A stretch of 64,000 bases of DNA, taken from positions 62,001-126,000 of the forward strand of contig CM120646.1 of NCBI GenBank assembly GCA_051362555.1. Reading direction: 5' to 3'. A program made the position numbers and the translations under genes. A model generated the notes under the pieces. The model saw only the letters and a list, made by a program, of their open reading frames with translations. It searched no databases and was not told where the DNA came from. Positions 1 to 64,000 of the stretch are shown one piece after another (the stretch's first letter is position 1; every line of letters begins with the position of its first letter). This DNA is from Lingula anatina (taxonomy: Eukaryota > Animalia > Brachiopoda).

Positions 1-416
1 AATAATGGTTTATTTTCTTTTAATTTTGTTTTAAAGATTATTTAAACATATCATCAAATCTTATCCTATTATATTTGGCAGTTTTAAGGTGAATTTCTGA
101 CCAAAATGTTCGAAGAAAAGAATTTATCTCAAATGCCTAAAATGGTGTGTGTTTTATGGACTACTGTGTAGACAGGGTTGATTGCAGGTTTTCATATTCT
201 TACTTACAATGTTAAGCTTAATATCTCCAACGGGTACGGGTAAGCTACTGTATCCGTACCGAAGCAAGTTTTCTTAATCTCTCTTAGCTCACAGGTACGG
301 CCACATGTATAGTTTGCCTGTATATCATCCAAAACCTCGATCATCAGATTGTTAATCATTTCACAGATGATCAAACATATATCGTCTATGTAAATATGTG
401 TTTAATTTCTTCCAAG

Positions 417-3400
417 AGGTGCAGCTGGCCGTCAAGTGTGTCGGTATCTGCGGCTCTGATCTCCATTATTTTGAGGAAGGCCGACTTAACAAGTTTGTCG
501 TGAAGGAACCGTTAATCCTAGGGCACGAGGTTAGCGGAACAGTGAAGGCTGTCGGAGAGGGTGTCACCAATCTCATAGTTGGTAAGGGTTCATTTGTGCA
601 GTTAACAATGACTGGAATTGCTTATTTGTAGTGTTGAGCAGTAACCAAGCTAAAAGATCTGTTTTTGTACATCTTCAAAGTGTATATTTCCTTAATACTA
701 TAGTACAAAGTAGGAGTTGCCATTCAACAGCATATGCACAATGTACCATGTAAGAACATTACAGACCTGTTATACATGTAGCGACCTCATTGGTTATACG
801 TGTACTTTATATAAAGCAGACTCGGGTCAGATGGTCTTAACTAGTGTAAACCTGGCACACAGTGTATGTATGTACATGTATGTATGTATGTATGTATGTA
901 TGTATGTATTCACGTGTGTGATCTTCCAGGTGACCGTGTGGCCGTGGAACCCGGGGTATGTATGTATGTATGTATGTATGTTTGTATGTATGTGTTGATG
1001 ATCTTCCAGGTGACCGGGTGGCCGTGGAACCTGGGGTGCCGTGTAGGAGGTGTGAGTTCTGCATGGAAGGTAAATACAACCTTTGTCCAAACAGGCATTT
1101 CTGCGGAGCGCCCCCTGTCGGCGGGGCAATGAGACCTGTGATATGTCACCCGGCTGAGTTTTGTTACAAGTAAGTAGTATATGTACAAAGTTGCTAACCG
1201 GGTTTTTGTCCAGGCCAGGTGCAATCCTCCACAATTCGTGTCAAGCATAACGAAAATCATTTCATTTCTTATTACTTCAACTTGTTTAAAACCTAACGCA
1301 ACTACATGTATTAGGTCTATGTGCAGTATAAAATACAGGAAATATTGGACTCTGAGACTCAATACGTGTCATTTGTCCGTTGGGTCTTAGAAGAAGCCTG
1401 TATCCGCCATATTGTTGCGTGAAGGTGGGGGGTTTGTGGACCTCTAGTTTGTAATACCAAAATATAAATATACATGTGTAGTGTAAGTCATAGAAAAGGA
1501 AGCACGTGTATCTTACATTTACTATCAGTGTGACTCACATCAAATTTATTTTTCCTGTTAGTTGTATCTTTTCATACACCAGGTTACCGGACCACGTGAC
1601 CTTTGAGGAGGGAATGTTGATGGAGCCCCTCGCTGTAGCTGTCCACGCATGCGCACGGGCAGAGATTAAACCTGGCTCCAGCTTGCTTATCACCGGGGCT
1701 GGTAGGCATTTGTGAAATAAAGCATTGCCACAGTGAAAACTTGTAGATATTTTTATCAGAACAAATCATTTAGTCCCCACATCTCAACTTCCTTCTCGTT
1801 AAAGATTGTCAAATTAAAAGCTGTATAATTATCTTATATATTTGAATGTTTTTTTGTTAAATGTGTTACAGGTCCCATTGGAATTATGGTTCTCATAGCG
1901 GCAAAGGCAATGGGGGCGTCAAATATCTGCGTCACAGGTAATTAGACAGCTCTTATAACGCACACACGCACACACACATTTAATTGTAAACGCACACATA
2001 GGGGCCTACATATTGTTACACACATGTACAGTAGATTCTAGTCGCAACTGATAGTTCAGTGTGGACTCCAAAGATAACTGTATGGTGATACAAAAGTATA
2101 AGTTCAACTCCTCGCCAGCCTGGAGCACGTGCATCCTGTACCCCAGAACATGGTACAACAGATGTGGGGCTTCTGATACTAGTTTTATATCTGTGAGAGT
2201 TTGTATCCCGGAGTTATTCTCGTAATCACAGGAGATTAAATGCTATTCTTTGCGTTCGTTATTGTTTTGATGACATATTGTGCTTTCTTTCTCAGACCTT
2301 GTTCAGAGCCGACTAGACTTCGCCAAAGGCATGGGAGCGTCACACACCGTTCTTGTGAAGGCAGACGACGACATAGAGGTCACTGCGGCCAAGGTGAGCC
2401 ACATCCTGGGCTGTGGTCACGTGCAGGCGGCTGTGGACACGAGTGGAGCGGAGAGCGCCGTACAGTTAGCTATCCTGGTGAGTTGCGAACGCCACGCATC
2501 CGTTGAAGGTTCATGTCAGTGTCAAGTAAACTGTGACAAATTGAAATAACTTCAAACAGTGCAGACAAAAGTCGCAAGCATATACTTTTTTGATATGTTA
2601 CGTAAAAGTGCTAAACGCATAACTGACTTTTCCATGATCCATCTACTCATAAAACCCATGTGCTTGTCTATAAACCTGTTTATATAATTATCGTGTACGT
2701 ACACGACATTTACATACCTGTACACGTGAAACGTCACTTGATAAAGTTGGTCAAACAGACAGACATGTAGATACAATGCAAACAAACATAAAGGCCAACA
2801 AATAAAATACTTCCATCTACATGTATGGACACGAATCTTTAAAAATCACCTAATGACTAAGTTGTTTTTTATCTTTAGGTTACAAAACCTGGGCGTATTG
2901 TTGCCACAGTTGGATTGGGTCCGGCTAATATCGCCATTCCACTTAATCAGGTCACTTTCAAGCAAATAGACTTGAGAGGTTGCCGAACCTACTGCAATAA
3001 GTAAGTGTATGACCAGTCAGTTCTTTATACCTCCATCAACAAAATAGACTTGAGAGGATGTTGTACCTACTGTAATAAGTAAGTGTGTGACCAGTCAGTT
3101 CTTTATACCTCCACCAACAAAATAGACTTGAGAGGATGTTGTACCTACTGTAATAAGTAAGTGTGTGACCAGTCAGTTCTTTATACCTCCACCAACAAAA
3201 TAGACTTGAGAGGATGTTGTACCTACTGTAATAAGTAAGTGTGTGGCCAGTCAGTTCTTTATACCTCCATCAACAAAATAGACTTGAGAGGATGTTGTAC
3301 CTACTGCAATAAGTAAGTGTGTGACCAGTCAGTTCTTTAAACCTCCATCAACAAAATAGACTTGAGAGGATGTTGTACCTACTGTAATAAGTAAGTGTGT

Positions 3401-3885
3401 GGCCAGTCAGTTCTTTATACCTCCATCAACAAAATAGACTTGAGAGGATGCCGTACCTACTGCAATAAGTAAGTGTGTGGCATGTCAGTTCTTTATACCT
3501 CCATCAACCACTGTTTATGCTGACCCAGTGTAGTACAAACACGTTCGTGTAGCTAACCCGGGGTAAAGGCTTATATGTACTTTTTGACACCAGTGCCGCG
3601 TATAGTCGGGGTATTCAGTTTTTTTAATCTTTTAAGACACCAAACATGTCCTCCAGATGGTGTGTATAACATTCACAATGGTGTGCTTTACCTTCCAGCC
3701 AGCATGAAGTACTGAACCTAGTAGCTTCCGGCCAGGTGGACATTAAGCCGTTGGTCAGCCACAGATTTCCGCTGGACCAAGCTCTGGAAGCGTTTGACGT
3801 GGCCAGAGGGCGCCAGGGCATGAAATGCGTCCTCCAGTGTTCTGAGCCTGAATTAAATGGGACGGTTCTTCAGAATGGACACTAA
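417..3885 (+). CDS. SORD: Sorbitol dehydrogenase-like zinc-binding (MDR family) gene; 5' exons lie upstream of the window
   Basis: Exons 417-581, 1010-1169, 1583-1701, 1872-1937, 2296-2477, 2879-3000, 3699-3885 (TAA), all AG/GT bounded and in frame. Motifs: GICGSDLHY, LGHEVSG, GDRVAVEPGVPCRRCEFCMEGKYNLC, LMEPLAVAVHAC, GAGPIG, SHRFPL. Orthology to SORD versus a paralogue is not established. Confidence 0.9.
864..996. repeat. (TATG)n microsatellite interrupted by a duplicated splice acceptor
   Basis: tatg runs at 864-909 and 957-991 flank a copy of atcttccag|gtgaccgtgtggccgtggaacccgggg. Confidence 0.85.
2963..3508 (+). repeat. 78-bp tandem array spanning a SORD-like exon donor (7 copies)
   Basis: GTAAGT donors at 3001, 3079, 3157, 3235, 3313, 3391, 3469, each preceded by ~38 bp of exon end. 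Confidence 0.95.
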
Positions 3886-5069
3886 GTGACCCTCTACAAT
3901 ACTCGATGTTTAGTGTGGAAAGTGATTGCAAAATCAGCAACGTCTGTACTTCAAGGATCCTTCATTTTAAAGACAGGGTGACCAATATGGCTTCCCGGTT
4001 TTCATGATAATATAAGTGGCCAAAACTGTTAATCGTTTTAATATGCTTTTATTCATAGAATTTTGTACAGTTTAATACTGGAAATTGATCTAAATTCCGA
4101 TCTAATACTGTGATATTGCTGCCAGGGGTTACATGACATTTGAACAAGTCTCCAGCACTTAGAATGATGACCTGCGGCTGATTGGGCTTAACTTACATAT
4201 ATCATGTTAACATAGAGATACGCCTGGTGATTCATCAAGTGAATTGTACATATTTTATGTTAAACTAAAAATTTTATTTTAATCACAATGAATGAATCTA
4301 GAAATAGCCGTAACGGGGTAGGAAAAGCGGGTTGTGGCGAGAGAAAAGTTACGCTCAAAAAATAAACAGTCGTGAAAATAACCAGTAGCAAAAAATCAAA
4401 ATTATACTTTTTAACTTATAACGTCTATTATTATATATATTTTTGTTTTAACCTTCAAATCGTTATTTTAGTGTCCGTTTTGAAATAAATTTTCAACGAA
4501 GTTTCCTAGCTCATACCTGTAATGATGTTTTACTGTCTTAACTTCAGCACCTTTTCCTTGCGGTCAAACTCTTCACGCGCAACAAGATCTTCTTCATACG
4601 AGAGCCTAAGCCTGTACTAAGCGACCACATCACGTCCTTACATTGACTGCACTGGAAAGGCCATCAGTACGTTCAAGTACGTTAGCCATTGCAATTGTGG
4701 GCTTTTTCAATTGCGATATTTCACAACTAGCACACTGCTGTCAAAAGGCAATTCGGTGGAATCTCTAAGAAAGTCATGGTTTCTGGCTGTTATTATTGAC
4801 GTCAAAGATTCCGTACTCGCGATGTATTTAGAGACAGATTCTGCTTTGTAAAACCTCAGCAATAATTTTTTCTACGAATTCTTCAATTCAATTCAAGACT
4901 TTTTGAATTTTTTTTGTCATTTTCTGGTACATTAATGTGGCTTTTTACATATCTTGCAGAAGTATTTTTAGCAATAACTGCCAACTTTGGCTAGACTAGT
5001 GCATTTTATTTTCACCACAAACAACAGTAAGCTCATGGAAAAAACCAGACTACAGAGAAAAGGCGTCGT

Positions 5070-5198
5070 GTCCCATGGCGGTGGGCTCCTTAATACCCTC
5101 TCGTCAGTGCTCCCTGTGCCCGGACGGCTGCCATAACACGTGTCAGGACAAGATAAGGTTCTGTGGTGGACTGTCACCCTGCGAACTCTTGCCACAAG

Positions 5199-5234
<36 letters not shown>

Positions 5235-6050
5235 CTGTGTGTGTTATGTGTGTGTGTGTGTGTGTGTGTGTTATGTGTGTGTGTGTGTGTGTTGTGTGTG
5301 TGTTATGTGTGTGTGTGTGTGTTGTGTGTGTGTTATGTGTGTGTGTGTGTGTTATGTGTGTGTGTGTGTGTGTTATGTGTGTGTGTGAGCGCGCACCTGT
5401 CTTTCAGTCTGTCTGTGTATCTGTACCAACAATCTGTGATTGTTTGTGTATTGTAAGGTAGAGTCGTATTCTGTTGCCAGAGAAGTAAGTGTTCCCTCAG
5501 TTATGTTGGTATATGTATTAGGCTGCCGGACCACGTCACCCTGGAAGAAGACACGCTTTTGGAGCCTCTGGCTGTAGCTGTCTACGGTTGCTCGTGTGCA
5601 GGCACTCGGCCTGGAAACAGCGTGTGATAACAGGAGCCGGTAAGTGCTCACTGTGTGTGCGCGCGCTCGTGTGTGCGTGTGTGTACATGTGTGTGCCAGA
5701 TCTTTTTTTGTAAAGAAAAACTTTAATTAAAGAAAAACACCATATAACAAGTACTTATATGTGTTAATGTTACCGGTATGTGGATGATATTGGTCAGACA
5801 AATATGACCGACGAAAAAGTGGCGTACAAGTAGCTTTCCTTTTGGAAGAAGGCCAACATACATACAGACATTGTGATCACCACGATCAAAATCATTTAAT
5901 TTTCCTAATTCTCACCCATCGTTTTATTTACCCTGATGTGCGTCAGGATCCACAGATTTCGCAGAACGTTGGAGTGACCCTCGCAGTTTTAGTGGACCCG
6001 GGAGAGGACATTGGCTGGGTTACCAATCGAGTGAAAGACTTGTTTGGACA
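5070..6050 (+). pseudogene. Degenerate tandem SORD-like paralogue (three exon remnants)
   Basis: 5075-5197 MAVGSLIPSRQCSLCPDGCHNTC..RFCGG/CHPANSCHK carries a deletion and frameshift relative to exon 1010-1169. 5522-5639 LPDHVTLEEDTLLEPLAVAVYGC...frameshift/stop...ITGA|gtaagt matches exon 1583-1701. ~5955-6050 QNVGVTLAVLVDPGEDIGWVTNRVKDLFG matches exon 2296-2477. Confidence 0.8.
5203..5387. repeat. (CT)n/(GT)n compound microsatellite
   Basis: Seen directly. Confidence 0.9.
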
Positions 6051-8043
6051 TTACAGCAAGTTCAATTATCATTTTTCGCGAATAATGAAACTAAACCCTG
6101 CGATACTTCTTTAAATTATGCTTTTTGAAAACTTCATTGTATATGATGGCATTTGTCGGGTGTAGTGCCAAAAACTTGACATGTCCACTCACTTTGAATG
6201 TGTCATTGAGGATTACTTGCTTAACGCAGTTTGGTCAGGTAAATCTTACTAGGCTAACTAGTTAACTCAACGGCTGACGTCAGACATTTTAATGAACAGG
6301 CCCAATAATGAAATGGCAAACGCATTTATTTCAAGTTCGTCAGAGATAAAGTATCACTTTATTTAAAGTCTTGGTATCAGAACATTCAAAGTTATAAACT
6401 CTTTGGAAAGTGATAATCCTGTTTTAAGATGTTTTCGTCTTAAAGCCTGCACGTTGATCCACAGAGTGTAAAGTAACGTGAGTGTCGTGTGAGAGACAGT
6501 GGCGGCTTTCACGTCTTCTTTGGCAGGATTTGTTCAAGTTGAGATTTCCGATAATTGCATGCACGACATGAATACTCCACCCATTACCAAGCGTAAATCT
6601 CTCTTATATTGACTGAACATATCACGGTTCTTGTGGCTGTTTATGCCAAAAAGGCATTTTGCCTGTTCGAGAGAAGTCTGTTCATAACAGATTTTAGTGG
6701 TGTGCCGTAATTGGTTCGTACCGGCAAACATCACTTTGTGCCTCTATGTAGCGGTGGTCTTTTTTTTTTTCTTAGGATACTGTGTATGCAGTTCCGCTGC
6801 TATCCTCTGTTGATCGAGAATCCACCCCTCTTAGGTTCTGGAACAAACAAAAATGGCACTTTACTTACCATTTAACCACTCTTCTGGGCCACCTGCCTAC
6901 CTGATGACTTGTGTCTCTGGGGCCGCTTGCACCAACTGGACATTAAAATGGCGGCGTGAAATTCTTCTTTTGAAGCAATTTCACCCCGCTGGTGCAGGCG
7001 AGCCCTAGTGAAGACCAAAACCGTGTGGATGGCTTTCTTGGCGTTACAGGTTAGTACAAAGAATACCCCCCACTAAGCTAATATGTTGCTATCACCATCA
7101 AATCATCATCAAATCTGCTGCTAAAATTTTGATCCTAATTCGGCCAACTGTATCCTGATGTACTATAACGTATGGAAAAAGAGAAATATATTAATGTTAC
7201 AGAAAATTTTGAATTCAAACAGTGTTTTATATTTCACAACACACATCCTGTACGATCTTCATTATTGTAAAGTCGAAAGCTTTTAAGTCTTAAATGTCTC
7301 TGGTGTACGTAATCTTATTTTATTTACTTCCTCAACTTAAGTGAAGTCTTCTTCCTGTATCTGCTGATTGTGAGGACTGTAGACTAATTCACTTGTAGTT
7401 TGATATAGCCAACAAATGCAATAAACCTGCTGCTTTGTGCCAATTCTTACATGCGACCAAAGACCAAAAATGTCCAAAAACCAGGCCACTCCGCCTTGCA
7501 TTTCCACAGTAACTAAGTGTTTTTTTTAAATATATTTCATCAAAAATGATTTGCGGTTGAATGCGTTACCTGGACCTTTCTGTAGCAAATTGTTTGTTTA
7601 TAGATATATAGATGATAAACTTTAGTAACGGTTTCAAAGCGATAAGTTGTCACGTCAGGTACGTGGGCATCCAGTGACATCATTGCTCTCACCTTAAATG
7701 CACTTTACGAAGGCGGCTAACAAGTACATGTAGGATTCCAGGCCAAATTCAAAACACAGCAAATAACCTTAATTGCCGCAACATAGCGCAGCTCTTTTTT
7801 CTCTGATTGTCGCGTGGAAAAACGTTCAGAATTTGATATGCATATTTTCAAACTTTTTTTATGAACAAAGACGAGTTGCGTGATAACAAGAACAGTTTTT
7901 ATTTTCAAAGATCTAAATATCGTGCTTCGGTTCTTGTACACGTCGTCTGGTTGCCCCTCCCTTTGTACTTTACTGTGGTCTCCCACGTACTATGATACTG
8001 AACAGTGCAGACAGAACAAAATCAGTTATAGTACATCAACTTC

Positions 8044-8237
8044 GATTTACCTACCAAATTCAGCAGGGCCAAAAGACTCTAGATTTACCTACCGAATTCA
8101 GCAGGGCCAAAAGACTCTAGATTTACCTACCAAATTCAGCAGGGCCAGAAGACTCTAGATTTACCTACCAAATTCAGCAGGGCCAGAAGACTCTAGATTT
8201 ACCTACCAAATTCAGCAGGGCCAGAAGACTCTAGATT
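8044..8237. repeat. 38-bp minisatellite, 5 copies
   Basis: Unit gatttacctaccaaattcagcagggccaRaagactcta. Confidence 0.9.
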
Positions 8238-9252
8238 AATTTTAATGTCGAGGAATCAAAAGGAAATCTTTTCAGACACGAGAGTAAAGTGCTTCTTAAA
8301 CAAACAAGACTGGGTTCCCATGCCTAGATTGATCCATCTGGATCGGTCTAACGCCCTGGGGAGTCTCACCAAATTGCTAGCAACTAACCGGCTTAAATGT
8401 CTGTCACGCCTACCGAATCAGCTAGGGTGTAGATATAATTATCCACAGCCATTCCAGTCCGCCATGACCATATTTGACACTGCTCTGTGAATATTTTACT
8501 TGTAATCCATATATAAGAATAGGTAGTGCGTCTGGCTTTTAGAAAGCATGAACCTTAAAATAAATTGCAAACCCTACATAATCATTCCCCCCTTCAATTA
8601 ACCAGGGATTTATTGCTTTGCACATGGCGGACGGTCGGTCTGTAACCAGATCCTGTACCGCCAGTCTATAGAGAAGGTTTGGTCTACTGTCCTCGTACTT
8701 TGTGGATAGGTTTTTTTATCACATCAAATGGTCCCTTTTGAGTTTGACGTCAGTAGATCAAAAGCCAAGGTTCACATTGAATTTCGACTTAAATCTTGTC
8801 CTACTAGTAAATAGAAAACGATGTGGTTGGATGCAACAGATAGAATCCGAAAGCAAGTTAAAGGTAGCCTTATCTACGAAATTTTCCCCGAAAAAAAGCA
8901 ATTTGCTCTTACTCACCTCTGTAATTGTACATGAGTGCAGGACAAACACACGTTTGCCAAATGTGACATGATTTTTATTTCTTTTTTTTTTAATTTTTAT
9001 ATACGATAATATACAAACTGCTGTATATATACTGATAATATACAAACTGTAAATAATTAAATAAAATTAAAAGCTTCTGAAATTTAATAACTGTAATTCT
9101 AAATCGGTTAAAACAACTGATGCACCTCGTACCAGTAGGTAGTTTAGGTTTTTAAAAATACCCACTGACGGCCATCTTGCACCCGAAGTGTTTTTGTCTA
9201 ATGTTCTAACACTACAGGCTGCCTCGGAGATAATTACTTCCCAATCTTGATC

Positions 9253-9492
9253 AATGTTCACCATATATTGAACATATCTCAGCTAGTATAAAAAGACCAA
9301 GCTTACCCTCATTCTCAATGTTCACCATATATTGAACATATCTCAGCAAGTATAAAAAGACCAAGCTTACCCTCATTCTCTCCTCTGACCAGCCCAAAGA
9401 TAAATACCATATATTGAACATATCTCAGCTAGTATAAAAAGACCAAGCTTACCCTCATTCTCTCCTCTGACCAGCCCCAAGATAAATACCAT
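9253..9492. repeat. Tandem repeat, 3 copies (about 63-85 bp)
   Basis: Core ccatatattgaacatatctcagctagtataaaaagaccaagcttaccctcattctc repeated three times. Confidence 0.85.
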
Positions 9493-9614
9493 GTTTCTGC
9501 TCTTCCTGAGGAATGGGACTCTCATAGTTTTGACGAATAAATCGGAAAGATCTTCGCTGCTTCGGTCAAGTCCATCACTCAGGAGGTCCTCCGGGTAATC
9601 CTAGGACGGCAAAA

Positions 9615-9616
<2 letters not shown>

Positions 9617-9696
<80 letters not shown>
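9617..9696. repeat. (AT)n microsatellite
   Basis: Seen directly, about 40 units. Confidence 0.95.
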
Positions 9697-9702
<6 letters not shown>

Positions 9703-12278
9703 ACTGTGACACATCAGAGAGTTCTGGGTATTGAGATTTCCAGAGAGCAGTCAGAACTATTTATATATGACTTATTTTATCTCTTTTGGTATCATTTCAG
9801 ACTAATGTCCCCCAGCGCGTTACTCAAAGCTGTGGCGGATACTAGAACCGGCTTAGTACGGTTCTCGTGGCTGGCTGCCAGTATTCTCAGTGTAATCGTA
9901 AACGAGAAGAAAGGCAGCATTCTACGGTGATCTTTTTATTGTAAAATTGGGTTTGAAAACCGCTTTAAGCTGCAGCTGTCTTTACCGCGTAGCTGCACAG
10001 TATAAAAATTGAAAACCTAGGGGAATATTTACCACAAAAATCGTCATTCTGATATGTTTCTAAACCCCACTGCAAGAATCCACCTTCCGAGTTGCTAGGT
10101 TTTATTTGTTTTCCTTTTTCAATAGATGATATTGCATCATACGTACATATAAGATATTACTATAAATATACAGAGGGTTAAGAACAGCAGTAGATAGGGG
10201 ATAAAGGAGTGTTTTCTTAACTTGAAGCAGGTTGTGTATTCCGTGTTGTCTATTGTACAAATTTACTTTAATAACTTACAACTAGAAAGCAAATTTGGAG
10301 ACTACAAGGACAACAAACAGCAAACATTTTTGCATAAATATTTACCAGTTAACGTTTGTAAATAATAACACATCCAAAGAAACCGACCGGATTCAATAAC
10401 GTCTAATAAGCAATATAGATGACGAAAGAGTTTTATAATTCTGGGAAAATTTCAATTTTTTCCATCACAGCATCAAGCACGGTCTGCGTAAAAGAGGTTT
10501 CTCTCTTATGTGAAAACAAAATGATTCATTTATTAATGTATAACAATACCACAGACAAACATGTTTAAATTTGCAGATGGACATTTTAATATACATGTAG
10601 ATTACCATAATTTAATTTATAGTCCTCTTAATTTACATTTATAGGTTGAACATTGCCAAAATACACGCAAGTGGCAAACAAGTACCAATACCTGACATAA
10701 AAATAATTCAATCAAAGTGATTTCTAAAAGAATTTACCTAGTAAACGTATAAGGTAATACTGAAAATTTGCAATGGAACAAAAATACAGTATGACAATTA
10801 TTGGACGAACGTCGCCAAAATGCACAAAAAAAATGAATAACTTTTGTAAAAACTAATCTGACCATGTTGATTTTCACAAGGAACTTTTATAATCAAACTA
10901 AGCTAATGAGTAATTTTACATTAAAACAAAAATATGGTTTGTCAGTCATAGAGACTGGTCTCTCGGAGGACGAAAACAACGGCAACAGGCGTCTGAAACG
11001 TAGAAGTTAAATTTAAATCCCAGATAGACCCGTACAAGGATATATAATACACCGTACACACAGACATCTGAAGTATTAATACACGTAAATATACAACACA
11101 GACTGGAGAAAATACCCCAGCGTGCAAACTGTTCCTCACGTACCTGATTCTCCGTCTCATAGTCTTCCTGTCCACTAACCTCCACATATCCTGGTATAAC
11201 TGCTGAGAGAGCTGCATGGACCACCAGCACCATACAGATACAGATTAGGGTTGGACTGCGGCAAATATTCCCTCCCATATCGCGAAGGTGCCCCACTCTG
11301 TCTTACCGTCGTAAGTACAAAGATTTTTTGACTATTCTCCTTCTTATGTAGAACGCCGTCTTCGGAGATAATGTTACAGTAAAATGTGATATTTTCCAAA
11401 CAATCTAATTTTGGAATGTGAGAGTCGGGTGACGGCACGGCTAAGTAACCACACAATAGGCTTGAACTTATTAAAAAAATGTAGCAGTTGTCGTCTGCGC
11501 CATCTCTATGGATCATTGTCGCTGTAGCAGAAAAGGGGCAAGCGCCTTCCCACTCAACAGCAATGTTCAGTTTTACAGTATAGTAAATACATAAAGTATG
11601 TTTGCGTGACAGCCAGTTGACTCGTAGAAAACAGAATTGTTGTAAAAAAACAGTGAAAAGACCAGATCATGTATCTGCAATACAAAGCAGGGGATTAAGT
11701 ATCTAACCACACTCTACTGCCAGTTAGCTGCCTCGTATCACGCACTGGTTCCTCTCACGTCTCTGACTGCGGCTATGAAGTTCCCGCCAGGAGGTGCTGT
11801 AGGCAGGAGATCATTAACTTGTCACCTTACTGTACTCTCAGGGTGACAGTCCACGTGGTTAGGCCTATCCACATTTACTACTAGTAGGTCTATAGGCCCT
11901 ACCACAGTTCGATGGCTGTGCTTGTTGTGCTAATGACAAACTAGTTCTGCTATGAAGAATGAATTGTCTTCTTTTGCAGAAAAATTTGTCAACGTGATTT
12001 AAAATAGATGAGTGTGAATACTCTGTCTTTAGTCAATTAACATGCTGCTAATGGTCTCACCGTGACCAGTTTGAGGAAGGCTACAGACAATGAGCTGAAG
12101 AGGTTCACCAACTAGCGGTGTGGCTCATTACCAGTGCTAAGCCATTCAGGTACCTGTTTCAAAAATATATGGTCACTTTTCTGGCTAAAATCTTTGTTAA
12201 GAACGGTATACTACGCTGTGTTTCACAAATAACCTGAAGTCACTCCTTACCAGATAGTCGACTAATCTAAGCCTCCTT

Positions 12279-12607
12279 GTGGAGCTGTCTAAGATCGCAT
12301 TCACAACGAGTTGAGCCAGGCTTTACAAATCCTGGAACTAAATATGGCGGACGTACATGAAAGAAAAACCGCCTAATCTTTTATTAGTCTCTCCGCCTCT
12401 CACACGCCTCCCCACGTGTTGTCCCAATGGAGCCGAAATTTAATGACTGTACCCCCGCAGGGACGACGCATGGGGAGGCGTATGAGAGGCGGAGAGACTA
12501 TTAAAAGATTTGGCGGTTTTTCTTTCATGTACGTCCGCCATATTTAGTTCCAGGATTTGTAAAGCCATGGCTCAACTCGTTGTGAATGCGATCTTAGACA
12601 GCTCCAC
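12279..12607. mobile_element. Foldback/MITE-like long palindrome
   Basis: Arm 12279-12425 (gtggagctgtctaagatcgc...) is the near-perfect reverse complement of 12460-12607 (...gcgatcttagacagctccac), with a 34-bp spacer. No clear TSD. Confidence 0.75.
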
Positions 12608-13463
12608 TGTTAGTCAGCACAGCTCAACTAAAATTCTGTAATTAAGAGCATTATCAGCCAAACTTTAGAAAGAACCTTCTTCGAGATAAAATGTTAAAAT
12701 CTCTCTGAATGTTACTGAAACTTATGCAATTTTCAAATGGAGAGTAAAATCGCCGCATTTGTTTACGCTATTCGACCGCTAGATGTCCGATTGTAGCCTT
12801 TCAAGACGAGACAATTTTTTCTCCTACTTAGATAATGAATTGTATCAAAGCTAAAACATTCATCGAACTTTGCCGATGTTTTTTCCGATTTCATTGTTGA
12901 TAAACGATCATTCAGGCACCAAAAGACGCCACAAGCCGTCATGTCTTGGGATTTTTTCACCTATTATTTGAAGAGTTTTTTGAGAGCGTGAGCCTAGTCA
13001 ACTATCGAAAGTAAACTACGATTTAATAAACAAGCGTTTTACATTCTTCGAGAAACTCTCACAGTTGGCTACGGTCTAGTCGGCTCAGTAATCAATTAGC
13101 TAAGCCTAGTTAACTAACGATTTTAGATTTTTGTGAAACGGGAAAGTGTTCGCTTCAACTCCAGATGAATGACAAGCAGTAGTTTTTAACGAATAGAGCG
13201 CTATTTGTTTGAGTCGGAAGGCGGTGTGGATAACTTCTGCCTATTTGAAAGGAATCTGATGAGATATGAAAGTTAATTTCACACTGTGAGAGATTTATGG
13301 ACATAACAAATTGCTGTAGGGGATGTTCACTTCAATTTATGAATAATAGCGGCGGGGGAGAAGCATGCTTTTGAAGAAGAAGAAGCATTTGGTAGCTTTG
13401 CTACATATGAATACAAATTATTTTTATTTAATCATATTTATTTTGCTTAATGGTGTTCTAGTA

Positions 13464-13514
<51 letters not shown>

Positions 13515-14318
13515 ATGACATATAACCAAGACAATAAATATCCACTCCGGTAAAGTTGTGTGCAGTCCTAACATGGACAGGGGTAATCATAGAGAGGGCT
13601 GACCTACGGCCATTGTTCTCCTCGGGCACCCTGGACATTTTCATAGTCTATAACGTGTCCCTCCATATCGTTTCAAACCATTTCGCGAGTGTAATTTCTG
13701 TTTGTAGATTTTTTCTAAAAGAAGTCTAACGGCTGTTAACTACTTTAAATGTGCCAAATATTCGTAGGCCGTCGGTACAAAGTATAACTCTTTGTCCTTT
13801 CGGAACAATTTGTACCTTTTAACCGATAGGAAGGCAAATAATGTCAGTAATTAAGCTATTTTGACCTTGGCTTTTGGGGGGAGGGGGGCTGGGCTTGGTT
13901 GTATACCTGTACTCACTCGCGGTCTTCTATCTTCCCTGTGATACTAACAGCCAAGGTCACGAGAGTTGTCGTCAATTTGACTGCTCCTATTGGCTGGCCA
14001 ACTCACCACACTGATAGGAAAAAATGTTCCAGTCTAAATGTTCAAATCATGGTATATTGGCAAAGAAGTTGAAGTTAACCGACCCAAATATAATTACTTT
14101 GGGACATTTGGAGTTCATAACACATCCCAATATTTTACACTCGCAAGAACGGAATAGCATGCTTATTTTTATACGTATTTTTCGGTCAGACCTTATGGAC
14201 TAGTAGGAGTGACGTCACGCCACCTTGACGAACCATGATGACGAGTGGTCCAATGTTGAAAACTAAAGCCTGAGGTGTGGTAAGCCGACTAAAAGTTCAT
14301 GCGTGCTGTAGGGGTTAA

Positions 14319-16783
14319 AGGACAATGTTCATGTAAAAATCCATTTCTCGAATTTTGAAGATACAGCACTCAATCTATACACTAGAGGTATGTTTTAATC
14401 GATCCCCGCCATTTAAAAATTATAAAAACAATCTATTAGTAGAAAAAAAGCGTTTTAGTAAACCTCACCTCAATATGCAAAAATGAAGCAACAGATCTGG
14501 GTCACGTGGTACTGTGACGACAATCACGATAAAGGTCTATGAGACTCAACTGAGCTGCAGGTGCATACAGACGGAGAAGTTAAGGAAAGTTGTGTTGAAC
14601 GGAGTTGAGGAATTTTCGTTATGCCTCGGTGTGTTGCCGTGGGATTCACCAAAATTGCAGCTCTCGTTGACAATCTTTCTTTGTCTGTGACGGTCTTCCG
14701 TGACTTACTTACTAACTTCGGTGACAATAGTTGCGATGCTCTAGATCATGGTCACCTCAGGTGGTTTAGATCATATCAAGAGCTGGTAGTCTTTCATATT
14801 AACTGTCATCAGTTGGCAAACTTACTGATTGCTGATGCATTTTAAATGCATTGTAGTTGACCAAAAGCTCGTTTACAACAAACCTGTTAATTATGCACCG
14901 CTGCAATTCCCAAGCCAGGTAATAACAGGTATGAAACTCGTCTTGGTGGGCTTTCATATTTTTCAATATATCTCATTTATTTCATGGGGTTATTTTATTG
15001 GTATTTGTAAATGACGTTAAATATCAATACTTAAACAATTAAGTTCAAACACGGTCGCGAACATTAATAAAAGAAATTGCTCTCAGGGTATCTTGAGGCT
15101 TCCGTGGAAGAAAACGTGTTGAGGAAAAACAGGAAAAAGAGCGTTATATTAAAGAAAAAATGGGAACTGCTATAATAAAATGGTTCGTTATCCTAATTCG
15201 TTTATGCTTTGAGGATTTGTTTCTGAAGATTATTTCATCTGAAATATTAAAGAATTTAAAAGATTGATTATTTTATAACTTGAAACGCAAATTCTGCGTC
15301 AGTACGCAATTTTTTTTTTTTTTTTGCAAATTTGTAAGCTTATAACAACGTGCTATAAAGATCTACTCAACAAAAAAATTTGCTTGGGTAAAATTGAGTA
15401 CGGAATGAACTGGAGACACTTGGCTTGTCATTAAGTTTACACGAAAATATGTCAGGTAACTTTATACTGTCTTTGAAAGAGTAAAGATTGAAAGATAATT
15501 TTAGACAAACTTTGACGGGGGAAATACCTACAAAGAGTAATGGGCTATTTCGCCAACATCTTGTTGAAAATTTTACACTGCAATTCTATCAAATAAGCTA
15601 AGGAACTAATTGCCAAATTAATACTCTCATCACATAACAGGGGGGTAACCAGACCTGCAAAAATTGTACGCACATATTTAAAAAGATTACAAGCACATAC
15701 AGCAAAATGTAGACTTACGCAAAACATGAAGGACAGCGTAATCACAGCAAATCTACCTCATATAGTAGCTTAATTTCCATTAATAATAAAATCATCATTT
15801 AAGTCAAAAATATTCTTGCGATTTAATAACTATTTTAATTTACCCAGAACGGTATATTTATTTTTAAAGGCGGTTAACTGAAATATAGTTTTATGATTTG
15901 TTTGTGAAAATTGCCCATGTCACCCTGTTAGTTTGGAGGTCTAAGCTGGATCAAGTCCGTGTTAAAATTCCTATGAAGTTGTGCAGGAAAAATTCTTCCT
16001 TTCTTTCTCTAGCTCCTCGATAAACCTGGTGTTCAGATTTTATCTAGTACCCCCAGGTCTACGGGAGCTGCGCTTTGTAACTAACGCACAGGTAGATTAT
16101 TACCGGAGATAACTGGAGTAAAGCTTAGATAGAGAGTGCGTTCGATACAAGCAAGACAAATTGAATGCCATTTAACCCTCTAATTAAGAGGTAAAGGAAG
16201 TTCCAGGTAGATGGATGATTAAGATAGGACTTGTAAAGGTAACGGGCATTGTTTACCTCAGTTTAATAAAAGTATGCAAGACGGAGTGTCAGCGGTTTAA
16301 TAAAATAAATTGAATTTCACAAATAACATGGACCTCATATGCAATAATCAACATTTCCCTTAACTCATTCAAATGCAGTGTTTTATACAGCTTGGGATAA
16401 CCATAATGAAATGCTTGTTAAAGAAATGACTAGACGGGAAATGGTTTTACACAGCTTCACGAGGATTTAGACCCCTCGGGTAAGAGATTTGAATGAGTAT
16501 AAACTTTTATCAGAAGCCAGAGAAGTCATCTTACAGGTAGACAATGCAGCTCAGTTTGACAGCTAAGCACGCTCTGTTCTCCAGTGGCTCGATTGTCGTC
16601 ATTGGACCACGTGACCACGTAGCTCATTAACTCCCAGGCCGAGCAAATAGGACGTTTTTTAAAGCCAAAAATTTACAAAATGAGCTTTTAATTTGTGTAT
16701 TTGGCTAAAGATATCGTTAGTTGGGCATGTTTTCTGAAGAATATGTTCCGTTCAGGCCATTCTGACGGCATGAAGCAAACCCT
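14319..16783. mobile_element. Non-autonomous TTAA-specific DNA transposon, Kolobok-like (copy 1)
   Basis: TTAA|AGGACAATGTTCATG...CATGAAGCAAACCCT|TTAA: TTAA TSD, RR..YY termini and short imperfect TIR. Subterminal inverted motifs ggtcacgtgg..tgacgacaatc / gattgtcgtca..ccacgtgacc. Near-identical copy at 26240-28701. No long ORF. Confidence 0.85.
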
Positions 16784-16817
16784 TTAAGCACTTATTGCTC
16801 ACGAAGATCACTGACCA

Positions 16818-18752
16818 GCATAGGGACAGTCGGGCTGACGTCACACGCCTTAGCAACCGGCATCTGGGGTAAAACAAATCGGGCAACATGGCGGATCGCA
16901 TTGACTTCTATGTAAAAGTTGGCAGACTTTGTCCGGAGATATCATTCTTCACAGTGCTTGACCACTTGTGTCAGTGAGGATGAGTTATTTACCTGGTTGA
17001 TTTCCTTTACAGGCTTTTGTAATTAGCAGCTGCACACCGGGTTAAGAGATAAAATCGTCCCTTATATAACTGCCGATCGTTATCTGTGATCGGGAATTTT
17101 ACAGCAGAAGATTTTGCAAAGGCAGTGCTTGACCTTTTGTGTCGGGCGCGTTGAATCATTTACCTGGTCTATTGAGTCAGCAGGCCTTTGTAATAAGCTA
17201 CTATTTAACTTGTTACGAGATAAAATTGGTCTTAACTGCATACGCAAATGTCCACAATAAGTACCTGTACATGTACATGAGGTAGTGAAATAGGAATGGC
17301 TTCTTAGAACGTGGATCGTAAGAAAGACCTGGGAAATGTGCAACACTGAGAAGTTATTAGAATAGGATTTCTACAAATTGTGATTAAATCACCTGCTGCT
17401 GCAATAGCCTGGGGAACGGGATAGGGGCAATGTCATCGGTCCCATGGCCTCTTTGGTCTGTATACAGTTCATATGTATATTAATGCAAGCCTGGAAGGAC
17501 AGCATAAACAGTTGCTTGCCAACTTTTTGGAAGAGAAGACACGTTGTGTTACCTGTATTAATATTGGCAGCTACGCGTCATATGAGTGTTTACAATCTTA
17601 TTGTGCACTTTTCTGGCGAAATATCATGGAAGACAGAACGTTAAGTTTCAAAACGTACAAGATTAAAATTAAATTGAATAACAAACACGGCAATAAAGCT
17701 GTATGTTATTTTACCAGTTAAGGTCGCTTTATCTATGGCAACTTTTTTTAAAATTTTACTTTGATAACTTAAAGATTTAGACATTACCTCACAAGTTTGT
17801 CAATATATTGACGTACATATTTTTCTTACCTTTATGACGCCATCAATTAACTTACAACAAAAAAGTTTGACGTTATAGTCCATTAATTTTAACTATAAGA
17901 ATTGATATACCGTCACACATGCCAAAACAAGATGCAATCTCAATTTCTTGTAACTACTACTAATTAATTCCTGTAACAAATGAAAAACATAAATACCAAA
18001 CAAGGTACAATGACTTTCTCCTTATCTATAATAAAATGAACTATACACACATACACAAATCTTGTAGTGCATGTATAGCTACGACCAAATCTTGTTTCGA
18101 TCAACAGTCTCGTCTTTAGTCACGTTTGCACGACCTTTAGCCTGCAACAGTCGTTTACTTTTCCGTTGATCTTTGAAATTTAACAAATCCCATTAGATTT
18201 TATTAATGTATTTGTGTCACCTGATACACAGCAAGCTTCCACCATTTAACTTTTGCACGTGCCTGAGAGTTAAACAGTACCGGTTCACTTCAGTAGACCT
18301 GCAAAATGTACCCGTCATATGTGTCTGCAATATGCAACGTCAACAGTTATTAGTACAATTGAAACCTTCCTTGATAATATCAGTTGCTTCCATGTGGTTT
18401 TCTTTTCAATGAGATGTGAATATTATTATTCTCATCCAGGTAAGCAAATGAGTCTTTGCAATCTACTACTGTAAGATTCCTGATCACAGATAACGATCGG
18501 CAGTTAAGGCCGATTTTATCTCTTAACCAGGTGTGCAGCAGCTAATTACAAAAGCCTGTAAAGGAAATCAACCAGGTAAATAACTCATCCTCACTGACAC
18601 AAGTGATCAGGCACTGTGAAGTATGATATCTTCGGATAAAGCCTGCCAACTTTTACATAGAAGTCAATGCGATCCGCCATGTTGCCCGATTTGTTTTACC
18701 CCAGATGCCGGTTGCTAAGGTAAAGTGCCCGGATGACCGACTGTCCCTATGC
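16818..18752. mobile_element. Non-autonomous DNA element with ~300-bp terminal inverted repeats
   Basis: 16818-17121 (gcatagggacagtcgg..ccttagcaaccggcatctggggtaaaac..) is the reverse complement of ~18452-18752 (..ccccagatgccggttgctaagg..ccgactgtccctatgc). No TSD or transposase recognised. Confidence 0.8.
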
Positions 18753-19489
18753 ACTATGAGGCACCAGGGACGTCCAAATCATATGAGTACCTCTAGCATT
18801 TCCATACGGACAGTGGATTAAAACGCCCGCAGCCATTAGACCCCTGCCTTCGAGCGCGACATGAGACGTTAACAGACACAGATCTCCCCTAGTGGGAGGA
18901 GATGTCCCCAGGGTGGGGGAGTTACCGAAATGAAAGAAGTCATACACGAGGAGAGTGCCCGGAGGGTCCCAGTGAGTATTTTCGTTACCCGTGAAAGCAA
19001 CTTTTATTTCCCCCGAGATACGCGAAACGTTCATATTATATAGCGTGATCCGTGAAGCACCCCATCCCCGTGACGCGTGAATGCAGCTTTTCTTGGTACT
19101 TTGTGAATCTAAGTCTCTATAGTCGGTGATTAAATGAGTTATTAAGTTTTATTTACTATGATTTGTGAATTGACGATTTATTTCCGGTGAACTGTGATCA
19201 CTGCCCCTCCAATGGGACCCTCTTCCCCCAGGGGATGGGGGGCTTCCTGTTTTACCTTAAGACTATGGTATATTTGTTGCACTGCTGACGGAGAATAGTC
19301 AAAGTTTGGCTGTTCTAACAGAGTAGATATAGTCGTCTCTTCAGACAGGAAAGTGAGTGCTCTAAACACGTAAGTAATGTTGTGAAGGTTTTTTCTTTTA
19401 TCCTGAATCACCTAGTTTACCGGCAAATTGCCTTTATTAGACAGCATCTGGTGTGCTGCTGCATAGCTGCCAGTCTCTGGTAAATAAAA

Positions 19490-19764
19490 CGGATGACATT
19501 TCTTCATTTTGGCCGAGAAAGTGCCGTAAAACGATTTTTCCTTTGGTAAATAACGATTTTTCCATAGAGGGTAAATATATCCGTTTCCACATTTAAAGAT
19601 AGTTGGTCCTTTTTTAAGTGTTTTTGTTTGCAATCACAGACTTCAGAATAATTGCGATAACCGCCGTTTTGGTGGTAAAATGGAATGTACTGTGTTTGAT
19701 ATGTTCTTTACAGTATATTTTTGTTGAATTTTGAATCTCATATGAAGAGTTGTTATCCCTTTAA
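19490..19764. mobile_element. Fragment of an older dispersed repeat ending in YY-TTAA; a diverged copy lies at ~33970-34284
   Basis: Shared blocks ttcattttggcc, ggtaaataacgatttt, ttcagaataat, gtggtaaaat and atctcataYgaagagttgtWatccYYttaa. Confidence 0.6.
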
Positions 19765-20481
19765 GGTTGAGGACGAAAACTATTCCAATTAGGGATTTGG
19801 AAAAGGCCAAAGCTCAGCGTTGAATGGATGTTTTAACATGATTTACATACCTAGGGATGTTATATGACCGTGGCGATATGATGATCACTGAAGCCTGTCC
19901 ATTTAGCCAAGCTTCAGTGAAGATCGAGGGCAACCTCGAGCCGCTACCCAAAAATGTCTCGCTTCACTCGACATTTCTGCGTAGCGTCTCTCGGAGAACT
20001 CGGATTTAACCTCGATGTAGTCTAGAATTTCACGACTACATCTTGGTTAAATCAGTCGAGGTCTCTTAAATGCTGAAAGCCAAAGACAGTGATCATGTGA
20101 CCTTCTTGGCATCAAGAGAATAGTGACGTTGCTTACGTTATATACCTACCAGTAGACAAATTTAAAATCTCTCACAATCTTAGAAAATTAGCATAAACGT
20201 TTCACGTTTAACAATTATTATTTAGCATTTTATCACACTAAGTCATGTAATATGGGTATGGTTTGAAAACGGGAATTAGTTAACATTTAAGCCACACGTG
20301 TATACAAATTATTTGTAAATCTATAACTTTTTAACGAGGGTTGTGTTATTATTTACCTTTTGTTTTTAAGCTGATCTTCTTCCTCTTTATCAGATATATC
20401 GGAAAAAATCAAATGTATTCCATTCCCCCTTTTAACTTGTAATTACATATAGCACATGAATGCTCTGAAAACCAGCACATG

Positions 20482-20800
20482 TATATTCCGAAACCGCCTC
20501 GTAGTAAAAAATGTCACCAAAACGTAGAATTATACTCCTGTGGACTTGAAATAAACATCCGTTTGATTTTGACTATATTCCGTAACCGCCTCGTCGTCAG
20601 AAATAACAATAGAAAACTATAATTATTACTCCCGTGAACTTGTGTGAAACATCCTCGATTTTGACTATATTCCGAAACTGCCTCGTTGTCAGAAATATCA
20701 CCAAAAAGTAAATTTCTTTCTCCTTTACACTTGTGAATAATTAGTTTGACTAAATTCCGGTTCGACGCTCCTTTTTTATCAGAAATGTCACTAAAAAGTA
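20482..20800. repeat. Degenerate ~92-bp tandem repeat, 3-4 copies
   Basis: Recurrent gactatattccgWaacYgcctcgt..tcagaaat at ~20482, 20571, 20663, 20748. Confidence 0.6.
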
Positions 20801-21107
20801 GAGGTTTTGCCTTGGGACCTTTTTTCCGCAGCAGTCCCAGCTAGGTGTGGCTCAGCTGAGACGCGCATGGTCAGTGTCGACAGGTTGATTAAATATTTTT
20901 CAAGCAAATGAACGTCCACGACAAGTATTTAACAAAAATTGACCAAATTGGTCAGATATTACGTAAGAATTTGGCGGGAGGTGACCAGCGCACGTGGACG
21001 AGTTTATTCTGTATAACATCTCTAGAGCGTGATATAGGGTCACTTTATTCGGTTTTAGGGGTGTTTAAGGATGAAATGACTGTATTTTTTCTCGGTATGT
21101 ATGTCAA

Positions 21108-21204
21108 ATAATACACTGTCACCCTCTCGCGATATATGCCATGAACACCTCTCGCTGACGCTCGAGGTGTTATGGCATATATCGCTCGGGTGACAGTGTA
21201 TTAT
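21108..21204. repeat. 97-bp hairpin/palindrome
   Basis: ataatacactgtcaccc..gcgatatatgccat.aacacctc|tcgctgacgctc|gaggtgtt.atggcatatatcgc..gggtgacagtgtattat. Confidence 0.8.
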
Positions 21205-21504
21205 CTCACACATAATATTTTCAATGGATTTTTTCATTTAAATTAATTCAATTTCAGCTATGTACGATTTAAACGAAAGCATAATTTTATTTTTAAAATG
21301 CCTCAATATCACCTTTAATTTCTTCTCAGTTAAGTTTTATTGGTGAATTATATATTTTTTTAATATTGTTAAAAAATCATTATCTTTTTATACAGCAGTT
21401 GTTAAATATATTTGCCTATTTCCTTGGAATTTTTTCAATGATGAACCAATGCTATTGAGTTTATTGATGATAAACCGAATGTCAACTAAGGTACAAGGTT
21501 TAGC

Positions 21505-21736
21505 CTCCGTAATGTATTGGTCAAATATTGTAGACCTGTGTTAACATGCACTTAAGCAATAATAATATCGAAAACTGTTGACCTTGCTAACATGTATGAA
21601 AGCAACGATAATATTAAATATTGTTGACCTTGCTAACATGTATAATATCAAATATTGTTGACCTTGCTAACATGTATAGGGCCTAATATCAAATATTGTT
21701 GCCCTTGCTAACATGTATGAAAGCAATGCTAACATG
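21505..21736. repeat. Degenerate ~35-48-bp tandem repeat just upstream of a splice acceptor
   Basis: aatattgttgaccttgctaacatgtat repeated about 5 times, ending ~25 bp before ttctcttttag (21760). Confidence 0.7.
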
Positions 21737-21778
21737 GGATACTGCTGTGTTCTCTTTTAGTTTCTCCTGTCCCACAAC

Positions 21779-22939
21779 ATGATCGGTCCTCTGAGGGGAT
21801 ATTTCTGCAGATCTACCTGCTATCTTTCATTTATTTCCATCCTTGTTATCAACGTGTTGGTGCTGTATCAAAATGTAACAAAGAACGTCAACAGAAACAC
21901 AATAATGACACGAGGACAGGAAGCAGTGAACAGCAGTGTCTTGGACAAGGTCCTTTTACCCGGGTACCAGCACACGACTCTGGTCCTACCGAGACCCACC
22001 AAGCCCCCGGGTAGTCCGTTTAGACTGAGGGACCGGGAGTGGGACCACTTACGTCATCATGGCTACGTCATTGCCAACGAGAAGTACTGTGAGGTGAGGC
22101 CAGGCCAGGAGGTATTCCTGGTTGTCACGGTGATGTCAGATCCGCGAGACCGCAAATCTCGTCAGTTCTTTCGTTCCACGTTTGGTTCAGTTAAGGAGCA
22201 CCGCGGCAAATTGCTGCGTATATTGTATGCTGTCGGGCGTACCTTTGATACCAAAGTGGAGTCGGACGTTGCATCAGAAAGCGATGCGTTCGGGGATATA
22301 GTCAAGTTCGATATGCTTGACTCTTATTCTAATTTCACATTAAAGTCACTTCTGACCTTAAGCTGGACAGCGACCCACTGCAGCCATGCCAAGTTCTATA
22401 TGAAAGTCGGACACGATGTCGTCGTTAATTTCCGGCGAATTGTGGACTATTTTATAGAGGTCCCCGCCAGAAACATGATGACAGGTGTGCTGCGAGAAGA
22501 CGGGGGGCGGACAGCACATCATTTACGAGGGGCACCATGGGCACGGTCGCCAGGATACATAATAGGTCATATAACCATACAGTCAGTAGACACCGTCAAA
22601 GAGTTATATCTGGAGTCACTCCACCATCCTTTATTTTGTGAGGACCAGTTTGTATCTTTCATCGCACGAAAACTCAACATTACGCTGATTGATAACCAAT
22701 ATTTTAGAGGCTGTCCTTGGGAAAATATGATGACAAATAATACCTGCGACATCTTACAAGTATTTAGTATTCACACCCAACCTTTCCACGGAGCACCGGA
22801 CTGGTCGAAGAAGGAAAAAAAGCGATATTGGGAAATGATTCATCCCACTTCTCCAGAGTCCCGCCAATCATGTGACCGGAACCGGAAGTGGATGCATGAC
22901 AATAGGAAAGATTGCAATTATTTAGCACCTGAAAAGTAA
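21779..22939 (+). CDS. Beta-1,3-galactosyltransferase / GT31 family type II membrane protein (single coding exon)
   Basis: 386-aa ORF with an N-terminal TM anchor (YLSFISILVINVLVLY) and a stem. GT31 motifs: FLVVTVMS, RQFFRSTFG, ESDAFGDIV..D..DSYSNFTLKS, W...C....FYMK, ED. An acceptor at 21759-21760 suggests an upstream UTR exon. Confidence 0.85.
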   Translation: MIGPLRGYFCRSTCYLSFISILVINVLVLYQNVTKNVNRNTIMTRGQEAVNSSVLDKVLLPGYQHTTLVLPRPTKPPGSPFRLRDREWDHLRHHGYVIANEKYCEVRPGQEVFLVVTVMSDPRDRKSRQFFRSTFGSVKEHRGKLLRILYAVGRTFDTKVESDVASESDAFGDIVKFDMLDSYSNFTLKSLLTLSWTATHCSHAKFYMKVGHDVVVNFRRIVDYFIEVPARNMMTGVLREDGGRTAHHLRGAPWARSPGYIIGHITIQSVDTVKELYLESLHHPLFCEDQFVSFIARKLNITLIDNQYFRGCPWENMMTNNTCDILQVFSIHTQPFHGAPDWSKKEKKRYWEMIHPTSPESRQSCDRNRKWMHDNRKDCNYLAPEK

Positions 22940-24500
22940 GCCGTGGACCTGTCAAAGGAACAAAGTTGTGTGCGTGATGAAATAAGACGTTTATTTGATT
23001 AAAGAAAAGGACAAACCCTCATCTATCGAGCTTTTTTCATTCAATAAAAGCTCTTTTCTGTCTTTGTTTAAGGTGCCCAATGTAGGATTTTGCGCCAAAA
23101 TTCACATTTCGCTAGTTATTCCCGATGTAAACGGCATCCCTCCCCCCTCCATTAGCCAGCCTTCAATCTTCCTTTCCTGATATTTGCTATAACTCTGAAA
23201 CAAATCTGGAAAAAGCCGAAGATCAAAACCCGCGTTTTTCGCGGAGGTTTTCCATCCATTTCATTAACTCGACTTCCAGACATCACGAGACTCTTGTGCC
23301 GTGACTCGCGCCATTTTCAAACTGTGTCAAGATGGCTGACTACCGAGGTTGGACGGTGGATATGATTACTTTTTGCGATACTGTTTAAGGCAATTTGTCT
23401 GTAATTTTATTTTTTAAACATTTAGTTGTCCTCAGATAGGTTCAATTGTTTATTGAGGCTATCTAGTACTGAGAATGCGAATTAATTCCCACATTGGGTG
23501 CCTTTAATAAGTTTAACTGTTTGTCAGTGAAATTATTCAAATTTTCTCCATTTAAAACGTCATTTCATCATTCAATCTTAGGTTCAATCACTTATTGTAT
23601 AATAATGATTACCATTTATAGACCCTATATATATCGCAAGTAATGCTTTTCTATTCGTAAGGCCCCACACGTTCAGCTACACACTGAAGAATTTGAAGGA
23701 AATTTACTTGCTTTGAAAAGCTTTTATACAGGCGAGGAAATGTGTTTGATAGTTATATGATATTGTGTTTTGGTCTTTAGATCAATTTTCTCTTATAAGG
23801 AATCACTGCAGTTTTATGTGAAGTATAACAGTTATACGCTGTGCTATTGAAGCAAAACATAGATGTACGGAAGTCGGACCCAGATCGATACCACTATCTG
23901 ATAGAGATCATAAAAACTAAAGTAGTAGCTTCATTCTGGAACTGTAAACAGTCCTTCGACCATATAAGGAAGATAATGAAATATGATTATTATTCCAACG
24001 ATTATTATTGAAACTATTATTCCACCTTACACCCCTATTTTTTGTGAATTTATTCGGAGCGACTACGCCCCCCCCCCTTCTATGAAGCATGACCCATGAC
24101 CCACAAAGTATGGTACCTCTTTTATTCAAATGGAAATGTGATTCTTTGTTTATTGACGTATGGTTCTCTGGCTGTTATAATGTCACCAAATAAAGTGCGG
24201 TGTTATGACGATGGCAACATTGGAATGGGTTGAAGTGTTTGTGGTGAATAATTAGATTTTATCGAACATCGAATTAGTATGCACATTGTTAAAAAATACA
24301 AAACGACTCTATTGGCAGCTACCTATTGTTTTTGATTGATTCAGGTGTATCAAAAATCGAAAAAGGGAATTTATTTTTGATCTTTGCAAACCATTCTTTC
24401 GGTCAATACATATTACGTGCTAAGACATCTGCGTCCTAACGAGGTAGGGTGAGGCCGAAGACGTACCGTACACTGGTTGTAGTCGATTAGCTCTTCTACA

Positions 24501-24938
24501 ATGTTCGGCCCATGGTGCAGGGAAACTCTGATCCAGGTAGTCGTCTTGCTGTCTATGGTGTCCTGTGTCACCGCCACTGAGATCATTGACACATGCACAA
24601 ACTCGAACGCCCCCCGCGGAGACACTTTAAACGTGTCGTTTGTCTCTGCCGACTACGGCGTTTCCCTTGTAGTGGACACGGTGGACAGTCGCAGTAATCT
24701 GGAGTGTATTTTGGCGTGTACCAGAAACTTCCGCTGCAGGTCGTCCTATTTCAATACAGTTGACAAGACGTGTTATATGACAGATACACCACAAACCACT
24801 GCCGGTTATACAACGACGTCCAGCGAGGCTACGGGCTACGTGACCAACATTCTGTTACCACAGGTGAGAATCTTTGGAAATATCTAGGTATAACACATCT
24901 AAACATCGCCTTGGGGTTGTCAGCTTTGTAATTCACAT

Positions 24939-24980
<42 letters not shown>

Positions 24981-25993
24981 AGGGAGAGAGAGAGGAAGGG
25001 GGAATGGGAGACAGGAGACAGAGGACAGAGGGCGAGGGAGGATCATAAGAGAGACAACGTAATCGCTATAAACATACATATCATCTGGTTATTATTACAT
25101 GTAGTATTATACCTTGAAAATAATGCCATAAAACCCTGATGAAAACCTCTGAGAAGAAGAGGATCTTAATAATGTATTCATTAACTTTATATTTATCAGA
25201 TTTACTGCTTACTAAAATTTTATCACAATAACTTGTCCCTGTTTTGATACTTTTGATCCCACTAGACAACACTAGGCATACAACTGTTATGTGTGAATAT
25301 CAGCGTAGATACAACTCATTCCGTCGTTCAACAGAAAACAAAATTATGAAAATTGTTGCCGTTACATTTATCCCAAAGTATTATAAAATTTTATTAAGAA
25401 CAGCTACATGTGTGCTAACAGGAGGCCATAATCTAGACTACTAGTGATATCGTCTTAAATTACATTTTTATTATTGTAATGCTCCGTTTCCTATCAAAAT
25501 TAACAATATTTACGTAATTTTACTATTCACGATCGTGGTAGACAACTTGTATCCAGTAACATTTTTTACTATCAAAAATTGTGGTAAAAATGCGTATTCA
25601 GCAGCCTTATTTGTGTGGTCTGCAGATGTTGACAATTTGACATTGTTCGAGAACCTATTCCAGGGAAAAGTTTTCTTTGTGCTCGAGAAATTTTCTATTC
25701 TGGTTTTTAAAGATATAAAAGTCCTTAGCGACAAAACTGTCCTTACTGTCTCGGCGTTATTACAAAAAGTACAAGTAAATGTCGAAATGGCGTATAGAAA
25801 ATCAAAGACATTAAAAACTGCAAATATACGTCCGCGCCTGTTCAAAGTACACAGCAATGGAGAAATCAAATCATCTCTGTGCCATATCAGTGTAAAGGTT
25901 ACGGAGATTTCATAACAATGTGTTTGAAACTTTCACTGTCATCTTGACCGGTCGATGAATCTAAAATGTAAACTTACAAAAGTCTTCCACAAT

Positions 25994-26041
<48 letters not shown>

Positions 26042-29000
26042 TGATCGAAATAGATTAAGTATTTTAAATGATGAGTTTATTTATTAATCTCTGTGGCAGC
26101 TTGTGAAACAAAAACACGTGCTCTGCGTAAGACAAATTCACATCTTGAGAATAGTAACAGCTGACAAATAGCTAAGTACTGTGGAGTCTGACGGGAAGGA
26201 ACAATTCACCTAGTCATAAGCATCGCTCACACTACTTAAAGGACAATGTTCATGTAAAAATCCATTTCTCGAATTTTGAAGATACAGCACTCAATCTATA
26301 CACTAGAGGTATGTTTTAATCGATCCCCGCCATTTAAAAATTATAAAAACAATCTATTAGTAGAAAAAAAGCGTTTTAGTAAACCTCACCTCAATATGCA
26401 AAAATGAAGCAACAGATCTGGGTCACGTGGTACTGTGACAACAATCACGATAAAGGTCTTTGAGACTCAACTGAGCTGCGTGGTGCATACAGACGGAGAA
26501 GTTAAGGAAAGTTGTGTTGAACGGAGTTGAGGAATTTTCGTTATGCCTCGGTGTGTTGCCGTGGGATTCACCAAAATTGCAGCTCTCGTTGACAATCTTT
26601 CTTTGTCTGTGACGGTCTTCCGTGACTTACTTACTAACTTCGGTGACAATAGTTGCGATGCTCTAGATCATGGTCACCTCAGGTGGTTTAGATCATATCA
26701 AGAGCTGGTAGTCTTTTTTTAGATTAACTGTCATCAGTTGGCAAACTTACTGATTGCTGATGCATTTTAAATGCATTGTAGTTGACCAAAAGCTCGTTTA
26801 CAACAAACCTGTTAATTATGCACCGCTGCAATTCCCAAGCCAGGTAATAACAGGTATGAAACTCGTCTTGGTGGGCTTTCATATTTTTCAATATATCTCA
26901 TTTATTTCATGGGGTTATTTTATTGGTATTTGTAAATGACGTTAAATATCAATACTTAAACAATTAAGTTCAAACACGGTCGCGAACATTAATAAAAGAA
27001 ATTGCTCTCAGGGTATCTTGAAGCTTTCGTGGAAGAAAACGTGTTGAGGAAAAACAGGAAAAAGAGCGTTATATTAAAGAAAAAATGGGAACTTCTATAA
27101 TAAAATGGTTCCTTATCCTAATTCGTTTATGCTTTGAGGATTTGTTTCTGAAGATTATTTCATCTGAAATATTAAATAATTTAAAAGATTGATTATTTTA
27201 TAACTTGAAACGCAAATTCTGCGTCAGACGCAATTTTTTTTTTTTTGCAAATTTGTAAGCTTATAACACCGTGCTATAAAGATCTACTCAAGAAAAAAAA
27301 TTTGCTTGGGTAAAATTGAGTACGGAATGAACTGGAGACACTTGGCTTGTCATTAAGTTTACACGAAAATATGTCAGGTAACTTTATACTGTCTTTGAAA
27401 GAGTAAAGATTGAAAGATAATTTTAGACAAACTTTGACGGGGGAAATACCTACAAAGAGTAATGGGCTATTTCGCCAACATCTTGTTGAAAATTTTACAC
27501 TGCAATTCTATTCAAATAAGCTAAGGAACTAATTGCCAAATTAATACTCTCATCACATATAACAGGGGGGTAACCAGACCTGCAAAAATTGTACGCACAT
27601 ATTTAAAAAGATTACAAGCACATACAGCAAAATGTAGACTTACGCAAAACATGAAGGACAGCGTAATCACAGCAAATGTACCTCATATAGTAGCTTAAAT
27701 TCCATTAATAATAAAATCATCATTTAAGTCAAAAATATTCTTGCGATTTAATAACTATTTTAATTTACCCAGAACGGTATATTTATTTTAAAGGCGGTTA
27801 ACTGAAATAAGTTTTATGATTTGTTTGTGAAAATTGCCCATGTCACCCTTTTAGTTTGGAGGTCTAAGCTGGATCAAGTCCGTGTTAAAATTCCTATGAA
27901 GCAGGAAAAATTCTTCCTTTCTTTCTCTAGCTCCTCAATAAACCTGGTGTTCAGATTTTATCTAGTACCCCCAGGTCTACGGGAGCTGCGCTTTGTAACT
28001 AACGCACAGGTAGATTTTTACCTGAGATAACTGGAGTAAAGCTTAGATAGAGAGTGCGTTCGATACAAGCAAGACAAATTGAATGCCATTTAACCCTCTA
28101 ATTAAGAGGTAAGGGAAGTTCCAGTTAGATGGATGATTAAGATAGGACTTGTAAAGGTAACGGGCATTGTTTACCTCAGTTTAATAAAAGTATGCAAGAC
28201 GGAGTGTCAGCGGTTTAATAAAATAAATTGAATTTCACAAATAGCATGGACCTCATATGCAATAATCAACATTTCCCTTAACTCATTCAAATACAGTGTT
28301 TTATACAACTTGGGATAACCATAATGAAATGCTTGTTAAAGAAATGACTAGACGGGAAATGGTTTTACACAGCTTCACGAGGATTTAGACCCCTCGGGTA
28401 AGAGATTTGAATGAGTATAAACTTTTATCAGAAGCCAGAGAAGTCATCTTACAGGTAGACAATGCAGCTCAGTTTGACAGCTAAGCACGCTCTGTTCTCC
28501 AGTGGCTCGATTGTCGTCATTGGACCACGTGACCACGTAGCTCATTAACTCCCAGGCCGAGCAAATAGGACGTTTTTTAAAGCCAAAAATTTACAAAATG
28601 AGCTTTTAATATGTGTATTTGGATAAAGATATCGTTAGTTGGGCATGTTTTCTGAAGAATATGTTCCGTTCAGGCCATTCTGACGGCATGAAGCAAACCC
28701 TTTAAATCATTTCAGGTCAATACTGCACTGTGAACTAAACATAGAGGAACCGTATATTTTATTTCGACGGGGTACTGCTTACATGCAGGGGGAGGGGGGG
28801 GGGTTGTTTGGCCAAGCAACGTGCAGTGTTTTATTTCAGTTCCCGGGTCGGCCATTAAATGCCTGTCTTAATTTCAACTTCTTTGTGTTAATTTCGCTCT
28901 AAAAAGATTGAATTGCGTCAACTCTTTTCAATTGCTATAGATGTTTTAAAAGCGTAATGCACCCTTTCATCCATAATTTCAATAAAACACTGGATAATAA

Positions 29001-30490
29001 CTTGGTGCTCCGCATTTTTTGCGTAGCATGCAAAGTCTGGCGGCGAGATATCGAATTTTTATTCCATAAAAGCAATATGTCATTTAAGGCCAGTGTTTGA
29101 GATCAATAGTTTTTTTATGGATCTCAATTCATTTAGGGCGTCTTTGTGTAGACCCTCTCATCCAGACTGTTTATTTATGCGTGTTGATCGTTGTATGCCC
29201 ATTACATGTAATTTGTTCTTGATTCATCCGTCCATCCACATGTGCATTTATTTATATTAAATTTTCTTTTGTTCAATTATTTATTTGGTTTGTTTATTTA
29301 TTTTCTTATGTTATCATTATTTATTCTACATCTGTATACATGATTAACTTACAGAAATAATTTAAGTGTTTATGAAATAAAATATCCATTTATAGATCCC
29401 TTAACCCCTTAATTTACATATCATTGTAATACATTCATTTATTAATTTCTCTACATTTTTGATAGGTAGTATTATTAATACCTAATTTCTTCAGTACCAG
29501 TACAAGGAGTGTGGTGTGGCACACTGGTTTTATGTTGTGACAGGTTCTTTTTCTGTCTTCTCTCCCAGATTGACTTGGAGCTGGAGAGTACGTACTCCCA
29601 GTGCAGTGGCGCCCCCTGTGCAGTGGCTGGCACGTGCCGTGGTGACTGTGTCAACAATGAGGCAGTTTGTATTGGTAAGTGTGGGACATGTACAGAATTG
29701 AGAGCACTTCTTATATATTATTAGAGACAATACGTTGGCTATTGCGTGGTGTTTATGGTAGTAAAGTATGTAGAAAATCAATGTGTTCCATACAGGAGCC
29801 CAAATGCAAGATATATGGTATACTTTTCGATGAACCAAGCGACAGAAAAAAAATAGCAACTAGCTCACGTCCCGACCTCTCTACCGTACAGACGGCTGCG
29901 ATAAGTGAAGATGATAGCACATACATACATACATACATATAAGGGAGCCGGTGGCAGTGGAATATAACAACCTTCTTAGATTTGTTGTTTGGTCCAAGTA
30001 GTGATCGGCAATGACAAGGTGTGTGTGTAAACTCAGTTTGTGTGTGTGCCCGCTTATGTTTATCGTGCGTGTATGTGTGCGTGCGTGAGTGGCTGCGTGT
30101 GTTTAGATAGCAAGTATGCTGTAAAACTGGCATACTTTCGTTAAGAGAAAATGTCAAGTTTCGTCTACCAAAACTGATACATCACTGTGGCCATTATACT
30201 TAAGGTTCTCACTTCTGTCAGACACATTGTCATTGATGTACCATGACTGAGGAACCATGACTGATGTACCATGACTGAGGTACCATGACTGAGGTACGCT
30301 GTAACGAAGCTAATTATGAAAGGTAGCTCTTTTCTCCGATAGGTGACGGCTTCGACTGTGACGAGGTTCCCCTATTCAACGTGTACCAATGGTCGTCCAC
30401 CACAGTTTGGGGCACAAACTCCGGCCAGCTGTTCGTAAGTGGCAAATCTATATTAGTTTTTTTCATGCACCCATGCGTCTCTCTCTCTCG

Positions 30491-30527
<37 letters not shown>

Positions 30528-33500
30528 TATTTTTTAATTTTATTTTTCATGGTGTGTTTAATCCGAGCGTGAGGACAGACCTGTGGCGAACAGGGCTACC
30601 ATCATTTTTGACAGAAAATAAGAAGTAAGAAAAAAAACGTGTTATTGATTGAATAAATAAAACAAAAAATAAAATAAATGGTCCAAACATCCAACTCCTA
30701 ATACAAGACACATATCCCGGTGAAACCTGAATGAGAGTCAAGCATGATGGACAGTCCGCTTCCCATCCATTTTATATACCAAGAAGAGTGACACCAGTGG
30801 TTTGTATCTATTCCAGACTATTTCTTATACCAAGAAGAGTGACACCAATGGTTTATATCTATTCCAGACTATTTCTTATAACAAGAAGAGTGACACCAGT
30901 GGTTTGTATCTATTCCAGACTATTTCTTATACCAAGAAGAGTGACACCAATGGTTTATATCTATTCCAGACTATTTCTTATACCAAGAAGAGTGACACCA
31001 GTGGTTTGTATCTATTCCAGACTATTTCTTATACCAAGAAGAGTGACACCAGTGGTTTGTATCTATTCCAGACTATTTCTTATACCAAGAAGAGTGACAC
31101 CAGTGGTTTGTATCTATTCCAGACTATTTCTTATACCAAGAAGAGTGACACCAGTGGTTTGTATCTATTCCAGACTATTTCTTATACCAAGAAGAGTGAC
31201 ACCAGTGGTTTGTATCTACAGTGGGTGGGCACTTTGAGGACAGGAAACAATTGCGGCGGCTGCGCTGCACAGTACTACTTCACCATTGACAACGCTGAAT
31301 GCTCCGACCCTGACGCCATCAATTGGTCTGAATACCACCCTAACGCAAGGGACCATCACAAAATAGCCGACTGTAAGCATACTGAGTCTCGTCTATCCCT
31401 TACACTGAACTCTGTACTTGTCCGACTAAACATACTGACTCCTTTCTATCCCTTACACTGAACTCTGTATTTGTCCGACTGGAAACATACTGACTCCCCT
31501 CTATCCCTTACACTGAACTCTGTATTTGTCCGACTGTAAACATACTGAATCCCTCTATCCCTTACACTGAACTGTTTATTTATCCAAATGTCAACATACT
31601 GAATCCCTGTATCCCTTACACTGAACTGTATTTGTCCGACTGTAAACATACTGAATCCCTCTATCCCTTACACTGAACTCTGTATTTATCCTACTGTAAA
31701 CATACTGAATCCCTGTATCCCTTACACTGAACTGTATTTGTCCGACTGTAAACATACTGAATCCCTCTATCCCTTACACTGAACTGTATTTGTCCGACTG
31801 TAAATATACTGAATCCCCTCTATCCCTTACACTGGACTCTATTTGTCCGACTATAAACATATTGTATCCCCTCTATCCCTTACACTGAACTCTGTATTTG
31901 TCCTACTGTAAACATATTGTATCCCCTCTATCCCTTACACTGAACTCTGTATTTGTCCTACTGTAAACATATTGTATCCCCTCTATCCCTTACACTGGAC
32001 TCTGTATTTGTCCTACTGTAAACATATTGTATCCCCTCTATCCCTTACACTGGACTCTGTATTTGTCCTACTGTAAACATATTGTATCCCTCTATCCCTT
32101 ACACTGAACTCTGTATTTGTCAGCCTGTAAACAAACTGAATTTGGGATTACCTTGCTCCCATTTGTCATGCTTCAATGCATGCCCCAATTTACATACCAG
32201 AACAGCCGAGTGCTTGTTAACATCTCAACGTGTGCTAAAAAGGAGTCGGAGATGATAGACTTATGGAACAAATCCACGCGGTTAAATAAAAGAGTTCTCC
32301 GTTCAAATACTGCATAAAAATAGTACACTTCCTTTTGAACTACTAGAAGACTTTGTTTGTCCGTTGGTGCTTGGATATACCTTTTTATGTCCACGTTTGG
32401 TGTAATGTAAGAAAGTCTTATGACTTCCTCAACTACTAAACAGTACGCGATATGCACTGAAGAATATTTCCAACATTTATTTTGGAACTGAAAGTTCTCA
32501 CATATTATTCATGATATGTCAACGATATTTCACCTAATGTCACAAGATGATATGACCTCTGTTAATCTAATGTCTTCCGTACTGATCACGTGGCATTCAG
32601 GATGGTGGTCCAGAGACACATATTAATTCGTAGTTAAAGCCACTGTGCACGTGTGCTCCAAAGGCCTACTTTATCCATTGTCGCAGGGAAAGTGCGATCT
32701 ATAAACCCACTTACGATTTTAAAGTTTCTAAAGTAAGCCATCAGAGTGAAATCCACCTGTCTTCATCTCCGTTTTGAAAGTGACTGGAAAAATGAAACTT
32801 AACTATTGTCATTTATATCTAGTCTTTGGCATATGCAATGGCATTGGAGCGGGGTCTAGGACCATAGGCCTCCACGTCCGCCACCTAAGTGGGACTACCA
32901 ATAACTACGCAGGATGGAATGCCAGATCTCGGATCATCATCGCAGAGACAGAAGGCATCCCTGGAACAGGTTTGTACCTCCTCAAACTGAAGAGTTTTGG
33001 GTTTTTAGGAAATTTACCAAATACAGGATGTCACTTAGTTTACCACTCTGTCTACGATGTATGACAACCATATATGTAGTACAAGTAACATTTGCGGACG
33101 CTACTGAAAATACACAAACCTATAATATGAGAAATAATAATCATTTGAAGTATAGGATGGCATACACCATGCAAATTGTGGAATAAAAAATTTAGGTTTA
33201 AGATCAGTACAAGAGCCAAGACCATGTGGATAAAGCGTACTCGTACACTGTCATATATTTGTGTTTTTCTTCCAGCAACCTGTGAATCCTTGACTTCGTT
33301 CAACATTCAGCAGTTTACAACTGACTACTACGCCTCAACAAGAGACGAGAACGCCCACTGGGTAAATGGATGTTGTATCAAATATTGAAATCACAGACAG
33401 AGCAGTACTACTTGTTAATTCAACCTTTTCTTCCTTACCGAGTGAATTTGTGGTCAGGTTATCTTCCTCGTGTGTTCAGAAAAAGTTGCACATGCAAATA

Positions 33501-34970
33501 GGGTGTATTTGTAGAAATCGCAAAACCTACTCCAATGAAGTTTTATTTTTCACAAGCTGTACATAGAGACTCACTTCTTCACTACCAGGTCATGATCAGT
33601 GTTTCCTTGCGAAGGTCTTTTTTGAAACTTTAGTTTAAGAAAAAAAAAGCATTTTCGTCGAAGCAGAGTTTCAACCCTGACTTAACGCCACTGGCCATTG
33701 CTCTAAAACAGCCTCCATTTTCTTTCAGACAAACACGTATGTTAAACGCGCCAGTGACACTTCTCTGCGCCTGCGCATTGCCGTCAATCTCTATGAACAT
33801 GGCGACAGCTATTGTTCTCGGTGGTACTTCAAGTTCAATGGGGTGGAGTGTTCTGATCCTGGACCTCTGGAATTCGTGTGGTATGTCCGTGGTGACAGTG
33901 GGAGGAACGCCCACAGGGGATACAGCTGTAAGTAGGACACCCCTAATTACACCTTTTCTTGAAAGTTTAAAATGATAACAACTGTTCATTTTGGCCAAAA
34001 AATGAATTTTCCTGGGGTAAATAACGATTTTCCTTTACTTGCCAATGGTTAATGAATCCATTTCTACATTCAAAGTTAGTCCCTGTTTATAATTGGTAAA
34101 TAGTTTGTTTTAGAGTATAGGCATATATGGAGGTCACGTGGTCCGATTACAAGCAAAGATTTCAGAATAATAGCTTTAACTGTCGTTTTTGTGGTAAAAT
34201 AGAATATATTATATTGCTATGAGTTATTTACGATGTATTTATTTTGAATTATTGATCTCATACGAAGAGTTGTAATCCTCTTAAGTTCGGACAATTAAAA
34301 ATACAAAGAAAATCGCCTTTTTGAACAATGTATTGGCTTCTTTTTCATTCACGCCTTTGAAGTCATATTGAGAATAACGCAATGATTTCAGTATGATTTA
34401 CCCTTTTCTCGATTTGTTTAATTTTCTTTTAAAATGGCTTTAAATACAATTTTTTTACAATAAACACATATTATACTACATGTATAAACGCAAATGATTT
34501 GTGTTCCTTTCGGCAAACATGTAGCTGAGACATCTGCATTCAATGTATAGCTGGATTCAAACTATATTTACCAATCACTGAAACGGAAGATGTGTAACAA
34601 GATCTTAGATGTTGCAGGAGACAAGTACACATTCACATTTTTGGTTTCTATAGCACTACAAGAAAAGATGGCTGCCTAAATAAGGTGTTTCATTTCACTA
34701 CAGTTAATGGGATCTGCCATGGGGTTCCAGCCGGCACGGTCGTAGTGACATTCCATATAGGGATCTGTACAGGCTATAGCAGGAACAGTCCACATACTGG
34801 CTGGAACATGATCACCCACCTGTTGGTAGAGGAAACCAGGCTGGGGCAGGATATCAGTGCAGGTTAATGGAATACGTATAGTACCAGTAGTAATAGTAGT
34901 ACATTATCACCTACCTGTTGGTAGAAGAGACCAGGCTGGGGCAGGATATCAGTGCAGGTTAGTGGAATAC

Positions 34971-35045
<75 letters not shown>

Positions 35046-35148
35046 CATGATCACCTACCTGTTGGTAGAAGCAAGGAGTTATCTGTTATAACTCCTTGGT
35101 AGAAGAGACCAGGCTGGGGCAGGATATCAGTGCAGGTTAGTGGAATAC

Positions 35149-35190
<42 letters not shown>

Positions 35191-36771
35191 CATGATCACC
35201 TACCTGTTGGTAGAAGCAAGGAGTTATCTGTTATAACTCCTTGGTAGAAGAGACCAGGCTGGGGCAGGATATCAGTGCAGGTTAGTGGAATACGTAGTAG
35301 TAGTAATAGTAGTACATGATCACCTACCTGTTGGTAGAAGAGACCAGGCTGGGGCAGGATATCAGTGCAGGTTAGTGGAATACGTAGTAGTAGTAGTAGT
35401 AGTAGTAGTAGTGTTGGTGTTAGTAGTAGGCCTACCGGTAGTATAACAGTGGCGGATTTAGGGGGGGGGGGGGTGTCAGGTGTGCCCTGACCCCCTCCCC
35501 CTTAGAGAGGGAATGATATCAGCAGTTAGAAGTAGCACAAGCTGCAGGATTACGCCAACCATCAATTCAATGCACTCCACGAAACTCATGCTTTGTGTGA
35601 TTTTTTTTCCAGTTTTGACAGCGCAGGGTACTATAGCCCGCCTGCCAGTCTACAACCGTGTACAGTCCTACTGGGATTCGCTGAACAACGGCAACGACGT
35701 GGACTCCAACATCGCGGTAAGGTACAGGGCATGCTGGGATATGTAAAGGTACAGGTCATTCTGGGATATGTAAGGTACAGGGCACGCTGGGATATGTAAG
35801 GTACAGGACATGCTTTCTACACTCATCTATTCATGATGTGATTGAGTTTTTTACGCCCAATTTTCATTTCTTGATTCTAGTCGGTGACGTACACCAAGAA
35901 GTCATCGTTGAGTTCTGTCAACGTGGTTTGGACTACCAACATGTTTCAGCTAAATAACGCCAAATGTGCGCGGTGGTACATTACGTTCAATGGGGCCGAG
36001 TGCGCGGACCCAGGCAATATTGAGAGTGTTTTATACGAGAGAGACATCACGCACGCCACCAACGCAGATTGGCACCAACCCGGCATGGGTAAGATCAGTT
36101 GATTTTATACGGCATTCAACTCCATTATTCTACACTTACAAATATTATGATATACTACGATATGTACTGTACTTTCCTCTCGAGACGCCAGTTGGCTGGA
36201 CATGAAGAAGTCGACAAAGTCTGCTTTGGGTGCTTTGAACGAACACTTACTTGGTATAAACAATGTGATTATTTCTGCTATAAATATTTTGAACTAAATA
36301 ATATAATAGTTATGGTGAACATGGGGTTATATTTAGTACAGTATATAGATGAGATTTTAAATTTTTAATCTGAAGTTTATATTTTTTCGACACTAGCAGC
36401 TTTGTCAGTTTCCACAAAGCTACCTGTGTCTAAGTGAGGCATATATTTTCCAAGGAAAAACAGGAAAGCTTCACACAAGTTCCAACAATGCACTAGCGGA
36501 TCGTCTGACACATCTTATTGTTTCAGGCCTATATAATTTACGAGTCATAACAACACTAGGAACAAATGGCAGGGTACCATATGATCAACCGTTACATTTG
36601 CTCTATTTTTCTTGTCTTCTAGTGGAAGGGATATGTCACGGTCTGGCTGCCGGGACGTACACCGTGACCCTGGCAGTAACCAACTGTAATGGCTATAGCG
36701 GTGGAAACGCCTACACCGGCTGGGCATCCGGGACCTTCGCCATGATAGAGGAAGTCTTCATGGGCATCTAA
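24501..36771 (+). CDS. Secreted protein: signal peptide + PAN/apple + EGF-like + 3x CTHRC1 C-terminal-like domain (~603 aa)
   Basis: Exons 24501-24863, 29569-29674, 30343-30434, 31174-31372, 32823-32969, 33276-33361, 33729-33927, 34704-34862, 35613-35716, 35881-36088, 36623-36771; 1812 nt, in frame, all GT-AG. PAN-like ECILACTRNFRCRSSYFNTVDKTCYM. Three repeats of Y.K....S.L..C..WY..FNG.EC.DP / G.C.G..AG...GW....I.EE, matching the CTHRC1 C-terminal pattern (CQRWYFTFNGAEC, EGLCEGIGAG, TGWNSVSRIIIEE). Confidence 0.85.
26240..28701. mobile_element. Non-autonomous TTAA-specific DNA transposon, Kolobok-like (copy 2, in intron 1 of the PAN-CTHRC1-domain gene)
   Basis: TTAA at 26236-26239 and 28702-28705. 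Same termini and orientation as 14319-16783, with only scattered SNPs and small indels. Confidence 0.85.
30775..31218 (+). repeat. 51-bp tandem array spanning a splice acceptor (8 acceptors)
   Basis: ttccAG ends at 30816, 30867, 30918, 30969, 31020, 31071, 31122, 31173, each followed by the first 45 nt of the exon. Confidence 0.95.
31367..32140 (+). repeat. ~52-55-bp tandem array starting at an exon donor (~15 copies)
   Basis: Unit ccgact|gtaaRcatactgaatccctctatcccttacactgaactctgtatttgt. The first unit contains the real donor at 31373. Confidence 0.9.
34806..35412 (+). repeat. Exon-end + donor duplications (5 copies) interleaved with (GTA)n microsatellite
   Basis: ...gatatcagtgcag|gttaRt with the GT at 34863, 34958, 35136, 35281, 35371. 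Confidence 0.9.
35717..35814 (+). repeat. 26-27-bp repeat starting exactly at a donor (about 3.7 copies)
   Basis: Unit gtaaggtacagggcatgctgggatat. Confidence 0.85.
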
Positions 36772-38656
36772 GCAGCATGATACAATTCTTGGTATCCCCC
36801 CCCCCCCAAAAAAAAAAAAAAAATTGTAAAATTTTATTTTAATCCTTGTAGTTGGCTCACTTAGGACTCTTCACTTCAGTCGGACAATGTCATAATTAAA
36901 AACCAAATCGTGTAAGAAGTAAGCCCACAATGCTTTCCAGACGGCAAGACCAAGGTTATAAAGACGGCAGTTTTTCGGGAACCTCGTTTGATATCATCGA
37001 CTTTGTCAGTTGTTGATTACCCAAAAAATTATGAAAAAAGATGTTAACAATATTATTGCAGCCACTGAATTCAATTAAACGGCATAAGTCCACATAAAGA
37101 TACCTGTACATACTTTATGACATACAGACCTTGAAAGGGCCAACACCTGCTACGCATTGCAATTAAAATGGTATCAAAGTTGAACATATATTTCAGGATT
37201 GTACGTGGAAGTTTCTGTACCAATACTTCCGATACTGATATTTTCTTCAGTCATTTAAGTAAGCTGTTCACCAGATGAGTTTATCGGGGTAGAATACAAA
37301 ATGATGCATACATATTTTTCTCGCTTTCTGAACCGAGTACTTGCCAATCTTATTTACTGGGGATTTAAATTTTACATTTTCAGCTTTCCATTGTTGTGGC
37401 AGGAAGTGATTGTGAAAATAGATAACATTGGCCACATTCTTCAATATATCTTTCTTTTTTCTCTGAAGATGACCAGAATAAACTAGTGTGCTGTGAACAT
37501 AAGACACGAGTTGGCTGTTTAAAAATCCTACATTTTAACAAATTACCAAACCAGATTAGCGTAGGGACCAATTAAGAAGAAATGATAAAAGCCCCGAGGG
37601 CAGTTTTTTTTTTTTTAGATAATTTCATTGTTGACCAGTAGATCGATTTGTGAAGTTCATAACAAAATTCATTAAGTTCTGGGAGAACTGATAATACATT
37701 GTTATAATGAAAGTTGGCCTCCAAATGAATTTTTTTAAATTGCGCTCTAATTATACCCACCCTTACATAATACAGTAGTTTATGGTGTGGCTGAAACGGG
37801 GGAAGGCAGGGTGGAACTAGTAATGGTCTAAATCGTTTGGCTGGTGCTCCGCTGGCAAACTGAGCTTTTGCCGCCGGTTTCCTTACTGTGAGCACCTGAT
37901 CTAGTGTGAACATAGTAACTCCAGTTCTCTGGTCAAAAACTACAGGCTTTGAAGTTAAAACATCGCTTTCGTCGGATTACGCGACAGCAGTATGAATGGA
38001 AGTAGGCAATCGATGTGCTGAAGCTATTCCGTTGGGACACAAAATGCAATTCTGTCGCAACCGACTTCTATACATCTCAACTACCGCAATAACCCTCTGA
38101 CTATCTCCCGTCTTCACGTTACACTACACGGCAAATGCGGCTCAATAAAAAAAATTAGATCCGTGGCTAAACAAAATAAATTTCAAATTAAATCTTTCAT
38201 TATTATGGTAAAATATGTCTTAGTGAACATCAATTTGTATCAAATCCGGCAGAAACCACTTACTGGGACTGCAACAGCGCGTTTCTAATTCATATTTATA
38301 AAATTTACAAATTGTTTAAATTCACAGCAGCCTTAGGAACAAAACTATTTTCAATAAAGTCATTTAAACCTCATTCTGTCAGCCCTCTTTACTACAGGGA
38401 AGAACAAACATTATCTGACATCACAAAATCTTTTGTTTAATGAGCAGAGACATAAAGAGGCTTGTTATCAAAGACAGAGAACAACAGCTATCCATCACAC
38501 GACACCCACTGAGATAACACAGTTTGTGAACCATATTAAAACCAGCTATATTCATATTCTAGCTTTGCCAGTGTATTTCCCTCTTTCCCTTCATAAAAAC
38601 TGGTAATCTTCATGAGGGAAGAAAACGTCAATGGCACTCCAACTGATGTAATTCTG

Positions 38657-41600
38657 TCAGGACCAAATATCTTCCAGGTATTTTCTACTCTGTCTCTTTT
38701 CCATTAGATAAACCCTGGCTTCTTCCAGGCTGAAACCTAAAAAAAAAAAAAATAAAAATACAGCACATAAGACTTAACCACTGCTGTAAAATTGAGGGGA
38801 ACATCAATGTTTTGCACCTAAGGAACTTTACTTCATCTATTCTTTACAATGGTACGCAACATTTTTGTGTGTGAATATACGTACCTTTTATCATCTGCAA
38901 AATATCCAAGAATTTCTCATTAACGTTCCTTGCCATATTTTTGGCATCCCCACACACATACACTACAGCTCCGTGGCAGTCAATAAGGTCCACTACTTCC
39001 TGTGCATGGAGTCCCAGGTTGTCTTGCACATAGCGTGGAGCGCCATCTGGTAGTTGGTCTCTTGAGAAGGATGTCAAAAGTTTTGTAAGGATACCTTCTT
39101 TGGCAAACTGCTCCAACTGCTCTCTGGAAATGGGATGAGAACTGCAATGATAGTCTTAATTTATTAAGTTTTGAGTCAAGATCTTTGAGATATAAACTGG
39201 TTCTTTAGCTCAGTTTTCACCAAGGAACATCCCAACCACTTACGACACATCCACGAATGACATCAGTGAAGAATTATACATATTATATTTCATATACAGT
39301 TTCAATACACTTATATGTCTAGTTACCCTGGGAAAAGTTGTCAAATATTAACTAAAACTGTACCCAGGTGGGTGTGCAAATTAATCCAAGATGAAGGTTA
39401 TTTCATTTGTGGGAAGGGTGATAGTTTTATCATTATATTCTCACATACCACAAGGCTCAGTGTTTACCTGTACAAAAAGTCCTTGTCTTTATGTCTGCAG
39501 CCAAAGAATAGCCAGGTAGCTCCAAGGGTGGGCGGGGCTTGAATTTTCTTCAGTTCAGCCCTAAAAATAGTTATATATATTGATTTGACATTTTTGGTAC
39601 CGCATTTTGTGTAATCCACTTAATTTTCCATTCTTGTCAATATAATTTCACAATGGACATAAAATGCACAAACAAAGAAAAAAAAGAGAAAATTATTTAT
39701 TATAATTTAAGCAGTAGTCAGTGTGTCCTTGCATGCATGCATGCGCAAGCACGCGCGCTATGTGTGTGTGTGCGTGCGCGTGTGCGTGTGTGTTTGTGTG
39801 TGTGTGCTAGGGTCTACCTGTGCTGTAGGAACCCTACAAAAGGTGCCACTCCTGTGCCAGGACCTATCATGATCAAGGGTGTGTCAAGCGACTGTGGATG
39901 GTGGAAATACTGGTTGCTGCGCTGGTAAATGGGGACCTAAAGTTTTAACAGAAAAGATATCAACTGATTTGAACAGGAATGGCTTGTCACCTCATAAACC
40001 TTACTCAATTCATTTTTTTTTAAATTTACTACTTCTATTTTCTCATAAAACAAATTCTACACGACTCATATTTTAAAAAATATGTCCATTACCTATTTTT
40101 GTAAAGCCTAACTGATTAAACACTGCTAAACAGATACATGTGTATATATAATAATCAACTACACATTTTTACATGATAAATTAGATCTTTGAAATATAAG
40201 GACATTTTATTCATTTATCCCCGGAAGTCATATTGAAATGGAGTCACAGTGAATATTTTCCTTGCTGAAAATGAACAGACCTTAGGCATGTGTAAGCTCA
40301 GACTCTGGACCTTATCCAGCAACCATCTGTCACCAACTGTCCCAGTCTGGGAGGTGGCTGTCCCATGCTCCTCCATGTCCACAACTGTCCCAGTCTGGGG
40401 TGTGGTTGTCCCATGCTCCTCCATGTCCCCAACTGTCCCAGTCTGGGAGGTGGCTGTCCTGTGCTCCTCAATGTCCCCAACTGTCCCAGTCTGGGAGGTG
40501 GCTGTCCCATGCTCCTCCACGTCTGCAGTTATGCTAGTCTGAGAGGTGGCTGTCCCGTGCTCCTCCATGTCCCAAGTTATCCCAGTCTGAGAGGTGGCTG
40601 TCCCATGCTCCTCCATTTTCCCATTTATCCCAGTCTGGCAGGCAGCAGTCAGCCTGTTCAGCCATCCCGTGCACACACCCTGACGGGACAGAATCCTTCC
40701 CTCTCCAGACGGAAACTCCAGGATGTTGAAGACAAAATGGAGGCGCCCAGGTCTGGCCAGAGGAGAGCTGCTACAGGAGTAGGGGCGGCCCTGCAGCCGT
40801 GGCAGGTGCTCTGAAGATAAATGACCAGGTGGGGTGAAATCAGGTCAATTATAGGAACTGGTTTTGTGAAAAGTTTTAAAATCTTAACCATGTTATTTAC
40901 ACAAACTGTACATTGATAAATATTTATCTCTTTCCTAGATATTGATACTGAGCAAGTTAACATTTTTTGGCTGAAAAAACTCAATTTTGCTAATCAAGCA
41001 TTTAATTCCACACTGTTCCCTTTTTCTTCCCTTGACATGACATAAATAATACCTTTCGTCATAACTACATTCAGGTGGAGTGATATCAAGAGAACAATGC
41101 TATTATATTTGAGTGTTAAACACAAACTTACCAAGCACCCTACTCCACGGAGGAGTGCATGCTGGGAAAGCACGGAGAATATCGTACAAGGTCACCTTGC
41201 TTTCCCTGATGAACTTGGCATAATCAGGAGCTCCCTCACGACTGCTTAGTTCCAGCAAACGTCTCTTCTGTCCATCATGTGAAGTGTACTCAGCCAGCAG
41301 ACGTAAAAAAGCCTGAAAAAGGTTAGAATACACTTAAGTTATCAAAGCATCCTACAACACTATAGGTCTTCACAAATTCAAATATAATAATTAGTCTTTT
41401 AGAATCCAGTTTATTTAGGGATGTGACTGGGTCAGAATTAGAATCCTCTCAAATAAGAAAATTCCCAGAATAATTGCCTCACTTCACCTAATACATTATT
41501 TCCTTGTTTTGCACTGCGCTGTCACCAGGGCATGACGGGCAGTAAAACCACACCCATTTCTTACCTTCTTTGGTGCTGCTCTGATATCACACCCTGTCAC

Positions 41601-44600
41601 CAGGGCATGATGGACAGTAAAACTATGTCCATTTCTTACCTTCTTTGGTGCTGCTCTGATAATATCACTCCCCCGTCACCAGGGCATGATGGACAGTAAA
41701 ACCACACCCATTTCTTACCTTTTTTGGTGCTGCTCTGATATCACACCCCGTCACCAGGGCATGTTGGACAGTAAAACCACACCCATTTCTTACCTTTTTT
41801 GGTGCTGCTCTGATATCACACCCCGTCACCAGGGCATGTTGGACAGTAAAACCACACCCATTTCTTACCTTTTTTGGTGCTGCTCTGATATCACACCCCG
41901 TCACCAGGGCATGACGGACAGTAAAACCACACCACTCTTACCTTCTTTGGTGCTGCTCTGAGATCACACCCCGTCACCAGGGCATGACGGACAGTAAAAC
42001 CACACCCACTCTTACCTTCTTTGGTGCTGCTCTGATATCACACCCTGTCACTAGGGCATGACGGACAGTAAAACTACGCCCATTTCTTACCTTCTTTGGT
42101 GCTGTTCTGATATCACACCCTGTCACCAGGGCATGGCGGACAGTAAAACCACGCCCATTTCTTACCTTCTTTGGTGCTGTTCTGATATCACACCCTGTCA
42201 CTAGGGCATGGCGGACAGTAAAACCACGCCCATTTCTTACCTTCTTTGGTGCTGTTCTGATATCACACCCTGTCACCAGGGCATGGCGGACAGTAAAACC
42301 ACGCCCATTTCTTACCTTCTTTGGTGCTGTTCTGATATCACACCCTGTCACCAGGGCATGGCGGACAGTAAAACCACGCCCATTTCTTACCTTCTTTGGT
42401 GCTGTTCTGATATCACACCCTGTCACCAGGGCATGACGGACAGTAAAACCACACCCACTCTTACCTTCTTTGGTGCTGCTCTGATATCACACCCTGTCAC
42501 TAGGGCATGACGGACAGTAAAACTACGCCCATTTCTTACCTTCTTTGGTGCTGTTCTGATATCACACCCTGTCACCAGGGCATGGCGGACAGTAAAACCA
42601 CGCCCATTTCTTACCTTCTTTGGTGCTGTTCTGATATCACACCCTGTCACTAGGGCATGGCGGACAGTAAAACCACGCCCATTTCTTACCTTCTTTGGTG
42701 CTGTTCTGATATCACACCCTGTCACCAGGGCATGGCGGACAGTAAAACCACGCCCATTTCTTACCTTCTTTGGTGCTGTTCTGATATCACACCCTGTCAC
42801 CAGGGCATGGCGGACAGTAAAACCACGCCCATTTCTTACCTTCTTTGGTGCTGTTCTGATATCACACCCTGTCACCAGGGCATGACGGACAGTAAAACCA
42901 CACCCACTCTTACCTTCTTTGGTGCTGTTCTGATATCACACCCTGTCACTAGGGCATGACGGACAGTAAAACCACACCCACTCTTACCTTCTTTGGTGCT
43001 GTTCTGATATCACACCCTGTCACCAGGGCATGACGGACAGTACAAGGGTTGGGGAGGTAGGGAGGTACCACAGCCAGCTTCTTTTTTGTTTCCTGCTTCA
43101 ACATCATTCTGAAGGGAACATCTGCTATGTCTGACAGCTGGAGCCTAGGAACAGAGAAAAATAACCACTTTAACAATCAATTGTATATATTAATTAGAAT
43201 AAGGACAAGGGCTCTGTTACATAGTTTTTCTGTAATCACCTTAGTTGTCAGTGTTTGTACCAACTCCACAAAAAGATTAAGTTTTGGTCAAAGTTTTACA
43301 GACTTCAATCAATTCCTCCAACTGTGAACATTTCAGGCAAACTTTTGAATTACCTGAAGAGATATACCACAAACATGTTAATTCAAACCCTTCCCCCTCC
43401 TTGATTAATTATTCATTACCTGTCAATCAACATATCACACTCCTTCTTGTCATTAACACAGACCACACCAAATGTGTCACCAGGCTCATAGTCTATTGAT
43501 GTCCCCTGAAACAACAAATCACGATGAGTTAAGACCACACTTCTTCCAATATATATCACTGCCATGCTAGACAGGACATGGGTATTGAATATATATAATT
43601 ATTCTATCATGTGTGTCCATCGAGACTAACACTGATCTCCTTTTAAATAGTATCAAACTGACACAAAATTTCATTCTAAAGTACAGAGTGCCATATAAAA
43701 ATATTGCACTCTGTAACTGTTTACAAAAATATTTTTGTTTTAAACATAGCTGCCAGAGAAGCAAAATAAGTGTTTTGCATGTGAATGAGCACTTCATATC
43801 CCTTGTACATGTAATATTTCCAAGCTAATAGTGGGATTTCAAGTTATGCTCTAATGAATTCTGACATATTCAAACACAATGAAAATCTGACAATACAATT
43901 GGCTTCATTTCCCAAGAGGCTTCACAACTATTGCTCTTGGAAAACTGAATGCTAAAAATTGTATCGAGTCATGACAGACTACCTGAAACATTCAGTAAAG
44001 ACTGGGAATATATTGCTGTAAATTTTTACAAAATACCTAACACATCACCTGTGTGTTGTCCAGTTCAATTACTTACTGTGATGTCCAGTTCAATGTCCAC
44101 AGCCTTACTTACTGTGATGTCCAGTTCAATGTCCACAGTCTTACTTACTGTGATGTCCGATTCAATGTCCACAGCCTTACTGTGATGTCCAGTTCAATGT
44201 CCACAGCCTTACTTACTGTGATGTCCAGTTCAATGTCCAGAGCGGTTTTCAAAGCATCTTCTCTAGTCAACCTGGTGGCGGACACTATGGTTGCCATGGT
44301 AACAGCTGATGTGGCAGATGGCATTGGGCAACCATTTTGAACTGGAATCTGGTCCTGATTATCCTGTGACATGGTGATAAAATATAGATTTTAAATATTG
44401 TCACAAAGTAGAACAGAAGTGAATGCACTTATAAAGGTTTGAAGGGAAAACAGTATTTCTTCTACTATGTAACATACCTTGCAAAATGTCAATCCTAAAG
44501 CTAAATGAGGAATGGGAATGACAGAACAGATGGGGGAAATACAGTGAAGTGGTCTATCAACTACTCACCCAGGAGGTACCATGAAATACAGTGAAGTGGT

Positions 44601-47600
44601 CTATAAACTACTCACCCAGGAGGTACCATGAAATACAGTGAAGTGGTCTATAGACTACTCACCCAGGAGGTACCATGAAGAAACTCCAGCTCAAGGAACG
44701 GCTGTGGAAGACTTGGCACAGATAGTGCCTTGTCACATAGTGGTTGTACTGACGCTGCCAGGGTGGGGGCGGGGGATGTCTCTGGACTCTGAGACAACCT
44801 TGTGTCTTCTCTTGGCACAGACAGTGCCTTGTCACATAGTGGCTGTGTTGAAACTGCCAGGGAGGGGGCGGAGGAATTCTCTGGGCTCAGTGACAGCCTT
44901 GTGTCTTCTCTGCTGACAGAGTTTGTGTCAGTGCTAGAGTTGGAGATCTGGGCTACTTTCTCTCCACTTTTTACCTGACTAGCCATCTCACTTCTATATC
45001 CATTATCTGACACATTTAAAGAAATGGAACTTTCTCCCTGAACTGTATGTAAAACTGCCCCATTACCTTGAACAGAATTGTTTGAATTGAGCTCTTCATC
45101 TGCTTTAGCATTCCCATCTGTGTTACCATGACTACAACCATCTTGATCCAGTTTGACTTTATTTGAGCAATCACTTGTTTGAGCATATGGATTTGAGTGA
45201 ACCACACAACTTGGTAAAGGAAATCCACCAACTGATTCCAGTATTTCAGATTCAGAAACTTTGCCAAAGTTCTGATCTTTATTATCATCTATACCAACAA
45301 AATCCCCATTTCCTGTAAGTGTCTGTGCATTTATACTATTTTTCACATTTTGATGAATCGAGTCATTTTTTTCATCAACACCTGCCATTTCTTTGTTTCC
45401 ATGCCCAATAAAGTTTGGTTCTTTGTTTTCTATTGCATCACTGAGGACCTGGTCTTTATTTTCTAAATGTTTGTTGCTGCTTTGAATGGTGTCTGGGATA
45501 TCAAGTCCCAAATGTCTGCAGAGAGCAGGGTACAAACCTTCCAGCCACGGCTCCACAGCAACCTCCAGGCTGAAAAAAATAACAGATAGTCATAGAGGCT
45601 AACATAAACCCATTAATATATCCTGGTAGATTAACAAATAACAAACCTCCAGGCTGAAAAAAATAACAGACAGTCATAGAGGCTAACATAAACCCATTAA
45701 TATATCCTGGTAGATTAACAAATAACAAGGCTCAACTTTGTAAACTTAACATATCTCATTTTTACAGAGTTTCATTTTGATATTCAAGAATAAATGAGAG
45801 AACTCAAACATAGTTTTAATTCGCTAAAGCTTTGAACAATCTGAGATACAGCACTAAGAAGAAAGTTTTTCATCTTACTCTGACTACTAATCAGACATAA
45901 TTCAATTTTTTATTTTTTGTGTAAATATGTTATCATTTTCAATAAATAAAATATCTTGTACAAAATGGTGCAATGTGACTTCATATATTGTGCTCATACA
46001 CTAGCCTGGTTTAGGGCAGAAAGCAATCAAAACACCAGACAGCAAGGCTGACAAATGTTCAGACATTATGCAGAAAAAAGTGCACCAAATAATGTTTTGG
46101 ACAATTAGATGCAATGTTACATAATGCTTTAAAACAGCATAATCACTCTTACCCTCTTACATTATGTACTACAGGTAACATGGACACAGAAAAACTAGCA
46201 AGCATTTCAGTTCCATGGGAAAAAGCCACTAAAAACTTTAATGTGTGAAAAATACAAAAATTCACAAAAAAAAAAAAAAAAAAGAACAATTGCCATAAAT
46301 GTATACTGTTCATATTCATTTTCAAAAGCAACTTGCCTCTTTATCAAACAAAGTCACAGTAAATTTAAAGTGAAACAAAAATACGGTTTGGAAGTTATGG
46401 GGCGAATATCACCAAAATTGTGAAAAAAAAAAAAAAAAACATAATAAATACTGTAAATGTAAGCTGATCATGGCTATTTTTTGAAAGCAACCTGCCTCTT
46501 AACCAAACAAAGCCACTGACATAATCTGACAAATCATATTTACAAGACCCAATCAAAAAAGCAATCAAATATTCACTGTTTCTTGACATGAAGTCAATTG
46601 GGGCACATGCCAGCTAAATTAGTTTTTGCTTGAAAGCATCTTTGACTTCATGTATTCCATATTAGTCATCAATCAAGAGTTCAGAATAATGAGAGACTGG
46701 TGTGACATGAATGGTGTAAGAATCGGATAACCGATTTCTTGTTTATTTTGATTAATGTAGACATAAGCGGCCCATTTGCGTGATCTTTTATGTGAGGAGA
46801 TAGGATTGCGGGGAGAATTGATTGACACTTCAACAGCGTGGCTGTTTTGTAGTTAGCATTCCGTAGGAATAGACATTTTTAGCGACACTCCTTTGTGCTT
46901 TTATGACAGTTCAGACACCACATGGTATAATAATGTCAAGTTACTTTAGATGTTCAGTGATTTTGTAGAGGAAATTCAGCTTTCCAGGATAAAAAGGAAT
47001 AATTGACATCCACGAAAGCCAGCAATGTGAGTTTTTATGATTGCTCTGTTGTATAAGTTAATTTAACATTCTTAATGCAGTTTAAAGTTGTTTGTAACAC
47101 TCTGTTTTATTTAAGAAGATTTATTTATGTTCTTTTTTGTTTGTTTTCGTTTTAGTCAGAACCATTGGACTACAAGTACATGCGTTTCTGATGCTGGTTA
47201 TTGAAATAAACATACAGAATATTAATCAAGACTTTATTGTTTTCACTTAAGATCCGTGGGATCTTACAGTTCTGAATTGACTTTCCAACCATGTCACTTC
47301 AAGAGGAAATAGAAAGACAGCGTCATTTAATTGAAGAATTAGAAAGAGACATTGATCAATCTATTCACTCTCTTTTAAGAGACATAAAGAGAGAACATTC
47401 ACTTCTTACCAGTACACCGCACAATGTAGCTACTAGTACATCAATCAGTGAAGCTTCTATAAGCCCCATACCTCATCCAGGGACACCATACACATGTAGA
47501 TCAGAGGGTATTTCCACAATGAATGCAGTGTCTGTGACATCTCCTGTCACAATGCCATCACTTAGTGCATTAAGTTCGAACATTCCAGCTTTCAGCCAGA

Positions 47601-50600
47601 CGACATTCACATCTCACAATGTACCAGTTGTACCACAGTCTCAGTCTGCAATATCAACATCTAATATACCAGTGTCTGTTGCGGTACCACTCACACCTTT
47701 TCCTAAACCTGTTTGGACAATGCAGGCTGCCCCTCTCACTGCTTCGCATGCAACACAGTCCATGACACCACAGGATGACCGTTTACTGGGAAGTATTCCT
47801 GTATCATGTGAATTACCTGCGACTTCTCAGCTTACAGTGCCATCTCCAGCTGTATTTAGTACAAGCTCACCCGACTTTATTCACATATCACAACCAAATC
47901 TTTATCATCCCCATGGTGCAGTAGCATTCTCCGCATCTCAGACTCCGATTCCAACGAGATTTGAAACAACAGCGTCTGTCGCAGTGCCACCCGCACCCAC
48001 GCCTGCATACGGTATTCCATCTCAGACTATACAACACAGTGCAGTATATACACCAGTATCTGAGGCTATTCCACCAACAAGTGACTCATTGACCCCACTG
48101 ATAGATGCAATGCAGTTGCCAAAGGTAGAATTGATGCCATTTAATGGGAACCCTCTGCAGTACCACCCATTTATGAGATCATTTGAAAACATGGTAGGAC
48201 ATAAAAATGTCCCTCACGCTGCAAAATTGGCCAGACTCTTGCAATATTGTCGCGGTGAAGCTTATAATCTTATACAGTGTTGCTGTGTTATGGAACCAGA
48301 ACAGGGATATGCCACGGCTTTAAAGTTATTGAAAGAAAGGTACGGAGACAGTTATACTATTTCCCAGGCCTGGATACAGAAAATTATGAACAGGGGACCG
48401 GTGACGGATAATGTAGCTTTTCGGCACTTTGCTGATGAGTTGAGATGCTGCTTTGAAACCTTGCGTGCAGTTGGGAGAAAGGAAGACATAAATAGTGGGG
48501 ACTACCTACTTAAGATTGTACAAAAGCTGCCCCAGTATATTAAACCCAGATGGTTGAAGTTGGTACACAGTATTCGGTCTGAAGGGAGAAATCCTGACAT
48601 AGGGGACTTGGTTAACTTTATCTCTTTAGCAGCAGACGAAAGGAATGACCCCGTTTTTGGCCAGCTTCTGTCTACTGGCAGAGAAGGAAGGAACAGACAG
48701 ACCACTGCCAATTACAGCACAAGTACCGACAGTCCACTGTGTGCCTGTTGTGGCTCACATCACAGTTTATTCAACTGTGAAGAATTCAAAGGTTTGAGAG
48801 TACGAGATAGACTAACTTTAGCAAAACAAAAGAATTTATGTTTCAATTGTTTGAGAACAGGACATGTCGCCTTAAGATGTCCAGTGAACCGAGTATGCTC
48901 TGTAGAAGGGTGTGAACAGAAGCATACAAAATTTCTACATCTACCCCAGAGAAATGCAAACCAGAATACAGATGAAATGGATACTGAAGAAGTTGCTTGT
49001 AATGCCACAGGGGCCGGGGTGGGTAAGCAAAAGATTGCACTTCCCATCATTAGTGTGAAGGTCCGTGGGCAAGGTCAAACCCAATTTGTTGAAACATACG
49101 CTCTTTTAGATAGTGGCTCAACTCAGAGTTTCTGTTCAGAAGAGTTAACGAGGTCATTGAACTTGGAATCTACAAGGAAAATTCACAACATTGTTTTAAA
49201 CACACTTGGTCGCCAAAAGAGAGTATTCAGTAAATCTGTAAACTTGGAGGTGACAAATGCAGATGAAACATTGATATATGATATGACAGATGTATTGACT
49301 AGGCCCAAGCTAAATATAGGCACTGATAAAATTGTTACTCAGGAAGAGTTGGACAACTGGCAACATTTGAAGGACATAAAGTTACCAGAGGTAGACATTG
49401 ACCAAGTGCACATTCTTATTGGACAAGACATGCCAGAATTACTCAAACCAAGAGAGATCCGAGAAGGAAAGACAGGTATGCCATATGCAGTGAGAACAGC
49501 ACTGGGATGGACAATCAACGGTCCAATTGGAGAACGGTCAACAGAAAATGTTTCTAGTTATTTCGTGAACACTTCCAATGATCTCCAGGACCAGATCAAG
49601 AACTTGTGCAAGCTAGATGGACATGATGAAGATTTTTCAGCTATGTCTGTCAATGACAAGAAGGTTATGACTACCTGGAAAAATTCATTACACTATGATG
49701 AAGGAAAACAATACAGCATGGACATTCCATTCCAAGAGCAGCCACTAAATCTCCCAGATAACCGGTCTGTGGCAAATTTCCGTTTTCAGCGCCTTAAAAG
49801 GAGATTAAAGAAAGACAAGTGGCTCCAGAAAAGGTATATGGAAAGTATGGTAGAACTACGAGACAAAAGTTATGCAAAAGAGATGAAAGAGGCCTGTAAA
49901 GACGGCGGTTATGTTCGGTATCTGCCCCACCATCCAGCATTACACGCCAGAAAACCAGATAAAGTAGATAAAGTACGTATTGTTTACGACTGTGTAGCCG
50001 AGCACAAAGGCATTTCCGTGAATGATGCAATATATCAAGGCCCAGACTTAACAAACAAACTGATTGAGAATTTACCGCGTTTTAGGCATCACCCTGTTGC
50101 TTTATGGCTGATATTGAAGGGATGTTTTTACAAGCTAAGGTGAACGAGAATCATCGTGACTTGCTTCGATTCTTGTGGTGGAAGAATGATGATATGAACA
50201 AATAAGTTCAAGTTTAAATGACAAGGCATATGTTTGGAGGGGTATTGAGTCCAAGTTGTGCATTATTTAATTGCCCTACGGCGTACTGCGCTGGACGATT
50301 CCTCGAATTTCACCTCTCAGGCTATACCTGTAGAAACTGTATTGCGGAATTTTTATGTTTATGTTGTCTCAAACCAGTACCTGAACACAACATGGAATCT
50401 TCAAGAGACCAGTGACAAAACTCTGTCTTCTGGGAGGTGTAGACTGATGTGACGGAGGTTAAAGTGGTTAAGTCATAGACCTTTTTAATTACAGCGTAGA
50501 CAAAATATTGTAATCTGGGTCTGTAGTTAAATTTATAATATAATTTATGCAATGTGGGTACATGTGCATAAGGGGCCGGTGTAAGAATCGGATAACCGAT

Positions 50601-53600
50601 TTCTTGTTTATTTTGATTAATGTAGACATAAGCGGCCCATTTGCGTGATCTTTTATGTGAGGAGATAGGATTGCGGGGAGAATTGATTGACACTTCAACA
50701 GCGTGGCTGTTTTGTAGTTAGCATTCCGTAGGAATAGACATTTTTAGCGACACTCCTTTGTGCTTTTATGACAGTTCAGACACCACATGGTATAATAATG
50801 TCAAGTTACTTTAGATGTTCAGTGATTTTGTAGAGGAAATTCAGCTTTCCAGGATAAAAAGGAATAATTGACATCCACGAAAGCCAGCAATGTGAGTTTT
50901 TATGATTGCTCTGTTGTATAAGTTAATTTAACATTCTTAATGCAGTTTAAAGTTGTTTGTAACACTCTGTTTTATTTAAGAAGATTTATTTATGTTCTTT
51001 TTTGTTTGTTTTCGTTTTAGTCAGAACCATTGGACTACAAGTATATGCGTTTCTGATGCTGGTTATTGAAATAAACATACAGAATATTAATCAAGACTTT
51101 ATTGTTTTCACTTAAGATCCGTGGGATCTTACAAATGGCTTTCAGGCAGGAAATACTCCATTTAGAAATATCTGGTGTATGGTATAGGAAGGGCTTTCTG
51201 GCAGGAAATACTCTATTTAGAAATATCTGGTGTATGGTATAGGAAGGGCTTTCTGGCAGGAAATACTCCATTTAGAAATATCTGGTGTATGGTATAGGAA
51301 GGGCTTTCTGGCAGGAAATACTCCATTTAGAAATATCTGGTGTATGGTATAGGAAGGGCTTTCTGGCAGGAAATACTCCATTTAGAAATATCTGGTGTAT
51401 GGTATAGGAAGGGCTTTCTGGCAGGAAATACTCCATTTAGAAATATCTGGTGTATGGTATAGGAAGGGCTTTCTGGCAGGAAATACTCCATTTAGAAATA
51501 TCTGGTGTATGGTATAGGAAGGGCTTTCAGGCAGGAAATACTCTATTTAGAAATATCTGGTGTATGGTATAGGAAGGGCTTTCTGGCAGGAAATACTCCA
51601 TTTAGAAATATCTGGTGTATGGTATAGGAAGGGTTTTCTGGCAGGAAATACTCCATTTAGAAATATCTGGTGTATGGTATAGGAAGGGCTTTCTGGCAGG
51701 AAATACTCCATTTAGAAATATCTGGTGTATGGTATAGGAAGGGCTTTCTGGCAGGAAATACTCTATTTAGAAATATCTGGTGTATGGTATAGGAAGGGCT
51801 TTCTGGCAGGAAATACTCCATTTAGAAATATCTGGTGTATGGTATAGGAAGGGTTTTCAGGCAGGAAATACTCCATTTAGAAATATCTGGTGTATGGTAT
51901 AGGAAGGGTTTTCAGGCAGGAAATACTCCATTTAGAAATATCTGGTGTATGGTATAGGAAGGGTTTTCAGGCAGGAAATACTCCATTTAGAAATATCTGG
52001 TGTATGGTATAGGAAGGGCTTTCTGGCAGGAAATACTCCATTTAGAAATATCTGGTGTATGGTATAGGAAGGGCTTTCTGGCAGGAAATACTCTATTTTG
52101 ACGTGTGATTCCTTATTTTACCCCTTGCAATTTTAATAATCATAAAATTAATAAACTGCTCATTTCCAATCCTTTAAAATGCTTAACATTTTGATTTCAA
52201 AATCGGTTTTTAATTTGCAGTTGCTGAGTAAATTGTTGACAACCTCTTGCCTGAATACCATATAGTAATAATAATAATATATTAATTTTAAGTCTACATT
52301 CTAAATCTGTTCAGTAGACAATAAGTACAATTATGTGTAGTACATACAGATCAGATTGACACCTGGTCATTATGAACTGTGTTGACGATCTTGTCTCACT
52401 GGGGAGGATACAGCCTTGCTGCCGTATGAGGCGCTGAAATTTAGCAGGCTCACAAAATCAATCTCTTCCTGACCAAGGGCCCTGCTTCAACCCCTATATG
52501 CGGAGTACCACGCAGGGAAACAGCAGGTACTGTTTATAAATGACTGGTATGTCCCTGGACGGGGTCAAACCCACGTCCTCTTGCTCTGGAGGTGGACGCT
52601 CTAACCACAAGGCCATCCTGTGTTAAGGTTTTGACACTAAACTGTGGCCATCTTACCATTAACTATCAAGTCAAGAACACAACTCACCCCACTGCGTCAT
52701 CAGCCCAGCCACAGGGATAAAACTTTCTGGCCCCCAATTCTTCAAAACGTTTGTTTACCGTCTTTCCACCATTACAAAAGTTAGTATAGTTAGAATCTCC
52801 TAGCCCTGAGAAGTAAAACAAGTAATTAAAATCATATGATAAATTAATTGTTTCCATATGTTGTAATAGTTTTTGATAACTTGCAAGTAAAGGAAATAAA
52901 TGTATAGCAAAAAAAAAAAAAAAAAAATTACTAGTACACATTACAAAACACAAAGAGTGAATCAACCTTTACAGGATGCAACTGTCCAAACTTCTATGTC
53001 AATTTCCCTTAAATTAAATCTGTTGCATCAATTACTTTTCTCTACTATCAATCTTGAAGCAAAATTAACCTAGCATTTCTCACTGCCTTACAAACACACA
53101 CTCTTATTCATCAGTCTTCAGCATTGGTCATAATTTACCTAGCAATGAATAACGCAGGTGTTGAAGGTGAGTACTGGGCAAAGTTTTCTTCTTCAGACGT
53201 CTCACAAACTTGGAGGCAGTATCTGGCACTTCACCTTCTCCTGTTGTAGAACACACCACTACAGCACAGGTCTCACGCTCCAAACAAAACTGTAAAGAAA
53301 CAAACTATTTTTGAGGCATGTTATTCTTACATATTATATGACATTCATAAAATTTAAGTGATCCATGTCCTCGAATCCTAGATATCCTAGATAGCAATCA
53401 ATCAATAAAAAAGCCAAATTTCTGGTTGTCAATTCACATATACCATTTCCTCCCCTCCATCTCTTTTTCTCCCACAATGAATAGCAACAGTCACTTAATT
53501 TTTTCGGTAAAAGGCAAAAGAGCTGATAAATTATCTTGTTAAACATTTAATACCACACACAGATCATAACAAAGCAATTCTCCCATCAGCTGACTGACAT

Positions 53601-54622
53601 TCGTCTCCTCCATACGTCCATATTTATATAAATTATACTAGTATTATACACTGTACCAGTATAGTGTGTTCAATTACAAAGTCTGTGAACTCTGTCTGAC
53701 AAGTCCCTGTTCATTTCAATATTAAAAGAATAATCATTCTCAGAAACCCATGCTCTTATCTAATTATACAGGGTTTCAAATGGATAAATGTCACTATTTT
53801 GTATGATCTTCTATGTAATGTGTGATACCTAATCCCCTGGCAGAGATAACCTGTAGTCTGCAATTTGAACCCCAACATTTACAGCTAAGGAAGATTTCCA
53901 TAGCCATGTGTCCTCAGATTACACCATATGCCAGAAGAGTACAGTGTATATATAATTACTGCAATCTATCAGATCACTCTATAGGAGAGATCCAAAACCT
54001 TTTGGGACTAGATCATGTTCTAAAAAAATTTAGAAAGCACATTTGGGTATTTTTACATGAAATTAGTGGCTGATAATCAACTGTAACTAAAATCAGCTGA
54101 AAACTGACCTGAAAATATTCATGTTTATCTGGAAATTGGGGGCTACATAGAAAGATCAGCCAGTATATAACTTTTGTTACCATAAATGTTACTTATGATG
54201 TCATAACTGTCACCAACGATGTCATAATTGTACTTATATCATAAGTACAATTATGATGTACGTACAATTATGACATCGTTGTACTTACATCATAAGTGGA
54301 CATTGTGACATCATGTTACCTGTAATATCATAAATGTAAATTGTGACATTGTGAGTGACCTGTGACATCATCAGCCTACATTGTGACATCATGTAAGAAA
54401 CCCATGACATCATAAGTGCACTATGTGACATCACTAACATTCCAAGAACACATCACAGCTACTTGTCTTTCTCTTTACCTTTTTCTCTGTCATACTGAGG
54501 CAATGCAGTTCAGGTTTCAGTCCATATTTCTGGCAGTTCTCATAAATCTCTTCACATATGGCTTGGGCCTGTCCTGTCTGGGAGCCATAGAGTAGCAGAA
54601 ACCTGGACGGTGGCGCCTCCAT
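38657..54622 (-). CDS. MTRR: Methionine synthase reductase (diflavin reductase), ~983 aa
   Basis: Exons (high-low) 54622-54479, 53289-53139, 52805-52688, 45569-44663, 44363-44217, 43505-43420, 43144-42988, 41312-41132, 40810-40281, 39936-39818, 39560-39468, 39123-38885, 38736-38657; 2952 nt, in frame. Motifs: RFLLLYGSQTGQAQAI, STTGEGE.PDTA, GLGDSNYTNFCNGGK, ADDAVGLE..VEPW, PKKAFLR.LAEYT, RPYSCSSS, GVCTGWL, GPGTGVAPF, FFGCRHKDKDFLY, YVCGDAKNMA, C-terminal EDIWS*. An acceptor at 54684-54685 implies an upstream UTR exon. Confidence 0.93.
40329..40640 (-). repeat. Coding 48-bp (16-aa) tandem repeat inside an MTRR exon, ~6.4 copies
   Basis: QTGTVGDMEEHGTATS-type units lie in frame between GVCTGWLNRL and the donor at 40280. 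Confidence 0.9.
41521..43041 (-). repeat. ~75-bp tandem array spanning an MTRR donor (20 donors), with a 449-bp higher-order repeat
   Basis: AAG|GTAAG junctions at 42988 (real), 42914, 42840, 42765, 42690, 42615, 42540, 42465, 42391, 42316, 42241, 42166, 42091, 42016, 41942, 41869, 41794, 41719, 41640, 41565. Confidence 0.95.
44052..44240 (-). repeat. 36-bp tandem array spanning an MTRR donor (5 donors)
   Basis: ACA|GTAAG junctions at 44217 (real), 44181, 44149, 44113, 44077. Confidence 0.9.
44536..44679 (-). repeat. 47-bp tandem array spanning an MTRR donor (3 copies)
   Basis: TGG|GTGAGTAG junctions at 44663 (real), 44616, 44569. Confidence 0.9.
45560..45728 (-). repeat. 84-bp duplication spanning an MTRR acceptor (2 copies)
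   Basis: tttttcag|CCTGGAGGTT with exon-side boundaries at 45653 and 45569 (real). Confidence 0.9.
46715..51133 (+). mobile_element. BEL/Pao LTR retrotransposon, internally deleted, inserted antisense in an MTRR intron
   Basis: 554-bp LTRs at 46715-47268 and 50580-51133 (TGTAAGA...TCTTACA). 5-bp TSD AATGG at 46710-46714 and 51134-51138. Purine-rich tract aaggggccgg before the 3' LTR. By eye the LTRs differ at one site (gtaCatgcg/gtaTatgcg). Confidence 0.95.
47291..50143 (+). CDS. BEL/Pao Gag-protease-partial RT polyprotein (950 aa, frameshifted in RT)
   Basis: LPKVELMPFNGNPLQY..F..SFE (DUF1759-type Gag). Three Zn knuckles (CACCGSHHSLFNC, CFNCLRTGHVALRC, CSVEGCEQKHTKFLH). Protease ALLDSGS, AVRTALGWTING. 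RT start YLPHHP..KVRIVYD..GPDLTNKL. Out-of-frame RT remnants (ADIEGMFLQ, DLLRFLWW, MTRHMFG) to ~50400. No RNase H or integrase seen. Confidence 0.88.
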   Translation: MSLQEEIERQRHLIEELERDIDQSIHSLLRDIKREHSLLTSTPHNVATSTSISEASISPIPHPGTPYTCRSEGISTMNAVSVTSPVTMPSLSALSSNIPAFSQTTFTSHNVPVVPQSQSAISTSNIPVSVAVPLTPFPKPVWTMQAAPLTASHATQSMTPQDDRLLGSIPVSCELPATSQLTVPSPAVFSTSSPDFIHISQPNLYHPHGAVAFSASQTPIPTRFETTASVAVPPAPTPAYGIPSQTIQHSAVYTPVSEAIPPTSDSLTPLIDAMQLPKVELMPFNGNPLQYHPFMRSFENMVGHKNVPHAAKLARLLQYCRGEAYNLIQCCCVMEPEQGYATALKLLKERYGDSYTISQAWIQKIMNRGPVTDNVAFRHFADELRCCFETLRAVGRKEDINSGDYLLKIVQKLPQYIKPRWLKLVHSIRSEGRNPDIGDLVNFISLAADERNDPVFGQLLSTGREGRNRQTTANYSTSTDSPLCACCGSHHSLFNCEEFKGLRVRDRLTLAKQKNLCFNCLRTGHVALRCPVNRVCSVEGCEQKHTKFLHLPQRNANQNTDEMDTEEVACNATGAGVGKQKIALPIISVKVRGQGQTQFVETYALLDSGSTQSFCSEELTRSLNLESTRKIHNIVLNTLGRQKRVFSKSVNLEVTNADETLIYDMTDVLTRPKLNIGTDKIVTQEELDNWQHLKDIKLPEVDIDQVHILIGQDMPELLKPREIREGKTGMPYAVRTALGWTINGPIGERSTENVSSYFVNTSNDLQDQIKNLCKLDGHDEDFSAMSVNDKKVMTTWKNSLHYDEGKQYSMDIPFQEQPLNLPDNRSVANFRFQRLKRRLKKDKWLQKRYMESMVELRDKSYAKEMKEACKDGGYVRYLPHHPALHARKPDKVDKVRIVYDCVAEHKGISVNDAIYQGPDLTNKLIENLPRFRHHPVALWLILKGCFYKLR
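51137..52098. repeat. 55-bp minisatellite, ~17.5 copies
   Basis: Unit ggctttctggcaggaaatactccatttagaaatatctggtgtatggtataggaag. It begins inside the LTR element's 3' TSD. Confidence 0.95.
52330..52620 (-). mobile_element. tRNA-derived SINE (possibly Meta-core type)
   Basis: On the minus strand, an A-box-like TGGCCTTGTGGTTAGAGCG and a B-box-like GGTTTGACCCC at tRNA spacing. They are followed by cataccagtcatttataaacagtacctgctgtttccctgcgtggtactccgcatatagggg, which resembles a conserved SINE core (family assignment from memory). Confidence 0.65.
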
Positions 54623-55518
54623 GTGGCCAGATGTCTGGGTGAGGCACCGACTAGCTGCAGGACTACAATCTGGTGAATAGTGCCTAAAAATATAAATATT
54701 ACATATTTTTAAAAATCACACTTAATGATAACTTGACTTAAATTGCAGAGAATACTGAGTGCTATGTTATATCCAGGAATTCAAGGTCTGATAAAACCCA
54801 ATATTGACTGCTGACATCACCACAAAACATAAAATTGACTGATAACATAATATATTGTTTTTGACCAATTGGAGTTAAGATAACGTATCTTTAATCTGTC
54901 AACAACAACACATTGGTTGGCAAGAAACTGATGCCTTTTTGGAAGACATCGACTTTCACTCTCAGTTTATACACTGTATATTGTATTGAAAACCTCAGCT
55001 AGTGGTTGTCACACTGCACAACTTCTATATAAATATTGACAAATCCTAGCTAACTCCATGATCTGGTAAAAATGCATCCAAAAGCTAAAGATATCTACAG
55101 GAAATAAAAATTGCAGCTCGCTCGCCCCAACACCCCCCCCCTCCCCAACACCCATACACACACACGTACACACACAGCAGTTCTAGATTTTGTTGTCAGT
55201 TGATAATGATAAACTATGAGCATATTCAGATTAGTAAACTAATAGATCTGCAGATCAAATATGGCCGACCCACTTGAATGCTTCTTACATAATCCTCACA
55301 ATAAGTCTATTTGGTGTCTAGTCGGGAATTAAGCAGCAAGCTTTTTAGTGGGTTACCATATTTGATACGCAGATCTTTGAGTCTACTGTTCTGACTGTGC
55401 TCCATGTGTTGAAGCCACAATTTTTTAAGGGAAAAATATTTGTAACCACAAAAACCACTGGGACCCTGTGATATTCAACCATTAAACATGTCACCTTTAA
55501 GAAGATAATAACATAGAG

Positions 55519-55659
55519 ATAGAATTTAAACAGACTCATCTGATCATCTAGACAGGTAATGTTCCGACAGAAGAAAATAACAAAGAAATAGCATTTAAAC
55601 AGACTCATCTGATCATCTAGACAGGTAATGTTCCGACAGAAGAAAATAACAAAGAAATA
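55519..55659. repeat. 69-bp tandem repeat (2 copies; third partial copy at 59532-59577 beyond the LINE)
   Basis: atagMatttaaacagactcatctgatcatctagacaggtaatgttccgacagaagaaaataacaaagaa. Confidence 0.85.
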
Positions 55660-58600
55660 ATAATAATAATAATAATTTATTGAGCACAAAGAAATGGTTT
55701 ACATTTACAGGCTCTCTAACTAATACAAATATTAAAAAGAATAATTTAAGTAATAAACTATGCTCATCCACGCAGGGATACACGCTTTTTAATTGCACTG
55801 TTAACAAATTTACATATGGCAATCACACTCTGCGCAGAGAGTGGATTGAGTAAAATAGATAGTTTATTGTCTGTTGGACCCTGCAAATTCACCTCTGGTA
55901 TGGAAGCGAACAGTATTTCCCGTTCGACTCTGTGTTCACTGCATTCTAGAAAAAAGTGTGCTTCATCTTCTACTGAGTCGCAGTGGGGGCATTTCCTTTT
56001 GTCAATTGGCTTCTTTGGTTTTGTATATCGCCCTCTTTCAATTTCTAATTCATGATCACTGATTCTCATTTTTGCTAATACCCTTTTTTGAGCTAAAGGA
56101 ACGTTGAGTTTTACATAAGGTTCAGCCTCATAAGTGTGTTTAATTTTTCCATATGTTCTGAGTTTATTGTTTTCTCCTTTTTGCAATTCTTCCCAAAAAT
56201 TTGACTTTATTTTTTTTATTATTTCTTCCTTTAGGTATTGGTGGTTGTGGATTTTAGTATGTGTGTTGTTATTTGGGTGGTAAACTTCCCAGCATGCCGA
56301 AAGATTTGTAGTAGTCCAAAACCAGTTTTTTCCCTTTTCTGTTTGCTCCATGTCGTAAGCTTGTTTGACTAGTCTGTGAGTTGGAAGGTTGTCCAGTCTT
56401 GCACTGTATTTGGACACCAAACTTACAATGTCCAAATACAGTGGAAGGCGTCCAAGTTCTGCCCTGCAAGCATTACTGCTGGAAGTTTTTCTTAAACCTA
56501 GTGTCCATTTACACATTTTTAAATGTATCTGTTCGAATGGCATCTTATTCAATTTGTGTAGTGTCATTTTTTTGTCTATAAATATCTCTTGTGCCCAAAC
56601 CTCACAGCCATATAGCAGGATTGGTTTAATCATTTGGTCAAAAAGTTTCATGGTTAGTAGGGGTGAAGAAATTTCTTGAGAATTTAGCATCCCTTTTAAT
56701 GAAAACATAGCTTTGAGGGCCTTTTGTTTGAGGTTTTCCATTGTCTGTTTTAAGGATCCTGTGTTCGTAAAAATTATTCCCAAGTATGAGAATTGCTTTA
56801 CTGTTTCTATAGGTCTGTTATTTATGGTAAACGTATGTGGGTCAATTTTCCCAAGCTTATTGAATACCATAACTTTAGATTTATTTTCATTTACCTTCAA
56901 TTTCCACTTCAGACAGTAGTTTTCAAGTTTGTTAAGTAGGGTCTGTAGTCCTTCTTTTGTTTGTGAGAGTAAGACTAGGTCGTCAGCGTATAGTATGTGA
57001 CTTAGACCATCAACTCTTGTTGAGGTATCATTTATGTGAAGTTCACTTTTTATGTCATCTATGAAAATGTTGAAAAGTACTGGACTAAGGTTATCACCTT
57101 GCCGTATGCCAATTTTGGACAAAAAGGGTTCAGTGAAACCAGTGTGAACCGATACGCCTAGTCTTGTATTATTGTACATGTACTTTATGAGTTTGTATAT
57201 TTTGCCTCTGATACCTTGTCTCAGGAGTTTTATAAACAGACCTTTATGCCAGACTGTATCAAAGGCTTTACGAAGATCGACAAAGCAGGTATAGAGACGT
57301 TTATTTTTGTTTAGATATTTGTTTATGACAGATTTTAGGGTAAATATATGATCTGTTGTGCGATACCCAGGTCTGAACCCAGCTTGTTCTTCACTTAGCT
57401 TTTGATTTGTTTCTATGAATTGAGTGATTCTATTTGTCAGTATAGAATTGAACAGTTTCCCTAAACAGCTTGTTATGCATAGGCCTCTATAATTTGATGG
57501 GTCAGTTCGATCTCCAGATTTATATAAGGGCAGTATTAGGCCTAAGTTCCAGGCATCCGGGGTTTCGCATGTATTTAGTGCTAAGTTAAAGATTTTTGTT
57601 ATTAGTCCTACTAGGTAATTTACTCCTGTTTTTAACATTTCATTTCTAATAGAGTCTTCACCAGCTGCCTTGCCATTTTTTAGTTTTTTGATAGCGTTCT
57701 TTACTTCTCCAATTGTTATGGGACTATTTAGGACAAGGTCTCCTTCCATTTCCTCGTATCTTTTTATTTCATCATTTATTTGTTGATTATCTGTAGGGGG
57801 GATTCCATAGAGTTGGTGAAAATGTTGTTGCCAGGTATCTGGACTGATTATGTTACTTTTGTCCTCTCTTTCCTTCAGGGTTTTTAGTGTTTGCCAAAAT
57901 TCTTTTGGGTTGTTTTTTTCAGAATTCAGCAGTTTTGTTAACAGTGCATCTTTGTATTCCCTCTTTTTTTGCCTTAGCAGTTGTTTATATTTCTTTGTAG
58001 TTATGTGGAAAGTTTGTGAGATATAGTTGTTATGCGGATTATTTTGTAATAGTTTTCCAAGATGTTTGATATTCCTCCTAATTTCAGAACAAGTGTTGTC
58101 GAACCATGGTTGTTTTTTCATTCTTTTTGGTTTCTGTTTTGTTTTTGTGTTTGTAGCAGCTTTTCTTTTACGAAGAGACATGTCTGCAGCTTTTTTAATG
58201 ATAACTGTGAGTTTATCGCAGGCATTTTTGATTCCATCTTTAGAGACTGGGAAGTGTGTAGTCTGTGCTTGACTGATTGATTTTAGACTTTCCTCAGTTT
58301 CAAGAGCTTTTAAAAAATTTTCAGCTGACTCTGTATCCCAGATGTAGCGGTCTTTAAATTTATGGATTGAGTGGGCATTTGACATGGCTTTTGTACCTGT
58401 GGTGCTGATTGCAAGGTCCAACAGACAATGATCTGATAGGTAATCTATGGGTGACACTGTAAGATACATTACTTTGCTCATCAGTCCTTCACTTGTAATG
58501 GCATAGTCTACTGCACTGCATCCATGCTTGTTAAAGCAGGTAGGATAGCCAACTAAATTACCTTTAGTTCTACCATTGAGGATTCTTAAATTGCTACTCC

Positions 58601-59531
58601 TACACAATTCCAGCAAAGTTTTTCCTTGTGTGTTGACTATAGTATCAATATTATTTCTCTTCTCTGACAATCTATTTGTTGGGTAACTAGCAGTCATACA
58701 TGTAGGTATACCAAACATATTATCATCTTTAATAAAGTCAGGTAATGTCCCGGTTCTTGCATTAAAATCTCCAATTAGGCATATTGACCCATGTGGTTGA
58801 TAATTAGCAATTTCCTCTTCTAATATTTCTATAGTTCTTTCATCTGAAGGGCCATTGCAGGGCTTAACATATACTGCACATAAAAACACATCTTTCTCTA
58901 GACCAACATGTTCACTGGCAAGTTTAACCCACAGTAGATTTTCACTCTTACTACTAAGTACATGGATGCTTTCCATAAGTTCTTTTTTGTAATATATCAC
59001 TATTCCACCTGATGGTCTGCCTTTCATTTTAGTTTTTGTTCTGAGTTGTTCAGTGTGTCCATGGGTGCCACCAGGTAGTGCTATCTTTGATCTTACAGTG
59101 CTAAAAGTTTCTATGCATACGAAGATGTCAAAACTTTGTACCGTGGAGATGAAGTTATCATCACTTAATTTTTTTGCTAACCCCCTTACATTGCGCATGC
59201 CGATACGCAACATTATCAAACGTGAGTATTAAGATGGGTAATAGCTCTTAAATAACACTAAATGCCTTGAACCTTATTTTCTATTTCACCTAGACAAGTT
59301 TCTCTAATATAAAAATGCTTCAATGATAATGTTGCCCTATGTGATTATTTGACCAATGCTTATCTGCTTATCACTTTGATATTGAATATTAAAATAAGTA
59401 TTAAAATAAATAAATAAATAAATAAAATGATTGTAACATTGAGCCATTGTTTACTATTGAGTATGAAGTTCAGCTAAGTATCACTAACCTGATTTTTTTA
59501 GATGTTGATAATAGAGTACTTACATGTTTTG
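55660..59531 (-). mobile_element. Non-LTR retrotransposon (RTEX-like LINE), probably 5'-truncated
   Basis: The 3' end is AATAAA followed by an (ATT)n tail at ~55660-55681. Candidate TSD gaaata. It interrupts a 69-bp tandem repeat whose third partial unit resumes at ~59532. Confidence 0.8.
55764..59219 (-). CDS. LINE ORF2: AP endonuclease + reverse transcriptase + C-terminal CCHC finger (intact, ~1150 aa)
   Basis: APE motifs NVRGL, ETF, GDFNAR, VDYAI, SDH. RT motifs NYRGLCI, QAGFR, FVDLRKAFDTV, GIRQGDNLSP, LYADDLVL, YLG. C-terminal HELEIERGRY..CPHC..EDEAHFFLEC. First ATG at 59213. Confidence 0.93.
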   Translation of the reverse strand: MIMLRIGMRNVRGLAKKLSDDNFISTVQSFDIFVCIETFSTVRSKIALPGGTHGHTEQLRTKTKMKGRPSGGIVIYYKKELMESIHVLSSKSENLLWVKLASEHVGLEKDVFLCAVYVKPCNGPSDERTIEILEEEIANYQPHGSICLIGDFNARTGTLPDFIKDDNMFGIPTCMTASYPTNRLSEKRNNIDTIVNTQGKTLLELCRSSNLRILNGRTKGNLVGYPTCFNKHGCSAVDYAITSEGLMSKVMYLTVSPIDYLSDHCLLDLAISTTGTKAMSNAHSIHKFKDRYIWDTESAENFLKALETEESLKSISQAQTTHFPVSKDGIKNACDKLTVIIKKAADMSLRKRKAATNTKTKQKPKRMKKQPWFDNTCSEIRRNIKHLGKLLQNNPHNNYISQTFHITTKKYKQLLRQKKREYKDALLTKLLNSEKNNPKEFWQTLKTLKEREDKSNIISPDTWQQHFHQLYGIPPTDNQQINDEIKRYEEMEGDLVLNSPITIGEVKNAIKKLKNGKAAGEDSIRNEMLKTGVNYLVGLITKIFNLALNTCETPDAWNLGLILPLYKSGDRTDPSNYRGLCITSCLGKLFNSILTNRITQFIETNQKLSEEQAGFRPGYRTTDHIFTLKSVINKYLNKNKRLYTCFVDLRKAFDTVWHKGLFIKLLRQGIRGKIYKLIKYMYNNTRLGVSVHTGFTEPFLSKIGIRQGDNLSPVLFNIFIDDIKSELHINDTSTRVDGLSHILYADDLVLLSQTKEGLQTLLNKLENYCLKWKLKVNENKSKVMVFNKLGKIDPHTFTINNRPIETVKQFSYLGIIFTNTGSLKQTMENLKQKALKAMFSLKGMLNSQEISSPLLTMKLFDQMIKPILLYGCEVWAQEIFIDKKMTLHKLNKMPFEQIHLKMCKWTLGLRKTSSSNACRAELGRLPLYLDIVSLVSKYSARLDNLPTHRLVKQAYDMEQTEKGKNWFWTTTNLSACWEVYHPNNNTHTKIHNHQYLKEEIIKKIKSNFWEELQKGENNKLRTYGKIKHTYEAEPYVKLNVPLAQKRVLAKMRISDHELEIERGRYTKPKKPIDKRKCPHCDSVEDEAHFFLECSEHRVEREILFASIPEVNLQGPTDNKLSILLNPLSAQSVIAICKFVNSAIKKRVSLRG

Positions 59532-61085
59532 TGAAATAGAATTTAAACAGACTCATCTGATCATCTGACAGGTAATGGTGTAACTTAATTTGTATTAACA
59601 CAAAAATAAGTAAGTGCAACAAATATTCAGATATTCGCGATGAAACAATTAATTTGGTTGAACTTCTAAAATGTACCTATGATTTTAATTCATTCCAATT
59701 CAAAGCATTTACTCACAAGGCCTCAGCACCCATTATACTGTTAGTTCAAGATTACCAAAAAGATCATGAAGAACATCATAACGGCAATTTCCCTTGTAGT
59801 TAACACTGATGACATGGAATTCCTAGACACTGACAGCGTCATGCTTCTTTTTTTTTTTAAAGAAAATGTGGTTTAAGGGTTTCTTTCAGCTTATACTTCT
59901 TGGTAAATTACACCATTATTTAAATTTACCTGCCATATCCAAGCTCTGTGGTGGCCCCAGTGTTTTTTGCAGAGGTACATATTCCCATCGTTGTTAAGCA
60001 AAAATCAGTTCTTCTTAATGTGGTGAAAACTTTAAAATATTTCACATTTCTTGAGATTATTCGCCATAACTGTCATAAAAGTGTCTACCGTTCCTTGCGC
60101 ATCCTATCAGGTAAATAAGCAGTTAATAAGTGGTCCAAAAGCAATACAAAAGTGGTCCCTTATGCCATAACTGATACAACTAAGCAATATCACTAAGCAC
60201 CCGATGATAATAATGGTTGTCTTCCATGAGGGAGTGATACTTCACTTTTCATGATGTCAGGAAGTGCTGGTATCTAGATATCTACTAGTACCAACACAGA
60301 TCACTGTCCACTAATTGTCAGTACTCAATCAGCACTTCCATGCAGGAAGAAAGCCATGTAGATGCAGAGACTGACGCCCTCTTTCTAGATTAATATTTTA
60401 TCCTATCGATTCTCTTGAATAGATACCATGTGTTGACAATATTGTGCATATACAATGGAACTTACAGCTCCGTATGGTGTGTACAGCATATATAGCATCC
60501 ACTGTTCTTACATCCTGTGTAATCAGCATATATTGGCTTGTTCTGTAAAAGTCAATCTAACAATTATAGAATTTCTGTAGGCACAATGATTTCATATCAC
60601 AACAGATAGTGTGTGTAATCTATCCCAAGAACAATTACCAGATTAGGTCTACAGCAGATGAAGTCACAAAATCTCAGACTGAGTAAATCTCTTTCTAAAG
60701 AACTGATACTATTGCCATGTGTACTGGTATCTCTCTGTGCTAAATATTCAGCCTGCTGGACCAATTTGGGGGCTCAAGCTGACCAGTGTCTTCCAGTCCA
60801 TGGTACAAAGGCTTAGGCAGTAACAGAGGCTAGTACCTGAGCACACTGATAATATTTCACTGACCTTGCCTAAATTACAAGATAGTCGTCACTGTTCTTG
60901 CCTTTAATTCATAAAATTTGGCAAAGCAATTGCTCACGTGGTAGATAGACATAAATATCATTCATGCAAACCATTGTCTCTTTGCAAACAACATGGGCAA
61001 CAGAGGAACAAAATGAAGCATTTTACTAAAATGAGGTTTGTGGATATGTGTATTACACTCAAGTTGTTTTCATTGTCCTCGTCAC

Positions 61086-61835
61086 TGGTATCAAATTGTC
61101 CCAGTCCCTGGCATCAGTTTGTCCCAGTCGTGGCATCAGTTTGTCCCAGTCCCTGGCATCAGTTTGTCCCAGTCCCTAGCATCAAATTGTCCCGGTACCT
61201 GGCATCAAATTGTCCCAGTCCGTGACATCAAATTGCCCAAGCTCCTGGCATCAAATTGTCCCAGTTCCTGGCATCAAATTGTCCCAGTCCATGACATCAA
61301 ATTGTCCCAGTCCATGACATCAAATTGTCCTAGCCCTGGCATCAAATTGTCCCAGTCCCTGACATCAAATTGTCCCAGTCCCTGACATCAAATTGTCCCA
61401 GTCCATGGCATCAAATTGTCCCAGTCCCTGACATCAAATTGTCCCAGTTCCTGACATCAAATTGTCCCAGTCCGTGACATCAAATTGTCCCAGCCCCTGA
61501 CATTAAATTGTCCCAGTCCCTGAAATCAAATTGTCCCAGTTCCTGGTATTAAATTCTTCCAGTCCCTGGTATCAAAATGTCCCAGTCCGTGACATCAAAT
61601 TGTCCCAGTCCGTGACATCAAATTGTCCCAGTCCCTGACATCAAATTGTCCCAGTCCCTGACATCAAATTGTCCAAGTTTCCGACATGAAATTGTCCCAG
61701 TCCCTGACATGAAATTGTCCCAGTCCCTGACATGAAATTGGCCCAGTCCCTGACATGAAATTGGCCCAGTCCCTGGTATTAAATTGTCCCAGTCCCCGAT
61801 TTCAAAATGTCCCAGTCCCCGATATCAAATTTTCC
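61086..61835. repeat. ~23-bp minisatellite, ~32 copies
   Basis: Unit tcaaattgtcccagtccctgRca. Confidence 0.92.
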
Positions 61836-64000
61836 AAATTTCATTCATAAACTACCAGCAACATGGCAACTGTGACACAAATCAGTCAAATGAGTAATCT
61901 GTCTTCCTAGGGAACCAATATGCTGAGGAAACCATTAATGCATTTTATGCCAATATTACTACAACATTTCCTTGAGTAATCAAGTAAAAATGTCACCACA
62001 GCTTAATGTAACTACATTACGTAGGCTCTTGGTAGAGTAGACTGCTCTAGCCTTCCATGAAAATTGATCTTCCCACTGCTACAGGCAGATTTCATATCTA
62101 AGTGCTTTGAGATAAAGCCATCATGTCAAATTAATAATACAAAGAGTTGATTTGCCTTGATATTTCTGTCTCTGATACACCTTCACCTCCTGTATTGTGA
62201 TATATGAGATCATACTCACTTAATTACTTTGTATTGTGATATATGAGATCATACTTAATTACTTTGTATTATGAAGTGATATACCTACAAAATAACACAT
62301 TCCTCTAGTTTTTTTATCAGCTTTCATTACAGGTCTACCTTTAGAAAAACATCCCACTTGTAAACTTATATACAGTATCAAGGGGATCATGTAATATTAT
62401 ACAAATAGTTCGTGTCTACTGTAGTTTAAAGCAAAATGTTGGACACAGTCAACATTCTTGGCCTTTAGTTAATGTATGAATGTCAGCAGAGTATCCATAT
62501 GTCTGTATCACTGTAAATTCTGGCTCTAATGCACCACTATAACTAATTATCAAAACAACAGGTCTCAATGTTAGTCTACTAGCATATAATGCACACTCAA
62601 TTTAAGGCAAATTAATGTTCAAATCCGTTTCATAATTCACTTCCAATGTGGACTCTTGAGTGCAGAGCTCATGATTGGAGAGGCCCCACTGTATCCCAGC
62701 TTTTCCACTGCATCCACTGTTATTATTATTATTATTATGACTATGTTAGACAAGAAATTATAAGAGCTGATGACTACATCTCTCTCAGTAATATTTAAAT
62801 GAAAACAATCTTATCACTCTAACTGTTATACAATGCACTCATGATATCTCAGTAATACTAAAGCTAAACCTGCATTAATTAACATGTTTCAATAAATCAC
62901 ACATTTGTATACTGTATATGTTTGTCCTTTCATATCTTTGCCATTAGAAACGAGACCATACTCAGCAAGGCTTTGACTATCAACATTTCACAGGTACTCA
63001 AGTACAGAACCTTGAAATGCTGACCAGCGACTGGTTTCTCTGAGGGATTCTGTAAGCTTAGCAACCAGACCACACTATTTGTAAACAGAAGCTTAAAGCA
63101 GTGAATACAACCACTGATAACATGAAGGCCTTCTCTGTAGGGCTCTTCACAAAGGCACTTTTCAAGAGTTTTATCAATAGATCTCATTACACCGAGCACA
63201 TTAATCATCCTTCAATTCACTCAATCCCTTACACACTGTCAGTGAGATTGTGTTAGTGGAGACAGATATCACATTTTGTTGCTGTTCTTTACTTTCATTT
63301 TATACCAGGCACTATTGCCCTAGAAGGTCTTATACCTGGTTTAACATTTTCTTCTAGTTCCTGGTGCACCTGAAGGTCTTAAATATCCGCGTGCAAATAA
63401 TAAACAAGTTCAAATTAGAAGTGCTAGATCTAAAGGGACAAAATGCATATTTAAACACATAGGTTTTTACTTAAAACTAACTTAAAAGTACATGTACATA
63501 ACAACATCTTGTTAACTTACATGTACCTGAGGCCAAGTAAAACATTTTGAAAAATTTTAAAAGATAAATGCCAAGAATTAATATCTAATGTATCATGAAT
63601 GAAACCCTCCTTGCCACCAGTTGACCATAATATGACACAAACTTGGGATATTCATTCAGAGATGGGAAATATGACTACAGGAAATGTTCAAATCAATGTA
63701 TACTGAATACCATTATGGGTCAATGTTTTCTTAGATTGTTAAACAGTTGTGCCAGAAAAGGAGGATTAAAGATCCAACAGACAGTCGGCTTAAAATCGGT
63801 ACATGATCACCTATAGCCTCTACATATATTCCTCAATACAAATTTGAACACGCGCCAAACCCTCCCCCCCCCCCCCCCAACACACACACACACACATGCA
63901 CACACACACACACACACAACAGCCGGTGTTCCAGACAATTGTATGACAAAACTAAAATGGGTTTCTAAAACGAAAGAGGCCACATTTAAAGTAGATCTAA

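What the first reader, a model, noticed from the sequence alone, without database searches (positions are those of the whole stretch)
930..43041. Intronic exon-end copies differ from the live exon disproportionately at synonymous sites
Seen: SORD acceptor copy CGT/CGG and CCC/CCT (both synonymous). SORD donor copies GGA/GGT, TGT/TGC, CGT/CGA, TGT/TGC synonymous versus one CGT>TGT change; the most distal copy (3431-3468) still encodes IDLRGCRTYCN. CTHRC1-domain exon copies GAA GAG versus exon GAG GAA (both synonymous). MTRR copies CGC/CGT, CTA/CTG, ACG/ACA, AAA/AAG synonymous. By hand count roughly half of the variable sites are synonymous, versus about a quarter to a third expected for neutral intronic decay; the sample is small. 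Inference: the copies are snapshots of earlier or alternative exon alleles, or copies take turns serving as the exon end through unequal crossover or gene conversion. That would make the arrays a reservoir that can rewrite exon termini.
Basis: partly seen in the sequence, partly recalled or inferred. Interest (0 to 1): 0.75.

Follow-up and report, generated by a model that had tools for sequence, protein, structure and literature searches.

The report
Intron repeats keep old exon alleles
In the brachiopod Lingula, tandem copies of exon ends inside introns differ from the working exon at silent positions about half the time, likely because the copies keep versions of the exon that other animals of the species still use, an ordinary effect in a known repeat type whose possible flow back into exons remains untested.

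Summary
The window is Lingula anatina-type DNA. Its exon-end arrays are 'mirage' minisatellites, known from amphioxus and human genes; this scan noted them before in other genomes. The full count is 12 of 21 silent in those four arrays and 13 of 27 in all eight. That beats neutral decay of the copy (27-29%, p 0.003-0.03). It does not beat the fairer null in which the live exon also drifts at silent sites (40-45%, p 0.08-0.44). Reads support the 'snapshot' reading at four sites. A divergent run has the SORD copies' three silent letters in its spliced exon (4 of 4 reads). The Ala codon of the distal MTRR copies is the live codon in three RNA runs. A likely derived Thr codon is shared by the window's live MTRR exon and 11 of 19 copies, and all four Thr/Ala x intron-type combinations occur, so exon end and array exchange sequence. 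Copy-to-exon rewriting is plausible but not shown; exon-to-copy reseeding explains the data equally well.

The parts
930..957 (+). SORD-like acceptor copy, exon-derived part (live: 1010-1037); 2 silent differences
   Evidence: RNA X12 has no depth at 914-1002, and exon 419-581 continues into the live version (loose ends, 7 reads)
2964..3508 (+). SORD-like 78-nt donor array: live unit (exon end 2964-3000) plus 6 copies
   Evidence: Authentic donor at 3000 used (28 X12 and 4 X18 loose ends into the next exon)
2980..2986 (+). Three silent sites (2980, 2983, 2986) where the copies' letters are the live letters of run X18
   Evidence: 4 of 4 reads in X18, 0 of 38-40 in X12; chance about 0.002-0.003
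30775..31218 (+). CTHRC1-domain gene 51-nt acceptor array (45 nt exon + 6 nt intron), in frame and stop-free; 1 silent and 2 replacement variants; live acceptor not tested
   Evidence: RefSeq isoform P0006 holds two extra units relative to P0004
31367..32141 (+). CTHRC1-domain gene 55-nt donor array with about 6 exon bases per unit; not counted
34806..35404 (+). CTHRC1-domain gene donor array: live 34806-34862, two full and two interrupted copies; 2 silent and 2 replacement differences
   Evidence: not covered by reads
35717..35814 (+). 26-nt donor array that starts at the donor, no exon part; not counted
41519..43042 (-). MTRR 75-nt donor array: live unit (exon end 42988-43042), 19 full copies and one partial; 6-unit higher-order repeat
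   Evidence: Authentic donor used (loose ends 4, 9 and 41 reads)
43002..43002 (-). Thr/Ala site: Thr in the window's live exon and 11 of 19 copies, Ala in 8 copies and in the live exon of other animals
   Evidence: Ala: X18 6 of 6, X19 10 of 10, X13 34 of 48, X10 all 6 contigs; Thr in P0001 and P0002
44069..44243 (-). MTRR 36-nt donor array (live 44217-44243, 4 copies); all copies have Val where the exon has Leu
   Evidence: Leu in 112 of 120 homologues, Val in 0
44536..44679 (-). MTRR 47-nt donor array; exon part identical to the live exon
45560..45728 (-). MTRR 84-nt acceptor duplication; 10 exon bases, identical

Best explanation
These arrays are exon-boundary minisatellites whose intronic copies are normally spliced out, and they differ from the live exon mostly at silent sites likely because each copy keeps the exon allele it was made from while the live exon, under selection, likely goes on changing mainly at silent sites. 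Shown: the array anatomy; use of the authentic splice site in the four tested junctions that have differing copies; identity of four copy letters with live-exon letters in other animals; all four Thr/Ala x intron-type combinations in the MTRR array. Inferred: slippage or unequal crossover builds the arrays and reseeds them from the live unit more than once, so the exon end takes part in the array's concerted evolution. Copies then decay neutrally. The reciprocal product (copy into exon) should also form and be filtered by selection, but no case here requires it.
For: (1) The null with exon-side silent drift gives 0.40-0.45; observed 13 of 27. (2) Differences shared by all copies are 6 of 8 silent; variants in only some copies are 7 of 19, not above neutral (p 0.23-0.30). 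(3) X18 RNA carries the copy letters at 2980, 2983 and 2986 in 4 of 4 reads, a further difference at 2956 outside the duplicated part, and 4 loose ends that run into the next exon. Chance of three silent changes all matching copy letters is 0.002-0.003. The copy contig of DNA run X2 shows the same three letters and no 2984 row, while X2's live exon matches the window (the state at 2984 is inferred from the missing row). (4) Allele differences in SORD exons are themselves mostly silent: X18 12 of 19 outside the segment, X12 6 of 6. (5) MTRR Ala is live in X18, X19 and most X13 reads and fills the X10 array; Thr is in the window's exon and 11 of 19 copies; units are 10 Thr/long, 5 Ala/long, 3 Ala/short, 2 Thr/short. 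(6) The Val fixed in all four 36-mer copies is absent from the live exon in the window, P0001 and P0002 and from 120 homologues.
Against: Only 4 of 27 events were matched to a live allele elsewhere. The two SORD acceptor sites (1017, 1032) gave no row in X12 (about 140 reads deep) or X18 (about 4 deep). The four silent MTRR variants are not among the 40 rows shown, with 158 rows hidden. CTHRC1 sites were not covered. Without the four matched sites 10 of 23 remain silent (p 0.07-0.10 against neutral). The SORD result rests on 4 reads from 3 start points in one run. No outgroup DNA fixes the ancestral SORD letters, so X18's exon could instead have been overwritten by a copy. Three changes within 7 bases are somewhat more than the background (expected 0.9 in 37 nt, p 0.06). 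The 0.40-0.45 null assumes equal branch lengths; many-copy arrays should lie lower.
Confidence: 0.62

Rival explanations
1. The arrays act as donors: variants arise in one of many copies, spread, and are moved into the live exon end by unequal crossover or gene conversion; only silent or tolerated ones persist. The MTRR Thr allele, and perhaps the X18 SORD letters, would have arisen this way.
For: Thr is shared by the live exon and 11 of 19 copies, 10 of which have the other intron type. It is expressed and segregating (14 of 48 X13 reads; P0001, P0002). The site tolerates it (Ala 44, Thr 15 of 120 homologues). Nineteen copies are a larger mutation target than one exon (inference). A similar route was proposed for human CBS c.833T>C (PMC2630376; abstract and passages).
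Against: A path with only exon-to-copy duplication plus copy-copy recombination gives the same four combinations. All six X10 contigs carry Ala both in exon and array, which does not tell direction.
Confidence: 0.22
2. Copies are kept in frame by selection because their splice sites are sometimes used, so replacement changes are purged from the copies themselves.
For: Unit lengths of 75, 51, 36 and 78 are multiples of three. MTRR copies c1-c13 have no amino-acid change other than Thr/Ala. The 51-mer array is stop-free and RefSeq isoform P0006 includes two units. RNA reads cover the 36-mer array in X13 (10, sense strand) and X18 (12), with none over the rest of that intron in X13.
Against: The first MTRR intron part makes a 74-nt unit (frameshift), and the SORD donor reads into a stop. 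c1-c13 are recent duplicates, so few independent events. The 36-mer copies carry Val at a Leu-conserved site. No joint from a copy donor is listed. The 36-mer reads could be pre-mRNA of a much longer array (X10 depth 5348 there). Other arrays have units of 47, 55 and 26.
Confidence: 0.08
3. The excess is small-sample noise plus selective listing; the copies simply decay.
For: Events are not independent.
Against: The full count still exceeds neutral decay (p 0.015-0.027). The match of three SORD letters to another animal's exon has p 0.002-0.003, and the MTRR Ala match is seen in four runs.
Confidence: 0.08

Closest known systems
Amphioxus 'mirage' minisatellites (Adh3, globins BflGb6/BflGb9, troponin C, PGBD5); PMC3087553 (passages of the abstract and section 16), PMC3902484 (one passage). 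The original Adh3 paper was not available.
   Same: Head-to-tail copies of donor or acceptor boundaries with an exon part; normal splicing kept; unit number varies; concerted evolution inside the cluster with distinct edge units.
   Different: Different phylum (brachiopod). The passages read say cluster boundaries are excluded from homogenisation and do not treat codon positions. Here the live MTRR end shares likely derived states with proximal copies, and copy letters match live alleles of other animals.
Human F7 IVS7 37-bp VNTR and related boundary minisatellites (CBS IVS13, 6-16, LMNB2, PDGF); PMC1557585 (abstract, Introduction, Discussion)
   Same: First unit spans the exon-intron boundary, and the most upstream donor is the one used.
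   Different: The F7 unit holds only 4 exon bases, so there is no codon signal; here units hold 10-57 exon bases and several occur per gene.
Human CBS c.[833C; 844_845ins68]; PMC2630376 (abstract and passages)
   Same: A duplicated intron-exon junction whose spliced-out copy carries a coding variant; the authors propose that it enters live exons by gene conversion.
   Different: A single 68-bp duplication with a harmful variant and a proposed direction; here multi-copy arrays with silent or tolerated variants and unresolved direction.
Pseudogene versus parent gene divergence (recalled, no call; one search gave no clear citation)
   Same: A dead copy compared with its live parent shows a silent excess because the parent keeps changing at silent sites.
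   Different: Here the dead copy is a few codons next to the exon and can still exchange with it.

Membership tests
mirage minisatellite | Tandem unit spans an exon-intron boundary and repeats the splice signal | tested here: met
   Exon models open in frame; units cut at the splice sites
mirage minisatellite | Copies are spliced out; the authentic site is used | tested here: met
   SORD acceptor and donor; MTRR 75-mer donor and 36-mer main joint 43504-44216 with 12, 16 and 52 reads. The two long arrays were outside the laid stretches, so minor use of their copy donors was not measured
mirage minisatellite | No use of copy splice sites | tested here: inconclusive
mirage minisatellite | Unit number varies between haplotypes | tested here: inconclusive
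   P0003 reads through five 36-mer copies against four in the window; P0006 implies fewer 51-mers; X10 depth differs. Assembly collapse is not excluded
mirage minisatellite | Concerted evolution within the cluster, edge units distinct | tested here: met
   Six-unit higher-order repeat; distance from the live unit rises along the array (Spearman 0.55, p 0.016, 19 copies); SORD c6 differs from c1-c5
mirage minisatellite | Somatic length instability | not testable with these tools
   Needs single-animal tissue typing
CBS 844ins68-type donor copy | Variant moves from the spliced-out copy into the live exon | tested here: inconclusive
   Exchange shown for MTRR 43002, direction not resolved

The most novel reading that the evidence does not exclude
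Mirage arrays are a standing source of exon-end alleles. Variants arise among many neutral intronic copies and are moved into the live exon by unequal crossover, so protein sequence at array-bearing exon ends evolves partly inside introns. The segregating MTRR Thr allele is such an array-born amino-acid change.
Probability: 0.25. Interest if true: 0.7.

Novelty: new member of a known kind. Interest (0 to 1): 0.38.

Why it matters
If only the best explanation holds, the arrays are built-in outgroups: they record past exon alleles and let one polarise silent changes within a single genome. They also warn that copy reads can fake exon-end variants in DNA mapping. If the novel reading holds, exon ends beside such arrays have an extra, recombination-driven supply of alleles in animals rich in mirages, and this highly polymorphic species makes that testable with phased long reads.

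Tried and rejected
No RNA holder was listed by index; RNA came from runs added by species label. X15 laid 0 reads on SORD, so it is no test. CpG decay as the cause was rejected: a five-fold CpG weight lowers the silent expectation slightly (0.285 to 0.269). That X18 reads come from a paralogue is unlikely: the run is similarly divergent over MTRR and shares two SORD variants with X12; not excluded. That they come from copies is unlikely: they differ at 2956 outside the unit, lack the 2984 change and splice to the next exon. A copy's Thr at 44243 matching P0002's live residue was set aside: it is a unit-boundary base in a CpG context in the exon, and both residues are common in homologues (70 Ala, 44 Thr of 120). 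Paper searches listed no study of codon positions in boundary repeats and none on such repeats in Lingula. Term look-ups in two Lingula genome papers found no mention in the main text. Their supplements were not read and the Adh3 mirage paper was unavailable; any of these may bear on novelty.
Full report
Setting. Protein searches with single exons gave Lingula anatina proteins at 98% and 100% identity. Published heterozygosity is 1.6% (PMC4595640, passage), and the species name covers divergent local lineages (PMC8146825, abstract). No whole genome was held.

Anatomy. Ten tandem arrays or duplications sit on splice junctions of these three genes. Eight carry 10-57 exon bases per unit and were compared with the live exon. 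RNA shows the authentic sites in use. In SORD, exon 419-581 runs into the 1010 version and the donor at 3000 joins the next exon. In MTRR the donors at 42988 and 44217 are used.

Observation. Indels, boundary mismatches of one partial unit and four arrays with little or unverified exon content were dropped. Neutral decay of a copy predicts 0.27-0.29 for these codons, and the excess over it is significant (p 0.003-0.027). But the live exon also changes after the copy is made, mostly at silent sites. With equal branches the expectation is 0.40-0.45, and the excess over that is not significant (p 0.08-0.44). This is the usual pseudogene-versus-parent effect (recalled). As that model predicts, differences shared by all copies are 6 of 8 silent and variants in only some copies are 7 of 19 (Fisher p 0.10).

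Snapshot test, SORD. I laid three RNA runs and one DNA run on 380-3040. X12 (553 reads) matches the window at the donor sites. X15 gave no reads. X18 (36 reads, 22 listed differences, 15 silent) has the copies' letters at 2980, 2983 and 2986 in 4 of 4 reads, and 4 loose ends continue into the next exon. The chance that three silent changes all hit copy letters is 0.002-0.003. The copy contig of X2 shows the same three letters and no 2984 row, while X2's live exon matches the window. So the main copy type equals an allele that is live in a divergent animal. The distal copy lies between that allele and the window's. The acceptor sites 1017 and 1032 gave no rows. Without an outgroup the ancestral letters are inferred, not shown.

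Exchange test, MTRR. I laid three RNA runs and one DNA run on 42968-45640 (40 rows shown, 158 hidden). At 43002 the live codon is Ala in X18 (6 of 6), X19 (10 of 10) and 34 of 48 X13 reads. All six X10 contigs have Ala; their summed depth of 591 against about 44, and a joint that goes back one unit, show the array exists in that animal with the long intron part. Human MTRR has Ala there, and homologues have Ala 44, Thr 15 of 120. Thr is therefore likely derived and tolerated. It is in the window's exon, in P0001 and P0002, in 14 of 48 X13 reads, and in 11 of 19 copies. The live unit also shares a short intron part with c1, c7, c13 and c14. All four combinations occur, so units recombine and the live end shares likely derived states with copies. 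Direction is open: exon-to-copy duplication plus copy-copy recombination suffices, and so does copy-to-exon transfer. In the 36-mer array all copies have Val where the exon, P0001, P0002 and 112 of 120 homologues have Leu; one copy in the model P0003 has Leu.

Mechanism. Slippage or unequal crossover duplicates a junction and later reseeds the array from the live unit (inferred). Splicing keeps using the authentic site (shown for the tested junctions; in line with 5' scanning, PMC1557585). Copies hold the allele of their day and decay neutrally, while the exon drifts at silent sites or is swapped for another allele. The reciprocal crossover product would put copy sequence into the exon, and selection would filter it; this is expected but not demonstrated.

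Comparison. These are 'mirage' minisatellites as described in amphioxus (PMC3087553; PMC3902484), akin to the human F7 VNTR (PMC1557585). The nearest precedent for the rewriting idea is the gene-conversion model for CBS 844ins68 (PMC2630376). Earlier notes of this scan report mirages in sea urchin, abalone, annelid and shark DNA (unchecked). My searches found no codon-level or allele-level analysis of such arrays, but the Adh3 paper and supplements were not seen.

Verdict. A real but modest signal in a known repeat type, mostly explained by exon-side drift, with direct evidence that copies keep other alleles and one well-marked case of exchange with a live exon end. Interest 0.38; the donor reading has probability about 0.25.

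Noticed in passing
window 30775-31218: The 51-nt acceptor array is in frame and stop-free; RefSeq isoform P0006 includes two extra units through an upstream acceptor, P0004 none. It may be a variable-length coding ladder.
   Followed up: partly
window 44069-44243: RNA reads cover the 36-nt donor array in X13 (10, sense strand) and X18 (12), but none cover the rest of the intron in X13; X10 DNA depth is 5348 there. Either copy-donor use or a very long array in those animals.
   Followed up: partly
window 44217-44363: This MTRR exon is skipped in 4 X13 reads (joint 43504-44662).
   Followed up: no
window 40328-40642 and 44712-44911: In-frame coding repeats inside MTRR exons (48 nt and 99 nt). 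The 48-nt run differs between P0001 and P0002; an X10 joint 44585-44811 suggests fewer 99-nt and 47-nt units.
   Followed up: partly
window 5520-5640: Diverged copy of SORD exon 1583-1701 with its donor and a 1-nt deletion, downstream of the gene.
   Followed up: partly
window 9251-9492 and 8044-8237: Two more arrays with minus-strand donor motifs; the first abuts a 48-codon open stretch with no Pfam hit.
   Followed up: partly
window 14315-16787 and 26236-28705: A 2.5-kb element present twice at 98% identity.
   Followed up: no
window 46713-51133: LTR element in an MTRR intron: 556-nt terminal repeats 99.8% alike and a 950-aa ORF with DUF1759; a 55-nt array begins right after it (51137-52098).
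   Followed up: partly
window 55764-59213: Intact 1149-aa endonuclease plus reverse transcriptase ORF on the minus strand, LINE-like.
   Followed up: partly
window 21779-22939: Intronless 386-aa galactosyltransferase-family ORF.
   Followed up: partly
window 2980-2986: Three silent differences within 7 bases between the window's exon and X18's; may be one conversion tract from a diverged allele or paralogue.
   Followed up: no
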